This document shows positions 1 through 64,000 of a stretch of DNA of 64,000 bases, in pieces. How positions within the stretch are numbered: position 1 is the stretch's first letter; every line of letters begins with the position of its first letter. The DNA is from a virus: IMG/VR virus record IMGVR_UViG_3300042691_021691, positions 1 to 64,000 of that record; one strand, written 5' to 3'. The notes beneath the pieces were generated by a model, which ran no database searches, was not told the origin of the DNA, and worked only from the letters and a program-made list of their open reading frames with translations. The translations under genes were made by a program, and so were the position numbers.

Positions 1-271
1 ATATTGTGGCTAATGGGGTTCCAGAGTAGCTATTCCCTAGATAGACGTTGTTTCTGTCTAGTGTGGCGAGGACGGTGCCGGAACTGGAATTACCCGCATA
101 TAGTCTATTATTTGATATCGTATAGAGCGGGGTACCAGATAAACTTAAATTTTTATATACTCTTTTATTATCAACGGTGGTAAGCATAGGGGTGCCTGAG
201 TAGCTGTTTCCCTTATACACATAGGAGGGATCGTATAACGCCTCTCCTAAAATATCTTTAAATGTTATCAT
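1..271 (-). CDS. Partial ORF (runs off window), ~20-aa repeat protein (YxGNSxSGTPLxT)
   Basis: Manual translation MITFKDILGEALYDPSYVYKGNSYSGTPMLTT...VYLGNSYSGTPLATI; ATG overlaps the TGA of the upstream QueC-like gene. Confidence 0.7.
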   Translation of the reverse strand, partial: MITFKDILGEALYDPSYVYKGNSYSGTPMLTTVDNKRVYKNLSLSGTPLYTISNNRLYAGNSSSGTVLATLDRNNVYLGNSYSGTPLATI

Positions 272-972
272 TGATTAAAATGGGCAAGGAGTTGTTCTCT
301 GGCTAGGCAACGAGGGCACTGTCCACAAGATTTTAATAGGTTATTTAATACGGCACTGGTCTGTAACGCCACGCTATTAGTACATGAAAATGTTAATTCT
401 ACAAGTTCTTTGCCGAGATAGAGTCCGTAATTAAACTTAGTATCCGTGGCACTTTCTGGAAGAAGGGCAAAGCGGCAATACGTAGTGTGTTGGAGTGCGG
501 GGTCAAGATAGTCTTGCATACGCTCCCACGCCGCCGCAATATCCTCACCAAACTGCACCATCTTTGTTATAGCAGAGATATCTGTATTTGGTAATAGCTG
601 GGTTAAATCGTCATGTGCTGCGCCAATTACCATTTTCTTTATTCTACGAGTCTGTGCTGATTGTTGTACCAAACTAATAACTGCTGGTCCACGCGCCCAA
701 CAATTTTTCCAATCTGCTTGAAACGTGGTATAAGTAAACGGACGAATTTGTGATAATAGTGGATATAAGGCATCGCAGGCTCCTTTTTCTCCAATCATTC
801 TAAAGTCGGAGAGTCGGTCGGAAAGTATACCCCAATAGTCTGCGTAAATGGGATTTTGAGTATTTTCTAATAACCATTTTAATGCGTAAGTTGAGTCGAT
901 TCCACCTCCCCATGATACTAAAATAGGTTCGGTTGGATCCAATAAATCTATATTAATATGCGGAAGTGACAT
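268..972 (-). CDS. QueC-like PP-loop ATPase (7-cyano-7-deazaguanine synthase-like)
   Basis: SWGGGIDST PP-loop and C-terminal SC...CGQCPRC zinc motif; start moved to MSLPHI (972) to avoid overlap with the divergent gene. Confidence 0.7.
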   Translation of the reverse strand: MSLPHINIDLLDPTEPILVSWGGGIDSTYALKWLLENTQNPIYADYWGILSDRLSDFRMIGEKGACDALYPLLSQIRPFTYTTFQADWKNCWARGPAVISLVQQSAQTRRIKKMVIGAAHDDLTQLLPNTDISAITKMVQFGEDIAAAWERMQDYLDPALQHTTYCRFALLPESATDTKFNYGLYLGKELVELTFSCTNSVALQTSAVLNNLLKSCGQCPRCLAREQLLAHFNQ

Positions 973-980
973 AGTACCCC

Positions 981-1009
981 TTGACAAAGTAACGGTTGTA
1001 AGATATATA
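981..1009 (+). promoter_or_regulatory. sigma70-like promoter
   Basis: TTGACA-17nt-TATATA upstream of 1046. Confidence 0.55.
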
Positions 1010-1045
1010 TAAATATGGATAATTACATTTAAAGAGGATACTTTT

Positions 1046-1789
1046 ATGGCGGCTCCCGTGGTTACGTTAAATAAAGATAAAATCTTGGTAGTAGATAACA
1101 TTCTATCAAACGAAGAAGCAGTAGTATTGGCACTGGCGGCACAAAATCGTCCTACACAACCAAGTGATCCGGACCTATATCTGTGGAGTGAGTTGTATTC
1201 TATGGAGCGTGGGAACGCCTTACCGTTTACACACGAAGCACGAAATGTAATGGAGCAGGTGCAATTTCGTATAATGCAGTTGATGGAAAGTGAATTGGGG
1301 TTACCGCGATTTAAAATGCAATATAGTGGAATTGCCATTTCAAGTAAGGGTTTCAATTATCATGCCGATGCGGTGTGGCCTGCCGATGAAGACAAGCGAT
1401 TTATGGGAACGCCAACGGAAGCCCAAGGCGACTATTCAACGTTTATTGATAGGTCAAACGACGAATGGGTTCCAAATTACGTGCCAGCGCGATTTTATAC
1501 ATCGGTATTATATTTAAATGCAGATTTTCAAGGTGGACATACTATTTTCCCACAACACAACATTGATGTAACGCCACGACAAGGCAGATTTGTTGCGTTT
1601 CCGTGCGGCAGAGAACATATTCACGGTGTTCGTCCAAGCAGAGGATATCGATTTGCATTTAATACGTGGTATGAAAAGGTATTCACCTATCAAGATCAAA
1701 AGGCACACGAGAGCACTAAAAATCTAGAAAACGTGTTTGAAGTGGTCAACGAAATTCAAAACAGTGCATTGACTGTAACCGTAGTATAA
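1046..1789 (+). CDS. 2OG-Fe(II) oxygenase (prolyl 4-hydroxylase-like)
   Basis: HAD...YLNADFQGG...HIHGV...R motifs; GAGGA RBS. Confidence 0.85.
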   Translation: MAAPVVTLNKDKILVVDNILSNEEAVVLALAAQNRPTQPSDPDLYLWSELYSMERGNALPFTHEARNVMEQVQFRIMQLMESELGLPRFKMQYSGIAISSKGFNYHADAVWPADEDKRFMGTPTEAQGDYSTFIDRSNDEWVPNYVPARFYTSVLYLNADFQGGHTIFPQHNIDVTPRQGRFVAFPCGREHIHGVRPSRGYRFAFNTWYEKVFTYQDQKAHESTKNLENVFEVVNEIQNSALTVTVV

Positions 1790-1834
1790 ATTGTGCAACG
1801 CAAAAATTTCTTTTATATATTAAATTCTATTTTT

Positions 1835-2008
1835 ATGAATTTCACGGCAATTTTGATATTGACTTTATTGGTAATATTGACTATAGTAGTTATTGTTGCC
1901 GTTCCATTATCACTGCTAATGTTTTATATAACAGAAACTATTTTATTGAAGTTTAAACAAAGGAGACAACAAGATGGAAGCATCAACATTTCTAACAGAC
2001 AAGCATAA
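1835..2008 (+). CDS. Small membrane protein
   Basis: Hydrophobic ORF from ATG 1835. Confidence 0.4.
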   Translation: MNFTAILILTLLVILTIVVIVAVPLSLLMFYITETILLKFKQRRQQDGSINISNRQA

Positions 2009-2234
2009 GAAAACCATTAAGCGTATTTTTAATATTATTTCTATTATTATTATCGTAATGGTAGCCGTTATGTTGGAGACTAAGATCTCTTCTATTATCT
2101 ATAAGAAGGAATCAGAAACGGCATCGTATCGGTGCCCTTCACTGTTTAGCATTACCCGATCTGCTCGCGATACGCTAATTGTTATGCGGGTGGAACCGGT
2201 CTGTAGAACCTACGTACTTGAAAATCTAAAGTAG
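1974..2234 (+). CDS. Hypothetical membrane protein
   Basis: AGGAG RBS, one TM segment. Confidence 0.6.
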   Translation: MEASTFLTDKHKKTIKRIFNIISIIIIVMVAVMLETKISSIIYKKESETASYRCPSLFSITRSARDTLIVMRVEPVCRTYVLENLK

Positions 2235-2242
2235 AGTATGTT

Positions 2243-2431
2243 ATGTCTGACATCCAAGTAGGTCTCGGTTCGTATGCATTGTGTCGCCCATCACAAATGA
2301 TCGTGCAAGTAATTTCGTCGCCATATAAAGTGGAAGATGAAATTGTAACGGATGTTAGGTTGGTATTTGATCCAATGACTACATTTACTACGAATGTTAA
2401 GGATTTGGAAGTAATACAAGAACTACAGTAG
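2243..2431 (+). CDS. Hypothetical protein
   Basis: ORF tightly packed in operon. Confidence 0.55.
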   Translation: MSDIQVGLGSYALCRPSQMIVQVISSPYKVEDEIVTDVRLVFDPMTTFTTNVKDLEVIQELQ

Positions 2432-2434
2432 GAC

Positions 2435-2462
2435 TTGACATTTATTCACAATTGTGTATATT
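2435..2462 (+). promoter_or_regulatory. sigma70-like promoter
   Basis: TTGACA-16nt-TATATT. Confidence 0.55.
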
Positions 2463-2481
2463 TATGATACCCGTTGGGAGC

Positions 2482-2628
2482 GGGTAGATATCGTAGAGGT
2501 ATTATCGCGGTAGGACAAATTCTCGCGTTGCACGTTTACACGCCACATTGTGCTAAAATTTGTAAACGGATAGCTAGAAAACTTATGAGTGAGGGCATAA
2601 GGCAATAATAATATCTCCGATGTCGCCT
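2482..2628 (+). ncRNA. Rod-shaped structured RNA, 6S-like architecture
   Basis: GATATCG/CGATGTC and GAGGTATTAT/ATAATATCTC closing stems, apical CGTTTACA/TGTAAACG stem, central bubble with CTTATG/CATAAG hairpin. Confidence 0.55.
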
Positions 2629-2641
2629 ATTTATACACACT

Positions 2642-2803
2642 ATGAAAAATATAAAGTCGCCGTGTATAAAAATATGTAAATTAAAAAATAATTACTGCAC
2701 TGGATGTTTGCGAACGATTAATGAAATTGCAAACTGGAAAAATTACACACCAGAAGCCAGAGAAGTAATATTAAAACAATTAGAAAATAGGAAGGGTGGC
2801 TGA
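2642..2803 (+). CDS. DUF1289-like small Cys-rich protein
   Basis: MKNIKSPCIKICKLKNNYCTGCLRTINEIANW; SPC..IC...C.GC.RT..EI..W signature. Confidence 0.8.
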   Translation: MKNIKSPCIKICKLKNNYCTGCLRTINEIANWKNYTPEAREVILKQLENRKGG

Positions 2804-2880
2804 GAGGCTCAAAGCAGCGGTTTGCTAAACCGCCGTACGGAATAAAATCTGTACCGAGGGTTCGAATCCCTCCCTTTCCG
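2790..2880 (+). tRNA. tRNA-Ser(GCT)
   Basis: Cloverleaf with long variable arm, anticodon loop TTGCTAA, GGTTCGAATCC. Confidence 0.95.
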
Positions 2881-2896
2881 CTTTGGAGGGATATAA

Positions 2897-3940
2897 ATGA
2901 AAGATAAAATATTAATACTATCTATGGCAGGATTAATGGATTTGCCAGAAGATACTAGACCACTACACGTGTATTTTGCATCACTAAAAGAATGCGTGGT
3001 GCCGCATTACGACACTAAAGTTATATTATATAATTCGTCGGTAACTAGTGAACATACTAACAGACTAGTTATTGAATATGGATTAGAAGATGTCGTAGAA
3101 GTAAAGCAACTGGAAGATATGGAGTTACCAGAGCGTTCATATGAATTTATGAAATCTGTGGACTACTGGGGCAACCGAATTGGACTAGTCATGAATATGA
3201 TGTTCGATTATGCAAAGAATCGTCATTTCTTTGGTGCACGATGGATATTCCAAACCGATACGGATATAGAATTTCTTCCAAATTTTTCTGAAGTATTAGC
3301 GGCAACCGAAAGTATGCGTATGATAAATCCTGCCTTGGTATTAACACAAGCAGGAGATGTATACGAATACAACATTGTAGTTGGTGAGAATGTAGGGCAT
3401 TTCAAAGCGCCTAGACGATTAGAATTATATAATCAAAACGATCCATTGGAACCGAACTGGCAATCATTTAAATTTACACCACAAAAAACTAATACGACTG
3501 GTCCTCTTTATGGACATTTTAATACTCAACAATTAAAAACTAGAAATGATTTCGTGGGATTGACCCAAGAAGCGGCGTTTAGAACTAATTTTAATTGGAT
3601 TCATGCGGTATCATTTATAAAAATACATAACGCAACGGGGTTTGAAATTAAAAATTACGCAACGTCAGAATTGGAAGCGCAATTTCCCGATCAAGTATGG
3701 CAGTTAGAAAATAAAAATTTTGGAATAGGTATAAATAAGGATAAGGGAAGTTTAGTGGTATATGAATTGCACTCGGGAATACATAATTTAATTCAAATAC
3801 AATTAGCAGGCGCACATTCTATGATGAATCATATTAATGGTGGCTGGACAAATGATCACTACAATCCTAGAGCATTAAGCTGTTTAAGTAGTAAATATCC
3901 ACAATATCAACATATTTGGTCACAAGACTATAAGGAGTAA
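2897..3940 (+). CDS. Hypothetical protein, possible GT-A glycosyltransferase
   Basis: 347 aa, GGAGG RBS, DTD motif after a hydrophobic strand. Confidence 0.5.
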   Translation: MKDKILILSMAGLMDLPEDTRPLHVYFASLKECVVPHYDTKVILYNSSVTSEHTNRLVIEYGLEDVVEVKQLEDMELPERSYEFMKSVDYWGNRIGLVMNMMFDYAKNRHFFGARWIFQTDTDIEFLPNFSEVLAATESMRMINPALVLTQAGDVYEYNIVVGENVGHFKAPRRLELYNQNDPLEPNWQSFKFTPQKTNTTGPLYGHFNTQQLKTRNDFVGLTQEAAFRTNFNWIHAVSFIKIHNATGFEIKNYATSELEAQFPDQVWQLENKNFGIGINKDKGSLVVYELHSGIHNLIQIQLAGAHSMMNHINGGWTNDHYNPRALSCLSSKYPQYQHIWSQDYKE

Positions 3941-3945
3941 TTTAT

Positions 3946-4116
3946 ATGCATGGTTGCGAAGTAAAGTTAGTAAATAAGACGGGAGAACATAATTTCGTTC
4001 TACCAAACGGCAAGTCCGTAAGTTTGACACAGGAAGGAATTGAATTATTTAATTCAAATTTAAATGGAAAGCAAATATACGCCCTTACCGAACAAGCAAT
4101 TAGACAGTTGGATTGA
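3946..4116 (+). CDS. Small hypothetical protein (56 aa)
   Basis: AAGGAG RBS; MHGCEVKLVNKTGEHNFVLPNGKSV... Confidence 0.6.
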   Translation: MHGCEVKLVNKTGEHNFVLPNGKSVSLTQEGIELFNSNLNGKQIYALTEQAIRQLD

Positions 4117-4122
4117 TAGGGG

Positions 4123-4151
4123 TTGACAGGTAGAACTCATCGAGTTATACT
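4123..4151 (+). promoter_or_regulatory. sigma70-like promoter
   Basis: TTGACA-17nt-TATACT before tRNA-Leu. Confidence 0.7.
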
Positions 4152-4172
4152 ACATTCATACGATGGGTTTGC

Positions 4173-4256
4173 GCTTCTGTGGTGGAATCGGTATACACAG
4201 CAGACTTAAAATCTGCCGCCTTCACCGGCTTGCGAGTTCGAGTCTCGCCGGAAGCA
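4173..4256 (+). tRNA. tRNA-Leu(TAA)
   Basis: Cloverleaf, anticodon loop CTTAAAA, variable arm. Confidence 0.95.
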
Positions 4257-4271
4257 TATAAACGAGGTTAT

Positions 4272-4865
4272 ATGGTTAAGTTAATTGCTCAAGATGACGA
4301 TAGAGAAGAGTTAATTGCCAATCATTGTGGATTGATTAGACCACCACAACGGCAAGGAACAAATGTAGTAGATGCCCGAGATACGCTGGGAAATGCCATC
4401 GAAATTAAGTCGGGCACTACAAAAACCGCTATCAATATTTTGAACTTAAATCTAAACATTATTAAAAAATACAGAACATATTATTGGTTGATGGGGCAGG
4501 GCGATTATACGTTAGGTCCTTATAATAATAAAGTATATGTATTAACAGAACTATGGGCTGCTCACCCTTCAAATTTGGAATGGTTTTTTTCTAAACACGA
4601 GAACTGGCTAACTGATAGATTAAGTTTGTTAGATGAATTAAATGCTGCTGCAAATCTACATCCACACAAACAAAAGTTGCTAGACTCTATTAAGACCTCA
4701 ATGGTATCTAAAGGTCCTAGTATGAATATGAATAAAATTCGCAATTCAGGATATCAATTAGATCATACCAATAGCAGTGTCGCAACAGAACAGCTTACGG
4801 AATTTATAAAAAATAATCCAATTGGAATTTCGGTAAATAATACAAAAACGCACAACTGGTGGTAA
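4272..4865 (+). CDS. PD-(D/E)XK endonuclease, PvuII restriction enzyme-like
   Basis: VDARDTLGNAIEIKS catalytic motif; IIKKYRTYYW and HPSNLEWFFSKHE resemble R.PvuII blocks (recalled, not searched); start moved downstream of the tRNA (GAGG RBS). Confidence 0.65.
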   Translation: MVKLIAQDDDREELIANHCGLIRPPQRQGTNVVDARDTLGNAIEIKSGTTKTAINILNLNLNIIKKYRTYYWLMGQGDYTLGPYNNKVYVLTELWAAHPSNLEWFFSKHENWLTDRLSLLDELNAAANLHPHKQKLLDSIKTSMVSKGPSMNMNKIRNSGYQLDHTNSSVATEQLTEFIKNNPIGISVNNTKTHNWW

Positions 4866-4870
4866 TACTT

Positions 4871-5059
4871 ATGGCAAAGGCAAAAGAATTGAACGAATCA
4901 TATCGGGTAAGTTATACGGCGCGAGATCGCAAGACCAATGATGATATTATCAATTTGGAAATGAATTGGGAAAATCGCGACCTTGAAGATGTTAAGAAAA
5001 ATCTAAATACGTGGCTAACTGCTATCGGTGTGCCCCTTGACGTAGTAGACAAGAAGTAG
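4871..5059 (+). CDS. Hypothetical protein
   Basis: ORF from ATG 4871. Confidence 0.6.
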   Translation: MAKAKELNESYRVSYTARDRKTNDDIINLEMNWENRDLEDVKKNLNTWLTAIGVPLDVVDKK

Positions 5060-5065
5060 TATAAT
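5037..5065 (+). promoter_or_regulatory. sigma70-like promoter followed by 5' hairpin
   Basis: TTGACG-17nt-TATAAT, then TGTTGGTG-TGA-CGCCAACA. Confidence 0.7.
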
Positions 5066-5095
5066 ACAAGTGTTGGTGTGACGCCAACACAATCT

Positions 5096-5167
5096 GGACC
5101 GCAAGCATTAATGGTGATGCAGGAGGCTTTTAACCTTCAGAACAGGGATCGTTACCCTGGCGGTCCA
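5096..5167 (+). tRNA. tRNA-Lys(TTT), atypical T-loop
   Basis: GGACCGC/GCGGTCC acceptor, anticodon loop CTTTTAA, T-loop ATCGTTA. Confidence 0.85.
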
Positions 5168-5171
5168 CTCT

Positions 5172-5245
5172 GCCCCGGTAGCTAAATGGTGACAGCACTC
5201 GTCTTATAAGCGAGCGATATGTGGGTTCAAGTCCCACCCGGCGCA
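5172..5245 (+). tRNA. tRNA-Ile(TAT)
   Basis: Anticodon arm CTCGT-CTTATAA-GCGAG; GGTTCAAGTCC. Confidence 0.9.
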
Positions 5246-5321
5246 CTTTGACCACAGTAGTAATGATATCTTACTCGTAATCTGGGGACGGTGTGTTAAA
5301 AGTCGTGAGACACACCAACTT

Positions 5322-5395
5322 GGTCCTTTAGCTCAGTCGGTTAGAGCAGCGAACTCATAATTCGAAGTGCGGGGGTTCAAGTCCCTCAAGGACCA
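5322..5395 (+). tRNA. tRNA(CAT), probably Ile2 (lysidine type)
   Basis: Anticodon loop CTCATAA; ileX-like GGTCCTTTAGCTCAG body. Confidence 0.85.
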
Positions 5396-5398
5396 TAT

Positions 5399-5470
5399 GC
5401 ACGTGTCATATAACGGCTATTATCCTAGCCTTCCAAGCTAGAGACGCGGGTTCGACTCCCGCCACGTGCT
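5399..5470 (+). tRNA. tRNA-Gly(TCC)
   Basis: GCACGTG/CACGTGC acceptor, loop CTTCCAA, U73. Confidence 0.92.
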
Positions 5471-5485
5471 TATTCAGGAGAACAT

Positions 5486-5917
5486 ATGAAAGTATATAAG
5501 AAAATACGAAACTTTACTAAAGCAGAGTTGGAAGAAGAAGTAGGAGAATATTTTCAAAATGCACAAACATTTAAAAAATTTCCTAATCTAGCAAACACTC
5601 CTGAAGAGTTAGTTCGGTTAATAAAAGACGCAGAAGTAGCAGTATTAACAAAAAAGCAATTGATGTCACTTGATAATTCTGACGTAGGCGATGTTCTTAA
5701 ATCAGATGATCCGTATAAACAAGCGACACAGATAGCGAAAGAAAATGAAAGAAATATTAATAAAATTTTTAAGGGTATAATTAATAATTCTACATTTCCT
5801 ATGCCGATAGTAATAAATAAATCAGGTAATTTATATTTAATGGCGGGAAATACAAGACTATGTGCGTTTGCTGCATTAAATATGACAATACCTGTAAAAA
5901 TAATAATTAGTAGTTAA
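5486..5917 (+). CDS. ParB/Srx-like domain protein
   Basis: MPIVI...LMAGNTRL motif. Confidence 0.55.
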   Translation: MKVYKKIRNFTKAELEEEVGEYFQNAQTFKKFPNLANTPEELVRLIKDAEVAVLTKKQLMSLDNSDVGDVLKSDDPYKQATQIAKENERNINKIFKGIINNSTFPMPIVINKSGNLYLMAGNTRLCAFAALNMTIPVKIIISS

Positions 5918-5928
5918 CTTATATATTT

Positions 5929-6465
5929 ATGCCTAATGTCTTTTTAATATCCGATACACATTTTGGTCACGCAAACATTTGTAAGTTTTTGCGAACCGAT
6001 GGTACAAAATTACGACATTGGGATGACGTAGATGAGATGGACAAAGCTCTTATCAACAATTGGAATAATGTTGTAGGAGTAAATGATAAAGTATACCATT
6101 TAGGTGACGTATTTATTAATCGTAAACATCGATTTATATTAAATCATTTGAATGGAAAAAAGGTCTTGATTAAGGGCAATCACGATATCTTTGATTTAGA
6201 GAATTACACTCCATTTTTTAAAGACATCAGAGCATATCACAAATTAGATAAATGTATCTTAAGTCATATTCCGATTCATCCACGGCAACTTGGGCGGTTC
6301 AAGGGTAACATTCACGGACACTTACATGAACACATCGTATCAGACAGTCAGGGAAAGCCAGATCCAAGATACATGACAGTTTGTGTTGAACATATCAACT
6401 ACACCCCGATAGAACTCTCAGTTGCTCTGCGTCATTTTGATCAAGTAGAAATTAACGAAATGTAG
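5929..6465 (+). CDS. Calcineurin-like metallophosphoesterase
   Basis: SDTHFGH, HLGD, GNHD, HGHLH motifs. Confidence 0.9.
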   Translation: MPNVFLISDTHFGHANICKFLRTDGTKLRHWDDVDEMDKALINNWNNVVGVNDKVYHLGDVFINRKHRFILNHLNGKKVLIKGNHDIFDLENYTPFFKDIRAYHKLDKCILSHIPIHPRQLGRFKGNIHGHLHEHIVSDSQGKPDPRYMTVCVEHINYTPIELSVALRHFDQVEINEM

Positions 6466-6474
6466 TAAAATTTA

Positions 6475-6533
6475 ATATTTATAGTTGTATATAAAGGTTT
6501 ATGTAACGGTAATACTGTTATGTAAACCTTTAT
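6475..6533 (+). promoter_or_regulatory. ATATTTATA late-type motif followed by a long hairpin
   Basis: ATATTTATA at 6475; inverted repeat ATAAAGGTTTA.../...TAAACCTTTAT at 6491-6533. Confidence 0.5.
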
Positions 6534-6544
6534 TGTTTTGTACT

Positions 6545-6661
6545 ATGTTTTATTTCGATGCGTTTCTTGGATGTATGGTCGGTACTTTAATATGTTTTGC
6601 GTTCTTACCTGTTATTGTATGGTTCTGGGGAAAGGTTTTTCATAACATTAACCGAGAATGA
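6545..6661 (+). CDS. Small membrane peptide (38 aa)
   Basis: MFYFDAFLGCMVGTLICFAFLPVIVWFWGKVFHNINRE; TGA overlaps the next ATG. Confidence 0.45.
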   Translation: MFYFDAFLGCMVGTLICFAFLPVIVWFWGKVFHNINRE

Positions 6662-7155
6662 ATATGGCAAAGGATAGCGGACTAGATCCGAAAATGCAGT
6701 TAAAAAAGACACAAATTGAGGCATCTATTGAATTAAAGCGTCAAGAATTATTGGCGGATTTGGAGTTAAAGAAAACAGAAACAGATTTAAAGCGATTAGA
6801 AGGAAATTCTACTGCAAAGGAAGTAGCAAGCAAAGTTATTGGTAAAACGGCAGTACCTTGGATTGTTCTTTTAGTAATTGTGGGCGTAGTAGCTAGCGCA
6901 TTTCTCCCGTCCTCATCACTACCCGCAGTAATAGGATTAGTATCAACGGCAGTAATGGCAATGATTAGTATGTTGGCAGGGATTACAGGCACGACAGAAA
7001 AGGAAGAAAAGCCTGAAATTGAAATTATCAAGAGTCTTATTAAGCAGCTGGATGAAACTCGCGAAGCAATGAACGTAGAAATTGATGGTGATAATGTATT
7101 GGTATCAAAGGGAGACACTACAATGAAAACCTCTAATAAGAAAAGAGGTAGATAA
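6658..7155 (+). CDS. Membrane protein (2 TM), lysis-cluster associated
   Basis: Coiled N-terminus plus two hydrophobic helices. Confidence 0.65.
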   Translation: MNMAKDSGLDPKMQLKKTQIEASIELKRQELLADLELKKTETDLKRLEGNSTAKEVASKVIGKTAVPWIVLLVIVGVVASAFLPSSSLPAVIGLVSTAVMAMISMLAGITGTTEKEEKPEIEIIKSLIKQLDETREAMNVEIDGDNVLVSKGDTTMKTSNKKRGR

Positions 7156-7157
7156 TA

Positions 7158-7544
7158 ATGTTTATACCAAATAAAACCTTTAATGCAATAAAAGTAAGTA
7201 TTTTATCAACTATTATGATATTGCTTTTAGTTATTGCAGCAGAATCCGTTTTATATATTCGCCTTTCACAAAATACTAATAAAAAAATAGAAACACTGAG
7301 CGCACAACTGGATTCTGTATCAAATCAAACAAACACATTTAAGGTGACATCATCTAATAAACACAAAATTGTAGACAACCAAATAACCGATGCGGTCACA
7401 TCAATTGCAGAAATATCCACTGGAATTGACGCAATCAATACACAGATAGCAAATAACAAAAGAATGATTGATATTTTAGTTGATAACCAATGTGATGTTC
7501 GACCTTATTATCTAGATAAGCGACTAGCAGAATTTTGCAAATAA
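7158..7544 (+). CDS. TM-anchored coiled-coil protein (i-spanin-like candidate)
   Basis: N-terminal TM, coiled coil, C-terminal cysteines; next to lysins. Confidence 0.45.
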   Translation: MFIPNKTFNAIKVSILSTIMILLLVIAAESVLYIRLSQNTNKKIETLSAQLDSVSNQTNTFKVTSSNKHKIVDNQITDAVTSIAEISTGIDAINTQIANNKRMIDILVDNQCDVRPYYLDKRLAEFCK

Positions 7545-7560
7545 TATAACGGAGATAGTC

Positions 7561-7887
7561 ATGTCTGACGAAGTTACAAATTCTAAAAGTCAACTTGTAG
7601 AAAAAATTGTTTTTGGTGCCGTACCTATTCTTTTATCGTGTATAGGTTATTTGCTGGTGGCACTCAATGATATGGAAAACAAAATTACGGTTCTTGAAAG
7701 TAAAGTTGCGGTAGTAGTATCGGCGGAAAATAAACCAATTCCTCCCGACGGTACGACGATAGCAATGGAACAAATTCGCGCCCAAGCAACAGAAGCTCGT
7801 GCTGAACTTAAACTGGAAGCGGCAATGGCTCGCGCCGAACTTGATAAGCGAATAACGGTTTTGGAAGATAAAACAAACCGACGATAG
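7561..7887 (+). CDS. TM-anchored coiled-coil protein
   Basis: One TM plus heptads; GGAG RBS. Confidence 0.6.
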   Translation: MSDEVTNSKSQLVEKIVFGAVPILLSCIGYLLVALNDMENKITVLESKVAVVVSAENKPIPPDGTTIAMEQIRAQATEARAELKLEAAMARAELDKRITVLEDKTNRR

Positions 7888-7896
7888 GAGTAATAT

Positions 7897-8223
7897 ATGG
7901 CTAAGACTGTAGATTTAACAAAGTTACCAGAAGCAAACACTATGGTATCAAAGTTTACGCAAATTTTTAAAGATAATAATGACTGGAATGAAAAAACTAT
8001 TATTGGATTTATGTCATTTACAGTTATGGTTATTGTTGCTGCAATTGATTTAATCACGGGATTGGAAGGAAAAAATTTAGAAATTAAAGATTATATTTAT
8101 AATTCATTTGTGATGTTAACCCTTGGATCATTTGGTATTGCTGGATTAGAGAAATTTTCACCGGTCGCAAAAGCTAAAGCAGAAGCACAATTAAATAATT
8201 CATATGAAGAAATTGTAGAATGA
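7897..8223 (+). CDS. Small 2-TM membrane protein (holin candidate)
   Basis: Two TMs, upstream of lysins. Confidence 0.45.
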   Translation: MAKTVDLTKLPEANTMVSKFTQIFKDNNDWNEKTIIGFMSFTVMVIVAAIDLITGLEGKNLEIKDYIYNSFVMLTLGSFGIAGLEKFSPVAKAKAEAQLNNSYEEIVE

Positions 8224-8834
8224 TGCGGTGGGTTTGGTTATTACTCATTGCAACATCTCTACCCGCACAAGATACGGTGCGAGTAAAACATGCAAATTAT
8301 CAATCTGTATTTTCTAGATCATTGCGATATCCAATTTTAGTAGAATGGTCAACAACTCGGCGGGAGTTACAATGTTCTATACCCGCAAGACGAACTGATA
8401 AATTTTTACCAGACCCATATCTGCAAAAAGATAGTGATATAAACAATGATTATATTAGGTCTGGATTTGATAGAGGGCATATTTCTCCTGCAGGAGATTC
8501 AAGATGTAATCAACGCGATATGGATGAAAGTTTTTATTATACCAATATGGCTCCGCAGTATCCAGGACTAAATCGCGGTCAATGGAAAAATTTAGAAGAG
8601 TGGACTCGTATATTAGCTGTAGAAAATGATTCGCTGAATATTATGGCGGGATGTATTGGTGAGGCAGGAAGAATTAATCGTGTTGCTATACCAACGCATT
8701 GCTGGAAAGTAATTAAAGTAAAAAATGAAGTTCATGCATATGTGTTTCCAAATGTACCACAGAGAACTGCGACATTACAGCAGCATAAGGTTTCGTTAGA
8801 TAGCATAAGAATATTAACTAAATTGAAACTCTAA
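8220..8834 (+). CDS. DNA/RNA non-specific endonuclease (NucA/EndoG type) with signal peptide
   Basis: FDRGHISPAGD, TNMAPQ...LNRGQW..LE motifs. Confidence 0.9.
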   Translation: MMRWVWLLLIATSLPAQDTVRVKHANYQSVFSRSLRYPILVEWSTTRRELQCSIPARRTDKFLPDPYLQKDSDINNDYIRSGFDRGHISPAGDSRCNQRDMDESFYYTNMAPQYPGLNRGQWKNLEEWTRILAVENDSLNIMAGCIGEAGRINRVAIPTHCWKVIKVKNEVHAYVFPNVPQRTATLQQHKVSLDSIRILTKLKL

Positions 8835-8846
8835 CGGAGAATTGTT

Positions 8847-9443
8847 ATGGCGTTTACTAGAGAACAAATAGAAGCGGCAGTAAAAGCCAAAGGTTATGCG
8901 TGGTTTGAAGGGGCGAAAGATTTTGATGTGAATATTGTGGGAGTCAGAAATATGATTCCAGGAAAAAAAGTTACAAATTTATTTGACGACTGGATCACCG
9001 TTTCATATAAAGAAAACGGAGCTTGGAAATTTCATATATGGGCTTGTACCACAGACCCAGGAAATAAAGCAGTAAAAGAATTTCATAATCCGAATGGCGT
9101 AGCCAGATTGATACCCAATCAATATAGAGGATCTCATATGATTGGATTGCATCAAGGAAAATATGAAGCATTGAGACAACAAAAACCTGTCAAGGTTTGG
9201 AGAGATAAAAATAAAGATAGTGTATTCGATGAAACTTCCATCGACGAAGGAATTTTTGGTATAAACATCCATAGATCAAACCCAACAACAGAATCTCAAT
9301 TTGTAGAAAATTGGAGTGAAGGATGTCAGGTATTTAAGCGAGTAAAAGATTTTAATTTATTTATGGAAATTTGTAACAAAGCAAAGGTTATACACGGAAA
9401 CAGTTTTACCTATACGTTGATTACCTCTGGAGATATAAAATAA
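8847..9443 (+). CDS. Putative cell-wall enzyme, L,D-transpeptidase-like catalytic motif
   Basis: GINIH...WSEGCQV. Confidence 0.55.
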   Translation: MAFTREQIEAAVKAKGYAWFEGAKDFDVNIVGVRNMIPGKKVTNLFDDWITVSYKENGAWKFHIWACTTDPGNKAVKEFHNPNGVARLIPNQYRGSHMIGLHQGKYEALRQQKPVKVWRDKNKDSVFDETSIDEGIFGINIHRSNPTTESQFVENWSEGCQVFKRVKDFNLFMEICNKAKVIHGNSFTYTLITSGDIK

Positions 9444-9444
9444 T

Positions 9445-10044
9445 ATGAATATAGATAAATTAAAAGGGCATGTTCCTGATGCCGTATTAGCACAAATTCC
9501 AGAGGTTATGGAAAAATTTCAAATTAATACGCCATTGAGATTATGTCATTTCTTAGCGCAATGTGCCCATGAATCTGGAAACTTCAAGGCAGTTAATGAA
9601 AATTTAAATTATGGTCCAGTGGCATTGATGAGCACTTTTAAGAAATATTTTCCAGATTTACCAAAGGCGGAAGCATACGCAAGAAAGCCGGAAAAAATTG
9701 CAAATCTTGTATACGGTGCTCGTATGGGCAATGGACCCGAAGCAAGTGGTGACGGATGGAAATTTCGTGGAAGAGGGTTTATTCAATTAACGGGCAAAGT
9801 TAATTATGAATCATTTGACAAGGTAGTCTCGGAAAATTTAATAGAAACCCCAGATTTAGTTGCAACTAAATATCCGTTATTATCTGCTGCTTGGTTTTGG
9901 AATTCCAGATCATTAAATACTTTAGCCGATAAAGGTGCAACCGACGCCGATATAACTGCCATAACTAAAAAAGTAAATGGTGGCACTCACGGATTAGATG
10001 ATAGAATTGCTAAATTTAAAAAATTTCACAGTGTAATGAAATAA
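9445..10044 (+). CDS. GH19 chitinase-like endolysin
   Basis: FLAQCAHES, ENLNY, FRGRGFIQLTG, ITKKVNGG. Confidence 0.92.
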   Translation: MNIDKLKGHVPDAVLAQIPEVMEKFQINTPLRLCHFLAQCAHESGNFKAVNENLNYGPVALMSTFKKYFPDLPKAEAYARKPEKIANLVYGARMGNGPEASGDGWKFRGRGFIQLTGKVNYESFDKVVSENLIETPDLVATKYPLLSAAWFWNSRSLNTLADKGATDADITAITKKVNGGTHGLDDRIAKFKKFHSVMK

Positions 10045-10090
10045 AAACTATTGTTTTATTTAATTATTAGATAATTAATTATATACATAC

Positions 10091-10119
10091 TTGACAAAGG
10101 TAATCCGGTCTATTACATT
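10091..10119 (+). promoter_or_regulatory. sigma70-like promoter
   Basis: TTGACA-17nt-TACATT. Confidence 0.65.
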
Positions 10120-10134
10120 TATCTTATGTAGCTT

Positions 10135-10205
10135 GGGTCGGTAAGCTAACGGGAAACTGGGGCCTTTGCAAGGCTCACTTGTGGGTTCGATTCCCACCCG
10201 ATCCA
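10135..10205 (+). tRNA. tRNA-Cys(GCA), divergent copy
   Basis: Anticodon loop TTGCAAG, GGTTCGATTCC. Confidence 0.85.
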
Positions 10206-10210
10206 TAAAT

Positions 10211-10400
10211 ATGTTAGTTGTCAGCCACGGAATCTGGTGGTTAAACCGTAAAAGTAAAAGACCGTGCGGTTCGACTGACATAATCCTCTGTAGTTGAGCC
10301 ATATAAGGCACGGGCACACGAAAGTGAGCAGCTCCACCTGTATGGCGGTCGGGGCGAGTAAGGGCCTTTACTCTTATGGCAACTATAACCGAACCCCATA
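10211..10400 (+). ncRNA. Unassigned structured RNA (two domains)
   Basis: ATGTTAGTTG/CGACTGACAT; TGTAGTTG/CAACTATA; CAC-GAAA-GTG tetraloop; GC-rich and non-coding. Confidence 0.5.
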
Positions 10401-10418
10401 ACGGAAAAGTTGCAATAC

Positions 10419-10492
10419 GGACGGTTAGCTCAGTTGGTTAGAGCAACGCTTTTACACAGCGAAGGTCGGGGGTTCGAATCCCTCACTGTCCA
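10419..10492 (+). tRNA. tRNA-Val(TAC)
   Basis: Cloverleaf, loop TTTACAC. Confidence 0.95.
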
Positions 10493-10516
10493 TACACTTA
10501 ACAAGGAGAAATAGTT

Positions 10517-10861
10517 ATGGCACATGGTAATGTTATTGTTGTAAATACTGTCACCGATGAAATTAAGTCAGTTCCCGTAGGATTCTCGTGGACCGTTTTG
10601 TTTTGGGGATGCTTTCCTGCACTATTTCGTCAAGATTGGAAAAATTTTGGAATTATGGCGGGAACTTTAATAATTTCTACGTTCTTGCTGGTAGCATTCA
10701 TTCCACTCGTAGTATTTGCATTTATTTATAATGATAAGATGTGTTTAAAGGATTTGCTCAATAATGGATGGAAGATTAAGGAATATACTGGAAGTAAAAA
10801 CTTAAATGTAGTTGGGCAATCTGTTGGATATAATCTTGATAAATTTATGTTGAATAAGTAA
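10517..10861 (+). CDS. Membrane protein, DUF2628/HrgC-like
   Basis: VGFSWTVLFWGCFPALFRQDW motif. Confidence 0.65.
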   Translation: MAHGNVIVVNTVTDEIKSVPVGFSWTVLFWGCFPALFRQDWKNFGIMAGTLIISTFLLVAFIPLVVFAFIYNDKMCLKDLLNNGWKIKEYTGSKNLNVVGQSVGYNLDKFMLNK

Positions 10862-11093
10862 TACGGCAGGACGAGTCTTACTCGGTTAGTGGTCGTATGG
10901 AAAGGCATCTGAAAACTGATAACGTATATGGGGTTCACCCTAGGACACAGCTAACAACTCTCCGAGTTGAGGATGAATAACGACGATGTATAGGGGTGGT
11001 CATGACCCAACGATTTTGGGGTGATACACAGATAGGAGTTGCAACTACCTATCACCTGATTGCAGGATAACACCTTTCCCGCTGTATTACTTA
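10855..11093 (+). ncRNA. Unassigned multi-stem structured RNA (~235 nt)
   Basis: 13-bp closing stem TAAGTAATACGGC/GCTGTATTACTTA, GGAAAGG/CCTTTCC, several internal hairpins. Confidence 0.55.
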
Positions 11094-11105
11094 ATATTAA
11101 AATAT

Positions 11106-11675
11106 ATGCCACATAATGTTTCACTCACAACACACAGATACGTTTATGTAGTTTCTGATTTGGTTATTCGCGATGGTAACGAGAATCTAATTCCGTGTGT
11201 ATGGTTTGGTATTGGATCCACACCACAGCGTAGTCTTGCGTGTCATATTTTATTAGAAAATGGTGCGATGTTAGTAGATATTCCACTTCATGCATTACGT
11301 TGGAAACAAACCGATATATCTGTAGCATTATCAGATGTTGTGGCGTGGGATTGTTATGGATGGGATGTGGAAATATATCAGCCAGAATATATAAGTGGAT
11401 TGTCATGTGAAATACTAGATGTTACGCATAAAAAAATTGAAGGGGTTGGAACTTTATGGTTTGCAATCGATTTTATAAATAATGGGTTTAGTGATGCCCC
11501 GCAGCAGCATAAACATTTATGGATAGTTGCACGAAATGATGGAGCCTTAATGTTACTACCGCAGGATAGATTATTAATTCACGAGTCAAGTTTTACAGAA
11601 GTAAACGGCATTCCAAAAATCAAGAGACAAGATAATGTTTGGATTGCCGAAATGATTGATAATGTTATTAAATGA
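11106..11675 (+). CDS. Hypothetical phage protein
   Basis: 189-aa ORF. Confidence 0.7.
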   Translation: MPHNVSLTTHRYVYVVSDLVIRDGNENLIPCVWFGIGSTPQRSLACHILLENGAMLVDIPLHALRWKQTDISVALSDVVAWDCYGWDVEIYQPEYISGLSCEILDVTHKKIEGVGTLWFAIDFINNGFSDAPQQHKHLWIVARNDGALMLLPQDRLLIHESSFTEVNGIPKIKRQDNVWIAEMIDNVIK

Positions 11676-11693
11676 TAATTGTTAATGGTTTTT

Positions 11694-11775
11694 GCTCTTG
11701 TGGTGGAATGGTATACACGGCAGTCTCAAAAACTGCTTCCCATCGGGATTGTGAGTTCGAGTCTCACCGAGAGCA
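11694..11775 (+). tRNA. tRNA-Leu(CAA)
   Basis: Loop CTCAAAA, variable arm. Confidence 0.95.
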
Positions 11776-11797
11776 CTAATTTAGTTATGGAGAATTT

Positions 11798-12367
11798 ATG
11801 AAAAATTTTAGTCAAATAATTACAGAACATTTAAGCGACAAAGTACAAAATGGCTACGGTCCAGTTTATGATAGCATTTTAAAAAACTTACGACATAAGC
11901 CATTAAATATATTGGAAATTGGAATCGGTACCGTGATTCCAGATGCACCGTCAAATATGGCGTGGCAGGGTGGTAATTATAGACCTGGTGCTTCATTACG
12001 AGCATTCAAAGAATATTTTCCAAATGCTATGATTTATGGTGGGGATATTCAAGACGATTGTATGTTTGAAGAGCCAAGAATTAAAACATTTAAGTTTGAT
12101 TCTACTAATCTATCCCAGTGTAATGCTGCATTGATGGATATGACGTTTGATATTATTATTGACGATGGGTTGCACACAACACCGGCGCAATTAAAAACGT
12201 TTAGAAATTTGTGGCATAGAGTTAACGATGGTGGATTCTATTTTATGGAAGATGTTTGGTCACCATTGTATGAAGAATGGCAAACTGCATTTGGTGATAT
12301 TGATGCGGAAAAGTGGGATTATAAGAGTAACAGCGCAAAGTATACATTTATAGTATTTTCTAAGTAA
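11798..12367 (+). CDS. Class I SAM-dependent methyltransferase (sugar O-methyltransferase-like)
   Basis: ILEIGIG, DIIIDDGLH, GGFYFMED. Confidence 0.85.
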   Translation: MKNFSQIITEHLSDKVQNGYGPVYDSILKNLRHKPLNILEIGIGTVIPDAPSNMAWQGGNYRPGASLRAFKEYFPNAMIYGGDIQDDCMFEEPRIKTFKFDSTNLSQCNAALMDMTFDIIIDDGLHTTPAQLKTFRNLWHRVNDGGFYFMEDVWSPLYEEWQTAFGDIDAEKWDYKSNSAKYTFIVFSK

Positions 12368-12368
12368 T

Positions 12369-12439
12369 ACCTCGATGGTGTAATGGAAGCACTACAGTCT
12401 TCGGAACTGTATGTGAGGGTTCAAATCCTTCTCGGGGTA
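12369..12439 (+). tRNA. tRNA-Arg(TCG)
   Basis: ACAGT-CTTCGGA-ACTGT anticodon arm; GGTTCAAATCC. Confidence 0.85.
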
Positions 12440-12529
12440 CTTCTAAATTATAAGGGCGGAAAATTATCCGAGTCCACCCCGCCAGAAGTGTAATGTAGGA
12501 GACTCTCGGTCCTACTATAATTTAGATAT

Positions 12530-12614
12530 GGACAGTTGGCAGAGTGGTCTATTGCAGCAGTCTTGAAAACTGCCGTGCCGCAAGGTACCGAGAGTTCGAA
12601 TCCCTCACTGTCCG
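12530..12614 (+). tRNA. tRNA-Ser(TGA)
   Basis: Loop CTTGAAA, long variable arm. Confidence 0.95.
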
Positions 12615-12618
12615 TTGT

Positions 12619-12691
12619 GCGTCGATAGCTCAATTGGTAGAGCACTGGTCTCCAAAACCAGCGGTTGGGGGTTCGACTCCCTCTCGGCGTG
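12619..12691 (+). tRNA. tRNA-Trp(CCA)
   Basis: Loop CTCCAAA. Confidence 0.95.
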
Positions 12692-12694
12692 TAG

Positions 12695-12774
12695 GCGCTT
12701 ATGGCGGAATTAGCAGACGCACCAGTCTTAGGAACTGGCGGGTAACCGTGGGGGTGCAAGTCCCTCTAAGCGCA
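12695..12774 (+). tRNA. tRNA-Leu(TAG)
   Basis: Loop CTTAGGA, T-loop TGCAAGT. Confidence 0.9.
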
Positions 12775-12779
12775 TACTT

Positions 12780-12852
12780 GCGGGTGTAGCTCAGTTGGTA
12801 GAGCACTTCCTTGCCAAGGAAGATGTCACGGGTTCGACCCCCGTTACCCGCT
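12780..12852 (+). tRNA. tRNA-Gly(GCC)
   Basis: Loop TTGCCAA. Confidence 0.95.
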
Positions 12853-12865
12853 CTTTAATAAATTT

Positions 12866-13252
12866 ATGAATGATAAATCAATACAAAATATAAGAAGTAA
12901 TGCATTAACGTATGGGACCACGCCAAATGCTCCTGCCTCAATATATCCAGAAAATATAGATGAGTGGAAAGCTAATGTATCTCCTACATTTAAGCATTAT
13001 TTCAAAGAAAGATATGATGAAATAGTAAAGTTGTATGAACGGTTAGCAGAAGAATATGCAATAAATAAAATGTTATACGAATGCCAAATTTCGTTTCAAC
13101 CAAAAATTGGTGAAACTTATTATTTGTATAATACGCCAAGCAAAGGTGCATTCATTTCGCTAGTTTCTCCTGAGTCTGCTTTCTGGGGTGGTTTTGTAGG
13201 ATCGTTTAAATTGAATTCGCAGTATGCGTGGGAAAAGGTAACGTCACTGTAG
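12866..13252 (+). CDS. DUF2452-like protein
   Basis: FQPKIGETYYLY...FISLVSP..W pattern; stop codon inside tRNA-Phe. Confidence 0.65.
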   Translation: MNDKSIQNIRSNALTYGTTPNAPASIYPENIDEWKANVSPTFKHYFKERYDEIVKLYERLAEEYAINKMLYECQISFQPKIGETYYLYNTPSKGAFISLVSPESAFWGGFVGSFKLNSQYAWEKVTSL

Positions 13253-13315
13253 CTCAGTTGGTAGAGCGCCAGCCTGAAGAGCTGGGCGTCAGGGGTTCGA
13301 CTCCCTTCGGTGACA
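13243..13315 (+). tRNA. tRNA-Phe(GAA)
   Basis: Loop CTGAAGA. Confidence 0.95.
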
Positions 13316-13339
13316 TTTTATTTAAATATTGAGGTTATT

Positions 13340-13699
13340 ATGCGGTTTCTTACCAGAAAATTAGTTCAGCCAGGAGATTTAAACGCAGGTGGAACTTTGT
13401 TTGGAGGACGATGCTTAGCATGGATTGACGAAGAAGCGGCAATTTATGCAAGTATTGAAACTAGACATCGACGGGTAGTTACAAAAAGCATATCAGAAAT
13501 AAATTTTATTGCTCCTGCATTTCAAGGAGATATTGTTGAAATTGGAATTGGTTTAAAAACTATAGGTAAAACATCAATTACATTAGAAGTGCAGGTTAGA
13601 GACTTGACAACTCACAAAGTTATTGTTAATATCGATGAGATGGTGTTTGTTTGTATAGATGAAGACGGAAGGCCTGTTAAACATTCATTAAGCAAATGA
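13340..13699 (+). CDS. Acyl-CoA thioesterase (hotdog fold)
   Basis: DLNAGGTLFGGRCLAWIDEEAA; start at ATG 13340 after GAGG. Confidence 0.9.
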   Translation: MRFLTRKLVQPGDLNAGGTLFGGRCLAWIDEEAAIYASIETRHRRVVTKSISEINFIAPAFQGDIVEIGIGLKTIGKTSITLEVQVRDLTTHKVIVNIDEMVFVCIDEDGRPVKHSLSK

Positions 13700-13700
13700 T

Positions 13701-13835
13701 ATGGAAATTTATCTTATATACGGATTAATTGTGGCATTTTGTGTGTTTATTGCAATTCAATGGACAAGAGGTATTGTTTATATGGATAGTAATCATTCTG
13801 ACTATAAAGGCGAAGATTTTTTAGGTGATATATGA
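13701..13835 (+). CDS. Small membrane protein (44 aa)
   Basis: MEIYLIYGLIVAFCVFIAIQWTRGIVYMDSNHSDYKGEDFLGDI. Confidence 0.6.
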   Translation: MEIYLIYGLIVAFCVFIAIQWTRGIVYMDSNHSDYKGEDFLGDI

Positions 13836-13842
13836 ACGTTCG

Positions 13843-14002
13843 TGAATTTATCGCACATCCCTGATGTGTTTGCCCGTATTGTCCTCTGTAACGTGCTATA
13901 GGTTTCGACCTAGTTACATGGTAACGGGGTAGGCATTGTCCGGACATGACCTACCACGACCAGACCTGTCGGATTGAAGATGTGCGCGGAATGCAAAATT
14001 CA
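13843..14002 (+). ncRNA. Unassigned structured RNA (~160 nt)
   Basis: TGAATTT/AAATTCA and CGCACATC/GATGTGCG closing stems; TGTTTGCCC/GGGTAGGCA; TAGGT-TTCG-ACCTA. Confidence 0.5.
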
Positions 14003-14016
14003 TCTATGGTCAATAT

Positions 14017-14089
14017 TCCCAGATAGCTCAGTCGGTAGAGCAGGTGACTGTTAATCACCGGGTCGGGGGTTCGAGTCCCTCTCTGGGAG
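14017..14089 (+). tRNA. tRNA-Asn(GTT)
   Basis: Loop CTGTTAA. Confidence 0.95.
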
Positions 14090-14110
14090 CTTATTTAATA
14101 CAGAGGTAAT

Positions 14111-14386
14111 ATGAAACATATTTTATATGCAAAACCAAAAACATTAACAGAAACAGAAGAACATATTATAGTAAAGAGAAAATGGTGGGCGGTTATTCTA
14201 TTAGTAATTGGTGGAATAATGCTAGCAGCCAAGTTACCAGTTCCTTTATTTATTCCGTATATCTTCTTTTTCTTTGGTCATGGTGGAATGCTACATAGTT
14301 TTTGGAATAAACATGACTATCCAATGGTTATTGTAAATCTGATTTGGTTGTTGATTGACATTATAGGCACAATTAGGTGGTTTTAA
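14111..14386 (+). CDS. Small multi-TM membrane protein
   Basis: Three hydrophobic helices. Confidence 0.65.
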   Translation: MKHILYAKPKTLTETEEHIIVKRKWWAVILLVIGGIMLAAKLPVPLFIPYIFFFFGHGGMLHSFWNKHDYPMVIVNLIWLLIDIIGTIRWF

Positions 14387-14769
14387 TGATAGAGATTACC
14401 AAATTAATATTAGATACCGCACAGGGAATATTTAATGCTATACAAGGAAAGAAAAGTCAAAGAAAAAATGAGATATCTTCTTTCTTTTTGGCAATTTCAA
14501 GAGAACTTGATATCGTAGTCGAAAAGCTTAAAAATGGAGAAGTTCCACATGGATCTTGCGCTACCATTCAGCATTTTGCTACGGAGTTTCCTACTAAATT
14601 AGAAGGTGTATTAGATAAGGTAAAAGCACATAAATATGGAAGTGCATTGCATCAAGCACACAATGTAGAAATGTTACACATAACGGTTAAAGAGAATCCA
14701 GCATGCTTGGCGGATTTAGAAAAGGCATCAGGATTATTTCGTGGGGCTGGATTAACAGTACTGTTATAA
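14386..14769 (+). CDS. Hypothetical protein
   Basis: ATG overlaps the previous stop. Confidence 0.65.
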   Translation: MIEITKLILDTAQGIFNAIQGKKSQRKNEISSFFLAISRELDIVVEKLKNGEVPHGSCATIQHFATEFPTKLEGVLDKVKAHKYGSALHQAHNVEMLHITVKENPACLADLEKASGLFRGAGLTVLL

Positions 14770-14772
14770 GGT

Positions 14773-15309
14773 ATGAATTATATGACTTGGAATATTGACA
14801 GACTAAAACGTGCTGGGTTTTTACTTACCGAGAGCAATATTTCAAATGCTCAAGAGATAGAAGAGTTTTTAAGCAACTGTGAAAGCACTGTCGCAACGGA
14901 AGATAAATTACATACGATAACTGAAAAGTTTTCGATAGCAGAATTACAACCACAAATTAGTAAGATGCATCGGTCAGATTACCTGTTTACTAGCATAATA
15001 CAAAATATGTATGCAACGGTATCTGCACTTCCGTGTGTTTATGTTCAACGCGATATCGTGCCAACTAAATTAAGAAATTTTAAAGCAATTCTACATTTGG
15101 ATCGGTATATCAATGACTCATACGATGAAGCGACGGTGAAAGGAACTATAGAACTTTTATCGGAATATTTAGGTTATGAATTAAAATTATTTATTGGTCA
15201 CGAATGTGTTTTAAATAAAACTCCAATATATATAGATTCTCCACTGATACCTACTGTCGGTGAAGATAACATTATTACGTTTAGTTTTACGTATTCTACA
15301 CCAGTATAA
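14773..15309 (+). CDS. Hypothetical protein
   Basis: 178-aa ORF in operon. Confidence 0.6.
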   Translation: MNYMTWNIDRLKRAGFLLTESNISNAQEIEEFLSNCESTVATEDKLHTITEKFSIAELQPQISKMHRSDYLFTSIIQNMYATVSALPCVYVQRDIVPTKLRNFKAILHLDRYINDSYDEATVKGTIELLSEYLGYELKLFIGHECVLNKTPIYIDSPLIPTVGEDNIITFSFTYSTPV

Positions 15310-15311
15310 AT

Positions 15312-15385
15312 GGGGTGGTGGCGCAATTGGTTAGCGCACCGGACTGTCACTCCGGAGGTTGCGGGTTCGATCCCCGTCCATCCCG
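15312..15385 (+). tRNA. tRNA-Asp(GTC)
   Basis: Loop CTGTCAC. Confidence 0.95.
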
Positions 15386-15410
15386 TAGTTAATTGAGTCA
15401 GGAATTAGTT

Positions 15411-15842
15411 ATGATGAGAGAATGTGGAAACTGTACAAAATGTTGCGAAGGTTGGCTAGTTGCAAATATTTTTGAACATAAAATATATAAAGACAATCCT
15501 TGCCCTTATATTGATAGTGATAACTGTAAGTGTTCTATTTATAATAAAAAGCCATTACTATGTTCCGATTTTAAATGTGCTTGGTTAAAAGAAGAACATG
15601 TATTTCCATTATGGATGAAACCAAATTTAATAAATCAAATTATTAAAAAGCATGTAACAAATGAATATATTTATTATGAGATAGTAGAAGCAGGATCAAC
15701 CATAGATACCGAAATATTAAATTGGTTTATGGAACAAGCAGCTAAGGGAAGGATGAATATAAAATATAGTATAAACGGATTACCACATTACGTTGGTGAT
15801 AGTTATTTTTGCAAATCCAGACCTATGATTGGCAATAGCTAA
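15411..15842 (+). CDS. YkgJ-like Cys-cluster (Zn/Fe-S) protein
   Basis: CGNCTKCC...CPY....CKCSIY..KP..C..F.C. Confidence 0.75.
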   Translation: MMRECGNCTKCCEGWLVANIFEHKIYKDNPCPYIDSDNCKCSIYNKKPLLCSDFKCAWLKEEHVFPLWMKPNLINQIIKKHVTNEYIYYEIVEAGSTIDTEILNWFMEQAAKGRMNIKYSINGLPHYVGDSYFCKSRPMIGNS

Positions 15843-15845
15843 TTC

Positions 15846-15919
15846 GGCAGAGTAGCTCAGTTGGTAAGAGCGCATGACTCATAATCATGAGGTCGAGGGT
15901 TCAACTCCCTCCTTTGCTA
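15846..15919 (+). tRNA. tRNA-Met(CAT), elongator type
   Basis: CATGA-CTCATAA-TCATG arm; GGC start. Confidence 0.9.
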
Positions 15920-15939
15920 TAATTTAAACAGGGAGTGTA

Positions 15940-16506
15940 ATGCACAATTTAATAGTAATTGGACATCCGGACAAAAATAGCTTTTGTTATAATGGAATAT
16001 TTAAAACCATTATCGAAGAATTGAAGCGTAACAACGAAGAAATTGAAATAATTGATTTATATAAAGATGATTTGTCAATTAAGAAGAAAGAGGTTATCAA
16101 GCATTATCAAGAACTTGTAACGTGGTCGGATAGAATTTATATCATCTCACCTGTGTGGTGGTTTAGATGTACCCCGTTAATGGAAGAGTTTTTTGATGTG
16201 GTATTTACTCCAAAATTTGCATATGAGTTTAAACCTCTCATTCCAAAATACGGATATCCTAAGCCATTGCTATCAGATAAAAAAGTTAGAACTTATCTAA
16301 CGCACGGTGCACCTGCTTTACCTGTATACTTATTATATTTTAATGCGGTGAAACTTCGATTGTCTCTTGGTGTATATTCATTTGTATTTGGGTGGTTTAA
16401 AGCTAAAACTAGACAATTTTGGAGCGTACCGTTCGTTGACAATTCGACAAGAATGCGTTATCTTACAAAAGTTAAACAGGACATTAATAAAGATTTGAAG
16501 TTATGA
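15940..16506 (+). CDS. NAD(P)H-dependent oxidoreductase (flavodoxin-2 fold)
   Basis: IGHPDKNSF...PVWWF..TPLMEEFFDVV. Confidence 0.85.
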   Translation: MHNLIVIGHPDKNSFCYNGIFKTIIEELKRNNEEIEIIDLYKDDLSIKKKEVIKHYQELVTWSDRIYIISPVWWFRCTPLMEEFFDVVFTPKFAYEFKPLIPKYGYPKPLLSDKKVRTYLTHGAPALPVYLLYFNAVKLRLSLGVYSFVFGWFKAKTRQFWSVPFVDNSTRMRYLTKVKQDINKDLKL

Positions 16507-16907
16507 AAGATAAAGTTGGTGTAATTGCAGGAAACTTTGATGTTATACATCCTGGGTATATGAAGATGTTTGCAGAATGTAAAGCAAACTGTGATATCTT
16601 TGAAGTATTTTTACACGAAGATCCCAGTATTGGACGACCAGAAAAAATAAAACCCATTCTTTCTGTAGAAGAGCGAATGGAAATACTATACGGTATTAGG
16701 TATATTGATAGCGTAGTTCCATATAAGACTGAACAAGATTTATATAAACTACTAAAAGTTTCTGGAATACATATACGGTTTTTAGGCGATGATTATCTTA
16801 ACAAACCGTTTACAGGTGATGATTTAGGTATTCCTATATATTGGATTAAGCGTGATCATGGATGGTCAACTACAAAGTTTAAAAATTTAATTGCACAATC
16901 AGTATAA
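16503..16907 (+). CDS. Cytidylyltransferase (TagD/G3P-CT-like)
   Basis: GNFDVIHPGY, GDDY, WSTT motifs. Confidence 0.85.
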   Translation: MKDKVGVIAGNFDVIHPGYMKMFAECKANCDIFEVFLHEDPSIGRPEKIKPILSVEERMEILYGIRYIDSVVPYKTEQDLYKLLKVSGIHIRFLGDDYLNKPFTGDDLGIPIYWIKRDHGWSTTKFKNLIAQSV

Positions 16908-16912
16908 AATAC

Positions 16913-16997
16913 GGGAGTGCCGCAAAGTTGGAGGTTTGCACCGGACTGTAAATCCGTTGGTTCATAGCCCTAGTAGGTTCGAATCCTTCCACTACCA
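16913..16997 (+). tRNA. tRNA-Tyr(GTA)
   Basis: Loop CTGTAAA, variable arm; some stem mismatches. Confidence 0.85.
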
Positions 16998-17000
16998 TTT

Positions 17001-17073
17001 GCACCCATAGCTCAACTGGCAGAGCATTCGCCTCTTAAGCGACAGGTTGTAGGATCGTCCCCTACTGGGTGCA
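17001..17073 (+). tRNA. tRNA-Lys(CTT)
   Basis: Loop CTCTTAA; T-loop ATCGTCC. Confidence 0.9.
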
Positions 17074-17076
17074 TCT

Positions 17077-17151
17077 AGTCTCTTAGCTCAGTCTGGTTAG
17101 AGCGTCCGTCTGATACACGGAAGGTCCGGGGTTCAACTCCCTGAGGGACTA
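17077..17151 (+). tRNA. tRNA-Ile(GAT)
   Basis: Loop CTGATAC. Confidence 0.92.
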
Positions 17152-17171
17152 TATAATTATTAGGAGAATAT

Positions 17172-17279
17172 ATGGCAGAAGTATTGACAAAGTGTAAAGA
17201 CTGTGGTAATATACAAAAGGGTGCTGCACCGCCTTGCGATAGATGTCAAGGAATGAGATTAGAGATGTTTAAAAAGTAG
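17172..17279 (+). CDS. Small zinc-ribbon peptide (35 aa)
   Basis: AGGAG RBS; MAEVLTKCKDCGNIQKGAAPPCDRCQGMRLEMFKK. Confidence 0.7.
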   Translation: MAEVLTKCKDCGNIQKGAAPPCDRCQGMRLEMFKK

Positions 17280-17286
17280 TATTTTT

Positions 17287-17361
17287 CGGAGAATAGCTCA
17301 GTCCGGCTAGAGCACTCGCTTTGGGAGCGAGGGGTCGCAGGTTCGAATCCTGTTTCTCCGA
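17287..17361 (+). tRNA. tRNA-Pro(TGG)
   Basis: Loop TTTGGGA. Confidence 0.95.
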
Positions 17362-17368
17362 CTTATAT

Positions 17369-17443
17369 ACCCTCGTAGCTCAGTTGGATTAGAGCAACAG
17401 CCTTCTAAGCTGTGGGTCAGAGGTTCGAATCCTCTCGGGGGTG
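17369..17443 (+). tRNA. tRNA-Arg(TCT)
   Basis: Loop CTTCTAA. Confidence 0.95.
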
Positions 17444-17455
17444 CTAAGTTTTTTC

Positions 17456-17530
17456 GGATGGGTGGCAGAGAGGTCCAATGCAAGAGTCTGCAAAACTCTA
17501 AAGCCGCCGGTTCGAATCCGGCCTCATCCT
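17456..17530 (+). tRNA. tRNA-Cys(GCA)
   Basis: Loop CTGCAAA, U73. Confidence 0.92.
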
Positions 17531-17553
17531 TTATTATTAGCTAGGAGATATTT

Positions 17554-17739
17554 ATGTGGGTGTTAAAATTAAATGAAACGGCACAGGGATATTTTGACGA
17601 TGTAACTGAGGCTAAGGTTCATGCAGAAAAGATGTTTGGAATGTTGGAATTTAATACTATGGTGGGAGATAAATATAGTGCATTAATTCCAAATAGAGGG
17701 AATACAACGGTTACAATTGAATTTGAAGAAGATTGCTAG
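17554..17739 (+). CDS. Hypothetical protein
   Basis: AGGAG RBS; TAG stop inside tRNA-Thr. Confidence 0.65.
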   Translation: MWVLKLNETAQGYFDDVTEAKVHAEKMFGMLEFNTMVGDKYSALIPNRGNTTVTIEFEEDC

Positions 17740-17807
17740 CATAGCTCAGTTGGTAGAGCAGCTGATTTGTAATCAGCAGGTCGTCGGTTCAAACCCGTCT
17801 GCTAGCT
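17735..17807 (+). tRNA. tRNA-Thr(TGT)
   Basis: Loop TTTGTAA. Confidence 0.95.
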
Positions 17808-17812
17808 CTAGT

Positions 17813-17890
17813 GGTGGTCGTAGCTCAATCGGTTAGAGCATCGGATTGTGGTTCCGAGGGTTGCGAGTTCGATTCTCGTCGATCACCCCA
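17813..17890 (+). tRNA. tRNA-His(GTG)
   Basis: G-1, loop TTGTGGT, C73, encoded CCA. Confidence 0.95.
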
Positions 17891-17921
17891 GTGAAATTAT
17901 TTAAACTAAAAAGAGGTTATT

Positions 17922-18176
17922 ATGTTATCTAATATTAGTCCAAACGACAAGCTTAAATTAGAAAACGCATTGAAGGATTATAGCGTTTCTCTTACACGAG
18001 TAGAGGCGGAACGAGATCTTCAAAAGAATATTAAAAATGATATTTGCGAAGAATTGCAATTAAATAAAAAGGTGTTTGTGAAGTTGGCAAACACATATCA
18101 TAAACAAAACTTTTCGGAAGAAGTGCAGTTGCATGAGGAATTCGAAAATCTTTATGAATCCGTAACCACCTCTTGA
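17922..18176 (+). CDS. T4 DsbA-like dsDNA-binding protein
   Basis: LNKKVFVKLANTYHKQNFSEE...FENLYE pattern, 84 aa. Confidence 0.7.
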   Translation: MLSNISPNDKLKLENALKDYSVSLTRVEAERDLQKNIKNDICEELQLNKKVFVKLANTYHKQNFSEEVQLHEEFENLYESVTTS

Positions 18177-18201
18177 CAGTTTAATAACTTCAGATTATAT
18201 T
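18173..18201 (+). promoter_or_regulatory. sigma70-like promoter
   Basis: TTGACA-17nt-TATATT. Confidence 0.7.
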
Positions 18202-18206
18202 TATAA

Positions 18207-18338
18207 AATTGCGATAAGTTCTAGTCATTCCATATCGTCTATAGCGAGTTGCTGGGATGGCGTTTGAAGAACAACAAAGGATGCATACGCAGGTTGAAAT
18301 ACCATAAGAGCGGATTTGCCCGAACCGCTATCGCAATT
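18207..18338 (+). ncRNA. Unassigned structured RNA (~130 nt)
   Basis: Perfect 10-bp closing stem AATTGCGATA/TATCGCAATT directly after a promoter; internal hairpins. Confidence 0.6.
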
Positions 18339-18342
18339 ATAT

Positions 18343-18414
18343 GCCGCTTTCGTCTATCGGTTAGGACATAGCCCTTTCAAGGCTAGAAGGCGAGTTCGAT
18401 TCTCGCAAGCGGTA
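18343..18414 (+). tRNA. tRNA-Glu(TTC)
   Basis: Loop CTTTCAA; TCGTCTA D-arm. Confidence 0.92.
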
Positions 18415-18417
18415 CTA

Positions 18418-18553
18418 TGGGTAAGGCTTCACATACGGTGAAAATGAATTTGGATGCAAGATAACAGACAAACTCCTTGTGAGACATTCGACGGAATGAG
18501 TGCTGCAACTTGCTAGAACCATTAGTAATTAGTAACGCTGAAGTGTCTGCCCA
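18418..18553 (+). ncRNA. Unassigned structured RNA (~135 nt)
   Basis: TGGGTA..GCTTCA/TGAAGT..TGCCCA closing stem; GCAAG/CTTGC; CATTC-GACG-GAATG. Confidence 0.45.
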
Positions 18554-18577
18554 CCATCATATTGATAGGAGTATGCA

Positions 18578-18670
18578 ATGCCACATCCAAAAAAGTGCGG
18601 AAAGGGTCGGCGTAAAGTTGGCTCAAAGAAGCGCAGAAATCGTTGGAAAAATAGAAAGCGTAATCATTAA
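18578..18670 (+). CDS. 30-aa highly basic peptide (ribosome/RNA-binding candidate)
   Basis: AGGAG RBS; MPHPKKCGKGRRKVGSKKRRNRWKNRKRNH. Confidence 0.7.
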   Translation: MPHPKKCGKGRRKVGSKKRRNRWKNRKRNH

Positions 18671-18683
18671 TCCCGTCTGCTTC

Positions 18684-18844
18684 ATAGAGGCTGCTGACGT
18701 TAAACAACGAACTCTATCGTTAGTCTATCGGCGCGTGGATAGAAGCTTGGCAACGTGTCGGATGTTGCAAAAGGATAGAGGGAGCGGGTCTAGACCGTGC
18801 GACATCCTTGGGTATCTGGAAAATACCTCAATTGTCTCCCTTCT
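18684..18844 (+). ncRNA. Pseudoknotted structured RNA
   Basis: GGATGTTGCA/TGCGACATCC crossing AGAGGGAG/CTCCCTTCT; upstream hairpins. Confidence 0.45.
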
Positions 18845-18846
18845 AC

Positions 18847-18917
18847 TGCCCTCTCGTATAAAGGCAATACAGCTGACTTTGGATCAGCGAATCGTGGTTC
18901 GATTCCATGGAGGGCAA
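18847..18917 (+). tRNA. tRNA-Gln(TTG)
   Basis: Loop CTTTGGA, U1-A72. Confidence 0.92.
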
Positions 18918-18953
18918 CTGCAGTAATCATTTAAAATTCAAAAGAGGTATACA

Positions 18954-19115
18954 ATGTTTAAATTTTTAGCAATTCTATCGTTAGCAACCGTTACCGCATG
19001 CACAACCACAGACAAGCCTGATACTGTTCAAGGTGGTGGCGGTGGAGTTACCGATACCACCAGCGGTGGAGATAAGGCAGTAATCAAGGCAGATTCAACC
19101 GTTAAGATGCACTAA
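18954..19115 (+). CDS. Small lipoprotein (53 aa)
   Basis: MFKFLAILSLATVTAC lipobox; GAGG RBS. Confidence 0.7.
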   Translation: MFKFLAILSLATVTACTTTDKPDTVQGGGGGVTDTTSGGDKAVIKADSTVKMH

Positions 19116-19120
19116 AATTT

Positions 19121-19147
19121 ATGTGGTTGTGCTTGCAACCACATCTT
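19121..19147 (+). terminator. Hairpin (terminator or processing stem)
   Basis: ATGTGGTTGT-GCTT-GCAACCACAT. Confidence 0.45.
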
Positions 19148-19218
19148 GCGGTTCTAGTGTAATAGATAGCACATCTGGTTTCCAACTAGAAAGTCCGGTG
19201 CAACTCCGAGGAACCGCT
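19148..19218 (+). tRNA. tRNA-Gly(TCC), atypical second copy
   Basis: GCGGTTC/GAACCGC acceptor, loop TTTCCAA, no D-loop GG, TGC in T-loop. Confidence 0.75.
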
Positions 19219-19232
19219 CTTAGTTATTTGAT

Positions 19233-19551
19233 AATATGCAGAAGATGATACGTGACTGAATGCCTCGTTCTTCGGGGGCACGGTATTTCCTAGAGCGCAC
19301 TGTTAGGGAAGTCTAAGTAGGGTTGTGGAATTATAAGTCAGGAAGGAATCATGGGAGGTGTAGCGCCATGAGGAGCGCCAACTGGTCGGTAGCTTACATT
19401 CGCGAGAAGACGGCTGGTATGTGGGTAAATTCCCACCTTGGGTCCAAGTGACAACTATACGAGTAGCTACCGTATAGCCAAGTGGATGAATAATAAAACT
19501 ACAACGGAAAGGTATGGGATTCGCATTCCCATCGTATCATCTTCTCATATT
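19233..19551 (+). ncRNA. Unassigned large structured RNA (~320 nt)
   Basis: 13-bp perfect stem AGAAGATGATACG/CGTATCATCTTCT plus AATATG/CATATT; at least 6 internal hairpins; T-arm-like hairpin at the 3' end. Confidence 0.65.
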
Positions 19552-19558
19552 GTATTGC

Positions 19559-19630
19559 CGCAGGGTAGAGCAACGGTAGCTCGCTTGGCTCATAACCAAG
19601 AGGTAGTGGGTTCGACTCCCACCTCTGCCA
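19559..19630 (+). tRNA. tRNA-Met(CAT), initiator-like
   Basis: C1 mismatch, CGCAGGGTAGAGCA start, loop CTCATAA. Confidence 0.85.
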
Positions 19631-19647
19631 TTAAATAAGGAGTATAA

Positions 19648-20292
19648 ATGGTATCAATCAAAGTTTATATTAGTGGAAACGAATTTTCCAGTCCATGGGT
19701 ATCCAATTGGACTGGAACTTTATCTTTAATATCTAATCTGCCGCCAAATCAATTAAAATTTAATTATAAATTTATCAATGAAAAAGATAAATTTTTGGAA
19801 ACTAATCTGGCAATTGCACAAGACGCAGAAGAATTACAAAGTCTTGATTGGTTGGTATTTTTAAGTAATGAAATTTTGTGGCCTGCTGATAGTTTTCTGC
19901 GACTAATAAAAAATGGTTCGTATGATGCTATCAGCGGATGGCATTTAAATGAAAGTAATACTACTGATATAATCGAGCGATTGGATACGACATTACTACA
20001 TAGAAATAATGCTATTAATTATATGTCGCCCGATGAGATTGTTAAGAAACCGCTACCGTTTAAAGTGGAATATACAAACATGAATTTCTTTGCGGTAAAA
20101 GCAAATACGTTTTCTCAACTTACTCAACCATATTTTAAACAAGTTATTTTAGAAGAAACTACCTCAATTTCTAATAATAGTGTAATAGTTCCTTGGTATT
20201 ATTCATTTTGCAATAGATTGAATGCGATTGGAAAGGAAATATTTGTAGATCCTATGATTAGAGTTTCCAAGATTTCTAGATCATTACTATAG
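19648..20292 (+). CDS. GT-A-like hypothetical protein
   Basis: WLVFLSNEILW...ISGW...FCNRL...IFVDP pattern seen in phage GT2-like proteins. Confidence 0.5.
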   Translation: MVSIKVYISGNEFSSPWVSNWTGTLSLISNLPPNQLKFNYKFINEKDKFLETNLAIAQDAEELQSLDWLVFLSNEILWPADSFLRLIKNGSYDAISGWHLNESNTTDIIERLDTTLLHRNNAINYMSPDEIVKKPLPFKVEYTNMNFFAVKANTFSQLTQPYFKQVILEETTSISNNSVIVPWYYSFCNRLNAIGKEIFVDPMIRVSKISRSLL

Positions 20293-20311
20293 ACTTTTGA
20301 ATAGTGCCATT

Positions 20312-20367
20312 ATATTTATTAGTGTATTCCAAACGGTTATGTTGAACGTAACAATAACCGTTTGGAG
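20312..20367 (+). promoter_or_regulatory. ATATTTAT motif plus long 5' hairpin
   Basis: TTCCAAACGGTTAT/ATAACCGTTTGGAG inverted repeat overlapping the RBS of 20376. Confidence 0.5.
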
Positions 20368-20375
20368 TTTTTATT

Positions 20376-20570
20376 ATGGAGACAAAATGTAAAAGATTTT
20401 GCTCGGATAAAATTTGTGCAATGTTATTTGGATTGGGATTTTTAACTGGTCATTGTATAACCGGGCATGGACATGTTTCTATGTATTGCGTAGTTATTGG
20501 TATGATATCGATTGGCGCGTTTTACCTATCTACAAAAATAACGGAAAAATTGTTTCTTAAGCGGTTTTAA
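20376..20570 (+). CDS. Small membrane protein
   Basis: Two TMs. Confidence 0.55.
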   Translation: METKCKRFCSDKICAMLFGLGFLTGHCITGHGHVSMYCVVIGMISIGAFYLSTKITEKLFLKRF

Positions 20571-20597
20571 AAACATTTTTCAGTAGATAATAATCAT

Positions 20598-20927
20598 ATG
20601 GATATAATATCATTTTTATCAAAAGAAGCACCATTAGCAGGCATGATTGCGGTTATTGGTGGTATTATATTAAAAATAATAGAAAAAAAGATAACCAATC
20701 CAACGGATGAAATTAATTCTAGTATTGCACTGAGAAAAGAATTGCGAGAGGAATTGGATTCAGTTATCGAACGCCTTAGTGAATTGCAAAATGAGGTTAA
20801 TGAATGGCGAGAAAAATACTACACACAGTTACAAATAACTTCAGAATTAAAAATAGAAATCGCTGTATTGAGAGAAAAATTGGAAGGTAAACTAATGGAT
20901 ATGGAAAATGGCTGCGAGCAACAGTAA
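20598..20927 (+). CDS. TM-anchored coiled-coil protein
   Basis: N-terminal TM plus heptads. Confidence 0.65.
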   Translation: MDIISFLSKEAPLAGMIAVIGGIILKIIEKKITNPTDEINSSIALRKELREELDSVIERLSELQNEVNEWREKYYTQLQITSELKIEIAVLREKLEGKLMDMENGCEQQ

Positions 20928-21234
20928 TACTGTGTATTCCATAACCGTTATAGATTTACGGTGCGATGACGTATTGGGATTCAGAAGAACGCCGGGAATT
21001 TTTACTAAATTAGAAGATGCGGTATTCGCCGTAAAGAATAATTTAAATGATTTGTCTGACGATAGCACATATCAATATGCAGTGATAGAAAAAACCGAAC
21101 TTAATGTTATACGTCCAAATTTAGAAAGTAAATCTATGCAATGGTGGTTTAGATTTAACTCGTCGTCGGGCGAATTTGTAGAAACAAGAAAGCCAATGAT
21201 ATTTTTACAGCAAACTGGATTCGGTATAGGATAA
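20908..21234 (+). CDS. Hypothetical phage protein
   Basis: 108-aa ORF ending GFGIG. Confidence 0.6.
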   Translation: MAASNSNTVYSITVIDLRCDDVLGFRRTPGIFTKLEDAVFAVKNNLNDLSDDSTYQYAVIEKTELNVIRPNLESKSMQWWFRFNSSSGEFVETRKPMIFLQQTGFGIG

Positions 21235-22776
21235 TTTAGAGAAGAAAAATCCGTCTACATACATTCCATTGATTGGTAGAGTTTCGTATAATTTAAACGC
21301 ATCTGTATATGTAGATACTAAAGGTTGTCCCTGTATGTTGAACGAAGTGTTCACCAATACAGGGATTTTATTTTTCTGTTCTAAAATAGTTAGAACTTTG
21401 TATAGAAACGGATTTTGCTCTTCTGTTATGGTTTGCACCCGTGCTGTGTCGTCCAAGTGAAGTATCCCTCGTAACATTTCTTTATATTCACTTCGTATTG
21501 TTGGGGAAAAATTCATAGTCGGACAGGGAACATCCCAGTCAAAATACCGATGTAAATCTTGCAGCCGAATTAGTGGAGCTACCGGTCTGAACCATTCTCT
21601 AAATTTTATTTCGAAGTTTATCTTATCTTTTATATTTAAATTTGTAGCTAAGGATATAAAGCTGCGATTGCCAAGTGCTCTGGGACCATGCTCAGATCGC
21701 CCTTGAAAAATTCCAACTACGCAATCATCCATTGTTAATATTTCTGCAAGATCTTCTTCTGAAATAGTTTTACCATTGTATTTTTTAACATACATGGGTA
21801 ACATATATTCGTCATATGCGTTTGCCCCCATATATCTAAGATCGATTGGCGATTTAGGTTTGATGTGCGATAACATCATACCCGATGAAATTCCGCAGTC
21901 AGATGGATTTGGTGCGATATACACGGGTAAGTTGTATTTATTTTTTATTTTGGTGTTTAGTGTTATATTTAATGCACACCCACCCGTAAGACATATTGGT
22001 AATTTATGTTCTAGAATGTGAGGCTCGGCATATTTAAAAAATAAATCTTCGAATACATGTTGATTCGTTGCACTTAAATTTCTAAAATATTGCGAATCGG
22101 TCATTCCTAGTAATTTATTTCCAAATGTTCTTTTGTGATGTACATACCATTCTTCATTAGGTTTATTTACATAGGTATATAAATTTGTAATTTCTGGAAT
22201 CATATCTTCTTGCACAGTTCCTAGTGAAGAATATGCCATTAGTTTACCGGGCAACCCCATAAAATCTAAATACTCACCGAGATTATTAGGATTAGAATTT
22301 ACTTCTGGTGTATATACTCCTATATAGAAATACATACCCAAATTTATTTCATATGTGGTGTAGATTAGTCTTACACCAGACGATCTATCGGCTAAATAAA
22401 TATTGAAATATCCATCATCGCCACCGCCATCATATGAAATTATAAGAGCAGTCTCAAACGGAGATTGATAAAATGTACCAGACGCATGTGAATAATGATG
22501 TTCTATAATTTTTAAATTTTTATATTTAAAATACTTATCAATTTGAAATGCATTTATTGCATTCTTTGTGGTCAATAGCGTATCATATTCGGTGAATTTA
22601 TACTTTGATTCAATATAATTTACTATAGTTTTTAAATCTCGCTCTGGGTTTATATGCAGAGAATAATTTTTTATTCCAAACAGTCTTTCCAATTCAATTA
22701 TCTCTAATATTTCGTTATTTAATTCTAATGTTATACTGGCGTTGTGACTTTCGTGTATAGAAATATTAGGCAACAT
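21205..22776 (-). CDS. Carbamoyltransferase (NodU/CmcH/TobZ family)
   Basis: EHHYSHA, DGGGD, GGCALN, EHGPRALGNRS, NTSFN. Confidence 0.92.
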   Translation of the reverse strand: MLPNISIHESHNASITLELNNEILEIIELERLFGIKNYSLHINPERDLKTIVNYIESKYKFTEYDTLLTTKNAINAFQIDKYFKYKNLKIIEHHYSHASGTFYQSPFETALIISYDGGGDDGYFNIYLADRSSGVRLIYTTYEINLGMYFYIGVYTPEVNSNPNNLGEYLDFMGLPGKLMAYSSLGTVQEDMIPEITNLYTYVNKPNEEWYVHHKRTFGNKLLGMTDSQYFRNLSATNQHVFEDLFFKYAEPHILEHKLPICLTGGCALNITLNTKIKNKYNLPVYIAPNPSDCGISSGMMLSHIKPKSPIDLRYMGANAYDEYMLPMYVKKYNGKTISEEDLAEILTMDDCVVGIFQGRSEHGPRALGNRSFISLATNLNIKDKINFEIKFREWFRPVAPLIRLQDLHRYFDWDVPCPTMNFSPTIRSEYKEMLRGILHLDDTARVQTITEEQNPFLYKVLTILEQKNKIPVLVNTSFNIQGQPLVSTYTDAFKLYETLPINGMYVDGFFFSKLSYTESSLL

Positions 22777-22833
22777 AATAGACCTTGCGTTTTGTAAGAT
22801 ATGATGGTATATTTATAAGTAATCTATCACAAG

Positions 22834-23271
22834 GTGGGAATAATGGATCTTATGAGTTTTCTTGCAGGAATAGTTATAATAGAATCTTTAATTTTAATTA
22901 CTATTTTACTGGTAATTTTAAAAATTTTATATGATATTTCTTTTATAAAGGGTGCATTTGTATCCAGCGTAACAGAAAAACTGCATAAACTTGAGCAGAT
23001 TGGCTTGGCTACAATGAAAGCATGTGAGACATTCGTAGACGCACTAGAAAATGCAATGCAAGGATCTCCAGAAAATATGCCACAAGTTTTTAGGACTGCC
23101 GATGGTAAGCATACAGCAACTTCTATCGAAGAATTTATAAAGAAATTGGAATCGGATCCCGAATATCAGAATTTGGCGGATACAATCAAGAATGATTTAG
23201 AAAACGCCATAAATACAGATGATGACGATGATGATGACGATGAATTTGATGTGGATGGGAAAAAATTCTAA
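22834..23271 (+). CDS. Membrane-anchored protein with acidic tail
   Basis: TM plus poly-Asp C-terminus. Confidence 0.65.
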   Translation: MGIMDLMSFLAGIVIIESLILITILLVILKILYDISFIKGAFVSSVTEKLHKLEQIGLATMKACETFVDALENAMQGSPENMPQVFRTADGKHTATSIEEFIKKLESDPEYQNLADTIKNDLENAINTDDDDDDDDEFDVDGKKF

Positions 23272-23384
23272 AAAACTAACATAACAAATTCGATTGTTAT
23301 ACTTATAAGTTAGACTAGTCTATATGTTACTAAAAAATACATTATGCCCCATTACACATATGGGGTACAGGCTCGCTTATACTT

Positions 23385-23762
23385 TTGTATAACTCTTATA
23401 AAAGAAAAAGTATGCAAAAAGAAAAAGAAAAGCTAGAGCATTTTAAAAATAAAACAGCACCAGGATGGAGTTCTTTACTAGATATCGTAAATAATATATT
23501 AGATATCTTTCCTGAAAGTGTATCTATTAAATCAATAGATAAAAAACATGGTATGCTAAGTATACAATTTAATTTACTTAGCGATCCCCACTTGACATAT
23601 TTACTAAATTCGCTATCTTACAAGATAGAACGGGATTCGGCACGTATTTGCAAAGTATGTGGTTCCCGTGGTATGCGTAGAAAATTATTAAATAATGACG
23701 TATACTGTTTTTCATGCTGGCTGGATGTCAGCAACAATAATATCTCGCAGGAGAGTACATAG
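23385..23762 (+). CDS. Hypothetical phage protein with C-terminal CxxC...CxxC
   Basis: PGW..L, KHGML, ICKVCG...YCFSC. Confidence 0.6.
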   Translation: MYNSYKRKSMQKEKEKLEHFKNKTAPGWSSLLDIVNNILDIFPESVSIKSIDKKHGMLSIQFNLLSDPHLTYLLNSLSYKIERDSARICKVCGSRGMRRKLLNNDVYCFSCWLDVSNNNISQEST

Positions 23763-24037
23763 TGTTTTGGACAAACGAAGATTTGAATGAAGTAGGAACG
23801 GTAGTAACCGAAGTTTTTGGTAAGCAAGGAAATATGGAAGTTAATTCGGTTTATTCTAATATTGTTATTTGGAATAAGACGTATGGGAAGCTTTGGTATG
23901 GCGATGTAGCTACACTAGAAGATCTTAAGGATAAGTGTGTGGCTTTGGCATCGAAGCTCTCAAAGGAAATTTGTGTATCGCATATGGATACAGATAATTT
24001 CTTTAATATGCCAAAGTATGTATTCTCTCAGATTTAA
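23762..24037 (+). CDS. Hypothetical protein
   Basis: AGGAG RBS; GKLWYGD. Confidence 0.6.
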   Translation: MFWTNEDLNEVGTVVTEVFGKQGNMEVNSVYSNIVIWNKTYGKLWYGDVATLEDLKDKCVALASKLSKEICVSHMDTDNFFNMPKYVFSQI

Positions 24038-24046
24038 AGCTACCCC

Positions 24047-24075
24047 TTGACAAAAAATATTTGTCGCATTAGCTT
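24047..24075 (+). promoter_or_regulatory. sigma70-like promoter
   Basis: CCCC-TTGACA-17nt-TAGCTT. Confidence 0.55.
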
Positions 24076-24144
24076 TAAAATGTAGTAAAAAATATACGTT
24101 AACACAAGGTTAACAAAAACAAACTATTAAATAGTGAGGAAGTT

Positions 24145-24423
24145 ATGTCAACTCGTATCAGCCGCAGCAATCGCGAAACTATGGTTCGCAAGGTAACAAA
24201 TTATGTTCGTAATCTCGCCAGCCGTCGTAGCTCTGGCGTAGTCACCGCAGATGACGTTCAGGCGTATCTCACCCGTCAGGGAATCAGCGCCCGTCAGATT
24301 CGCACCCGCCTTTCGTTTGTAAACTCAGTTCTCCGTGCACCTATGTTTGAGAGCACAGGAACAGTTTACTCCACCCGCCCAGAGGCAAAGGGTCGTGCAA
24401 TCTCTGCCTGGACGCTTGCGTAA
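24145..24423 (+). CDS. Small basic protein, probable winged-helix nucleic-acid binder
   Basis: Arg-rich; VTADDVQAYL; distinct codon usage; own promoter and terminator. Confidence 0.7.
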   Translation: MSTRISRSNRETMVRKVTNYVRNLASRRSSGVVTADDVQAYLTRQGISARQIRTRLSFVNSVLRAPMFESTGTVYSTRPEAKGRAISAWTLA

Positions 24424-24450
24424 TTAAAATCGAAGGCTCCAGAAATAGTT

Positions 24451-24483
24451 ACGGGAAAGGGTGTTAGCTCTTTCCCGTTTCTA
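24451..24483 (+). terminator. Rho-independent terminator
   Basis: ACGGGAAAGGGT/GCTCTTTCCCGT followed by a T-rich tail. Confidence 0.7.
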
Positions 24484-24512
24484 TTTATTAGTAACTTAAA
24501 CTGGAGATACTT

Positions 24513-24707
24513 TTGAAACCATACACTCACAGTTTGTATAAGTATATATACGCAATTTTTTTGGGTATTAGTATACTTGGTTTGATATTTTCAATAATAG
24601 ATGTTAATTTTTATGCATGTATTATGTCATGCTTTGCAACAATAGGTTTTTTTGAATTGACAAAAATATATATAAGTTTAGAGAAGTTTGTAAATGATGA
24701 ACAATGA
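24513..24707 (+). CDS. Small membrane protein
   Basis: GGAG RBS, TTG start, 2 TMs. Confidence 0.5.
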   Translation: MKPYTHSLYKYIYAIFLGISILGLIFSIIDVNFYACIMSCFATIGFFELTKIYISLEKFVNDEQ

Positions 24708-26413
24708 GGATATTTATGAAGCCACGGTTACACATGTTAGGTTTAGCGCACACCGTAACAACAGATGAATTTAGTCATTGCGCCTTTACAGGAAAAGTAA
24801 AGAAATTTTCTCCAATGATGAGATATGCCGGATATGAAGTTTTTCATTATGGCGTAGAAGGTGCCGATTCGGGAGCTAATGAAAATATAGATGTATTGTC
24901 TAGAGAAGAATGGGATCATATGCGAAGTAAACTTCTCTTGGAATTGCATCCAGATAAGCCTGTGCACGATAGATCAAAATACATAGGTGATTTGGCAAAC
25001 GTAGGGAATGATATATATAAGACGTTCAATGAGAGATTAAAATATCTTTTGCGTAAAAATGTAGAACGGAATGATATTATTTGTCTTCCATTTGGATTTG
25101 CCCATCAAGATGCTTTAGCAGGATTACCGTATGGAATAAAGGTAGAAACCGGAATTGGTTATCCTGGATCATACGAACAGTTTAGAGTATTTGAAAGTTA
25201 TGCTTGGTATCATTATGAAATTGGAAGAAGCCAGACCAGTGGAAATGATTATTGGTCCGTAATTCCAAATTATTTTATTGCAGATGACTGGAAGTTAAAT
25301 GAAACTCCATCTAGGTATGTTGCATATTTCGGCAGATTGGAGCCTATTAAGGGCTTAGATATAGTGCATGAAGTGGCAAGACATAGACCAGATTTGACGT
25401 TCATTTTATGTGGACAGGGCGACCCCACCCCATACTTAACCCTTCCCAATGTAATATATCAGCCACCCATTCATGGTACGGCTCGCTCCGATTTCCTTGG
25501 TAACGCTTTGGCGGTATTAATGCCGACTAGATATGTAGAACCATTTGGGGGCGTAACCGTAGAAGCGCAACTGTGTGGAACTCCTGTATTGGGATCTTCG
25601 TGGGGAAGTTTCACGGAAACGATTGAACATGGAGTTACTGGATACCGTTGTAAGGTATTGGGTGATTTCTTGGCAGGATTAGAGGCAATTGAAAATGGTG
25701 CGTTAGATAGAAAAACTATCTGCGAATATGCAAGAGCTAAATATGACTATAAAGCCATAGCACCTCAATACGATGCAATGTTTACTCAGCTACAACATCT
25801 GCAAGGAAATGGATGGTATACTGTAGAGTCTCCGCAGAAAATTTTTGAAATTAAAAAGGCAGTAGACTATTCCAAAGAAACTCCAAAAAGTGAATGGGCT
25901 AACAAACAATTAAATTATTGGAAATCGTTTAAAGATGGGACGTTAAAGCAAGATTTTAGCTCCACCCTTTTACTAGGAAATCTAGTTAAGATTTTTGATA
26001 GACAATTTAAAGAAGACGAATCCGTAGTTGATATCGGAGGGGGTCCATTTAGTATATTAGCACACACTAATGCAAAACATAGATTTGTAGTAGACCCTAC
26101 ATATTATGGAAGTGAAGTAGATCAAGAGTATGAATCAATTGGAATTCAATACATCCCGCAGATATATGAATCGTTTAATTATAAATTTAATGTGGGTGTG
26201 ATTGTAAATTCATTATCTTCATTTGAGTCAATTGAATCGGTATTATCACACGCAATAGCGTTTTGTGATGAAGTATTGATAGCAGATCTCATTGACATTG
26301 AGTTATACAATAATTTATGTAAGTTTATTGATTCGATTACAGATAAGACCGTAGAAATATTAGAAGATAAGCCATTTAATAATAAAAAATTAGTTGCATA
26401 TAGAATCAAGTAA
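24704..26413 (+). CDS. GT4 (GT-B) glycosyltransferase with C-terminal methyltransferase-like domain
   Basis: FGRLEPIKG, EPFGGVTVEAQLCGTPV; C-terminal VVDIGGGP. Confidence 0.85.
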   Translation: MRIFMKPRLHMLGLAHTVTTDEFSHCAFTGKVKKFSPMMRYAGYEVFHYGVEGADSGANENIDVLSREEWDHMRSKLLLELHPDKPVHDRSKYIGDLANVGNDIYKTFNERLKYLLRKNVERNDIICLPFGFAHQDALAGLPYGIKVETGIGYPGSYEQFRVFESYAWYHYEIGRSQTSGNDYWSVIPNYFIADDWKLNETPSRYVAYFGRLEPIKGLDIVHEVARHRPDLTFILCGQGDPTPYLTLPNVIYQPPIHGTARSDFLGNALAVLMPTRYVEPFGGVTVEAQLCGTPVLGSSWGSFTETIEHGVTGYRCKVLGDFLAGLEAIENGALDRKTICEYARAKYDYKAIAPQYDAMFTQLQHLQGNGWYTVESPQKIFEIKKAVDYSKETPKSEWANKQLNYWKSFKDGTLKQDFSSTLLLGNLVKIFDRQFKEDESVVDIGGGPFSILAHTNAKHRFVVDPTYYGSEVDQEYESIGIQYIPQIYESFNYKFNVGVIVNSLSSFESIESVLSHAIAFCDEVLIADLIDIELYNNLCKFIDSITDKTVEILEDKPFNNKKLVAYRIK

Positions 26414-26417
26414 CGTA

Positions 26418-26446
26418 TTGACAATGTATTTAATATAGCATATATT
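26418..26446 (+). promoter_or_regulatory. sigma70-like promoter overlapping ATATTTATA
   Basis: TTGACA-17nt-TATATT. Confidence 0.65.
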
Positions 26447-26466
26447 TATACATATAAGGGGGTTAT

Positions 26467-26706
26467 ATGCCAGAGAAAGAGTTCAAGCGAGTAGTTGATG
26501 TTAGATTATCACCATCTTCAGTATTTATACTTGTACAAATTTTATTGGTACATTATAAACTAACTGGAATTTTTGTTTCTAGCTGGATGTGGGCATTAGC
26601 CCCCTTATTGTTAGTATGTTGCTTAGGTTTACTTGGATTAATTTACAATTTGATTATTAATTTTGTATATTATTTAAATAAACCATTTAATAAGCTTAAA
26701 CGATAA
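26467..26706 (+). CDS. Small membrane protein
   Basis: KLTG...SWMWALAPL motif. Confidence 0.6.
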   Translation: MPEKEFKRVVDVRLSPSSVFILVQILLVHYKLTGIFVSSWMWALAPLLLVCCLGLLGLIYNLIINFVYYLNKPFNKLKR

Positions 26707-26707
26707 C

Positions 26708-27043
26708 GGGCCTGACATGGTTTCGACGGGGTGTAGAAGATTAAACTTTGTATCTCGTTTGGTAAGACGAGTAAAACAGACCAAAATATTTAACTGGCAA
26801 TAATCAATTAGCCCTCGCTGCGTAAGCAGCTTGACAAATTAGTCCAACCCACGTAAGATTAATTTGTTCATTAACGTGGTATAGTCTTAGGGAGGGACCG
26901 TAGCTAAGATGATACACAACAGTCCTATGCCAATCTTACGTTTGTTAGTTGTCGAGAGATTGGCGAAGCAATACAACTGACTATATACATAAACATTTAA
27001 TACGAAGCTATCTCGGACGTGGGTTCGAATCCCACCAGGTCCA
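26708..27043 (+). ncRNA. ssrA: tmRNA; tag peptide (A)GNNQLALAA
   Basis: GGGCCTGACATGGTTTCGAC 5' end; GGTTCGAATCCCACCAGGTCCA 3' end with G3-U70; tag ORF 26796-26825. Confidence 0.95.
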
Positions 27044-27067
27044 CTTAAATTTGAGGTTACATATAAA

Positions 27068-27343
27068 ATGTTACAGCTAAAGTTGAATAAAAAAGTTGCG
27101 ATGGAAACGGAATCGGAAACTGAATCAATTTCTTTTGTGGAAGATCCTGGTGTAAAGTCTCACGAGTCTACTAACATTAAAGGAAGACATTATGTAAACC
27201 TTCCTAGGGTTGTGACTGATAACGCACCTTCTATTCTGGAGTATATCGACAATGAAATTTCAATTCTTAACAAAAAAATTTCATTGCTTGAAACAGAGCG
27301 CGATTGCGTTACTAGACTACTTGAGGTCGTTTCAAGATCGTAG
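27068..27343 (+). CDS. Hypothetical protein
   Basis: GAGG RBS, coiled C-terminus. Confidence 0.55.
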   Translation: MLQLKLNKKVAMETESETESISFVEDPGVKSHESTNIKGRHYVNLPRVVTDNAPSILEYIDNEISILNKKISLLETERDCVTRLLEVVSRS

Positions 27344-27546
27344 AAATAATAAGCAAATTTTTATATTAAAATATAATACTTTGCGAGCAAATATAATAAA
27401 TAATACTAATTTTAGTAGAGTTATGAAACAAGTTTATCGCATTCGTATTGACAAACTGCGACAATTTTGTTATGATACAAATATCAATTCACCAGAAACA
27501 CGAAGTATGATTGGCTCGTTAGAACAACTTGTAACACAGAGGTTTT

Positions 27547-27951
27547 ATGCTTTCCAAAAAAGCAAATCGAACTAAAAATTACAAACAACCTACCGAATAT
27601 CATACTTTGTATTGCTGTGAGTGTGAGCAATATGAGTTTACTGTTAGAGTTGATGTCGTAAAAGTTACTTGTGGAATGTGCGTTCAAAAAATTGTAGCAC
27701 CTCCTGAAAACTATTCTAAGCAGAATAGCCCCACAGCAGGATTTCCACGAGGGTGGCACTTTAAGAAGAGATTTGAAGCTCCGAATGGAGATGTGTATTC
27801 ATTTGGAAAATTGGTGGGTGATGTTGTGGAAGATTCCATCGTGGAAGAATCAACAGAATCAAAAATCAAACAAGAAAAATCTTCTAAAAAAACTAAGACT
27901 GGTTCCAAGAGGAAATCACCACTTAAGCGTAAGAGAACGTTAAAATCATAA
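27547..27951 (+). CDS. Hypothetical zinc-finger protein with basic tail
   Basis: CCEC...CGMC; PRGWHF. Confidence 0.65.
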   Translation: MLSKKANRTKNYKQPTEYHTLYCCECEQYEFTVRVDVVKVTCGMCVQKIVAPPENYSKQNSPTAGFPRGWHFKKRFEAPNGDVYSFGKLVGDVVEDSIVEESTESKIKQEKSSKKTKTGSKRKSPLKRKRTLKS

Positions 27952-27971
27952 TGTTCTTCTGAGGGTATTCG

Positions 27972-28277
27972 ATGATTATTTTTCCAAACAAACCCGCACC
28001 AGTAATTAAACACTTTTTAGATCAAAATAAATCATTGGTTTACAAATATATTGTTAAAAAAATTAAACATGCGATTACTAATGATCTAGAAAGCGTAGAA
28101 GTATTTAAACACTATAATAAAATTGAATCTATCAAAGATTCCGAATTTGAAAAAATGCTAGGGAATGCGATTGTAGAATTCTGCAAGGTTGAAGATTACG
28201 AACACGCAGCAGTTAGTCAAAAACTACTTGACAAACTAAAAATTAAAAAACTGATAGATGATAGCAAGAGTAATTAG
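27972..28277 (+). CDS. Hypothetical protein (UVR-like EDYE motif)
   Basis: EDYEHAA. Confidence 0.6.
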   Translation: MIIFPNKPAPVIKHFLDQNKSLVYKYIVKKIKHAITNDLESVEVFKHYNKIESIKDSEFEKMLGNAIVEFCKVEDYEHAAVSQKLLDKLKIKKLIDDSKSN

Positions 28278-28280
28278 CAT

Positions 28281-28808
28281 ATGGGAGCAGAAACTAAAAA
28301 ATGCATAGTATTGAATTCTACATACGAACCTCTTACGATAGTTACCGTTAAGAGAGCTATTTCTTTAATAGTTCAAGGAAAAGCAATACTAGTCGAAGAA
28401 TATAAAAATGTAAAAGTTAGAAGCAGTAATCAATCTTTTTCTGCACCTCTGACAATTGCATTGAAATATTATATTAATAGCAGATTGGTATTTAAACGAC
28501 CGGCTCCGTTGAATAACAGAAATCTGAGCGTGAGAGACAATAATACATGTCAGTATTGTGGCAGAACTAAGTCACAATTAACCGCAAAAGAAAAGATGAC
28601 ACGAGATCATATTATCCCGAAAGATAAAGGCGGGATAGATGATTGGTTAAATGTTGCACTATCATGTGATACATGTAATAATAAAAAGGGCAACAAATAT
28701 ATGAGTGAAAAAAATATGAAATTGCTAAAAGAACCCACGGTCCCAACGGTATTTGAATTGTGGGCTAGACAAGCAAAAATATCTCCAACCAGTATACTAC
28801 AAGACTAA
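28281..28808 (+). CDS. HNH endonuclease (McrA-like)
   Basis: VLNSTYEPL, RDNNTCQYCG, TRDHIIP..KGG...W.N...C..CN..K. Confidence 0.9.
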   Translation: MGAETKKCIVLNSTYEPLTIVTVKRAISLIVQGKAILVEEYKNVKVRSSNQSFSAPLTIALKYYINSRLVFKRPAPLNNRNLSVRDNNTCQYCGRTKSQLTAKEKMTRDHIIPKDKGGIDDWLNVALSCDTCNNKKGNKYMSEKNMKLLKEPTVPTVFELWARQAKISPTSILQD

Positions 28809-28817
28809 GGAGCAGTT

Positions 28818-29441
28818 ATGGATGAAATGGTTATTAAAGTAGAACAAAGTTATAATAAATTTATGCAGTTAATTGAAGCAGATCCGCGCTCAGAACTACT
28901 GAAGAAGATGTATGAAAATTTCTCGGATCAGCTATCGATTGCTCCTGCATCGTCTAAGTATCATTATCATAATGCATTTCCAGGAGGCTATCTCTGTCAC
29001 GTAGTTCACGTAGCCGAGATTGCCGTGAAGTTAACTAAAGTGTATAGTGAAATGGATGGTAACGTAGACTATACTAAAGAAGAATTGGTATTTGCCGCGC
29101 TACATCATGATCTTGGCAAGCTAGGAACAGAAGATACTCCATATTACTTGGATCAAGATTCTGATTGGCATCGTAAGCGTGGAGAAATGTATAAGCACAA
29201 TGATGCTATTCAGTATATGAAAGTGACGGATAGGGCACTATATACTCTACAAAAATATAATATTCCAGTAACAGAAAAGGAATTTATTGCTATCAAGCTT
29301 TCCGATGGATTGTATGATGACAGTAATAAATCATATTTAGTAAATCATTCGGTGTTTCCTATGAAAACAAATCTGCCATATATTATTCATTGGGCGGATC
29401 ATATGGCTACATCGGCGGAAAGAGATTCTGCAAGATTTTAA
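28818..29441 (+). CDS. HD-domain hydrolase (YhaM-like)
   Basis: APAS..YH.AFPGG...H, HHDLGK, HWAD. Confidence 0.85.
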   Translation: MDEMVIKVEQSYNKFMQLIEADPRSELLKKMYENFSDQLSIAPASSKYHYHNAFPGGYLCHVVHVAEIAVKLTKVYSEMDGNVDYTKEELVFAALHHDLGKLGTEDTPYYLDQDSDWHRKRGEMYKHNDAIQYMKVTDRALYTLQKYNIPVTEKEFIAIKLSDGLYDDSNKSYLVNHSVFPMKTNLPYIIHWADHMATSAERDSARF

Positions 29442-29464
29442 TGGTTATGTAATATTTATTTATA

Positions 29465-29517
29465 GTCTCGCACCAACAATGGTGGAGACAACCAGGTATG
29501 CTCACTAATGAGATACC
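29465..29517 (+). promoter_or_regulatory. Two-hairpin leader of hsp20
   Basis: GTCTC..CACCA/TGGTG.GAGAC and GGTAT.CTCA/TGAG.ATACC, after ATATTTAT. Confidence 0.45.
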
Positions 29518-29535
29518 ATTTCTTAGGAGTCTTAT

Positions 29536-30027
29536 ATGACTAAAAATTCTTTATTGGTACGTCCGAGAAGTTGGGTGGGATCGGTTTTTAATGAACGTGA
29601 TTCGTTTGTTAATTCATTTGATCAAATTTTCGATGAAATGCTTAAGACACAGTTCCCAGAAGCATTTACCGAAATTGGCGCAAATCCAATTGGTAGAGCA
29701 GCGTATCCAAAGGTTAATGTAGTAGCAAAAGAAAATTCATTGGTTATTGAGGCGGAGCTAGCAGGACTGAAAAAGGAAGAAATTGATCTAGATGTTAAGG
29801 ATACGATTCTAACAATTTCAGGAAAAGCTACTTCCACCGAAGCGGCAGAAAATACGGTTTATGTAATTAGAGAATTAAAGCGATCTGGTTTTAGTCGTGC
29901 ATTTGTGCTTGGTAAACAATTTGATACTTCTAAAATTAGTGCAACATTTGAAAACGGGTTACTGACAATTGAAATTCCAAGATTTATTAAGGAAGACAGT
30001 AACCCACAAAAGGTTACGATTAAGTAA
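29536..30027 (+). CDS. Hsp20/alpha-crystallin small heat shock protein
   Basis: YPKVNV...AELAGL...FSRAF...ATFENGLLTI. Confidence 0.92.
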   Translation: MTKNSLLVRPRSWVGSVFNERDSFVNSFDQIFDEMLKTQFPEAFTEIGANPIGRAAYPKVNVVAKENSLVIEAELAGLKKEEIDLDVKDTILTISGKATSTEAAENTVYVIRELKRSGFSRAFVLGKQFDTSKISATFENGLLTIEIPRFIKEDSNPQKVTIK

Positions 30028-30046
30028 AAACCTTAAATAACTAGGA

Positions 30047-30147
30047 GGGCTAACGTAATGATTCGTAGTTTTAAATCAGCAGTAGTTAATCACAAAAACT
30101 ATAACCGATATAACTAGGAGGTGATCCACATCGGTTATATTTAGCCC
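30047..30147 (+). ncRNA. Hairpin RNA displaying a complement of the 16S rRNA 3' end (contains 19-codon ORF 30058-30117)
   Basis: TATAACCGAT/ATCGGTTATA stem around AGGAGGTGATCCA; outer GGGCTAA/TTAGCCC stem. Confidence 0.6.
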
Positions 30148-30170
30148 AAAACGTTAACCATGGAGATACT

Positions 30171-30205
30171 AACGGGGTCATTGAGAACCACTCTTTGACC
30201 CCGTT
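30171..30205 (+). terminator. Terminator-like hairpin
   Basis: AACGGGGTCA/TGACCCCGTT. Confidence 0.6.
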
Positions 30206-30228
30206 CATTCATTTGAATAGAGAAAATT

Positions 30229-31284
30229 ATGATAACACTACATAGATTGATAGTATTTACGGCATTTTGTATAGCAGCGGCAGCAGCATATTTTTCAGTT
30301 ACAGGAATAGGAAAATTATTTGCAGGTGCAGCTATGTCGGCAATGGTTATGGCAAGTGCGTTAGAATTAGGAAAGCTGGTATCGGTTTCATTCTTATATC
30401 GATATTGGAAAATTATACCTCGTGCATTAAAAACTTATATGACTGCTGGCAGTATAGTTTTAATAGCTATAACATCCGCTGGTATATATGGATATCTTTC
30501 ATCTGCGTATGCTACAGTTGCCGCTACGCCATTAAAAATGAACGCAGATATACAAATTTTAGATGCACAGGCAAAAACTTTAGATGAAGAAATTCAAAGA
30601 AAGACAAATAGATTAGATCAAATTATTTCTCTTCGTGGACAGCAAGAATCTAGAATTGATAATTTGATTGCAAAAAGTACAACTGGTTCTAATACTACAA
30701 TTAGAACGGCGCAAAATTCATTGCGAGAATTAGATAGAACAGCATCGGCGTTACAACAAGAAATAAACAAAACATCCGCTCAACGTGATAGCCTACGGGC
30801 AAAAAGTCTAACAACAGGTGTTGAAATTAATACTAATTCCGACATAGGAACTTTTATGTATATTGCAAATGCAATAGGAGTTCCATTAGATACTGTAGTT
30901 AAATGGTTTATATTAGTTATTGTCTTGGTGTTTGATCCTTTGTCTATTAGCTTAGTATTAGCATATAATTTTCTAAAAATGCAAGAAACTAAAAGTGTGG
31001 AATCCAAGCCTATAGAAGATGAAAAGGAATTGCCGTTGTATACACCGGAGCCAATAGCAGAAAAAATAGAATTGGTGGAAGCAGAAGAACTTACACCAGA
31101 CATACCTGCTGTATTAGATTTGCCAACCGAAGAAGTAATTAATAAAATTGATTATAATCAAATATATAATGATCCAATGCCATATTATATGAATTCAAAA
31201 TATGATTGGAACAAAGATCAACGATGGGAAACCGACCCATCTGCTATAGCATTCAAAAGATATTTAGATAACAAAACCATATAA
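30229..31284 (+). CDS. Multi-TM plus coiled-coil membrane protein
   Basis: FSVTGIGKLFAGA, LELGKLV, VFDPL motifs. Confidence 0.75.
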   Translation: MITLHRLIVFTAFCIAAAAAYFSVTGIGKLFAGAAMSAMVMASALELGKLVSVSFLYRYWKIIPRALKTYMTAGSIVLIAITSAGIYGYLSSAYATVAATPLKMNADIQILDAQAKTLDEEIQRKTNRLDQIISLRGQQESRIDNLIAKSTTGSNTTIRTAQNSLRELDRTASALQQEINKTSAQRDSLRAKSLTTGVEINTNSDIGTFMYIANAIGVPLDTVVKWFILVIVLVFDPLSISLVLAYNFLKMQETKSVESKPIEDEKELPLYTPEPIAEKIELVEAEELTPDIPAVLDLPTEEVINKIDYNQIYNDPMPYYMNSKYDWNKDQRWETDPSAIAFKRYLDNKTI

Positions 31285-31288
31285 GCCC

Positions 31289-31317
31289 TTGACAAATACT
31301 AAATTATATAGTATATT
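31289..31317 (+). promoter_or_regulatory. sigma70-like promoter
   Basis: CCC-TTGACA-17nt-TATATT. Confidence 0.7.
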
Positions 31318-31360
31318 TTAGTATATTCTAATTCTTAGTATACTCTAGCTCAAGGATTTT

Positions 31361-32257
31361 ATGTCGCATCAAGTTGGTTACTGCTGTATTAATCTAACTC
31401 TACAAGATACTCGTAAAATTACAACTAATCGTGGCATGATTCAACGAACGTTCCTTGAGCGAGGCGTTAATTATGCATCAGAGCTTGCATTACAAAATGC
31501 GCGTGACTTAGTAGAAATTATTAAATGGAATGCAGAAAATAATATTAAAGTATTCCGACTATCATCCAATCTATTCCCTTGGAATTCTAAATATAAGCTA
31601 TCAGACTTGCCCGACTACGATGCTATCTGTCAACATCTTCTAGCAGCGGGTAATCTTGCGCGTAATACGGGACAGAGAATTACTGCACATCCTGATCATT
31701 TTGTTAAGCTAGGTTCTACTAAGCCAGACGTAGTAGATAATGCCATTCATGATCTCGAACACCATTCAGAAGTATTTGATCTTATGGGACTATCTGCTAC
31801 GCATTATAATTGCCTTAACATTCACGTGGGTATGAATTTCGCAACTGATACAGTTACTCGTTGGTTGCATGCATTTGATCGTCTATCCGATAACTGCAAA
31901 AAGAGACTAGTTGTAGAAAATGATGACAAAGCTTCGGCGTTTTCTGTTCAACAACTCTATGATAATATTTACAAGAATATTCGTATTCCAATTACATTTG
32001 ATTATTTCCATCATCAATTTCATTCTGATGGGATTACCACAAAAGATGCGGCAGTATTGTCGGCGTTTACGTGGGATGTTCGACCGCTGTTTCACTATAG
32101 TGAATCAAAAAATCTGAATGAAAACGTATCTGGTAACCCACGAGCACACGCAGACTATGTGTTTAGTAAGATTGATGATTTTGATCTTAATATCGATGTA
32201 GATTTGGAAGCAAAAGCAAAAGAACTCGCACTATTAAAATACCGGAATCTATCATGA
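31361..32257 (+). CDS. uvsE: UV DNA damage endonuclease
   Basis: GYCCIN, FRLSS, HPDHF, ENDD, FDYFHH, HYSES, AHAD, EAKAKE. Confidence 0.92.
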   Translation: MSHQVGYCCINLTLQDTRKITTNRGMIQRTFLERGVNYASELALQNARDLVEIIKWNAENNIKVFRLSSNLFPWNSKYKLSDLPDYDAICQHLLAAGNLARNTGQRITAHPDHFVKLGSTKPDVVDNAIHDLEHHSEVFDLMGLSATHYNCLNIHVGMNFATDTVTRWLHAFDRLSDNCKKRLVVENDDKASAFSVQQLYDNIYKNIRIPITFDYFHHQFHSDGITTKDAAVLSAFTWDVRPLFHYSESKNLNENVSGNPRAHADYVFSKIDDFDLNIDVDLEAKAKELALLKYRNLS

Positions 32258-32886
32258 TTAGTTTTGCTATAACCACTCACAATGAAGGTGAGTATATTCA
32301 ACAATTATTAAATCAGCTTATAACCCATACTAAAGTAACAGATAGCGAAATTGTTATTTTGGATGATTTTTCTGATGATGAACGAACGAATGACATATTG
32401 AATTGGGCACAACTCCAACCCAAAGTCACAGTAGAAAAGAGAAGTTTAAATAATAATTTTGCAGAACAAAAAAATTATTTAAATTCTCTTTGCAAAGGAG
32501 ACTACATCTTTCAAATTGATGCGGATGAAATGCTACATCCGCATCTATTGTCGCATATAGATGCTATAATTAAATCAAATGCGGAAGTAGATTTGTTTAT
32601 GGTTCCTAGAGTAAATATGGTCGAAGGATTAACGCCATCTGATATAGAACGATGGGGATGGGTTGTTAATGAAAATAATTGGGTTATGTGGCCTGATTAT
32701 CAAACTAGAATTTATAAAAATACTCTATCAATCAAGTGGGAAAGTGCAGTTCATGAAAGAATTTCTGGATATGATGTGGTGGCGAAATTACCTGCCGCAG
32801 AAGAATGGTCAATTTATCATATAAAAGATATTGATAGGCAGCGTAAACAAAATGATTATTACGAAACAATTCAACGGAAAATGTAA
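32254..32886 (+). CDS. GT2 glycosyltransferase
   Basis: ITTHNEG, LDDFSDD, IDADE, WPDYQTR. Confidence 0.88.
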   Translation: MISFAITTHNEGEYIQQLLNQLITHTKVTDSEIVILDDFSDDERTNDILNWAQLQPKVTVEKRSLNNNFAEQKNYLNSLCKGDYIFQIDADEMLHPHLLSHIDAIIKSNAEVDLFMVPRVNMVEGLTPSDIERWGWVVNENNWVMWPDYQTRIYKNTLSIKWESAVHERISGYDVVAKLPAAEEWSIYHIKDIDRQRKQNDYYETIQRKM

Positions 32887-32888
32887 GT

Positions 32889-33923
32889 ATGTATGAATGC
32901 CTAACATATGATGATATAAATCTAGTTCCCGCCTATAGTGAGATCGAAAGCCGTCAAAATATTGATCTTACGACACAATTAACTACTAATTATAGTTTAA
33001 TGGTTCCGCTCATCGCAAGTCCTATGGATACGGTATGTGATGTTGATATGGCTATTGCAATGGCTGAAATGGGTGGTGTAGGATGTATTCATCGATTTAT
33101 GTCCATTGAAGAGCAAGCGGAGCAAATACGGGATGTAAAATTTTCTATACGCGACAGCATCTATTATGAAAGATGGAACGGTATGGAAATTCCCTATATG
33201 GCTGCGGTTGGAGCCAATGGTGATTATTTAGAACGGGCACAAGAGTTGACAAATAAAGGTGCAAATGTTATATTAATTGATGTGGCACACGGACATCACA
33301 AATTTGTCAAAGATGCTATTGAAAATTTAAAGAACAAGCTACCATCACACGTTGATATTATTGCTGGGAATGTAGCTACTGCTCAAGCTGCAATGGATTT
33401 AGAGGATTGGGGAGCTAATGCAATTCGAGTGGGTATAGGCGGCGGATCATTATGCACAACCAGAATTAAAACTGGATTCGGTGTTCCTAATATTACATCA
33501 CTAGAACAATCTTCTAATTCGACATCGGTTCCAATTATTGCATGTGGTGGAATTCGTTCAAGTGGAGACATTGCGAAAGCACTGGCTGTTGGGGCAAGCT
33601 CTGTAATTCTAGGTTCTTTATTAGCAGGAACAAAGGAAGCGCCTGGGGCAATTATTGAGAAGTCTACTGGTTTATATAAGCGTTATCGTGGGGCAGCTTC
33701 TTTGGAAACCAAGACAGTGCATGGTCAAGTGCAACGTAACGTGGAAGGGGAATCCACCGTAGTTCCGTTCAAAGGTGGGGCAAAATTTGTTATAGAAGGG
33801 TTATTGGATGGGCTTAGGTCGGCACTGTCATATGCAGGAGCACAAAGCTTATCTAAATTTAATCCTGAATATGTCAGAGTAACAAATGCAGGAATAACAG
33901 AAGGAAGACCGCATTTGTTATAA
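32889..33923 (+). CDS. IMP dehydrogenase / GMP reductase family (no CBS domains)
   Basis: ASPMDTV, DVAHGH, GIGGGSLCTT, GGIRSSGD, EGES. Confidence 0.9.
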   Translation: MYECLTYDDINLVPAYSEIESRQNIDLTTQLTTNYSLMVPLIASPMDTVCDVDMAIAMAEMGGVGCIHRFMSIEEQAEQIRDVKFSIRDSIYYERWNGMEIPYMAAVGANGDYLERAQELTNKGANVILIDVAHGHHKFVKDAIENLKNKLPSHVDIIAGNVATAQAAMDLEDWGANAIRVGIGGGSLCTTRIKTGFGVPNITSLEQSSNSTSVPIIACGGIRSSGDIAKALAVGASSVILGSLLAGTKEAPGAIIEKSTGLYKRYRGAASLETKTVHGQVQRNVEGESTVVPFKGGAKFVIEGLLDGLRSALSYAGAQSLSKFNPEYVRVTNAGITEGRPHLL

Positions 33924-33940
33924 CTTAATATGGAGATTAT

Positions 33941-34474
33941 ATGCTAATCAAAAAAACAATTATTTTAGTTTTTGTGGTGATCGCATTAATAACTACTAAT
34001 CGTGTAGAAGCTTGGTTCCATATTCCTACACAAGCTATAAAATCACAACCAACTGAATTGGAAAGATTTTTATCTCATATGGCATGGCGTGAGAGTAAAA
34101 ATACATCTAGAATTGTCAACCAATTTGGTATGATGGGTAAATACCAGTTCAGCCCATCAACTGTTAGAGGATTAGGATTCAACGTTTCTCAGTCACAATT
34201 CTTACGGGACAGCGATTTACAAGATTCCGTTATGGTTGCATATATGCGATCAAATAAGAAAGATTTGATAAAAATTATCAATCGATATGACGGACGAGTA
34301 CACAAAGGCGTAAAGATCACCGAGGCAGGAATGCTCGCCGCTGCACATTTGGGAGGAAGCAATAGTGTTGTAGCATGGTTTAATGATGATAGCTATTCTG
34401 GGAGAGCAGACGCAAATGGTACCAGTATTAGAAATTATATGTCAGAATTTAGTAAATATAAATTGGAGTTATAA
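33941..34474 (+). CDS. Lysozyme-like/transglycosylase protein with N-terminal signal
   Basis: RES...GKYQF...LAAAHLGG. Confidence 0.7.
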   Translation: MLIKKTIILVFVVIALITTNRVEAWFHIPTQAIKSQPTELERFLSHMAWRESKNTSRIVNQFGMMGKYQFSPSTVRGLGFNVSQSQFLRDSDLQDSVMVAYMRSNKKDLIKIINRYDGRVHKGVKITEAGMLAAAHLGGSNSVVAWFNDDSYSGRADANGTSIRNYMSEFSKYKLEL

Positions 34475-34759
34475 ATGTTGCAAATGATAATTACAGTATT
34501 AATTGGAGTATATGTAGCGGGTAGTGTGTATATTATATGGAATCTGTTGAAGAAAACAGAAACTCAAGAGTTAGCTTTGATGTCTATGTATGCACAAATT
34601 TCTACCGTTTTATATACAATGAAAGTGTTAGATGAACGGCAAATGTTTGAATCCGATGATGAAGTTGGAACCGTATACGCCCAAGTATCAAATACTGTAA
34701 AGAGCTTACAAATAATCTTGGGAGAAAATATTGATGGAATTGAAACAACAGAGGAATAA
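34475..34759 (+). CDS. Membrane-anchored hypothetical protein
   Basis: TM plus FESDDEVG. Confidence 0.65.
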   Translation: MLQMIITVLIGVYVAGSVYIIWNLLKKTETQELALMSMYAQISTVLYTMKVLDERQMFESDDEVGTVYAQVSNTVKSLQIILGENIDGIETTEE

Positions 34760-35480
34760 ATTAGGAAGAGTATACTTTACAGATGAAACGGAAAACGCGA
34801 TTGTAAAATACAATGAATCTAACGATCTCGACGAACGCGAAGAGATTTTTAGAGAATATATTCATGCGCCATTGGATAAAATGGCAGAAAACATAATTAA
34901 TAGATTTAAATTTCCTTATATGGATGGTACATTTGAGGAAATTAAGTCACAAGTAGTTGCATACTTAGTTATGAATTTACACAAATATACCGCCGACAAA
35001 GGAAAGGCGTTTTCGTATTTTTCAATTGTAGCAAAAAATTATTTAATATTAAACAATAATAATTTTTACAAAGAAGAAAAGCGAGTTATCTATTTAACGG
35101 ATAAAGAAGATGATACGCATTCAATAGAAGAATTACTAGTGGTGGATACGCATCAGACCGAAATACGAAATGATTTACGAGACTTTTTAGAGTTATCTAT
35201 TCAATTTTGGAATTTTAACATCCCAAGATTATTTAAAAAGAAGCGAGATGTAGAAATCGCATTTGCTGTAGTAAGATTAATGGAAAGAATAGATAGAATA
35301 GAGAATTTCAACAAAAAAGCTCTATACTTAATGATCCGAGAGATGACCGATTATAAAACCTCTCACATTACAAAGGTCATCAATAAAATGAAAGGGATTA
35401 TATTTAGACAACTAAATGAGTTTAGGCAAACTGGACACGTTTCAGATCCCTCCAACTATTTTGTATATAAAAACAAATAA
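34731..35480 (+). CDS. Phage late sigma factor-like protein (gp55-like)
   Basis: YFTDETENAI..YN, KMAENII, KGKAFSYFSIVAKN (region 2-like). Confidence 0.6.
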   Translation: MMELKQQRNKLGRVYFTDETENAIVKYNESNDLDEREEIFREYIHAPLDKMAENIINRFKFPYMDGTFEEIKSQVVAYLVMNLHKYTADKGKAFSYFSIVAKNYLILNNNNFYKEEKRVIYLTDKEDDTHSIEELLVVDTHQTEIRNDLRDFLELSIQFWNFNIPRLFKKKRDVEIAFAVVRLMERIDRIENFNKKALYLMIREMTDYKTSHITKVINKMKGIIFRQLNEFRQTGHVSDPSNYFVYKNK

Positions 35481-35485
35481 ATCTT

Positions 35486-35494
35486 ATATTTATA
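35486..35494 (+). promoter_or_regulatory. Putative late promoter ATATTTATA
   Basis: 33 nt upstream of the first structural-operon ATG; same motif and spacing at 51347, 58952 and 62349. Confidence 0.55.
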
Positions 35495-35518
35495 TAAGAT
35501 ACACTCTTACAAAATATT

Positions 35519-35902
35519 ATGTTTAATACAGAACTATTCCAGGGAAAGACGCTATCTGATGTGTTTGCGGACATCTATAAAAACACAGACGCCAAGCGCA
35601 GTCAAATAACTACATTTATTACCAAACTGGTGACCTTAATTAGGACACCAGAGGATGCCACTATCATAGGTCCAGTTATAAAAGAATTTTTAGACGTATC
35701 TGTGAAAAATGATGAGCATATCGTGCGTCTAGCACAGATTGTACAGAGACTTGAATTGGTAACTGCTAAAGGGTCATCTACCGGCGATTTATTGAGCGAT
35801 GAAGAAAAACTTCAATTGCTGGCAAATATAAATGAAGAGGTAGAAGCAGTACATAGACAAGTTTTAGAAGATGAAATTACCAATTTAAAAAGTAATATTT
35901 AA
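35519..35902 (+). CDS. Hypothetical phage protein
   Basis: 127-aa ORF at the head of the structural operon. Confidence 0.7.
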   Translation: MFNTELFQGKTLSDVFADIYKNTDAKRSQITTFITKLVTLIRTPEDATIIGPVIKEFLDVSVKNDEHIVRLAQIVQRLELVTAKGSSTGDLLSDEEKLQLLANINEEVEAVHRQVLEDEITNLKSNI

Positions 35903-35904
35903 TT

Positions 35905-38118
35905 ATGGTAAGAAATCCGAATCGAAGTAGCGTATTTGGCAGTGAACACATAGCCGATGGCATGTCCGGAATGTCAACGACAACTAACTCTCCGAAGTTT
36001 TATGAGGGTATAGTCGTTGATATTATTTTGAACGAAAGCAGAGATGGCGAAGACGGATATGGCGCAAACGGATTTAATATAGGGGCAGCTAAAATTCGCC
36101 CATTGAATAATCCATTAGCGAACACGGCAGATTCGGATGATAAGTTAAATTGGATAGAACCACTGGAAATGCGATTCGCAGATTATCCAGTTATTGGTGA
36201 AATGGTATTGGTGTATGTCATTGCAGAAACTCCATTTTATACTAGACCACTGCCCATAGGCAAAAAGCCAACAGAAAACGCTTTTCTAAATACCCATACA
36301 GTTTTAAAAAATTCATACGCAACTAATTCCCCCGACGCTCCGCCAAAGCCAACAGGCCAACATAAATTTGGTCAGTATTTTAAGCCACTAAAAAACGCCC
36401 ATTTCTTGCGACCATTCGAGGGCGATGTAATATTACAAGGTAGATTTGGTAATACTATAAGATTTGGTTCTAGTCAAATTGGACCGGATTCTTTAGGACT
36501 AAATCCTAACATATTAATTCGCGTAGGAGAGCCACCAAACAAACCAAAAGTTAAGGGTGTAGATAACCCACACGGTTTGATTTACGAAGATGTTAATTTA
36601 GATGCATCATCGTTATATTTAGTTTCTGATCAGAGAATTCCACTTGAACCAGCCACCAAAACAGGAACATCTCACTTACGCTCCGCAAACGAAGCAAAAG
36701 GTCAACTATTTGCCGGAAGTCAAATTTTATTAAATTCCGATAGAATTATAATAAACTCCAAACGATTTCAAACATTTTTATTTTCTGCGGAAGGCATACA
36801 CGGGAATGCATTAAAAGATATAACATTTGATACGGATCAAAATTTTAAAGTTAGTACAAATATTGATACCAAATTTTTAATTGGAAAAAATCTTTCTATT
36901 AATGCTAGAGAAGATGCGTTTATTACCATTGGCAGAAATACAGTATTAACATCTAAAACTAGATTGGCATTACACGCCAATAAAATTTTTGTTGGAAGCA
37001 AAGAAGACGATAAGGAACCTATAGTGGGTGGCACATCGCTTTCTAAATTTTTAGCACGATTGATTATGGCACTGGTAAACACTAGCCTACCAGAACCACC
37101 AGCTGCATTTACAGTTGGACCTAATCAACAACTTCACGTAATCGGCACAAAATTAGCGCCAGGTGTAGTATCATCACTATTGAAACTATATACCGAGTTA
37201 GTAAAGCCTAATTCCGGTCAAGATTCTCCGAAACCCTTTGCGGGTGCTCCATTTAATAGTAAAGATAATTTCGTTTCATTGGATAATGCGGATCCTGAAA
37301 TAGATGCAGTACAACAACCGCTAACCGCCGAAGAACGTCAGTCGCTAGAAGTATATAAAGCAGAAATTGACAATCAGATTGCACTAACGTCTCCAAATGA
37401 TCCTGGTATAGAAACTGCTCGTGAGGAAGCAAGCTTTGTTCAAGAACAACTTGATACAAATGAACCTGCCGCAGATCCAGCGCCATCGGAACCAATATCA
37501 ACGGATATTGAAGGAATTTGCAAGAGAATCGTAGAAGAAGCCAAAAAGGATATTGGATTGCGAGAACTTTCACTTCCAGATACGGTAAATACAAATCCAC
37601 CAATAAGAAAACCATTTAATAGTAATAGACACCCGGACATTGATGCGATGCACAGAGCATGTGGATTAGATAACGCGACACAGTTCAATACGACTGGAAC
37701 AGGATACCATTGGTGTGCATCGGCGGTATCTAAATGGTGGAGAGCAGCAGGAGCACAAGTTCCTCCGTTTGGAATAACAACTCCACAAGGAAGAAAAATT
37801 GCAGGTGGTCCTGCGTCATGTCAATTCTGGTATGATTGGGCTAGAGCATTTGGATATCTAAGTGATGTACCTGTTGTTGGTGCGGCAATTTTGTATTATG
37901 GAAAAGGCAAATATCATCATATTGGCATAGTTTCCTCCGTATCCCCACTTCGCACTATCGAGGGAAATACATCCGATCCTTCGGGGGGATTTAATAGAAA
38001 TGGAGTTACGTGTGCCGAGAAGTCCCCGAGAGGTGGAAGAAGCGTTGTATACGTACTGCCAGTACAAGGTAATAAAATTACTCCATGCGCATTAAAACAA
38101 TTAGGAAGAACTCAATAA
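35905..38118 (+). CDS. Baseplate hub/spike (gp5-like) with C-terminal CHAP domain
   Basis: YPVIGEMV, EGDVILQGRFGNTIRFGS, ILLNSDRIIINS; WCASAV...HIGIV...TIEGNT. Confidence 0.7.
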   Translation: MVRNPNRSSVFGSEHIADGMSGMSTTTNSPKFYEGIVVDIILNESRDGEDGYGANGFNIGAAKIRPLNNPLANTADSDDKLNWIEPLEMRFADYPVIGEMVLVYVIAETPFYTRPLPIGKKPTENAFLNTHTVLKNSYATNSPDAPPKPTGQHKFGQYFKPLKNAHFLRPFEGDVILQGRFGNTIRFGSSQIGPDSLGLNPNILIRVGEPPNKPKVKGVDNPHGLIYEDVNLDASSLYLVSDQRIPLEPATKTGTSHLRSANEAKGQLFAGSQILLNSDRIIINSKRFQTFLFSAEGIHGNALKDITFDTDQNFKVSTNIDTKFLIGKNLSINAREDAFITIGRNTVLTSKTRLALHANKIFVGSKEDDKEPIVGGTSLSKFLARLIMALVNTSLPEPPAAFTVGPNQQLHVIGTKLAPGVVSSLLKLYTELVKPNSGQDSPKPFAGAPFNSKDNFVSLDNADPEIDAVQQPLTAEERQSLEVYKAEIDNQIALTSPNDPGIETAREEASFVQEQLDTNEPAADPAPSEPISTDIEGICKRIVEEAKKDIGLRELSLPDTVNTNPPIRKPFNSNRHPDIDAMHRACGLDNATQFNTTGTGYHWCASAVSKWWRAAGAQVPPFGITTPQGRKIAGGPASCQFWYDWARAFGYLSDVPVVGAAILYYGKGKYHHIGIVSSVSPLRTIEGNTSDPSGGFNRNGVTCAEKSPRGGRSVVYVLPVQGNKITPCALKQLGRTQ

Positions 38119-38127
38119 TTATATAAT

Positions 38128-38652
38128 ATGACCAATCCATTTTCACTACCGCCATTGCCAGTAGCTAAGGGAATCTTAGGTAAAATACAAATGGCATTGA
38201 CTATCAAAACAATGATAGAAGATAAAAAGAAATCAGCGGAAGCTATTAAAAATGCTGCCGTTGCAATGGCTTTGCAAAAAGCCAATGAGATTAAGGATAA
38301 AAAAATACAAGAACTGCGGGAAAAGGGAGAAGTAGCAGTATCAGATAAAACCAAAGCTATACAAGAAAGAAAGCAACAAGCAACAAATTCCGTGACTTCT
38401 GCTAAAAATTTTTCCCAGCGGATGGCTGATGTTGATAAGAATCCAAAAATACAGCAATTGCGAAGAGAAGAAGCGGAGTTGGGTGCTAGACTCACAGCAT
38501 TAAATGCTGACATTTTAAGTGACCCAAATCCACAAAGCAAAGCTACAAAATTGGTTGAATACAGAACGTTATTAAGTAAAAAGGTTAATATTACAAGAGA
38601 AATACTTTCCGAAAGAAGTCGATTGTTAAATGAAATTAGGCAAGGTCTTTAA
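38128..38652 (+). CDS. Hypothetical coiled-coil protein
   Basis: ORF in structural operon. Confidence 0.6.
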   Translation: MTNPFSLPPLPVAKGILGKIQMALTIKTMIEDKKKSAEAIKNAAVAMALQKANEIKDKKIQELREKGEVAVSDKTKAIQERKQQATNSVTSAKNFSQRMADVDKNPKIQQLRREEAELGARLTALNADILSDPNPQSKATKLVEYRTLLSKKVNITREILSERSRLLNEIRQGL

Positions 38653-38670
38653 ATATACAAGGAGATATGT

Positions 38671-39006
38671 ATGGATAAGAAACTATTAAAGGCATATATA
38701 AGAACTATAGTAGAAGAAGAAGTTGAGCGCATTTTACCAAAAATGATAAAGGAACAAATAGAATCGGTAGTAGATACCAACGCAAATACCAAAATGGTAT
38801 CGGAATCCACCACTAAAAAAGCACCGATTTCCAAGCAAGATTTGGCATCATTGTTGGGAATAACTCGCGATGGTGATACTTTGCGGGCAACGACCTCTGG
38901 GGTAAAGCAAGCCCATAATCTACCATCTAATGTACCAGATTATATAGAAAGCGCAATCACCAGAGATTATTCTGCTTTAATGAAAGCAATGAATAAGAAA
39001 AATTAA
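38671..39006 (+). CDS. Hypothetical virion-associated protein
   Basis: IRTIVEEEV...TRDYSALMKAM. Confidence 0.65.
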   Translation: MDKKLLKAYIRTIVEEEVERILPKMIKEQIESVVDTNANTKMVSESTTKKAPISKQDLASLLGITRDGDTLRATTSGVKQAHNLPSNVPDYIESAITRDYSALMKAMNKKN

Positions 39007-39009
39007 TAT

Positions 39010-39429
39010 ATGCTAAAGCGCAGAAGAAATTTTGGTATAGGAGTTACTCTGCCATTTAGGCGGGGTAATTCTGGCTATTTTGAATCCTCAACGGAAATAC
39101 TTCCACAAATCAAATCAAATTTTAAAAATTTGATTATGACACGAATTGGGGAGCGGTTAGGCCAACCAGAATTTGGATGTAGAATTTGGGAATATATATT
39201 TGAACAATGGAATCCTGATACCGTTAGAGGTGTTAGGGATTCTGTTATTGATGCTGTAGATAGATGGATGCCATTTTTGGAGCTACTACAAATTGATATA
39301 CAAAGTGGCAATGATAACAAAGCAATTGATAATCATACTATAAATCTTTATGTTAGATATAGAATAAGAGAAAACGCAGATTTAGAGGATGAAATCGTTA
39401 TTCCTGTATCTAATTTTAATGTGGAGTAA
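39010..39429 (+). CDS. Baseplate wedge subunit, gp25-like
   Basis: NLIMTRIGERLGQPEFGC..W.YIFE...WMP. Confidence 0.88.
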   Translation: MLKRRRNFGIGVTLPFRRGNSGYFESSTEILPQIKSNFKNLIMTRIGERLGQPEFGCRIWEYIFEQWNPDTVRGVRDSVIDAVDRWMPFLELLQIDIQSGNDNKAIDNHTINLYVRYRIRENADLEDEIVIPVSNFNVE

Positions 39430-39433
39430 ATAA

Positions 39434-41362
39434 ATGGCAATAACCAATCCTATCCGACGAGATTATAGCCCAAATGTAAAGGATATAAATTATCTAAATA
39501 AAACATTTCCTGAGTTTCGTCAGAGTTTAATAGATTTCGTTAGATCATATTATCCAGATTCATATCAGGATTTTAATGAATCTTCGCCTGGTATGATTTT
39601 CATAGAAATGGCATCATACGTAGGCGATGTATTAAGTTTTTACATAGATAATCAATTTAAAGAAAATTTATTATTACATGCCGATGAACAGAAAAATATT
39701 ATAAATATCGCACAAGGATTGGGGTATAAGCCAAAACTATCGGCGGCGTCTTCAGTAGATGCGTATATATATCAAGTTGTGCCTGCGCTAGGATTGGTGG
39801 ATAACTATGAACCAGACCCGTCGTATTATTTGAAAATTGGAGCCAATTCTTCATTTAGAAGTGATACTAATCCAAGTGTAATTTTTAGATCTTCTGAAGA
39901 TGTAGATTTTTCCGATCCAATTGATAGAGATATAACTATTAAAACGACAACAGGAACTATTCCGACTACATATCTAGTTAGAAAAAAAGTAAAATTAATA
40001 TCCGGTGAAGTCAAGGTAACCAATGTAACATTTGGAAGTCCGCAAAAATTTTCAAAAATTGTTCTTCCTGAAAATAATGTCATTTCTATATTAAACGTAT
40101 TTGATTCCGATGGGTTTACTTGGAACGAAGTAGATTATCTAGCACAAGACGTATTATTAGATGAAAGAGAAGTGTCTGGAAATACAGAAGACGGAATTCC
40201 TCCATCAAAGTTATTTAATTATGTCAGATCGCCTAGAAGATTTATCAGTAGAATCAATGATAGATTAGAAATGGAAATGATGTTTGGTTCAGGAACGGAT
40301 AACGTGGCAAATGAAATAGTTACTCTGGATTCCAGACAAATAGCAACCGATACGTATGAGCAGAAGATTGCAAATACCGCATTAAATCCAATTAATTTCT
40401 TAAGCACAGAAACATACGGACTTGCGCCTGCAAACACGCAAATAACCGTAGAATATTTGGTCGGTGGCGGAATTAAAACTAACGTTCCATCTAGAAGCAT
40501 TACGAAAATTGAAAGTATAAATATATTAAATTCAATACAAGATTATCCAACAAACGAACTACGAGCGATTTTTGATGCTGTTGTAGACTCGGTGGCAATC
40601 ATAAACGATGAACCTGCTACTGGTGGTGGTGATGGCGAAACTATAGAAGAAATTAGACAAAACGCATTGGCATTTTTCGCCGCTCAAAATAGAGTAATGA
40701 CGGCTGATGATTATGTGGTAAGAACATACGCACTTCCAGCTAAATTTGGAAAAGTTGCTAAGGCATTTGCTATTAGAGACGAACAAATAAATGCTGTAAT
40801 AACCGCCGAGCAAACCAATACCAGAACAGAAAGAACTTTCGTAAGCGATCCGGCGGCACCAAATGCAATAAATTTATATGTATTGGGATACAATAAAGAT
40901 GGGAAGCTTACAGTATTAAATTCATTGGTAAAGAAGAATTTAGCTAAATACTTAGAATCGTACAGAATGCTAACAGATGAAGTTAATATTTTGGATGCGT
41001 TCGTAGTTAATATCGGAGTTAATTTCGATGTTATAGTGTATAAAAACTATAATATGAATGATGTTTTAGGAAGATGTATAGATGCAATTGTAAATTTCTT
41101 TGATATTGATAAGTGGAAAATACAACAACCAATTATATTAGCAGATTTGCGAAATACTATAGGATCCGTTGAAGGAGTACAATCGGTAATATCAGTAGAC
41201 ATTACAAACAAGTATCAATTCAAAGATGGCAGTGATTACCAAAATTACAGATATCCAATCGATGAAGCTATAGTAAATGATGTTGTATATCCGTCATTGG
41301 ATCCTTGCATTTTTGAAATTAGATACCCAGAAACCGATATAGTAGGGAGAGCAAGACAATGA
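39434..41362 (+). CDS. Baseplate wedge protein, gp6/J-like
   Basis: DFNESSPG..FIEMASYVGDVLSFY, GYKP, GGGDGET.EEIR, QNRVMTADDY. Confidence 0.88.
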   Translation: MAITNPIRRDYSPNVKDINYLNKTFPEFRQSLIDFVRSYYPDSYQDFNESSPGMIFIEMASYVGDVLSFYIDNQFKENLLLHADEQKNIINIAQGLGYKPKLSAASSVDAYIYQVVPALGLVDNYEPDPSYYLKIGANSSFRSDTNPSVIFRSSEDVDFSDPIDRDITIKTTTGTIPTTYLVRKKVKLISGEVKVTNVTFGSPQKFSKIVLPENNVISILNVFDSDGFTWNEVDYLAQDVLLDEREVSGNTEDGIPPSKLFNYVRSPRRFISRINDRLEMEMMFGSGTDNVANEIVTLDSRQIATDTYEQKIANTALNPINFLSTETYGLAPANTQITVEYLVGGGIKTNVPSRSITKIESINILNSIQDYPTNELRAIFDAVVDSVAIINDEPATGGGDGETIEEIRQNALAFFAAQNRVMTADDYVVRTYALPAKFGKVAKAFAIRDEQINAVITAEQTNTRTERTFVSDPAAPNAINLYVLGYNKDGKLTVLNSLVKKNLAKYLESYRMLTDEVNILDAFVVNIGVNFDVIVYKNYNMNDVLGRCIDAIVNFFDIDKWKIQQPIILADLRNTIGSVEGVQSVISVDITNKYQFKDGSDYQNYRYPIDEAIVNDVVYPSLDPCIFEIRYPETDIVGRARQ

Positions 41363-42360
41363 TAATAACACTAACTGCTTCGGCAGACGCCAGTATATAT
41401 CAAAGATTCCCTACATTAAACACAGGGTATGATGAGATATTAGAAATAGGAAAATTAAAAAAGCAAGGAGATGATGATACGGTTTATTCTGGAAGTAGTA
41501 CTGTAGTATCATTGATAAACTTTGATGTAAGTGATCATGCAAATTGGGCACCTACTGCTAGTATCTATTTAAATTTAAAAATTGCTAGCGCATCTTCATT
41601 GAATAAAAATCAAAGTGTTGTGGCATATTTAATGTCAAGTTCATGGGAAGAAGGGAGTGGATATTATCTACAACAGCCATATAATAAAGAAGATGGGGCT
41701 ACTTGGACCAGTGTAAACGGATTATACTCAAGTAGTGTCTCTGCCAGTTATACCATTTCAACCTATCCAATCCAAGATATAAAATTTGATATTACATCTT
41801 TAGTAAATTATGGAATATATTCTGCTAGCTGGAATGGATTGGCGATCACCCTCCCAAGTGCATCGTTGGTAGATGGGAATAATAGTTCTAATATAAAAGT
41901 ATTTTCTTCTCAAACGCATACTATATATCAACCTACACTCACTGTGGAGTGGAACAATCAAACATATTCCACTGGGAGTTTGAAACCATTACCCACCGGA
42001 GATGTGGAAATATCATATAAAAATATAAAAGAACAATATGTATATGGTACAAAGCAAAATGTATATTTGGTAGTAAGAGACAAATATCCTTCCAAATCAT
42101 TCAATACCGTATTGCGGTATCAAAACAAATATTATTTACCAAAGACTTCATATTATAGAATAGTAGATATTGCCGCGAATACTCTAATTAATGATTTTAC
42201 TAGTGCGGCTACCGTAGATTGTTCCGATAATTCAAATTATATTTTGTTAGATACAACAAAATTGAGTAGAGGAAGATACTACAGATTAGAATTTAAAATA
42301 GTAAAATCCAATGGTGAAATTATATTTGTATCTCCTTTGGAAACATTCACGGTAAGATAA
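41359..42360 (+). CDS. Virion structural protein
   Basis: Beta-rich, DASIY...SWEEGSG...THTIYQP; operon context. Confidence 0.6.
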   Translation: MIITLTASADASIYQRFPTLNTGYDEILEIGKLKKQGDDDTVYSGSSTVVSLINFDVSDHANWAPTASIYLNLKIASASSLNKNQSVVAYLMSSSWEEGSGYYLQQPYNKEDGATWTSVNGLYSSSVSASYTISTYPIQDIKFDITSLVNYGIYSASWNGLAITLPSASLVDGNNSSNIKVFSSQTHTIYQPTLTVEWNNQTYSTGSLKPLPTGDVEISYKNIKEQYVYGTKQNVYLVVRDKYPSKSFNTVLRYQNKYYLPKTSYYRIVDIAANTLINDFTSAATVDCSDNSNYILLDTTKLSRGRYYRLEFKIVKSNGEIIFVSPLETFTVR

Positions 42361-42361
42361 A

Positions 42362-42715
42362 ATGAATATAATTCAAATAGCTATTCCGCAAACTCGAATT
42401 GAAAGTACAAAGGAATCTCCCGATAAAGAATTAGTTACGGTAGATTTATTCAATAATGGATTAAATCAATTCGAGTCATTTGAATTAAATAAAGATTTAT
42501 TAAATCCTCCGATAATACCTATTTCTATAGAAACTACGGATCTAAAATTAGAAGATTCTATAAAGGTAGATTTAGATGCAAAAGTTGTAGTATTTTTAAC
42601 GGAAGATAACACTAGATATGAAAATGAGCAAGAATATTTTTTCCCTATATTTAGAGAAATTATAAATCCTGATATATCATATACTAGATTTGACACAACT
42701 TTTTCGGAATTATAA
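42362..42715 (+). CDS. Hypothetical structural protein
   Basis: Operon context, ends DTTFSEL. Confidence 0.55.
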   Translation: MNIIQIAIPQTRIESTKESPDKELVTVDLFNNGLNQFESFELNKDLLNPPIIPISIETTDLKLEDSIKVDLDAKVVVFLTEDNTRYENEQEYFFPIFREIINPDISYTRFDTTFSEL

Positions 42716-42718
42716 TCT

Positions 42719-43552
42719 ATGGCTACTCAACAAAATTACACAGAACTATTACAGCCCAATACAATTAGATACACGGTATCTCGTGTAGCAACGATTCCAA
42801 CGGATGAATTGTTATTTGCAGTAGAGCCTGCTGATTTTGGGTTTACTAATAAGGATAATATAGAAATACATTTTTATTCCAGATTGACCAAAGATTTAGC
42901 GTTTTCTCAGCGGATAGACTTAGTAGATGATATCTTAGGAATACGAACTATAGATTATATAGACAGTAAATTTAGAAATTATATAACTTTTGATTTTAAT
43001 AAATACATTGAACTGTATCCGCTAAAAATATCACCGGGCGAATATGAAATTGTAATTAATATATTTAGCGATGAAATTGGAAGTTATAGCGATAAAAAAT
43101 TAATAATTAATGCAGTTTCTGATAGTAGAACCGAAGTCAATCTACGTTTCAAAGAACAAACAGAAACTAATATTCTGGAATTGAATGAATTTGTGGCGCC
43201 TGCGATAAGCAAGCCATATTTAGATGGAATTTTACAAAATATTTTTATAACTGCTGGAAGACAGTCAGATTCCACTATTGGCGTTACTATAGGAGATATT
43301 TTATCTCAACTGTCGGAATCCGGTGAAACTGTAGATTTGAATAGAACTAATCAGATAGGAAAACTTCAATCGGTACAGGCATTAATAGCAAACTTACTAG
43401 AAACGGTATATACTAGAATTAGAGAAATTTTGGTAAGTTATCCTAAGTTTCGTATCACAGAAGAGGAAGCCAAGCTAATTATAGAAAGAGTTTTCTTCGA
43501 AGAATTTAATAAAGTCAGAGACTCGTTGCGATCTGATATAATACTTACCTAG
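42719..43552 (+). CDS. Hypothetical structural protein
   Basis: VSDSRTEV motif; operon context. Confidence 0.6.
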   Translation: MATQQNYTELLQPNTIRYTVSRVATIPTDELLFAVEPADFGFTNKDNIEIHFYSRLTKDLAFSQRIDLVDDILGIRTIDYIDSKFRNYITFDFNKYIELYPLKISPGEYEIVINIFSDEIGSYSDKKLIINAVSDSRTEVNLRFKEQTETNILELNEFVAPAISKPYLDGILQNIFITAGRQSDSTIGVTIGDILSQLSESGETVDLNRTNQIGKLQSVQALIANLLETVYTRIREILVSYPKFRITEEEAKLIIERVFFEEFNKVRDSLRSDIILT

Positions 43553-43560
43553 GATTAGAT

Positions 43561-45273
43561 ATGATTAAAGTAAATAATTTGTTGCAAATCGACGAAGATT
43601 TGAGTTCACTATTAAAATTCGTATATTTGCGAGGTTCAAATACAGCACTTGGACAGGTGGGGTTTACAGCAAGAAACATACATACTAGAAGAATCAGAGC
43701 AAGTATAGCCGGAGATGCAGGAATTCAATTTATTCCTTCGACGTTTGAACTAGATCCTGGTCAAGTCAGAACTGTATTGCTAAATGTTGCTGACGTTGCG
43801 TTTTTAGAAACTCTTCCAGTAGGAACTACATCTGTAGATTTTAGAATTTCTGCATCCGAAATTCTACCACCGGTGGTGCTATTGCCAGAACCAAGAGTTC
43901 CTGGTCTTCCTCCTGCGCCTGCAATCGTATTAGGGTGCTTGGATCCGAGCGCAACAAATTACAATCCATCTGCTAATATGAGCGATGGTTCATGTCAATA
44001 TCCACCTATATTGCCTCCGTCGATTAGAGGATGCACAGATCCAAATTCAATAAATTATAATCCGTATGCAACTTTAAATGATGGTAGTTGTATAGCTAGA
44101 AGTCCTATTCCTGATATACCACCGCCACCGGTATATGGATGTATGGATCCTTCTGCATTGAACTATAATCCAACAGCTACCGTAAATACCGGATGCCAAT
44201 ATAAACAACGAGTTCGTGGGTGTACAAATCCAAGAGCAACAAATTATAATCCCAATGCGGAAATAGAAGATGGATCGTGTACGTTACCAGGACGTTGGGT
44301 TCTGGTGGAAACTGCACGACCATATTCCACTTCAACTACGGTAATTACACAAAAATCTCCTGAAAATAGACAAGAGGCATCTGCAGATAATAACTTTGTT
44401 GGTGGCTACTATTATACGGAATATGGATATATAGAAACTACTACATATGGAGCACAATATACATATCAATTAGAAGGTGATGCATCGGTGGCAGGACCAA
44501 GACCAACGGATCCTCCCAGAGAAGTAAATGTTATCAGAGGTGACATAACTGTCATCGCAAATAGATTTATACGTGGCGATGATCCCGTATTTGAGGTATG
44601 TAATAGAATTGGAGAAGTTACACAAACTAGGGATATAGGAAATGGATACGCCAATATATGTAGATTAATTCAACATGAATTCACTCCAGGAGGTTGTAGA
44701 GAATCTTGTGTGAATGAATTTGTTGGTGTATATGGATGTACAAATCCACGAGCAAGAAACTATAACCCATCGGCAACCATAGATGATAATTCATGCATAG
44801 TTATCGAAGCTCCAATATACGGTTGTACCGATCCATCGGCAATCAATTATAATAGTTCCGCAACGGTCAATGATAATAGTTGCACATACCAAGTGCGTGG
44901 ATGTACCGATCCAGCCGCTCTAAATTATAATCCATCGGCTACTATAAACGATGGTAGCTGCACGTATCAACGTATAACAACGACAGTTAGAGGATGCACA
45001 GATCCTGCAGCAACAAATTACAATCCATCCGCAACTCAAAATGATGGCAGCTGTAATTATATCACTCCTTCGATTTATGGTTGTATGGATCCATCAGCGA
45101 TAAATTATGATCCTAATGCAACTTCAAACCAAGGCGTAATTTGCTCTTATCCCACCGTAGGTGGTGGCGGCGGCGGTGGTGGAGGTGGTGGCTTTATTTA
45201 TACAGGGATTAATGGAGATGAGCGTACCAATGCATTTGGTGGTGGTACTGTAAATGAACAATTTATGATTTAA
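43561..45273 (+). CDS. Structural protein with 9 GCxDPxAxNY repeats
   Basis: Repeats counted in the translation; Pro-rich linkers; Gly-rich tail. Confidence 0.75.
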   Translation: MIKVNNLLQIDEDLSSLLKFVYLRGSNTALGQVGFTARNIHTRRIRASIAGDAGIQFIPSTFELDPGQVRTVLLNVADVAFLETLPVGTTSVDFRISASEILPPVVLLPEPRVPGLPPAPAIVLGCLDPSATNYNPSANMSDGSCQYPPILPPSIRGCTDPNSINYNPYATLNDGSCIARSPIPDIPPPPVYGCMDPSALNYNPTATVNTGCQYKQRVRGCTNPRATNYNPNAEIEDGSCTLPGRWVLVETARPYSTSTTVITQKSPENRQEASADNNFVGGYYYTEYGYIETTTYGAQYTYQLEGDASVAGPRPTDPPREVNVIRGDITVIANRFIRGDDPVFEVCNRIGEVTQTRDIGNGYANICRLIQHEFTPGGCRESCVNEFVGVYGCTNPRARNYNPSATIDDNSCIVIEAPIYGCTDPSAINYNSSATVNDNSCTYQVRGCTDPAALNYNPSATINDGSCTYQRITTTVRGCTDPAATNYNPSATQNDGSCNYITPSIYGCMDPSAINYDPNATSNQGVICSYPTVGGGGGGGGGGGFIYTGINGDERTNAFGGGTVNEQFMI

Positions 45274-46200
45274 TGATAGATGATAATCGACGACGATATT
45301 AATAAATTTGTTGACGAACAAAGTGGCGGAGGCGGTGGATCTTCGTATGGCGGTGGTACAGTTGGTACCACCGTCGTATATGGTTGTACCGATCCAACGG
45401 CTTTTAATTATTCACCAGGCGCAAATGCGGATGATGGAAATTGTCAATATTATACACAAACGCCAATAGGACTTCCTCCTGCTCCAATTGTAGGCTGTAC
45501 AGATTCCAAAGCATACAATTATAATTCATCGGCTACTCAAGATGATGGAAGTTGTAAATATCCACCGGCTGTAATATTTGGATGTACGGATTCCACGGCA
45601 CAGAATTACAATCCAACCGCAACGCAAGATGACGGATCGTGCATAAGGTTTATAGGACTACCCCCTATAGATTTAACAAAAACTATAGGATGTAAAGATC
45701 CTACGGCATTAAATTACGATCCAAATGCATTTGTATCGGATGATCGATTATGCGAATATCCACAAATTGAACAAATAAGAGCAGGATGTACAGATCCAAG
45801 AGCAAAAAATTATAATCCATCTGCTATTGCAGATGATGGGTCATGCCTTTTTTACCCAGCAGGAGATGATAATCCATCGCACATCTATGGGTGTACAAAT
45901 GCCACGGCTGTAAATTATAATCCCGAGGCGACTCTAGATGATGGTAGTTGTACATTTGCAATTAGAGGATGTACCATATCATCGGCAATAAATTATAATC
46001 CATATGCTAGTATTGATGACGGTACATGTGTATTTGATGAGCAAGTATACGGATGTACCGATCCATCTGCAATTAATTATAATAGATTGGCGACGGTTGA
46101 TAATGGTATATGTAGATATTTAGAACCTGTTGTCGGATGTAAAAATCCAGAAGCATCAAATTATAATCCATCGGCGGCTATTCACGATGGTAATATGTGT
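43933..46200 (+). repeat. 18 copies of a ~21-aa GC(T/M)DPxAxNYNPxAxxDDGSC repeat across two genes
   Basis: 9 plus 9 copies visible in the ORF translations. Confidence 0.9.
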
Positions 46201-49200
46201 GAATATCCCCCTCCGCCGTTGCCACCACCACAACAGCCTCCTGCATTTGCTGCTGTAAATTTGAATGCAAATATTCAAGTGGTGGACAATCTACCAGTTC
46301 AAGTTACATTTAATGTAGTTGATCCTTCTCCTGCCGGGATAATTACTATTGAAGTGGAACCAATCCAAATTGATGTATCTTCTGTTATACTTGGATTGAT
46401 TAACTCATACATAACCGATGCATATATTACATTTATAGATCCATTACGGTTCTATAAATTATTATTAAATTTTGGCGACGATGCACAAAATGTAATTGCA
46501 AACTATAGATTGAATCCTATAAGTGCAAACGAATTACAATTAAAATTAACAGCGCCAATTCCAGAAGAATATGGTGTTAATTCGAATGTATTCTTATCAA
46601 GAGAAGTAGCAAAAACATTTATAGATGAAATTAAAGTTGCACTAGCCGCACCAAAAGACAAAACGCCATATCTTAGACCATTAAATACTAAAATTAAAGT
46701 TCCTGGTAACTATAAAGAAATCGCACAAGCCACATTACAGACATTACAGCTTGACATAGGGGCAACCGGTAGAATTGAAAATGCAGCTTCATACGAGGAT
46801 AGCATTTTTAGAAAATGGTATTCATATGATTGGAATTCATCGGAATTAAATCAAGATTTTGCCGACTATAATAACTTCGTATTTTATGGTTCTGCGGAAT
46901 TGCGACTGAAGGCGTTCCGAGAAAAACTACGTCAGCTTGAATTGGAACAAAATAAAGTAGTACAAACAGTATACCAAATTACGACAGGATCGGCATATAC
47001 AGGATCAAATTCTCAAATAGCTGGACCTATTTCACTAGGTAGTTCTTATTCGGATGTGACGGTTGTTAGCGGTTCTCTTGCAACGTATAACACATTAGCT
47101 ACTGCTTCATTAGGAGCGGCACTAAATATAGAAAAAATAATTAGATCATTCGATCCATATGAACGGTATTTATTCTATTCTGATGGAACCACCCCATATT
47201 CCGCCAGCGCAGATTATGTAGCTGATGGATACGAATATTCTGCAAATGGTGCATGGCCTAAAAACCAAGCAAATCAATTATATAGTTATACTTCATCTGT
47301 TGCGACTGCGTGGTTCACTACACAATCATTAATAGCACAAAGATTTGATGAGTTCAATCAAAACTCATTGATGTATACCATCCCAAATCATATCTATTAT
47401 GATGATGATTCTCAATCATTTACTACATTTATTTTAACGGTAGGACATTTCTTCGATAATATTAAACCATATATCGATCAAATGACTACGAACGTTTATG
47501 ATAGAGGTTTTAATCCTGATGAGGGAATGTCAATCGATCTCATATGGGAAATCGCAGAAACGTTTGGAGTTAAATTACCAAATCCATACAGTGTATACAC
47601 ATTACAAGAATATATTTTACCGAGCGCAACAAGTTCTACGCAGATTCGTAATGTTTCTGCCGAGACATGGAAGAGATTCTTAAATAGTTTAATTTTCTTA
47701 TTAAAATCTAGAGGAACTAAAACTGCAATTAATTCGTTCTTAAGAATTTTAGGAATACATCCACAGGTAATATCAGTTAAAGAATCGGAAGTTAACACTA
47801 CTTCTTCGTTCTTTATTACAGAAGAGTTTAGCAATGGATTAGAATTTGATGGTGCAATTTCTTCTTATATAAAATTGCCAATGTCATCTTCATTACGAGA
47901 TGCAAAGACCATTCAAATAAGATATGCAACTAATATAGAGCAAAACGCAACGCTAGGAAATGCAGATACTAAATTTGCATTGAACATAAAAACATATCCG
48001 TCTGATAGTAGATACGGTAGACTTGAATTAATTAGCTCAAGTAATGTTATAGTATCTAGCAGTTATATGAAGATGTTCGATAATGAATTTATAGATGTTA
48101 TGCTGCGAAGATATCCGTCATATGTAGATATGACTGTTATAAAAAACGATGGTGAAGAAGTAATATATTCGTCATCCAACGTATCTTCTACAGGAAACAT
48201 TATTAATCTATGGACTTCTTCGCGAGATTTTTATGTAGGTGGATCGGGATCATTAAAACTGGCATCTAATTTTGATGGTATAATTGATGAAGTTAGAGTT
48301 TGGGGAGAATTAATAGAAGACGATACGTTCATACAACAAACGTTCGATCCAGGATCATACACGGGTAATACATATACATCCTCAATAAACGACTTATTCG
48401 TCCAGTTATCATTTAATAGAGAATATGATCTATCAACTAGATTCTTAGGAAACGAATCGCCATATTTTAACTTAAATGGTGTAAGTGATCCGTTAGATGT
48501 AATTGCTAGAACTAACATTGAACTAATTAATGCCGAAGGATTTACATCAACTTCTGCATATACCAGATTTAATAGAAAGGTAAGATTAAATATTCCAACA
48601 TTTGGAGGATCGTCATACACTACTTCTAAAGTAAAAGTGGCAGATGCTCCTGTATTTTCTCCCAGAGATTTGGATGCAAATAATGTTCCTGTTTTAAAGC
48701 GTAAGTCTAGTATCGTATCATTAAAAGATAAAGAATTGCGTCAAAGTACAAACATCGTAAGCATAACGATATCTCCTGCGGATTTCCAAAATCAAAATAT
48801 AGCTCGTGCGTTTGGTGGATTTAATGTAAATAATTTAATTGGAGATCCTGCAGAGATAGCTGCACCAGAATATAAAAAGTTAAAAGAACTGCAAAACATA
48901 TACAGTAAATATTTTTATAGCAAAGTTGATACAAATAGATTGATACGTATTTTTGAAACTGTATTAGATGGAATGACAGATTTTATTGATTTCTTAGTTC
49001 CGTTAAAATCAAAACTCCAAACAGGCATATTGATTGAGCCTAATATGCTTGAGAGAGTTAAGGTTTCAAATTATAAGAGAATTTCTGTAGATGGATCTCA
49101 AACTAGAAATTCTATAAATTCTGCTAATACTGCAAGTCTTTTCGTTGCAACGGATCACATCTATTCGTTAGAAAAAACTATAAATACATTAGAAACATCA

Positions 49201-51321
49201 TTCAATCCTGTATTAACATTTAATGAAAGTTCATCATACCAAGATTATTATATTAATTTAACCGGATCCGCAGTAACTCCTGCGTTCTTTGATGAGAAAT
49301 CAGTAACATCTAATTCTGTAGCTGACCGTTCATACTTGGTAAATACTTCAAGTATTAATGTCAAAGATACCACGGATATAACGTCATCAATGTATTCAGA
49401 TGGTAGAGATTTTATACTATTTGAAACTGGTGCGATATTTGATAATAGTATGTCGATGCCAGGAATAACATTTGATTATAATTCACCATCGGAATTTGCT
49501 ATAGAAGATGGCGGGGTATTCTTGCGAGATTTATTCACGACGGGATCGGTTATTAATACAAGCGATATAGTCAACACGCGAGTAGACTATGGAACCACAG
49601 CAAAGTCAGGATCTACAGATGTAACGCACCAAGTATTAGATTTAGTAAAGGATGGAGTTACATTAGATCAAAAGCTTTCATACATAATTGGTGGAAAGGA
49701 TTATTATGGTAACTATAATTCTGTAGGAGAACGTACCGAAAGTGAATCGATAGAAACTATTGGTATGCATAACCTAAGAAATATAGAAATTGCATCCGGA
49801 TCAATTCCTGGATCACACACTCCATACATAAGAAATTATATACAAAGAGAAAATATAATAGATATGAATACTAATAATATTCATAAATGGGGTATTGGAT
49901 TTGACGGGAATAGAATAAAATATGTTACAGATGGAACCGGGCAAGTATATCCATTTGCTATGGGTATTGCATTAGGAAATGATGCATCAGGAAATCCATT
50001 GGATAGAACAAATATAAAATATCTATATGAAATAGGACCTATTAGTGATTTTACTGACTTAGGAGTTACTACATATTTTTATAAGAGCGATGGATTATAT
50101 ACATTCCCAACAAGAATATATTCGATAATCGGCAGAAATACTTATAATTTCTTACCGGGCGCATATACAGATACTCGTATATTGAGTGGGTCATTTGCTG
50201 AATGGACATATGGAACTGCATATTCAGAAAATGATGTAGTGGTGCAAAATATTTCTTCCGTAACTGATATATCCGATCCAAATGTTTCTACATTAAAAAC
50301 TCTAAATACTAAAGTAATTAATCAAATAGAAACTGTTAGATTAGCCAAACAAGAACTCGCAGGTGCCAGCGACGAAAATAGATCTACTCTGACCAATGCA
50401 CTTAGAGATGCGGAACGAATACTAGACGTATATACCGAAGATTATAACAAGTTTAGAGATGATTTACGAGCGGCAGCTGCCGGAAATAAATATTTCTTTA
50501 GATTTAAGAGAAAGACATCGATTTCTCCATACTACTCATATATTCCTCCATTCATAGATAGACAGAATTGGGAGTTATTGGTATACACGCCTAATCTACA
50601 ACAAATTGCCAAGCGAGTGTTGCTAGATACAAATCAACTGGATATTTATAGTAGAGCATTTTCCGGACTGACAGTTACAGATCCATCTAAAACTGGAGAT
50701 ATCATCGGAAGAAATGAATTTATTCTGAGAGATGATATAGTATTTGGTCCAAATCAAACCCTTCAAGGTGTGTTTAATTTGGCAAAGGTAGCTGAGTTAT
50801 TAGCATTGAAGATGGAATCTTCGACAAATTATAGAATCAGATTATACAGAACAGCTACACAACGTGCAGATGACGCATCCAGAGCGTTTGGAGCAGAACC
50901 CACAGGAGATCATGGAGTATTATTCGACGGTATAGTAGAAAATACGAGTTATAATATTTTAAGTCCATCTGTTAGACTGGTAAATGGAGATGCTCCTGAA
51001 GAATCTGCTATATATTATAGTATAACTAACTTAGATGCCACACCAAAAGTATTTAAAATTAAGCTATATTTATATGTTTATGAGGGAGAAAAGCGAGTTC
51101 CTCTTGGGTATTTGCCTAGACATTATAAATTTACCAGAGATAACGCAACGGCAACTAAGAGAAGAAATTATATAGGATGTTTGCAGACTAAACAAACTAC
51201 AACTGACGGATTGGAGCCAATTGAAGTCAGTATTAGTTCAGGAACGGATATTACGGTATCTAACACCAGCCCAAATGATTCTATAGTATTAGGCGGTGGT
51301 GGAACATTAAATGTCACGTAA
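45280..51321 (+). CDS. Large baseplate/tail protein (2013 aa), N-terminal Cys repeats, LamG-like domain
   Basis: YNNFVFYGSA, LLKSRGT, FDGIIDEVRVW (LamG-like). Confidence 0.75.
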   Translation: MIIDDDINKFVDEQSGGGGGSSYGGGTVGTTVVYGCTDPTAFNYSPGANADDGNCQYYTQTPIGLPPAPIVGCTDSKAYNYNSSATQDDGSCKYPPAVIFGCTDSTAQNYNPTATQDDGSCIRFIGLPPIDLTKTIGCKDPTALNYDPNAFVSDDRLCEYPQIEQIRAGCTDPRAKNYNPSAIADDGSCLFYPAGDDNPSHIYGCTNATAVNYNPEATLDDGSCTFAIRGCTISSAINYNPYASIDDGTCVFDEQVYGCTDPSAINYNRLATVDNGICRYLEPVVGCKNPEASNYNPSAAIHDGNMCEYPPPPLPPPQQPPAFAAVNLNANIQVVDNLPVQVTFNVVDPSPAGIITIEVEPIQIDVSSVILGLINSYITDAYITFIDPLRFYKLLLNFGDDAQNVIANYRLNPISANELQLKLTAPIPEEYGVNSNVFLSREVAKTFIDEIKVALAAPKDKTPYLRPLNTKIKVPGNYKEIAQATLQTLQLDIGATGRIENAASYEDSIFRKWYSYDWNSSELNQDFADYNNFVFYGSAELRLKAFREKLRQLELEQNKVVQTVYQITTGSAYTGSNSQIAGPISLGSSYSDVTVVSGSLATYNTLATASLGAALNIEKIIRSFDPYERYLFYSDGTTPYSASADYVADGYEYSANGAWPKNQANQLYSYTSSVATAWFTTQSLIAQRFDEFNQNSLMYTIPNHIYYDDDSQSFTTFILTVGHFFDNIKPYIDQMTTNVYDRGFNPDEGMSIDLIWEIAETFGVKLPNPYSVYTLQEYILPSATSSTQIRNVSAETWKRFLNSLIFLLKSRGTKTAINSFLRILGIHPQVISVKESEVNTTSSFFITEEFSNGLEFDGAISSYIKLPMSSSLRDAKTIQIRYATNIEQNATLGNADTKFALNIKTYPSDSRYGRLELISSSNVIVSSSYMKMFDNEFIDVMLRRYPSYVDMTVIKNDGEEVIYSSSNVSSTGNIINLWTSSRDFYVGGSGSLKLASNFDGIIDEVRVWGELIEDDTFIQQTFDPGSYTGNTYTSSINDLFVQLSFNREYDLSTRFLGNESPYFNLNGVSDPLDVIARTNIELINAEGFTSTSAYTRFNRKVRLNIPTFGGSSYTTSKVKVADAPVFSPRDLDANNVPVLKRKSSIVSLKDKELRQSTNIVSITISPADFQNQNIARAFGGFNVNNLIGDPAEIAAPEYKKLKELQNIYSKYFYSKVDTNRLIRIFETVLDGMTDFIDFLVPLKSKLQTGILIEPNMLERVKVSNYKRISVDGSQTRNSINSANTASLFVATDHIYSLEKTINTLETSFNPVLTFNESSSYQDYYINLTGSAVTPAFFDEKSVTSNSVADRSYLVNTSSINVKDTTDITSSMYSDGRDFILFETGAIFDNSMSMPGITFDYNSPSEFAIEDGGVFLRDLFTTGSVINTSDIVNTRVDYGTTAKSGSTDVTHQVLDLVKDGVTLDQKLSYIIGGKDYYGNYNSVGERTESESIETIGMHNLRNIEIASGSIPGSHTPYIRNYIQRENIIDMNTNNIHKWGIGFDGNRIKYVTDGTGQVYPFAMGIALGNDASGNPLDRTNIKYLYEIGPISDFTDLGVTTYFYKSDGLYTFPTRIYSIIGRNTYNFLPGAYTDTRILSGSFAEWTYGTAYSENDVVVQNISSVTDISDPNVSTLKTLNTKVINQIETVRLAKQELAGASDENRSTLTNALRDAERILDVYTEDYNKFRDDLRAAAAGNKYFFRFKRKTSISPYYSYIPPFIDRQNWELLVYTPNLQQIAKRVLLDTNQLDIYSRAFSGLTVTDPSKTGDIIGRNEFILRDDIVFGPNQTLQGVFNLAKVAELLALKMESSTNYRIRLYRTATQRADDASRAFGAEPTGDHGVLFDGIVENTSYNILSPSVRLVNGDAPEESAIYYSITNLDATPKVFKIKLYLYVYEGEKRVPLGYLPRHYKFTRDNATATKRRNYIGCLQTKQTTTDGLEPIEVSISSGTDITVSNTSPNDSIVLGGGGTLNVT

Positions 51322-51379
51322 AATCAAAGAAAAACAATATTGTATTATATTTATAGACATACATTTAGGAGCATAAATT

Positions 51380-52021
51380 ATGGGATATCTTGACAAATCG
51401 GCAATCACAGTAGATGCGGTTCTTACCAAAAAAGGTAGAGAATTATTGGCGAAGGGCAGACAGGGATTCAAAATCTCTCAGTTTGCAGTAGCAGATGATG
51501 AAGTAGATTATACGTTATACGACACGGCGCATCCGTTGGGAACCGCATATTACGGATCCATTATTGAAGGTATGCCATTATTGGAAGCAACTTCAGATGA
51601 AACGCAAGCATTGCGGTTTAAACTAGTAACACTTCCACGCGGAACCAAGGAAGTTCCGATCATTTCTCTTGGCTATTCTTCAATAACATTGACATATGGC
51701 GTCTCGGCGGCGGTTACAATTGTACCGTCTACGTCACAAGGATTCAATGGTCCTGGATTTGGATATACGGCAGTGTTGTATGACAGTTCGGCTGGAATTC
51801 TATCTGGCACTGGATTAACCACATCACCAACTACTCCGGTATTTATTGGAGAAGGTGTAACTAATAATGCAACCGTTGTGCGTGGTATTCAATTTACATT
51901 AGCGCCACGAGATGTGTCGGCACAAACCGAAACGCAATTAACAATTATTGGAAACCAAACCGGTGCTTCGGTTACTATTCCAATTACTATAAAACCACAA
52001 CCAGTAGCAACTCAAGGCTAA
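51380..52021 (+). CDS. Virion structural protein
   Basis: MGYLD..AITVDAVLTKKGRELLA...FAVADDEVDY. Confidence 0.75.
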   Translation: MGYLDKSAITVDAVLTKKGRELLAKGRQGFKISQFAVADDEVDYTLYDTAHPLGTAYYGSIIEGMPLLEATSDETQALRFKLVTLPRGTKEVPIISLGYSSITLTYGVSAAVTIVPSTSQGFNGPGFGYTAVLYDSSAGILSGTGLTTSPTTPVFIGEGVTNNATVVRGIQFTLAPRDVSAQTETQLTIIGNQTGASVTIPITIKPQPVATQG

Positions 52022-52039
52022 TTCAGAGGATAATAACAT

Positions 52040-53191
52040 ATGTCAATTTATAAGCAATTCGAAGATGATGATATAGTAGAAGCCAACGCGACAGTTATTA
52101 CCACTGGTATTTGGACAGGTGATACGGGTTCGCTTTCCGGTGACATCTATACATCAAGTGTTCAGGTAGGCAGAAGTGGTGAATATTATTATGATTGTTA
52201 TCAAGCAAGCCCTCTTGCATCTAGTTCTGTCGCAGAAGTACAATTTGCGGTAACGTATGGACACGTCAGTGGTGGTGGTGCTCCTACACTATTGGATAAT
52301 GATCTAGCAACTTTATCCACAAAGGCGATTTATAAGCAATATAAGAATTTATTGTTGGATACATCGGATGACTTATTTACCTTCTTGAATCACAATGCAC
52401 AACATATCTATGTAATTAATTTCCAACGTGCACGTTTGAGAGAAAAATTAGATCCAGGCAATTGGGCGTTAACATTATCAGGATCTAACGGATTATTTAC
52501 ATTTATTGACGATAGCGGACAGACGCTTGGTGATTTGGCTGCAAATAGTAAAGCAGGTAGAGTATTCAATGTAGTACAAGGATCATTAACGGGTCCATCT
52601 GGTAGCACAATCACTGCAATATCCGCCAGTGGACATGACGAGTTAAGCGGACAAGTTGGATTTGGATTGGTATATCCTGACCTAGGATTGATTATCTTGA
52701 ACCCAGATGCAATTTCACCGGTAGTAGGTTTTAATCCGTTCAAAGGAACAAATACAGGATCATATAGTTCATCTATACAAAACTTTAAATATACTGGATC
52801 ATACGTTCCGTTTGCACCGTTTACTGCATCGTTGGTTGCCGCATCTGGAAGTGTACATCAATATAATCACGAAGCATTAGTGCGTTCTATGCAAATTGCA
52901 ATGAGAGCAGGATATGATTTCCAAGCACGTTCGTCGGAAACTATTGCATCTACTCATTATTTCGTGAGATTGCGTAACAAAGAATTTAATTATTCAAACA
53001 ATCCAACATTCTATAATGCAAGCAATGGATCAATCATTTTAACGGATTTCTATAAGGATCCTAAAGTGTTTGTCACATCAATTGGATTATATAATACACA
53101 AAATGAATTGTTGGCAGTAGCTAAATTAAGTAGACCATTAGAAAAGAGCTTTGACAAAGAAGCACTCATTCGAGTAAGACTCGACTTCTAA
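52040..53191 (+). CDS. Virion structural (tail) protein
   Basis: C-terminal VTSIGLYN..NELLAVAKLS.P...RLDF. Confidence 0.75.
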   Translation: MSIYKQFEDDDIVEANATVITTGIWTGDTGSLSGDIYTSSVQVGRSGEYYYDCYQASPLASSSVAEVQFAVTYGHVSGGGAPTLLDNDLATLSTKAIYKQYKNLLLDTSDDLFTFLNHNAQHIYVINFQRARLREKLDPGNWALTLSGSNGLFTFIDDSGQTLGDLAANSKAGRVFNVVQGSLTGPSGSTITAISASGHDELSGQVGFGLVYPDLGLIILNPDAISPVVGFNPFKGTNTGSYSSSIQNFKYTGSYVPFAPFTASLVAASGSVHQYNHEALVRSMQIAMRAGYDFQARSSETIASTHYFVRLRNKEFNYSNNPTFYNASNGSIILTDFYKDPKVFVTSIGLYNTQNELLAVAKLSRPLEKSFDKEALIRVRLDF

Positions 53192-53206
53192 TACTAGGGG
53201 GTTACT

Positions 53207-54082
53207 GTGAGTACACACAAAGCAATAGGTAACAATGATTACAAAATTGAAACCTATGTTGCATATGCTTCACAAAGCTTTGTTATAACGTCTGGGTCCG
53301 ATGAAAATCCATCGGACCTAACGTTTAATGTAGCAACCGAACCTCCATATAATTGGCTAATTACGGGCAATCAAGGGACATTAAATATAGAATCACAGTT
53401 GTATTCAAATACGTTGTATAAATCCATATCACATCTATTTTATACCCAGGGAAACCAGGTGTTTTATAGTGGATCGGTGTCAGACGTTACGCAATACACC
53501 CCAACAGGTTCATTTTATGTATTAAGTGCAGCTTCTACCGTAGTGGGAGATGAAATTAAACCCTCCTCGGTATTAATTAAGTTGAATAATTCTGCGTCTT
53601 ATATAAGTGATACACCAACATCAACCCCACAATTAGGATTGCTAAAGGTTAGTGGATCGTCAAATGTTGTGGGGAATGTGTTCTATAAGCATGGAATATT
53701 TGTTTTAAAGGAAAATAGCTTACCAAATACAGTAAATTCGAACGGAATTAAACTGGAAGAAGATGATACGCTGACTGTAGAATTTCAATCAACTGGAACT
53801 ATTTATAAGCATAGGGTATCATGTGAAATTGAACCAAATGAATTTAATTTGGCATGGTTTAATCCAACAATTAGTGCATCATATGCAGCTTCGGGTTCTG
53901 TAGATGGTCAAGGTGAAAAAATATATAGTTTAATGGCTAGTGGTAGTTTAACCCCATACATAACATCTATAGGGTTATACAATGATGAATTTCAACTGCT
54001 GGCGGTTGCTAAATTATCTTCGCCTATTAAGCGGTCATTCTATACAAGACAAACATTTATAGTTCAGTTTGATACAAATTAA
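53207..54082 (+). CDS. Virion structural (tail) protein, paralog of the upstream gene
   Basis: PYITSIGLYND..QLLAVAKLS.P. Confidence 0.75.
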   Translation: MSTHKAIGNNDYKIETYVAYASQSFVITSGSDENPSDLTFNVATEPPYNWLITGNQGTLNIESQLYSNTLYKSISHLFYTQGNQVFYSGSVSDVTQYTPTGSFYVLSAASTVVGDEIKPSSVLIKLNNSASYISDTPTSTPQLGLLKVSGSSNVVGNVFYKHGIFVLKENSLPNTVNSNGIKLEEDDTLTVEFQSTGTIYKHRVSCEIEPNEFNLAWFNPTISASYAASGSVDGQGEKIYSLMASGSLTPYITSIGLYNDEFQLLAVAKLSSPIKRSFYTRQTFIVQFDTN

Positions 54083-54093
54083 CGGAGATTTTT

Positions 54094-54447
54094 ATGGGCC
54101 TAAAAGAAATATACGAAGCATCAACAAATTCTGTTGTTAAGGATGCACGAGACAAAGCCGCCACCCCAGCAGCCGATGCTGATGGTGTAAACTTTTATGA
54201 CAAAGATAGCACTTATCAAGACAACTTTAAGAAACGTGATTATTTAAATAAAGTTGTTACACAGGCAACAACAGATGATGCAACGAATGGAAAGTTTAAA
54301 TCAAAAGCTTTATTATTCTATGCAGATTTAGTTGGCGCAGCAGAAGAAGGCACTCAATTGTATAATCAACGCGACAGCAACACCTATTATACAGAAATAA
54401 ATAAAGCCACACGCGGAGTCACTCAGACATATACTCCAGCTACATAA
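54094..54447 (+). CDS. Hypothetical protein
   Basis: GGAG RBS. Confidence 0.65.
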   Translation: MGLKEIYEASTNSVVKDARDKAATPAADADGVNFYDKDSTYQDNFKKRDYLNKVVTQATTDDATNGKFKSKALLFYADLVGAAEEGTQLYNQRDSNTYYTEINKATRGVTQTYTPAT

Positions 54448-54464
54448 TAATTTATAGAGGTTAT

Positions 54465-54827
54465 ATGAAACCACGTAGTGCAAAAAATAAAGGAAAACGG
54501 TTACAGAATGCAATACGAGATTTAATTTTAGAGCACTTTCCGCAGCTAGAACCAGACGATGTGGTCTCCACATTAATGGGAGATAGTGGAACAGATATTA
54601 AACTGTCTCCTCTAGCACGGAAAGTGTTTCCGTATTCAGCAGAATGTAAAAACCAAGAAAAGTTAAATATATGGTCAGCTTTAGAACAAGCCGAGAATAA
54701 TACAAAGGATAATACAGATCCCGTTGTGTTTTTTAAACGAAACAATACTAAAGTGTATGCAATTATAACGGCAGAACAGTTCTTTAAGCTGGTATCGCCA
54801 CCAAAAGATAATACAGACGAGACTTGA
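54465..54827 (+). CDS. Holliday junction resolvase-like PD-(D/E)XK nuclease
   Basis: SAKNKGKRLQ, GTDI, AECKNQE, PVVFFKRN. Confidence 0.75.
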   Translation: MKPRSAKNKGKRLQNAIRDLILEHFPQLEPDDVVSTLMGDSGTDIKLSPLARKVFPYSAECKNQEKLNIWSALEQAENNTKDNTDPVVFFKRNNTKVYAIITAEQFFKLVSPPKDNTDET

Positions 54828-54852
54828 CATACATTTACCTAATGATTACATT
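54824..54852 (+). promoter_or_regulatory. sigma70-like promoter (possibly leaderless transcript)
   Basis: TTGACA-17nt-TACATT, ending 5 nt before the primase ATG. Confidence 0.55.
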
Positions 54853-54857
54853 TAGGT

Positions 54858-55772
54858 ATGACTGATATTATCACTTTTCTATCCAAAAAATTAGGTAGAT
54901 ATAAGGCACATCCAAATAGTGAATATTATTTCACTTGTCCCTTTTGCCACCATTCTAAAGCTAAGTTTGCAGTAAACGTAGCTAAGGATAAGTGGCATTG
55001 TTGGCATTGTGGATCAAGTGGCAAAACAATTTTTAATTTGGTTAGAGTTCTAGATTTAAGCAAAAGTGAGATAGACGAGCTACGAGAACTACTTGGTAAT
55101 TCACCAAAATTAAAAATATACAAAGAAAACACGGATAAAGTCGAACTCAGATTACCGGCAGAATTTAAACCGCTATGGAAAGTTAATAATTCTATTGAAT
55201 ACAAGCATGCGCTGGCATATTTGAGGAATAGAAATATTAGTATGGTGGATATTATTCGTTACAGAATGGGATATTGTGAGACTGGAAATTTCGCTCACAG
55301 AATTATTATTCCTTCATATGATGCGGATAATAAACTTAATTATTTTGTAGCCAGATCGTATTTCGATGCAAATATGAAGTATAAAAACCCAACCGTCAGT
55401 AAGAATATAATTTGCTTTGAGAGTTTTATTAATTGGAATCTGCCTGTTGTCTTGTGTGAAGGTGTATTCGATGCAATTTCCGTGCGCCAGAACGCAATTC
55501 CATTGTTAGGTAAGCATTTGCCTAAAAAACTGGAGCTTGCGTTATTAAAAAATAAAGTAAAGACGGTGTATGTATGCTTGGATAAAGATGCAGAATCGGA
55601 AGCAATGAAACTAGAAAATAAACTAAAGCAATATGATATTAATGTATACAGAGTATCAATTGCTACGGGAGATGCGGGAGAGATTGGATTTACAAAGGTA
55701 TGGGAATTTATTAAGAATTCCAAATCTACTAGCTTTAAAGAATTGATAGAAAACAAATTATCTAATGTGTAG
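54858..55772 (+). CDS. DNA primase (zinc finger plus TOPRIM)
   Basis: CPFC...WHCWHC; RIIIP; CEGVFDA; LDKDA. Confidence 0.9.
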   Translation: MTDIITFLSKKLGRYKAHPNSEYYFTCPFCHHSKAKFAVNVAKDKWHCWHCGSSGKTIFNLVRVLDLSKSEIDELRELLGNSPKLKIYKENTDKVELRLPAEFKPLWKVNNSIEYKHALAYLRNRNISMVDIIRYRMGYCETGNFAHRIIIPSYDADNKLNYFVARSYFDANMKYKNPTVSKNIICFESFINWNLPVVLCEGVFDAISVRQNAIPLLGKHLPKKLELALLKNKVKTVYVCLDKDAESEAMKLENKLKQYDINVYRVSIATGDAGEIGFTKVWEFIKNSKSTSFKELIENKLSNV

Positions 55773-55778
55773 GTTATT

Positions 55779-58700
55779 ATGAAAATTAAAGTTCCATTTA
55801 AAAAATTAGAACGTATTGCACACTTAGCAGATGTTCATATTAGATTATATAAGCGACACGATGAATATAAAGAATGTTTTGCTAAATTGTATGAACAAAT
55901 TAAAACCTCCGACTTAACATCGGGGGTAATTGTCGTAGCTGGTGATATAGTTCACGCAAAAACGGATATGTCTCCTGAAATGGTTGCCTTAGCATCTGAG
56001 TTTTTTAAATCATTGGCAGATATAGCACCCACGCTTGTAATCGCGGGGAATCATGATTTTAATATGGCTAATGCAAATAGATTGGATAGCTTATCACCAA
56101 TTATTGAACTAATAAATCACCCTAATTTACATTATCTGCGAGATAGTGGTATTTATAAAGTAGCGGATACAGACTTTGCGGTATTTTCTATAGTAGATGG
56201 CAAAGATAAATGGCCTGGTGTAAAAGATTGTACGGCAAAAAATAAGATCGCACTATATCATGGACCTGTATACGGAGCCAACACAGGTACTAATTTCACA
56301 GTAACGTCTAGACATGTAGAAGCACAAGCATTCGATGGGTTTGATGCGGTATTGTTAGGAGATATTCATACGTATCAGATACTACAGCAACGGGATATAA
56401 AAGAAAAGAAGCCTATCATAGTATATTCGTCGTCGTTAATTCAACAAAACCACGGAGAATTGTTAAATAATCATGGATGGTGTCTGTGGGAGGTTGCTAA
56501 TTTCGCCCATAAGTTTATAGAATTACCAAACGACTATGGATTTTACACCTTCGAATGTACAGACAACGCAAAACTGCCTGTTCTACCAATTAAAAATGTA
56601 AGACTACGTATTTTCACGGGCGATGTCGATAGTGTATCTGTCAAAAAATTAATTGCTGCATTCAAAAAGAATTATAATGTAGTTGAATTAACTACAAACA
56701 AGCATAGATATGATGGGATTATCAAGCCTAAAACTGCAAAGCATACCGAATTATTAGATGTAACGAACGTAAATATTCAAAATTCATTGATAACAGAATA
56801 TTTAAATAACGCTTCGGCAGATATAGATGATAAGATAGTTGAAGAAATTTTACAAATTAATTCAAATGCCAACAATCAATTGAAGCATGGCGACTATTCA
56901 CGTAGCATTCAATGGCGACCAATTGAATTTAATTTCTCAAATATGTTTTCATATGGAGAAAACAATAAGATTACATTTGATAATATGAAAGGTGTCTATG
57001 GAATATTTGCACCTAACGCCAGTGGCAAAAGTTCTATAATGGATGCGTTGATGTTTTGTCTATACGACAAGACTCCACGTGCATCTCGGGCAGGACACGT
57101 AATGAACAATAGAAAGAATACCTTCGACTGCCAGTTGACGTTGCAAATAAGCAATACGATATATGTTATCAAAAAAAGAGGAACTAGAAAGAAGGGAAAT
57201 GAAGTAAAAGTTGATGTAGAATTTTTACGACAAGAGCTAGATGGCACATTTGTAGCTCTAACAGGCCAAGAACGTAGAGATACCAACTCAATCATTCGTT
57301 CTTACATAGGAACGTATGAAGATTTTATTTTAACAACGTTTACAAATAATATGTCGGGTGCATTGTTTATAGATACTTCGCATTCCGAGCGCAAGGATTT
57401 GTTGTCTCAATTTATGGGACTCAATATTTTTGATAAATTGCATGAAATTGCCAACGAAGAAAGTAAGCAATTGGCTGCGATTATTAAAAAATTTAATAAG
57501 ACCGACATTTCTGATAAATTAGTCAGTGTGCAGAACGCAATTGAAAAATTACAGATGGAAGAAACCACAGTAATTAAAAAATTAGATTATATTAAATCTA
57601 TTTTATCGGATAGCGAAGTTACAAAAAGTTTATTGCTCCGAGATTTATTGCCATTAGCAAAAGATTTAGAAGATCCTGATCTACTAAACACAAAAAAGGC
57701 AAAATATGAAACACAAATTCAATCCAACTTAACAGAAACGGATGCATTAAAAGATAAGCTAGTTAAATTAATAGATTTAGAAAATAAACTGATACAGTCT
57801 ACGGAGGCGGTGGATTTTGACGAATTGCAGAAAACTATAGCAAGTATGCAAGCAATTCAAAATAAAATTACACAGCTACAGAATAAAAAGAAACAGTTGT
57901 CAGTTTCTATTATCGAAACGGAGCGATTGATTTCAAAGTTATCGGATATTAAGTATAATAAAGAATGCGATATTTGTATACAAAATAATATTACATTTAT
58001 CGATGAATTATCCGAGTCTAAGACAAAACTTGAAGATTTATCCGCACAAATTATGACTATTGATTTGGAAGTAGAAGCATTAGCTCCTAAAATTCAAAAT
58101 ATGGATGTTATGACAGATGCATTTAATGAATATACTACTAATTTAAATAAATTAACTAGAATAGATGCGGAAAAGACCAAAGTATCATCGTCTATAGACT
58201 CCTTAAATTCTTTTATACAATTGTTGTATAAAAATATTGAAGATGTCGATTTTATGATACAGGAATACAATAACAATTTGGATGCTATTTCGCACAATAA
58301 ACAAATAGAATCCAAATTGGTTATAGCAGAATATGATATTTCTTCAAATAAAAAGCAAATTGATAAGATACAATCAACTATATTGGATGTCTCATCGGAA
58401 TTAAAAGTTGCCAAGAATATAAAATCCACGATGTTAACCGAGATGTCTGAGATGGAGGAAACCGAGCGCAAATTTAATATTTACAAGCATTATTTACAAG
58501 CTACGGGTAGGGATGGCATTCCAAGAATGTTGTTATCTAAAGTGGTACCAACTATCCAGAACGAAATAAATACAATATTATCGCAGCTGGTTGGATTTAC
58601 TATTACCTTAGAGATGGAAGGTAAAAATATAAATGCATATTTAAATTACGATCACGAGCGAGTTTGGCCTTTGGAAAATTGTTCTGGAATGGAACGATTT

Positions 58701-58952
58701 ATTAGCGGAATTGCTATGAGAGTAGCTTTGCTAAATGCCTCCAATTTGCCAAAAAGTAACTTCTTGTTGATAGATGAAGGATTTGGTACCTTAGATTCTG
58801 ACCATTTATCTTCGATGCAGACACTTTTTAGCCTACTAAAGTCTCAATTTGAATTTATTTTGATAGTTAGCCATCTAGATACGGCTCGTGATATGGTAGA
58901 TAATTCTTTAGAAATTAGGCACAAAGATGGGTATAGTTACATAAACATTTAA
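55779..58952 (+). CDS. Fused SbcD/Mre11 nuclease - SbcC/Rad50 ATPase (gp47-gp46-like)
   Basis: ADVH, AGD, GNHD, GDIH; APNASGKSS Walker A; CDIC zinc hook; CSGMERF signature; IDEGFG Walker B. Confidence 0.9.
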
Positions 58953-58990
58953 TATTTATAGGTTGCAGATATTTTGTAACCAGGAATACT

Positions 58991-61900
58991 ATGCCAAGAC
59001 AAAGAAAAGTATCTTTTAATCAAAAGTTAGTAACATATGACGTTTTAATTGAAGATACTTCCGAAAATTCACAGTATTTTAAAGTATCACAATTCCCAGA
59101 AGTGTTTACCGGCGGTAAGAATGGATTTCTAATCGCCGGTACACCATTTCTATTGCCAAATTCTAGCGTTTTGGTCGAAGTTGTAAATTCTGAAAATCAA
59201 ACAATATATCACCAGGCTATACAAAATTACACAGAAGGTGCCTCGAAATTAATATCATTCGAAGTATACAATGATACAAAGCCAGGATTATATAAAGTAA
59301 TTTTATTAGGGCAGGCTAGGTATTTTCTCAATGGAGCATCTATTCCTGATAATTGGAATAATAAGTATAATGTTCGATGGTCGCGTGACGTAATTATAGA
59401 ACCGCGCAGACGAAATACAGCCCCAATCAGATTTTTAAACCAACCTAGGTTAATTTTAGATGATGAACAGATCATTTATATTCCATCGTCATCATATACA
59501 GTTGTATCAGAACCAATCAATGCTAAATTATACCCTAGATATAAGTCGTCTCTGGTAGGCGGGTATAGTATTGAAGCGGTTAGCGGAAGTATTTTCTCAG
59601 GATCTATAACGGATTCCGCTACATTAGTTGGAGAAATAACAGCGTCAAACGCCACTAGCGGAGAAGTATATACTAAAGCTATAAATTTACAGTTAGATAA
59701 AATATTAAATTCTACACATGCTGAATGTACAAGTTCGCTTATACAATTTAAAGACTATCTAGAATATCTTGATATAAAATCGGGAAGTTATTCATATTTT
59801 TCTGCACAGGATGGTGTAACATATAATATAACTTCATCGGTCGTATTGCAATATCCGGTGTTAACTATAAATGATTCCGCACTGCTAGATACAGGATCAT
59901 ACGCTAAAATACGATTTGTTAATTTAGAAACTGCAACCGGCGAAATATACAAAACCAATCTTTCATACAAAATCGCAGGTACTACTGGGGAATTTATAAG
60001 TGTTGCAAGAACTCCCATTCAAGTTTCCGAACTATTTGTAACATCATCTACAATTGGCGATTATCATATTGGTAAATTTGTTAGCGGTGCATTGCGAGAT
60101 ACTAAAACACATTGGTATGCGGCACCGATTACCTCAAGTGGAAATATAACATATCCATATTCTGCATCGGGATTATATCTAACGGCATCAAACGTATATG
60201 GATTGGAATATGATGCGTCTGAATTATTCAATGGAGTATATCCTATCGTTCCACTGACTGGATCATATATACCTCCTTATGTGTTCGGTACAAAGGATGC
60301 GTTTACATTATTTGCTACTTCGCAATATACGTTACAATTCAACGCAGTATACTCTTTATACACCGGATCGACAAGACTCAGCGATACTAGTGGTCAATTA
60401 TACGTTTATCTGGCACCGACATCAGAATCTAGAATACTAGATACAAATCCTCTTGGGCAACTTATAGGTACCATAACACCGAACGATGGGACCGATAAGC
60501 AATATTTTGATGGCGTTTCATTTAATTTCAATCCGCAAGTAGTAGATTCGGGAAGCGTAACATTTAGATTTTTAGCTACCAGTGGATTCTGGAAGTTTTC
60601 AAACATTACATTAAAGCCTGCCGAAGAATTTGCGTTCAATCCGGACGAATCAATTATATTGATTCCAAATTTAGTGGATGGTAAGAGTTTAATTTATAAA
60701 GCAGAATTTTTTGATATAAATAACAATTCTACAAAGATTGAAGTATTATCTGAACCTGTATATTTCGCTGGACCTAGAAAATATTTGACATCGGCTACCG
60801 TAGGTGCTTCTTCATTAGATGGATTAACTGATGTTACATTAAGTTCACCAACGCCTGGTCAAATTCTAGCATATAATGGAAGTCAATGGATTAACGCTGC
60901 AAACAGTGGTGCAACGGGGATACAAGGGGCGACAGGTCCCACTGGAATAAGAGGAGCAACTGGAATACAAGGTCCCACAGGACCTCAAGGAACCACAGGA
61001 CCTACGGGCATTCAAGGTCCTACAGGTGCACAAGGTATACAAGGACTCACAGGAACTACAGGACCCACTGGTATTCAAGGAACTACCGGACCCACTGGTA
61101 TCCAAGGTCCAACGGGTATCCAAGGATTAACGGGCACTACAGGACCTACCGGTGTTCAAGGTACCACAGGACCCACCGGTATACAAGGACCTACTGGTAT
61201 TCAAGGATCTACTGGACCTCAAGGCACAACTGGTCCAACTGGTATTCAAGGTCCAACGGGTGCACAAGGTATCCAGGGAACACAAGGAACTACGGGACCT
61301 ACTGGATTACAAGGAACTACCGGACCTACCGGCATTCAAGGATTAACCGGTGCTACTGGACCACAAGGAATTACAGGCCCAACAGGCCCAAATATACCTG
61401 GGTTAGTATCGTCATCCACATTCTCATCCCCTTCCCAGGGAACAGTTAGAGCAGTAATAAATTCAACAACAACTGATGTAGATACCGGACTGCAAACAGG
61501 CGATAGTCCAACCTTCGCAGGATTAACAGTTGATACAAATACACTATATGTAGACGCGACAAACGACAGAGTGGGCATAGGAACCACCGTTCCAATTACA
61601 AAATTGGATATTAGAGGTGGTATACTTCGTACAAATACAAGAGTAGACGGTGGACAGAATTATCCTATGGGACATTATACTCCAGGAGAAACTGTATTTG
61701 AAATTGATTCAACGTGGAGTGAAGCGGAACTTCAGGAATACTTTAACTCCTCCGCAGTAACATGGGCAAATGATTCCACTTCACCAGGCGGATATGCAAT
61801 TTCTATAGCAGGCGCGGTAAATGTGGGAAATGGACCATACGGATCTGGATTTCCATACATTCCTGTAGATCAAGACGATGTATTTTATATGGAATGTTGG

Positions 61901-62338
61901 ATCAAAAACACATCAGGAACTAATACCCATTATATGGGATCTATTGATTATAATTCATCGTTTACAAGCTTGGGAGGTAATCCTGGTTCATTTGGATATT
62001 GGGTTATGAGTAATACAAATCCAGGAGCATCATGGACAAGAGTATCTGGATATATTGCAGGATTTGGTACTTCTACGGGACAATTCGTTGTGGGAACGAA
62101 ATATTGGACTCCACAAGCATTGTTTAATTACACAGGCGGAGGTACGTGTTATATTTCTGGATGGAAAGCTATAAATGTAACTGCCCGTGGTAATAGATAT
62201 TTTATAAGTGGTAGCGTTGGTGTGGGCACGACAAGTCCCTCATATACACTTGATGTGAATGGTACAACTAGATCTTCAATAATGAGAGCACCTACGGCAT
62301 TGGTGATTCCTGTAGGAACCAATATGTATGCTACGTAG
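58991..62338 (+). CDS. Tail fibre-like protein with collagen-like segment
   Basis: [27 protein letters not shown], ~50 Gly-X-Y triplets, RVGIGT and [15 protein letters not shown]. Confidence 0.8.
60908..61390 (+). repeat. Collagen-like Gly-X-Y repeat (GPT/GIQ/GTT)
   Basis: Uninterrupted G-X-Y triplets. Confidence 0.95.
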
Positions 62339-62380
62339 TAGTTTGGTTATATTTATATACGAACACTTACAGTGAAATAT

Positions 62381-64000
62381 ATGAAATTTACTATATTAGA
62401 AGCCAACAATTCTTCAAATGATGATGCATTCAATAAAACTATATCAATTATGCAGATGATAGACAAGCATAATGAAATAGTTTCTGAGTTAGATGAAGAA
62501 TCAAAGAAAAATTGCACCATTAGTTATACCGATTCCCCAAAAGCTATGCGGAAAAAGTGCAAGCATGCCAGAAAAACTGGATATTTTCATATTCCATTGT
62601 ATATGACGTTGTTTCCAAAGCATACTGAACCATCAACCACTGATAATTCATCTGGCGAAACTGATAGTGGTTCCGCAGAAGGTGGAGATTCTGGTATGGC
62701 TACCGAAGAAATTATAACGGATGCAGAATCTAGTACTGAACGGGTTCGTAGATACTATAAGCGCCATCCTAAGAAAGTTAAGCAATACTTGCGTAAAACT
62801 GTAAAGGATAGAGCAGCTAGAAACCGTGATCGTAGAAAGGCTGTAAAGAAATATGGCAAATCCAAAATGAAAAACCACGATGTGCATCACCCAAATGGTG
62901 CCAAGAATGGTAACTGGAAGCTAGCTAGAAAGGATCATGGTAGAGATACCAAGGATATGCAGAAGCGCAAAGCACAAGCGTTGGCTAAGATGAAGCAGAA
63001 GGCGCCACGACCAGCCGCTGCTCCTAAAGAAAAGCCAACGCCAGTAAAGAAATTAACATTCACCGCGCACATTTTCAAAAATTTGTCTCTTACGTTCGAT
63101 GATGTTATCAAGATATTAGGCAGAGGGCTTGGAGAATTGCTAGGAATGGGATCAAAGATAACGGATAAGCTATCGCGTGAGACCGTTACTATGACTGTAA
63201 AAAATGGAAAGCTATTATTAATTAAAAATAAGAGTGATGTGGCAGATGTAGATAAGACAGGAGTATCTTCTAAGCAATATATCGATGCATTTGATGGTGA
63301 TAAGCATCTAAAAACATCTATTGCCCAGACATTAGTAGATTTGGAGAAGATGATTCGAGCGGAAGGGAACACCGACGCAATGAAATCGGTGTTTGACAAC
63401 GGGAAGAAGTTTATTTCATTCGATGTATATACTTCATCAGAAAATAATATAACTCCAAGCAATAAAAATTTTGTAGTATTTAAAGATGTGGTGTCATATA
63501 ACGAAGATTATAAAACTGATGCTACGTTAGAAAACGCCAGCAAGTTTATTATTAGTAATATGCTAAAGTATCAATACGCATTAGATCCAAATAAAGTTAA
63601 TAATATCTATTTTAGCGAAGAGCAAACATACAAATTAGAAGCACAAATAAAAAAATTGGCAGCTTCTATGGAAAAGTTGGCATCCGAATATGAATTGACA
63701 TCGGAAGATACACTTAGAGATTATTTAGTTCAAGTATGCAACGAATTACTGATCAAATTAGAAAATGAAAATGATCTAGAGTTCACAGAACAAGAAAAAA
63801 ATGATATCTTGTATCGATGGGTGGATAAAGAGGAGTTTGATTTAGATACTCTTGATGATAAGAAGAAGGATGCCATTAAAAAATATGAAAAGGATGCGTT
63901 AAAGCAAGATATAATCGATGGTATGTCAAATATACAATCGGTCATATTAAAGGGATCGGTATTATTATTGCAAAGAATAAACAATACACTGGTGGGCAGC
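62381..64000 (+). CDS. Partial large ORF (runs off window) with an internal HNH-like motif
   Basis: Open frame from ATG 62381 (MKFTILEANNSS...), RAARNRDRR...HDVHHPNGAKNGNW; preceded by ATATTTATA. Confidence 0.7.
   Translation, partial: MKFTILEANNSSNDDAFNKTISIMQMIDKHNEIVSELDEESKKNCTISYTDSPKAMRKKCKHARKTGYFHIPLYMTLFPKHTEPSTTDNSSGETDSGSAEGGDSGMATEEIITDAESSTERVRRYYKRHPKKVKQYLRKTVKDRAARNRDRRKAVKKYGKSKMKNHDVHHPNGAKNGNWKLARKDHGRDTKDMQKRKAQALAKMKQKAPRPAAAPKEKPTPVKKLTFTAHIFKNLSLTFDDVIKILGRGLGELLGMGSKITDKLSRETVTMTVKNGKLLLIKNKSDVADVDKTGVSSKQYIDAFDGDKHLKTSIAQTLVDLEKMIRAEGNTDAMKSVFDNGKKFISFDVYTSSENNITPSNKNFVVFKDVVSYNEDYKTDATLENASKFIISNMLKYQYALDPNKVNNIYFSEEQTYKLEAQIKKLAASMEKLASEYELTSEDTLRDYLVQVCNELLIKLENENDLEFTEQEKNDILYRWVDKEEFDLDTLDDKKKDAIKKYEKDALKQDIIDGMSNIQSVILKGSVLLLQRINNTLVGS

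Follow-up and report, generated by a model that had tools for sequence, protein, structure and literature searches.

We consider it likely that structured non-coding RNAs are encoded, in the orientation of the tRNAs, by at least three of eight GC-rich gaps in the tRNA array of a T4-like phage (C, G and H) and probably also by the 5' module of a fourth (B), that these RNAs are released by tRNA processing, and that they are of the same kind as rnaC and rnaD of phage T4 while forming new families. The window (the whole stretch of 64,000 nt that was analysed) comes from an uncultured freshwater T4-like myovirus, of which it covers the tRNA-array region, and also encodes a T4 DsbA-like protein. The 30 tRNAs and the tmRNA claimed in an earlier, sequence-only reading are both present according to ARAGORN and Rfam, and all eight gaps lie inside the plus-strand tRNA array. 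The features considered here are the following:

2435..2462, plus strand: sigma-70-like promoter (TTGACA, 16 nt, TATATT) upstream of gap A
2469..2641, plus strand: gap A, a putative leader of ~173 nt from the promoter to the DUF1289 gene
2642..2803, plus strand: DUF1289 protein gene, 53 aa (Pfam PF06945, E 4.3e-19)
2790..19630, plus strand: tRNA array, 30 genes with small ORFs and gaps between them (ARAGORN, Rfam tRNA model)
10207..10418, plus strand: gap B, from tRNA-Ala to tRNA-Val (nhmmer E 3.7e-17)
10858..11092, plus strand: RNA C, a predicted multibranch RNA of ~235 nt (covariation, 7 distinct homologues)
13836..14016, plus strand: gap D, before tRNA-Asn (GC 0.47, MFE z -0.2, duplex p=0.21)
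18173..18201, plus strand: sigma-70-like promoter upstream of gap E
18208..18342, plus strand: gap E, a promoter-proximal element of 135 nt
18416..18577, plus strand: gap F, a 162-nt spacer from tRNA-Glu to the peptide gene (unsupported beyond GC content)
18578..18670, plus strand: highly basic peptide gene, 30 aa, beginning MPHPKKCGKGRRK, with an AGGAG Shine-Dalgarno sequence (conservation)
18671..18846, plus strand: RNA G (form G1), 176 nt (covariation, 7 distinct homologues)
19231..19553, plus strand: RNA H, a predicted multibranch RNA of ~323 nt from tRNA-Gly to tRNA-Met (identity excess, closing duplex)
26708..27046, plus strand: tmRNA gene, tag GNNQLALAA (Rfam RF00023, 134.9 bits; ARAGORN)

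All eight gaps named in the sequence-only reading exist and are GC-enriched as it had stated (GC 0.38-0.50, where ORFs have 0.345 and the region's ordinary intergenic DNA has 0.21-0.30). No Rfam 15 family matches any of them, two sub-regions having been re-scanned with lax filters at E<=10, and the view that they are not assignable to known RNA families thus survives the search. That reading would have been abandoned had all of the gaps proved to be Rfam families or had covariation been missing; Rfam matches are absent and covariation is present. We rejected the gaps as tRNAs or tRNA pseudogenes, since cloverleaf and residual tRNA similarity are both absent: ARAGORN and RF00005 detect no extra tRNAs in the gaps, and comparison with the 30 tRNAs of the array returns only 8-10-nt chance matches.

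Whole-gap MFE z-scores run from -2.4 to 0, and intergenic controls of the ordinary kind fold just as well. The claim that the gaps are closed by long stems, examined with a simple end-to-end duplex test against chance, stands for H (p=0.002), E (p=0.006), B (p=0.008) and A (p=0.022) and falls for D, F and G; C, like these three, is at chance level in the test, but its closing helix is supported by covariation. Overall, three gaps are well supported (C, G and H), one partly (B), two are plausible (A and E) and two unsupported (D and F). Of the approximately eight structured RNAs originally proposed, C, G, H and the 5' module of B have comparative support, while A, D, E and F do not. The results support the view that several of the gaps are genuine structured RNAs outside known families.

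A structured RNA is well supported at RNA C, for which we predict a multibranch fold closed by a helix of 13 bp, with insert modules that vary. In the alignment of seven distinct homologues from related IMG/VR phages (A12), 97.1% of cells are paired (31-54% in slid controls) and 10 of 60 pairs show compensatory change, a pattern matched in 0/500 shuffles, although such shuffle-based significance is inflated here because the covariation alignments are small (7-10 sequences) and their sequences phylogenetically related. The strand of the molecule is fixed by its invariant G.U pairs. Homologues of RNA C occur in differing tRNA contexts, and in most relatives the RNA starts 1-2 nt past one tRNA and stops ~10-40 nt short of the next.

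RNA G is likewise well supported as a structured RNA. In its proposed fold, an H-type pseudoknot at the 5' end is combined with three hairpins and with a long-range helix of a G-rich and a C-rich strand, the end of which directly precedes tRNA-Gln(UUG). In its alignment (A11; seven distinct homologues), 87% of cells are paired, compared with 77% in shuffles and 37-44% in slid controls, and compensatory change affects 26 of 49 pairs, both pseudoknot stems included (0/500 shuffles, subject to the same inflation). The 3' end of RNA G lies 0-6 nt upstream of tRNA-Gln in all members, with or without the peptide upstream; two contigs carry RNA G without the peptide (L207 and L209), and RNA G is never found without tRNA-Gln. 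Because this adjacency is fixed in any upstream context, the most likely role of RNA G is an action on, or together with, the tRNA-Gln precursor, or else the use of this precursor as a 3'-end signal.

The basic peptide that precedes RNA G is a genuine gene, as the sequence-only reading had held, with a frame that starts at 18578. It occurs in 24 IMG/VR contigs at 90-100% amino acid identity, and its 17 distinct ORF sequences vary at 23 of 30 codons, with residue changes at only four (1108 synonymous versus 204 nonsynonymous codon differences). Pfam and NCBIfam contain no family that matches it at E<=10 and PDB gives a single match, without significance (E=2), and an identity as a ribosomal or other known small basic protein was rejected for want of a significant profile match in these three resources. 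A search of 1.8 billion representatives gave 0 matches; peptides so short are seldom called as genes. RNA G directly follows the peptide stop codon in about 20 of the 24 peptide-bearing contigs, so that it would often double as the 3' UTR of the peptide, and in three contigs the peptide is separated from the next tRNA by just 7 nt.

For RNA H, a structured RNA is supported through one diverged relative. The predicted molecule has a 21-bp closing helix whose 3' strand carries a stacked hairpin, and MFE z-scores of -2.4 to -2.7. Over the 198 nt shared with this partial relative (L004), which leave the 5' 125 nt and the closing helix outside the comparison, identity is 96.5%, compared with 74.6% in the adjacent CDS and 63.6% at its third positions. 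The seven substitutions include four in loops, one that changes A-U to G-U, and one compensatory pair; no pair is broken (P(no broken pair)=0.008).

The 5' part of gap B is kept upstream of tRNA-Val in two IMG/VR contigs (L186 and L192), with an nhmmer alignment that spans query bases 3-124 and high identity at ~10208-10290, and this module probably encodes a structured non-coding RNA on the plus strand. The 3' half of gap B is unique.

Arrays of related phages hold further RNAs of this sort. In other relatives, the slot before tRNA-Gln is occupied by a second covarying RNA, G2 (13 of 49 pairs), and a further family, K, lies between tRNA-Lys and tRNA-Leu, with covariation in 14 of 54 pairs. 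The arrays are therefore best described as holding RNA cassettes in modular combinations that vary patchily from phage to phage. Many relatives lack C, and the same is true of G, B and K, so that none of the four is essential. This patchy and modular distribution is what would be expected if some or all of the gaps, above all D, F and the 3' half of B, were debris or selfish cassettes of no use to the phage, such as decayed tRNAs, recombination scars or small mobile inverted-repeat elements. In one relative (L003), 100% identity over 2.3 kb gives way to a different tRNA order exactly from a tRNA boundary; the terminal stems resemble terminal inverted repeats; and a thermodynamic folding signal is lacking in D, F and G. 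However, no gap is repeated in the 92.8-kb record, remnants of tRNAs are undetectable, and C, G and H display compensatory changes and invariant G.U pairs, which argue for selection on a single-stranded, plus-strand molecule and not on duplex DNA. We therefore regard this explanation as unlikely, while noting that D and F may be non-functional spacer. Gap D has no homologue that we could find, and GC content alone sets it apart. Gap F is not conserved; at this place relatives have either 15-23 nt, or an ORF, or a stem-closed element unrelated to it.

Promoters of the form TTGACA-N16-18-TATAWT number five on the plus strand of the window, compared with 0.25 expected, and gaps A and E each lie directly 3' of one of them; the remaining promoter-to-tRNA leaders of the window appear to be ~10-25 nt long, judging from promoter and tRNA coordinates. 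The first gap had been read as non-coding throughout, but its 2642-2803 part codes for the DUF1289 protein, the final 14 nt of the gene overlapping tRNA-Ser, and a leader at 2469..2641 is left. This leader has an interrupted 17-bp helix (~2485-2503 / 2608-2624) and is plausible as a 5' UTR; no homologue was found, and in relatives the DUF1289 gene directly follows an ORF. Gap E has a 9-bp closing helix that ends 4 nt upstream of tRNA-Glu and is also plausible as a structured element; it has no diverged homologue, its sole relative (L003) being 100% identical. The simplest view of A and E is that each forms the 5' leader of its own transcription unit.

It is possible, if somewhat doubtful, that the elements in general are cis-acting leaders or UTRs and not free RNAs, with A acting on DUF1289, E on the regulation or timing of the tRNA-Glu operon, and F and G flanking the basic-peptide ORF as 5' and 3' UTRs through which its translation or mRNA stability would be controlled. 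The start of A and E immediately past strong promoters agrees with this proposal, as does the usual succession of peptide stop codon and RNA G, and an mRNA excised between two tRNAs would require a protective 3' structure. Against it stand the contigs in which RNA G occurs with tRNA-Gln and without the peptide, the relatives in which DUF1289 has no such leader, the lack of conservation of F, the tRNA-flanked position of C and H, mostly with no ORF to regulate, and the absence of matches to riboswitch or leader families in Rfam.

We return to the preferred reading, that of free RNAs released from tRNA precursors. From the anatomy of the array and the precedent of T4, we infer that the array RNAs would be co-transcribed with the tRNAs from sigma-70-like phage promoters and released by the host tRNA-maturation machinery. 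RNase P, by cleaving the next tRNA at its 5' end, would generate the 3' end of each RNA, and 3' processing of the preceding tRNA, or transcription start, its 5' end; with ends recessed by terminal helices, the RNAs should be stable. Excision from tRNA precursors had already been suggested, and the location of the RNAs is compatible with release by tRNA-processing enzymes, C and G being directly flanked by tRNAs in relatives. Gene positions place G, C and H beside tRNAs, as expected of RNAs of the rnaC and rnaD kind.

The sequence-only reading had gone further and treated these genes as one coherent kit for host takeover, with RNAs that act on host transcription or translation or serve as decoys for anticodon nucleases. 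Given that the elements are patchy and modular among related phages and are inherited independently, not as a set, the notion of a kit is not upheld, and we judge a coordinated takeover function, exerted on host RNA polymerase or ribosomes or through such decoys, very improbable. The co-location of tRNAs, tmRNA and basic peptide speaks for it, as does the hairpin of H, which lies next to the 3' strand of the terminal helix as does the T-arm-like hairpin of T4 rnaC. Nevertheless, the hairpin loop of H lacks the canonical A58 of the T-loop consensus, inspection by eye reveals no anticodon-loop mimic, and Rfam yields no 6S, YrlA or tRNA-like matches. Also in favour of the takeover reading, phage tRNAs are proposed to counter tRNA-targeting defences (PMC10264068). 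A and H do share with 6S, YrlA and similar RNAs a long terminal helix with internal loops; RF00013 and RF02553 gave no Rfam match at E<=5 across 31 kb. Gap A was rejected as a 6S RNA, a long rod whose central bubble imitates an open promoter, on this result and on its weak folding signal (z -1.2).

The closest counterparts are in T4 itself (NC_000866), where rnaC (139 nt) and rnaD (119 nt) lie in the tRNA cluster directly past tRNA-Arg. Like these, the window RNAs are small structured RNAs within a T4-type tRNA cluster, on the tRNA strand and abutting tRNAs. In contrast to them, they are larger (176-323 nt), more numerous and spread across the array instead of confined to its end, and G combines a pseudoknot with a fixed tRNA-Gln partner. 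Both T4 RNAs are absent from Rfam, and nhmmer searches with them against the window and ~1 Mb of relatives returned nothing at E<=10. On these comparisons, the window RNAs appear to be the same kind of thing as rnaC and rnaD and yet new families.

Models of GOLLD (RF01998) and ROOL (RF03087) produced no match, whether the gathering threshold or a cut-off of E<=5-10 was applied. ROOL RNAs measure ~580 nt. GOLLD members often exceed 800 nt (PMC12286853), and the window RNAs are far smaller than either. They resemble both in being structured phage RNAs beside tRNAs, GOLLD and ROOL being structured RNAs of phages and prophages that often lie near tRNA islands and have no known function (PMC12286853). 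Theta ribozymes, minimal HDV-like ribozymes of gut phages, also adjoin phage tRNA genes and have been proposed to aid tRNA maturation (PMC10879173). RNA G is similarly a small structured RNA directly beside a phage tRNA, but theta ribozymes form the nested HDV double pseudoknot (P1, P1.1, P2, P3) <=1 nt from the tRNA 3' end, where their cleavage site lies, whereas G is on the 5' side. An HDV-like or theta identity for G was rejected on this position, on the spacing of just 4 nt from S2-5' to S1-3', too short to accommodate P3, and on the lack of HDV-family matches in Rfam.

What the additional stable RNAs of phage tRNA clusters do has been an open question since the species 1 and species 2 RNAs of T4, rnaC and rnaD, whose function is still unknown (PMC9697503), and GOLLD and ROOL pose the same one. 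This phage clade supplies several compact families (176-323 nt), for which covariation or, in the case of H, sequence constraint is the support; one of them (G) occurs strictly with a single tRNA and in most cases with a conserved micro-protein as well. The module of peptide, RNA and tRNA-Gln offers concrete experimental handles that T4 rnaC and rnaD never did. In the search for new RNA classes, the GC-rich gaps of AT-rich phage tRNA arrays are a productive hunting ground, although only about half of them hold up in the window. Tentatively, and more as a speculation than an expectation, we propose that G and its positional counterpart G2 are dedicated partners of tRNA-Gln(UUG), with a pseudoknotted 5' domain that controls tRNA maturation, modification or use, perhaps as an RNP with the 30-residue peptide, and that the arrays are a reservoir of new functional RNA classes (C, G1, G2, H and K). 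If so, G and G2 would constitute a phage-encoded, isoacceptor-specific regulator of tRNA supply.

Three RNAs of the tRNA array, C (10858-11092), G (18671-18846) and H (19231-19553), are well supported as structured elements. They emerged from eight GC-rich gaps, A to H, which the sequence-only reading had grouped with 30 tRNAs, tmRNA and a basic peptide as a host-takeover kit of about eight structured RNAs. Among the remaining gaps B is supported in part, A and E are plausible, and D and F are unsupported. A gene map was drawn from ORFs and tRNAs, and the inventory of tRNAs and tmRNA was recovered concordantly by ARAGORN and Rfam.

Principal features of the window
2469-2641: gap A
2642-2803: DUF1289 protein, with no Shine-Dalgarno site, overlapping the first 14 nt of tRNA-Ser (2790-2881)
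2790-19630, all on the + strand: 30 tRNA genes
10207-10418: gap B
10858-11092: RNA C
11106-11675: 189-aa gene, PHROG 3704, between C and tRNA-Leu(CAA)
13836-14016: gap D
17922-18176: T4 DsbA-like protein, Pfam PF11126
18208-18342: gap E
18416-18577: gap F
18578-18670: gene for an extremely basic peptide of 30 aa, led by a GGAG ribosome-binding site and found also in contigs L183-L205
18671-18846: RNA G
19231-19553: RNA H
26708-27046: tmRNA

The window makes up bases 1-64000 of its source record, an IMG/VR virus of 92,845 bases with an estimated completeness of ~47%, which also encodes T4-type baseplate wedge proteins. Its closest cultured phage is Microcystis phage Mel-JY01, with only 40% amino-acid identity in a baseplate protein. 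Given the DsbA-like and baseplate wedge proteins and the distance from Mel-JY01, the record is that of an uncultured freshwater T4-like myovirus. Near its tmRNA, a 79-aa ORF (26467-26706) driven from a consensus promoter (26418-26446) stops 1 nt ahead of the tmRNA gene.

The GC enrichment of the eight gaps is real (0.38-0.50, against 0.345 in ORFs and 0.21-0.30 in ordinary intergenic sequence of the same region), and the gaps match no known Rfam family. With the gathering threshold applied, Rfam 15 recognised only the tRNAs and tmRNA; relaxing the cutoff to E<=5 across 31 kb, or to E<=10 with lax filters in two sub-regions, added nothing. The promoter pattern TTGACA-N16-18-TATAWT occurs at five sites, all on the + strand (0.25 expected), two of which immediately precede gaps A and E. 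Folding energy was dropped as a discriminator, since ordinary intergenic controls scored equally well (z of -1.6 to -3.1, versus -2.4 to 0 for whole candidate gaps). The proposal that the gaps are closed by long stems was borne out by a simple end-to-end duplex test for H (p=0.002), E (0.006), B (0.008) and A (0.022), while C, D, F and G paired no better than shuffles. The gaps are not paralogues of one another, and an origin as tRNA remnants was rejected because the gaps are not recognisable as such. Comparison by blastn of gaps B, C, D, F, G and H with 50,697 phage records gave no useful match.

A scan of metagenomes provided two contigs, L003 and L004. The first reproduces window positions 17812-20121 at 100% identity (2310 nt); beyond this stretch (L003:1-372) it carries a different and denser tRNA order, and the switch falls exactly at the start of tRNA-His, suggesting recombination at tRNA boundaries inside the population. 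The second is 82% identical to positions 19356-20625. The decisive step in finding relatives was a search of IMG/VR with the DsbA-like protein, which identified 76 loci, 32 of them at 68-78% identity. Ten sampled loci held 5-27 tRNAs per fetched stretch (19-27 in seven of them), and flanks were taken from 16 of the larger records. In several relatives, including L090, L094 and L097, ARAGORN assigned the anticodon ACT to a tRNA-Ser where the window has tRNA-Ser(GCT); the discrepancy may be genuine or an artefact of the prediction. Two DNA-pattern scans, one with a degenerate pattern for the peptide gene and one with a 23-mer of C, completed the search. The protein at 19648-20292 and its alignment found no relative in IMG/VR or GTDB. 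The family of the 11106-11675 protein proved a false lead, its more than 100 members belonging mostly to high-GC phages with neither tRNA arrays nor an upstream RNA.

RNA G is known in its window form, G1, from seven distinct members. In this form a 5' H-type pseudoknot is followed by hairpins and by a long-range helix of G-rich and C-rich strands that stops just before tRNA-Gln. Paired cells amounted to 87%, compared to 77% in shuffles and 37-44% in slid controls, and 26 of 49 pairs changed on both sides where 11.9 were expected (0/500 shuffles). The peptide gene that precedes G occurs in 24 IMG/VR contigs at 90-100% identity, with 17 distinct ORF sequences. Because its variation is mostly at third positions (178, 86 and 1281 nucleotide differences at codon positions 1, 2 and 3) and residues are kept (23 of 30 codons vary, with the residue altered at only four), the pattern identifies it as a genuine gene under purifying selection, in agreement with the sequence-only reading. 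Searches of Pfam, NCBIfam and PDB revealed no relative of the peptide, a micro-protein that may bind RNA or ribosomes. With few exceptions the gene sits tightly between two tRNAs, 15-23 nt lying on its upstream side; downstream, about 20 of the 24 contigs have a spacer of 176-230 nt and then tRNA-Gln(UUG). However, G1 stands without the peptide in L207 and L209, still directly ahead of tRNA-Gln, and the peptide stands without G in L186, L192 and L194, where just 7 nt separate it from the next tRNA. G is therefore tied to tRNA-Gln and not to the peptide.

The slot between the peptide and tRNA-Gln can hold another RNA, G2, of 217-230 nt (10 sequences, 13 of 49 pairs covarying). Homology of G1 and G2 was rejected, since the G1 covariance model misses G2 even with filters off; what they have in common is limited to position and general architecture. 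When the tRNA-to-tRNA spacers of relatives were surveyed (90-460 nt, with no Shine-Dalgarno-led ORF), 76 distinct sequences in 38 clusters emerged. One of these clusters is array RNA K, which is absent from the record of the window and is represented by 10 sequences in which 14 of 54 predicted pairs show compensatory change. Rfam gave no match for C, G1, G2 or K.

Further array RNAs in relatives
G2: L185, L187-L189, L191, L196-L200 and L204 (e.g. L199:726-947)
K: between tRNA-Lys(UUU) and tRNA-Leu(UAA), 209-238 nt (L094:7763-7993, L115:6550-6758 and eight others)

RNA C was recovered as seven distinct sequences in varied contexts, following tRNA-Met, tRNA-Gly or an ORF and preceding tRNA-Leu(CAA), tRNA-Thr or an ORF. 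In its 60-pair consensus, 97.1% of cells were paired (shuffles, 93.5%; slid controls, 31-54%) and 10 pairs changed on both sides against 4.4 expected; none of 500 shuffles matched either value. Several G.U pairs are invariant, so the strand of C is fixed. The RNA takes variable insert modules at two sites, and its surroundings suggest that the gene at 11106-11675 was inserted between C and tRNA-Leu(CAA).

RNA H is predicted to fold into a multibranch structure with a 21-bp closing helix. Its comparative test covers the 3' part, where L004 spans 198 nt at 96.5% identity. The next tRNA-Met is 100% identical, while identity in the adjoining 214-aa gene is 74.6% overall and 63.6% at third codon positions. 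Four of the seven substitutions in H lie in predicted loops, one turns A-U into G-U, and two form a single compensatory exchange of G-C to A-U at 19440/19479; seven substitutions placed at random would leave every pair intact with a probability of 0.008. BLAST-level search of 42 more distant related records gave no match to H, nor did a 23-mer taken from it match IMG/VR.

The 5' part of B is kept upstream of tRNA-Val in two contigs, L186 and L192 (nhmmer query bases 3-124, E 3.7e-17), identity being high across roughly its first 85 nt. In those contigs other modules are attached to it, and the 3' half of B is unique. A stem-closed module of ~120 nt is common to L186:4295-4415 (Pro-to-Val spacer) and L190:2981-3117 (Ser-to-Thr spacer). 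Its fusion to the B 5' module in L186 indicates that spacers are assembled from modules. The first gap had been read as non-coding, but part of it, 2642-2803, encodes a DUF1289 protein (E 4e-19), of which A is a candidate promoter-proximal leader; in relatives this gene has no such leader and lies directly after another ORF, ahead of tRNA-Met. Gap E, also promoter-proximal, is 135 nt long and stops 4 nt short of tRNA-Glu, its sole relative being identical; other promoter-to-tRNA leaders in the window apparently measure ~10-25 nt, judging from coordinates. GC content is the sole support for D. Gap F is not conserved, its place being taken in relatives by 15-23 nt, by an ORF or by an unrelated element closed by a stem. 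In L194 and L106 the 121-125 nt that precede the peptide gene hold a different element, with a 12-bp closing stem that shows compensatory changes.

Phage tRNA clusters are known to harbor RNAs of this kind. In T4, rnaC and rnaD lie directly after tRNA-Arg inside the tRNA cluster, and their function is still unknown (PMC9697503); they are not modelled in Rfam and have no sequence similarity to anything in the window or its relatives. Phage tRNA islands are also where GOLLD and ROOL have been reported nearby (PMC12286853), yet both far exceed the RNAs described here in size and their models do not match. Theta ribozymes adopt the HDV fold at tRNA 3' ends (PMC10879173), whereas the pseudoknot of G has no room for P3 and G sits 5' of its tRNA. 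The supported RNAs are new families of an already known kind of element, and their release by tRNA processing, as originally envisaged, would fit the anatomy of the array. Instead of one fixed kit, the arrays of this clade carry structured RNA cassettes in a patchy and modular assortment, among which the module of G, tRNA-Gln and the basic peptide is the most interesting lead.

Follow-up and report, generated by a model that had tools for sequence, protein, structure and literature searches.

The element described here is a new form of the start-less Shine-Dalgarno (SD) idea: an extended SD that is displayed in the loop of a hairpin, stands directly at a micro-ORF's stop codon and is unique per genome. 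It was found in a window of 64,000 nucleotides, which is part of a 92.8-kb virus record with a completeness estimate of 47%. The record carries a T4-type major capsid protein, and the source of the window is a large uncultured T4-like phage. The features of the window that bear on the element, all on the + strand, are as follows.

29536..30027, + strand: hsp20 gene, with a Pfam HSP20 match of 2e-20; the usual upstream neighbour of the module.
30043..30048, + strand: SD of the micro-ORF, AGGAGG, 9 nt 5' of the micro-ORF ATG; read from the sequence.
30058..30117, + strand: micro-ORF of 19 codons, peptide MIRSFKSAVVNHKNYNRYN, with its ATG at 30058 and its TAG at 30115-30117.
30100..30139, + strand: hairpin with a 10-bp stem and a 20-nt loop, arms at 30100-30109 and 30130-30139; indicated by folds, consensus structure and covariation.
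30116..30128, + strand: extended start-less SD AGGAGGTGATCCA, a 13-nt complement of the 16S rRNA 3' tail, predicted to be single-stranded in the loop.
30162..30166, + strand: a further SD-like site, GGAGA inside ATGGAGAT, ~5 nt 5' of the terminator hairpin; start codon inconsistent.
30171..30205, + strand: terminator-type hairpin AACGGGGTCA/TGACCCCGTT with a 10-bp G+C-rich stem.
30229..31284, + strand: downstream gene for a 351-aa membrane/coiled-coil protein, beginning about 23 nt past the terminator hairpin.

The original prediction had described a 13-nt complement of the 16S rRNA in the loop of a perfect 10-bp stem, a 19-codon mini-ORF with its own AGGAGG and a TAG that overlaps the motif, a duplication of ATAACTAGGAGG and a strong hairpin after the element, and each of these could be read from the window. 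The stem arms are TATAACCGAT and ATCGGTTATA and all 10 bp are paired. The last codons of the micro-ORF form the 5' arm of the hairpin, and the two copies of ATAACTAGGAGG are located at 30037 and 30110. An outer GGGCTAA/TTAGCCC stem, which had been proposed to enclose the inner one, is present in the window, however, it is not conserved in the relatives and is specific to this copy. The genes around the module (29500-30800 region) are all on the + strand, and no family could be assigned to the 351-aa downstream protein. The T-tract that follows the terminator hairpin is weak in the window, while the relatives carry 5-7 T. Folding of a 56-nt and of a 170-nt segment produced the 10-bp SD stem, and the comparative consensus fold contains it as well; the minimum-energy structure of a 201-nt segment of the window sequence alone does not. 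Comparison of the element with the Rfam covariance models returned chance-level matches only (E of at least 0.5, far under the gathering scores). The element defines a new RNA family that has no Rfam counterpart.

Relatives were fetched by way of homologues of the downstream protein, which gave 19 and later 80 loci on viral contigs; a pattern scan contributed a few further loci. In total, 40 distinct variants of the element were collected from related T4-like phage contigs, and the element is kept down to ~40% identity of the neighbouring protein. A covariance model, R1, built from 27 of the variants gives one strong match per locus in 55 of the 80 loci, with E values from 1e-16 to 3e-5 and the module placed upstream of the downstream gene. 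The window itself scores 58 bits (E = 7e-12), and the more divergent members have the motif with a weak R1 score. The usual order is hsp20, a strong SD with the micro-ORF, the SD hairpin, a spacer with GGAGA, the terminator hairpin with its T-tract, and the RBS and downstream gene. The association with hsp20 that had been pointed out from the window holds as the usual arrangement, since an hsp20 homologue lies 5' of the module in most loci. It is absent in L097, L107, L118, L120 and L130, where the module is retained before the downstream gene. In L104 and L122 the module is still 3' of hsp20 and another gene is inserted behind the terminator, the junction of hsp20 and the downstream gene has no module in L127-L129, L135 and L138, and in L126 the motif lies within a 35-aa ORF upstream of hsp20. 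DNA searches of cultured phages gave zero matches, and the module was not found in any phage of that collection; phages of Microcystis, Flavobacterium and Pelagibacter have homologues of the downstream gene with no module upstream. Taken together, the comparison of these loci identifies the module as one that is conserved by a broad group of environmental T4-like phages.

Within its own genome the start-less SD is an extreme outlier. AGGAGGTGATCCA is the sole match of at least 10 nt to the complement of the 16S tail in the 92.8-kb record, and GGRGGTGATC occurs in exactly one copy per record in 5 related records (91-148 kb), each time at this element. The duplex with the anti-SD has a predicted energy of -24.3 kcal/mol, calculated with a generic anti-SD tail that may differ from that of the host. 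The regions upstream of 85 ORFs of at least 100 aa served as the comparison set, and the RBSs of these genes pair with the anti-SD at a mean of -5.2 kcal/mol (sd 2.75), the best of them at -11.8 kcal/mol. The phage genes themselves use SDs: the words GGAG, GAGG and AGGA reach a maximum of ~10 times the background between -13 and -8 relative to the start codons. Such SDs are short, usually GGAGA. None of the 85 ORFs has AGGAGG upstream, yet the micro-ORF does, and its SD is among the strongest in these genomes. These results do not favour the proposal that the RNA acts as a decoy that shuts off host translation. The element is present as a single copy, no sigma-70-like promoter stands out near it, and the genes of the phage depend on short SDs. 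A global decoy is unlikely because a general blocker of the anti-SD would hurt the SD-using phage too. No RNA target of the loop was found within the phage, where the best match on the + strand carries 2 mismatches.

The absence of a start codon is a property of the family. In the window, ATG, GTG and TTG were sought up to 20 nt 3' of AGGAGGTGATCCA and none was found, and none is located 3-13 nt downstream of the SD in 39 of the 40 variants, which agrees with the earlier observation that no start codon lies at initiation distance. The search of phage genomes for such motifs that had been suggested gave a consistent answer: the motif is kept in 40 variants and is start-less in 39 of these. No open frame downstream of the SD is conserved across the relatives, and the indels in the spacer are not multiples of three. 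Judged from these comparisons, the element is a start-less ('orphan') SD. An ATG at +15 opens an ORF of 6-13 codons in the core family, and the TAAC..AGGAGGT context resembles the RBS of the micro-ORF (the relatives carry (C)AGGAGGT as the micro-ORF SD), which suggests an old duplication. Both features could be explained by an RBS that serves a tiny or non-canonical ORF, by way of the +15 ATG, an ATC codon, recoding or bypassing, or that is the relic of a deleted gene. This explanation is very unlikely, because the window and the second subfamily lack this ATG, which in the core family closes the stem as a covarying pair (CAT/ATG with CGT/ACG), the downstream frames are closed across the relatives with spacer indels that are not triplets, and a vestige would not remain so conserved. 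A hidden ORF or read-through was rejected as the frames are not conserved. Bypassing of the T4 gene 60 type was rejected as well: matched take-off and landing codons are not general, being found only in some variants (GAT in the core family, ATC in L102), and the downstream frames are interrupted and contain indels.

The coupling to the mini-ORF that had been proposed is conserved as a position. A micro-ORF was callable in 38 variants, and in 37 of these its stop codon either precedes GGNGG by 0-3 nt or shares 1 nt with it. This adjacency of stop and SD persists despite differing frames, stop codons (TAA, TAG and TGA) and peptides. Most variants encode a CxC-rich peptide of 16-26 aa of the MCSC...C..C type that ends in a conserved (I/V)-T-D, while other peptides are found in the window, L096, L113/L114, L118, L123 and L130. 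The number of Cys codons is 5-9 in most variants, and none or one in the window, L096, L113/L114, L118 and L130; the micro-peptide of the window has no Cys. No Pfam family matches the micro-peptide. The alignments indicate that the peptide of the mini-ORF is, in most relatives, a conserved CxC micro-peptide that is lost from the window copy. A CxC-rich micro-peptide of this kind would escape gene callers. Conservation of the mini-ORF, which had been named as a check on the prediction, holds for the position of its stop; its peptide is different in the window and in several other members. Because the peptides differ among members, it is termination at this spot, and not the peptide, that is conserved throughout.

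The stem of the SD hairpin was examined by a covariation test on an alignment of 32 sequences with 500 shuffles. Four of the 11 stem pairs change on both sides, with compensatory changes from A-U to G-C in 6 sequences and from C-G to U-A in 9, and the covariation score was reached by 0 of the 500 shuffles. The covariation that the earlier analysis had looked to as a check is therefore found. When the partner was slid by 1-3 columns, pairing fell from 86% to 24-39%. The stem is 9-11 bp long with a loop of 18-28 nt in ~33 of the 40 variants, and its core, TAAC/GTTA, is invariant. The most divergent members (L113/L114, L118 and L123) are predicted to have some of the SD bases paired. The recurrent G.U pairs, such as those in ATAGCC/GGTTAT, CGTAAC/GTTATG and GTAGCT/AGTTAC, assign the hairpin to RNA of the + strand because they would be A.C mismatches on the other strand. 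On this comparative evidence the SD hairpin is a real + strand RNA structure. The arms are perfect inverted repeats, and in a subset of relatives the arm sequence recurs before hsp20 as a second hairpin, as might be expected of a palindrome that works in the DNA as an operator or a recombination site. A role at the DNA level is nevertheless extremely improbable, as the G.U pairs work only for the + strand, the conservation of the loop is strand-specific and matches the rRNA, and arm-only matches in other viral contigs have unrelated loops and occur in about the number expected by chance. The arm motif is present only 1-2 times per genome, which rules out a repeated regulatory cassette. The stem core UAACCG/CGGUUA resembles the base of helix 45 in what we take to be the 3' sequence of E. 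coli 16S rRNA, a likeness that was noticed post hoc and to which little weight is given. This helix-45 segment is paired in mature subunits. The second subfamily keeps only GUAAC of it.

For the loop, the 40 variants were anchored on the motif and each position was compared with the complement of the 16S 3' end. Over the 11 positions of AGGAGGUGAUC, which lie opposite 16S positions 1530-1540, 438 of 440 cells can pair. The changes that occur are A to G in 18 cells and C to U in 4 cells (with 15 more at the next position), and all of them leave a G.U pair. Transitions that would break the pairing are nearly absent: none of the 280 G cells has turned to A, and U to C occurs once. The absence of G to A changes opposes the mutation pressure expected of the genome, because the genome is A+T-rich (37% G+C). 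Such changes are the ones to be expected if the loop faces an invariant RNA partner that has U or G across from each variable position. Contiguous pairing has a median of 13 nt and a range of 11-15 nt with one outlier. Directly outside the 11-nt stretch, 31-34 of the 40 sequences mismatch, and the limits of the complementarity coincide with the free 3' tail of the 16S rRNA. The pattern of selection on the loop, although indirect as evidence, fits pairing with the 16S 3' tail, which agrees with the rRNA pairing of the original prediction. Pairing of the loop with the anti-SD is probable from this pattern, and it is the best-supported mechanistic step. It is unusual for comparisons to give such clean evidence that an mRNA pairs with the 16S tail at a place other than an initiation site.

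The loop sequence could also be the site of a phage or host protein that recognizes GGA or GGAG in a loop, such as a regulator or nuclease of the CsrA or RegB kind, so that the likeness to an SD would be incidental. Four SD-like motifs that contain GGA stand in a row (the micro-ORF SD, the loop, the GGAGA and the SD of the next gene), and sequence-specific recognition is hinted at by the invariant TAAC/GTTA core and by the second hairpin that some relatives carry, with identical arms, 5' of hsp20. Against this, the conservation runs on through GGUGAUC and ends exactly at the limit of the free 16S tail, and the tolerated changes, which are compatible with wobble, fit RNA-RNA pairing better. There were no matches above threshold to the RegB or RegA families in the 5 records, which are fragments. 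We regard a protein site as quite unlikely. A short-loop A(N)GGA site of the CsrA/RsmA type in particular was rejected, as conservation spans AGGAGGUGAUC with limits that follow the 16S tail and the loop is 18-28 nt.

Downstream of the SD hairpin, the second SD-like site keeps (A/T)TGGAGA or GGAGAT across the subfamilies, while the start codons and small ORFs after or over the GGAGA vary (ATG, TTG, GTG, ATA and CTA). The terminator hairpin covaries too, with several pairs double-changed among the relatives, and it ends ~12-23 nt before the next ATG. It folds whether the SD hairpin is blocked or free, and the distance from the SD to the terminator is 45-60 nt. The trp, his and pyrBI attenuators have a short leader ORF, RNA hairpins and an intrinsic terminator just before the next gene. 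The phage module shares this layout, as it has the micro-ORF and a covarying G+C hairpin with a T-tract just upstream of the next gene; however, no competing antiterminator was found and the start-less extended SD has no counterpart in the attenuators. It can be envisaged that translation controls the terminator, by attenuation or antitermination, if ribosomes that the micro-ORF supplies and the SD retains move to the GGAGA/ATG site and mask the 5' arm of the terminator, so that read-through tracks the supply of ribosomes. The classic leader layout, in which the leader ORF is followed by an intrinsic-type hairpin so close to the next start that there is no room for a promoter, is what such control would need. 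The module also stays upstream of the downstream gene in the loci that have no hsp20, and in many variants small ORFs that begin at the GGAGA or behind it extend into the terminator stem or across it. Several results make this reading unlikely. A conserved antiterminator pairing was sought in the consensus fold and not found, and folds in which the 5' arm and the SD were blocked still gave the terminator hairpin in 24 of 24 variants. The start codon near the GGAGA is not conserved, the SD is too far from the terminator for direct masking, and Cys codons are missing in several members, the window among them. An attenuator switch is also unlikely, since neither the consensus nor the blocked folds reveal an alternative structure; masking of the terminator through translation of the small ORFs near the GGAGA is a minor possibility.

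The reading that is preferred, although it is tentative and held at somewhat less than an even chance, is that the start-less SD anchors a 30S subunit in cis, as a stabiliser of the transcript or as a point of ribosome hand-over. Both the binding of the 30S subunit and its consequence are inferred from the comparisons. Pairing of the loop with the anti-SD would hold a 30S subunit on the transcript, drawn either from the free pool or from a ribosome that has just finished translating the micro-ORF. Each ribosome that translates the micro-ORF would melt the 5' arm of the hairpin as it passes. The 30S subunit would then be parked ~50-60 nt upstream of the strong intrinsic-type hairpin and the next gene. 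With less certainty, the parked subunit might be a roadblock that stabilises the transcript, as STAB-SD does, or a possible loading or hand-over point for the weak SD-like GGAGA site and the downstream gene. Protection of the mRNA and capture of post-termination ribosomes, which had both been suggested from the window, are plausible; the earlier interpretation as a whole is partly supported.

The closest known systems are STAB-SD of the Bacillus thuringiensis cry3A mRNA and related polypurine stabilisers. STAB-SD is a start-less SD that is thought to bind the 30S subunit, block the progress of RNase and stabilise the mRNA (PMC4113751). The phage element is similar to STAB-SD in its full complementarity to the 16S 3' end and in that it does not direct initiation, there being no start codon at initiation distance. 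STAB-SD is ~125 nt upstream of the next start codon and the phage element is at a similar distance (PMC4113751). There are also differences, as the match is 11-13 nt in the phage element and 9 nt in STAB-SD. Unlike STAB-SD, the phage element is located in a conserved hairpin loop, adjoins the stop of a translated micro-ORF and is followed by a terminator hairpin; it is borne by T4-like phages. Given this place between a micro-ORF and a terminator hairpin, the transcript that carries it may be organised differently from that of STAB-SD, a 5' stabiliser. Functional analogues are the termination-reinitiation tethers of bacterial translational coupling and of the viral TURBS motif, in which a stretch of mRNA next to the stop codon is complementary to small-subunit rRNA and retains the post-termination subunit (PMC5972666, PMC3035654). 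In those systems the restart codon overlaps or adjoins the stop, whereas the phage element has no restart codon in reach.

Some features do not sit easily with anchoring of the 30S subunit. The 30S platform may not readily accommodate a 12-bp helix within a hairpin loop, and the stem may first have to be opened by the ribosome of the micro-ORF. Because a strong terminator-type hairpin intervenes, stabilisation of the next gene's transcript from the 5' side would need read-through or processing. Simple anchoring leaves the invariant TAAC/GTTA core and the second GGAGA motif unexplained. The divergent members also count against it, as the SD of L113/L114, L118 and L123 is partly paired in the predictions and the motif of L126 lies inside an ORF.

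The phages that carry the element encode other components of the translation machinery. The window has 30 tRNA genes and one tmRNA, and bS21 is encoded by all 5 of the large records that carry the element; the fragments of four relatives that have no bS21 are too incomplete to inform, and the records of relatives without the element, on which co-occurrence with bS21 was compared, are 16-40% complete. The bS21 gene is 45 kb from the element, and its RBS is an ordinary GGAGA. Redirection of host ribosomes has been proposed as a role of phage bS21 (PMC9723584; PMC7162821). In Flavobacteriales, where bS21 is autoregulated, rpsU has an exceptionally long extended SD that is unique in the genome and is read by ribosomes that lack bS21 and have a free anti-SD (PMC9976891). 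The phage element is like the rpsU SD in that it is unique in the genome and its phages encode bS21; however, the rpsU SD initiates translation at a start codon that follows it, and the phage element has no such codon. A host from the Bacteroidia was not supported, as the phage genes use SDs and the phage bS21 is not Flavobacterium-like. Comparison with a protein atlas and the PDB placed the phage bS21 nearest to spirochaete-type proteins, and the tag pattern of the tmRNA gave matches from mixed phyla.

These genes raise a reading that is close to the decoy idea, in which the RNA from the hairpin to the terminator, either within the mRNA or as a 3' fragment processed from it, acts in trans, sequesters or senses 30S subunits with a free anti-SD and, jointly with the phage bS21, biases or monitors the pool of ribosomes. 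The very strong predicted pairing would suit such a trap or sensor, a stable hairpin followed by a terminator is a small RNA-like architecture, and the bS21, the 30 tRNAs and the tmRNA, together with the read-out of bS21-lacking ribosomes by the extended rpsU SD (PMC9976891), offer a context for it. On the other side, each genome has one copy of the element and no promoter of its own was detected. The conserved place beside the micro-ORF stop indicates action in cis, a general anti-SD blocker would be costly to a phage whose own genes use SDs, and the bS21 protein is closest to the spirochaete type. We consider it improbable that the RNA is such a trap or sensor. The same holds for the wider version of this reading, in which a phage programme with bS21, ~30 tRNAs and tmRNA would sort, park or reprogram the host 30S subunits and the micro-ORF would be a loading and clearing device. 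If the trap or sensor were true, it would be a viral counterpart of the extended-SD/bS21 circuit of the Flavobacteria.

To our knowledge, few cases are known of start-less SDs that hold ribosomes without initiation, and these are mainly from Gram-positive bacteria. The occurrence of the element together with bS21, a near-complete tRNA set and a tmRNA in these T4-like phages provides a testable handle on how such phages manage the ribosomes of their hosts.

Nearly every amino acid is represented among the 30 tRNA genes of the window, and a tmRNA with the tag peptide GNNQLALAA is encoded upstream of the element, the hairpin whose loop carries the start-less Shine-Dalgarno (SD) sequence. A scan of bacterial genomes for this tag gave matches in mixed phyla and indicated no host. 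A gene for ribosomal protein bS21 was found in 5/5 large related records. It has a GGAGA ribosome binding site of the ordinary kind, a T4-type major capsid gene follows it by ~1.5 kb, and among solved structures the nearest relative of its product is spirochaete bS21. The other neighbours include an HNH endonuclease gene and, on the downstream side, UvdE, a family-2 glycosyltransferase and a GMP-reductase-like gene.

Window 2790-19630, all + strand: cluster of 30 tRNA genes
Window 17456-17530, +: tRNA-Cys, within this cluster
Window 26708-27044: phage-encoded tmRNA, 3 kb upstream of the element
Window 28281-28808: HNH endonuclease gene, two genes upstream of hsp20
G000:C1:75912-76067, beyond the window: bS21 gene (ORF at L139:1486-1704)

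In most relatives, the micro-ORF that precedes the element encodes a conserved, CxC-rich peptide of 16-26 amino acids behind a very strong SD. The peptide is metallothionein-like in appearance, has no family in Pfam, and is of a length below the reach of gene callers. The window copy (30058-30117) is without cysteine.

L002:2786-2863, L100:2326-2388, L102:2294-2359 and equivalents: CxC-rich micro-peptide ORFs in loci of related contigs

The stem of the element features an invariant core, UAACCG/CGGUUA. In a post hoc comparison with E. coli 16S, this core matches helix 45 at its base, and the 3' arm is complementary to 16S GUAACCG. This likeness may be a chance match because the second subfamily of the element retains only GUAAC out of the stem core. 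A subset of relatives features a second conserved hairpin ~660 nt upstream of the element, which has the same arms, TATAACCG and CGGTTATA, and an unrelated loop. This second hairpin is absent from the window.

Window 30101-30106 / 30133-30138: invariant stem core
L072:1685-1729, L066:1692-1739, L122:892-939 and others: second hairpin, just 5' of hsp20

Another start-less motif of the SD type, (A/T)TGGAGA, lies about 5 nt before the terminator in the window and mostly about 8-20 nt before it in relatives, and is similar to the ribosome binding site of the downstream gene. Near this motif, a tiny ORF (MKI) stops at the terminator base in some variants, and in others an ORF continues through the terminator.

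Window 30160-30167 and the aligned site in relatives: (A/T)TGGAGA motif

Divergent arrangements are found in one subfamily and in one distant relative. In the L113/L114 subfamily, the micro-ORF is reduced to MLR-stop and the usual stem is replaced by an outer 9-bp stem. The SD pairs with a downstream GGUUACUUC in the predicted structure, and therefore the SD is predicted to be masked rather than displayed. In the distant relative L126, a 35-aa ORF reads through the GGGGGTGATC motif as well as the sequence resembling the 3' arm; this is the same sequence, differently arranged.

L113:2356-2423, L114:2042-2109: subfamily variant of the element
L126:1790-1910: GGGGGTGATC motif and 3'-arm-like sequence, upstream of hsp20
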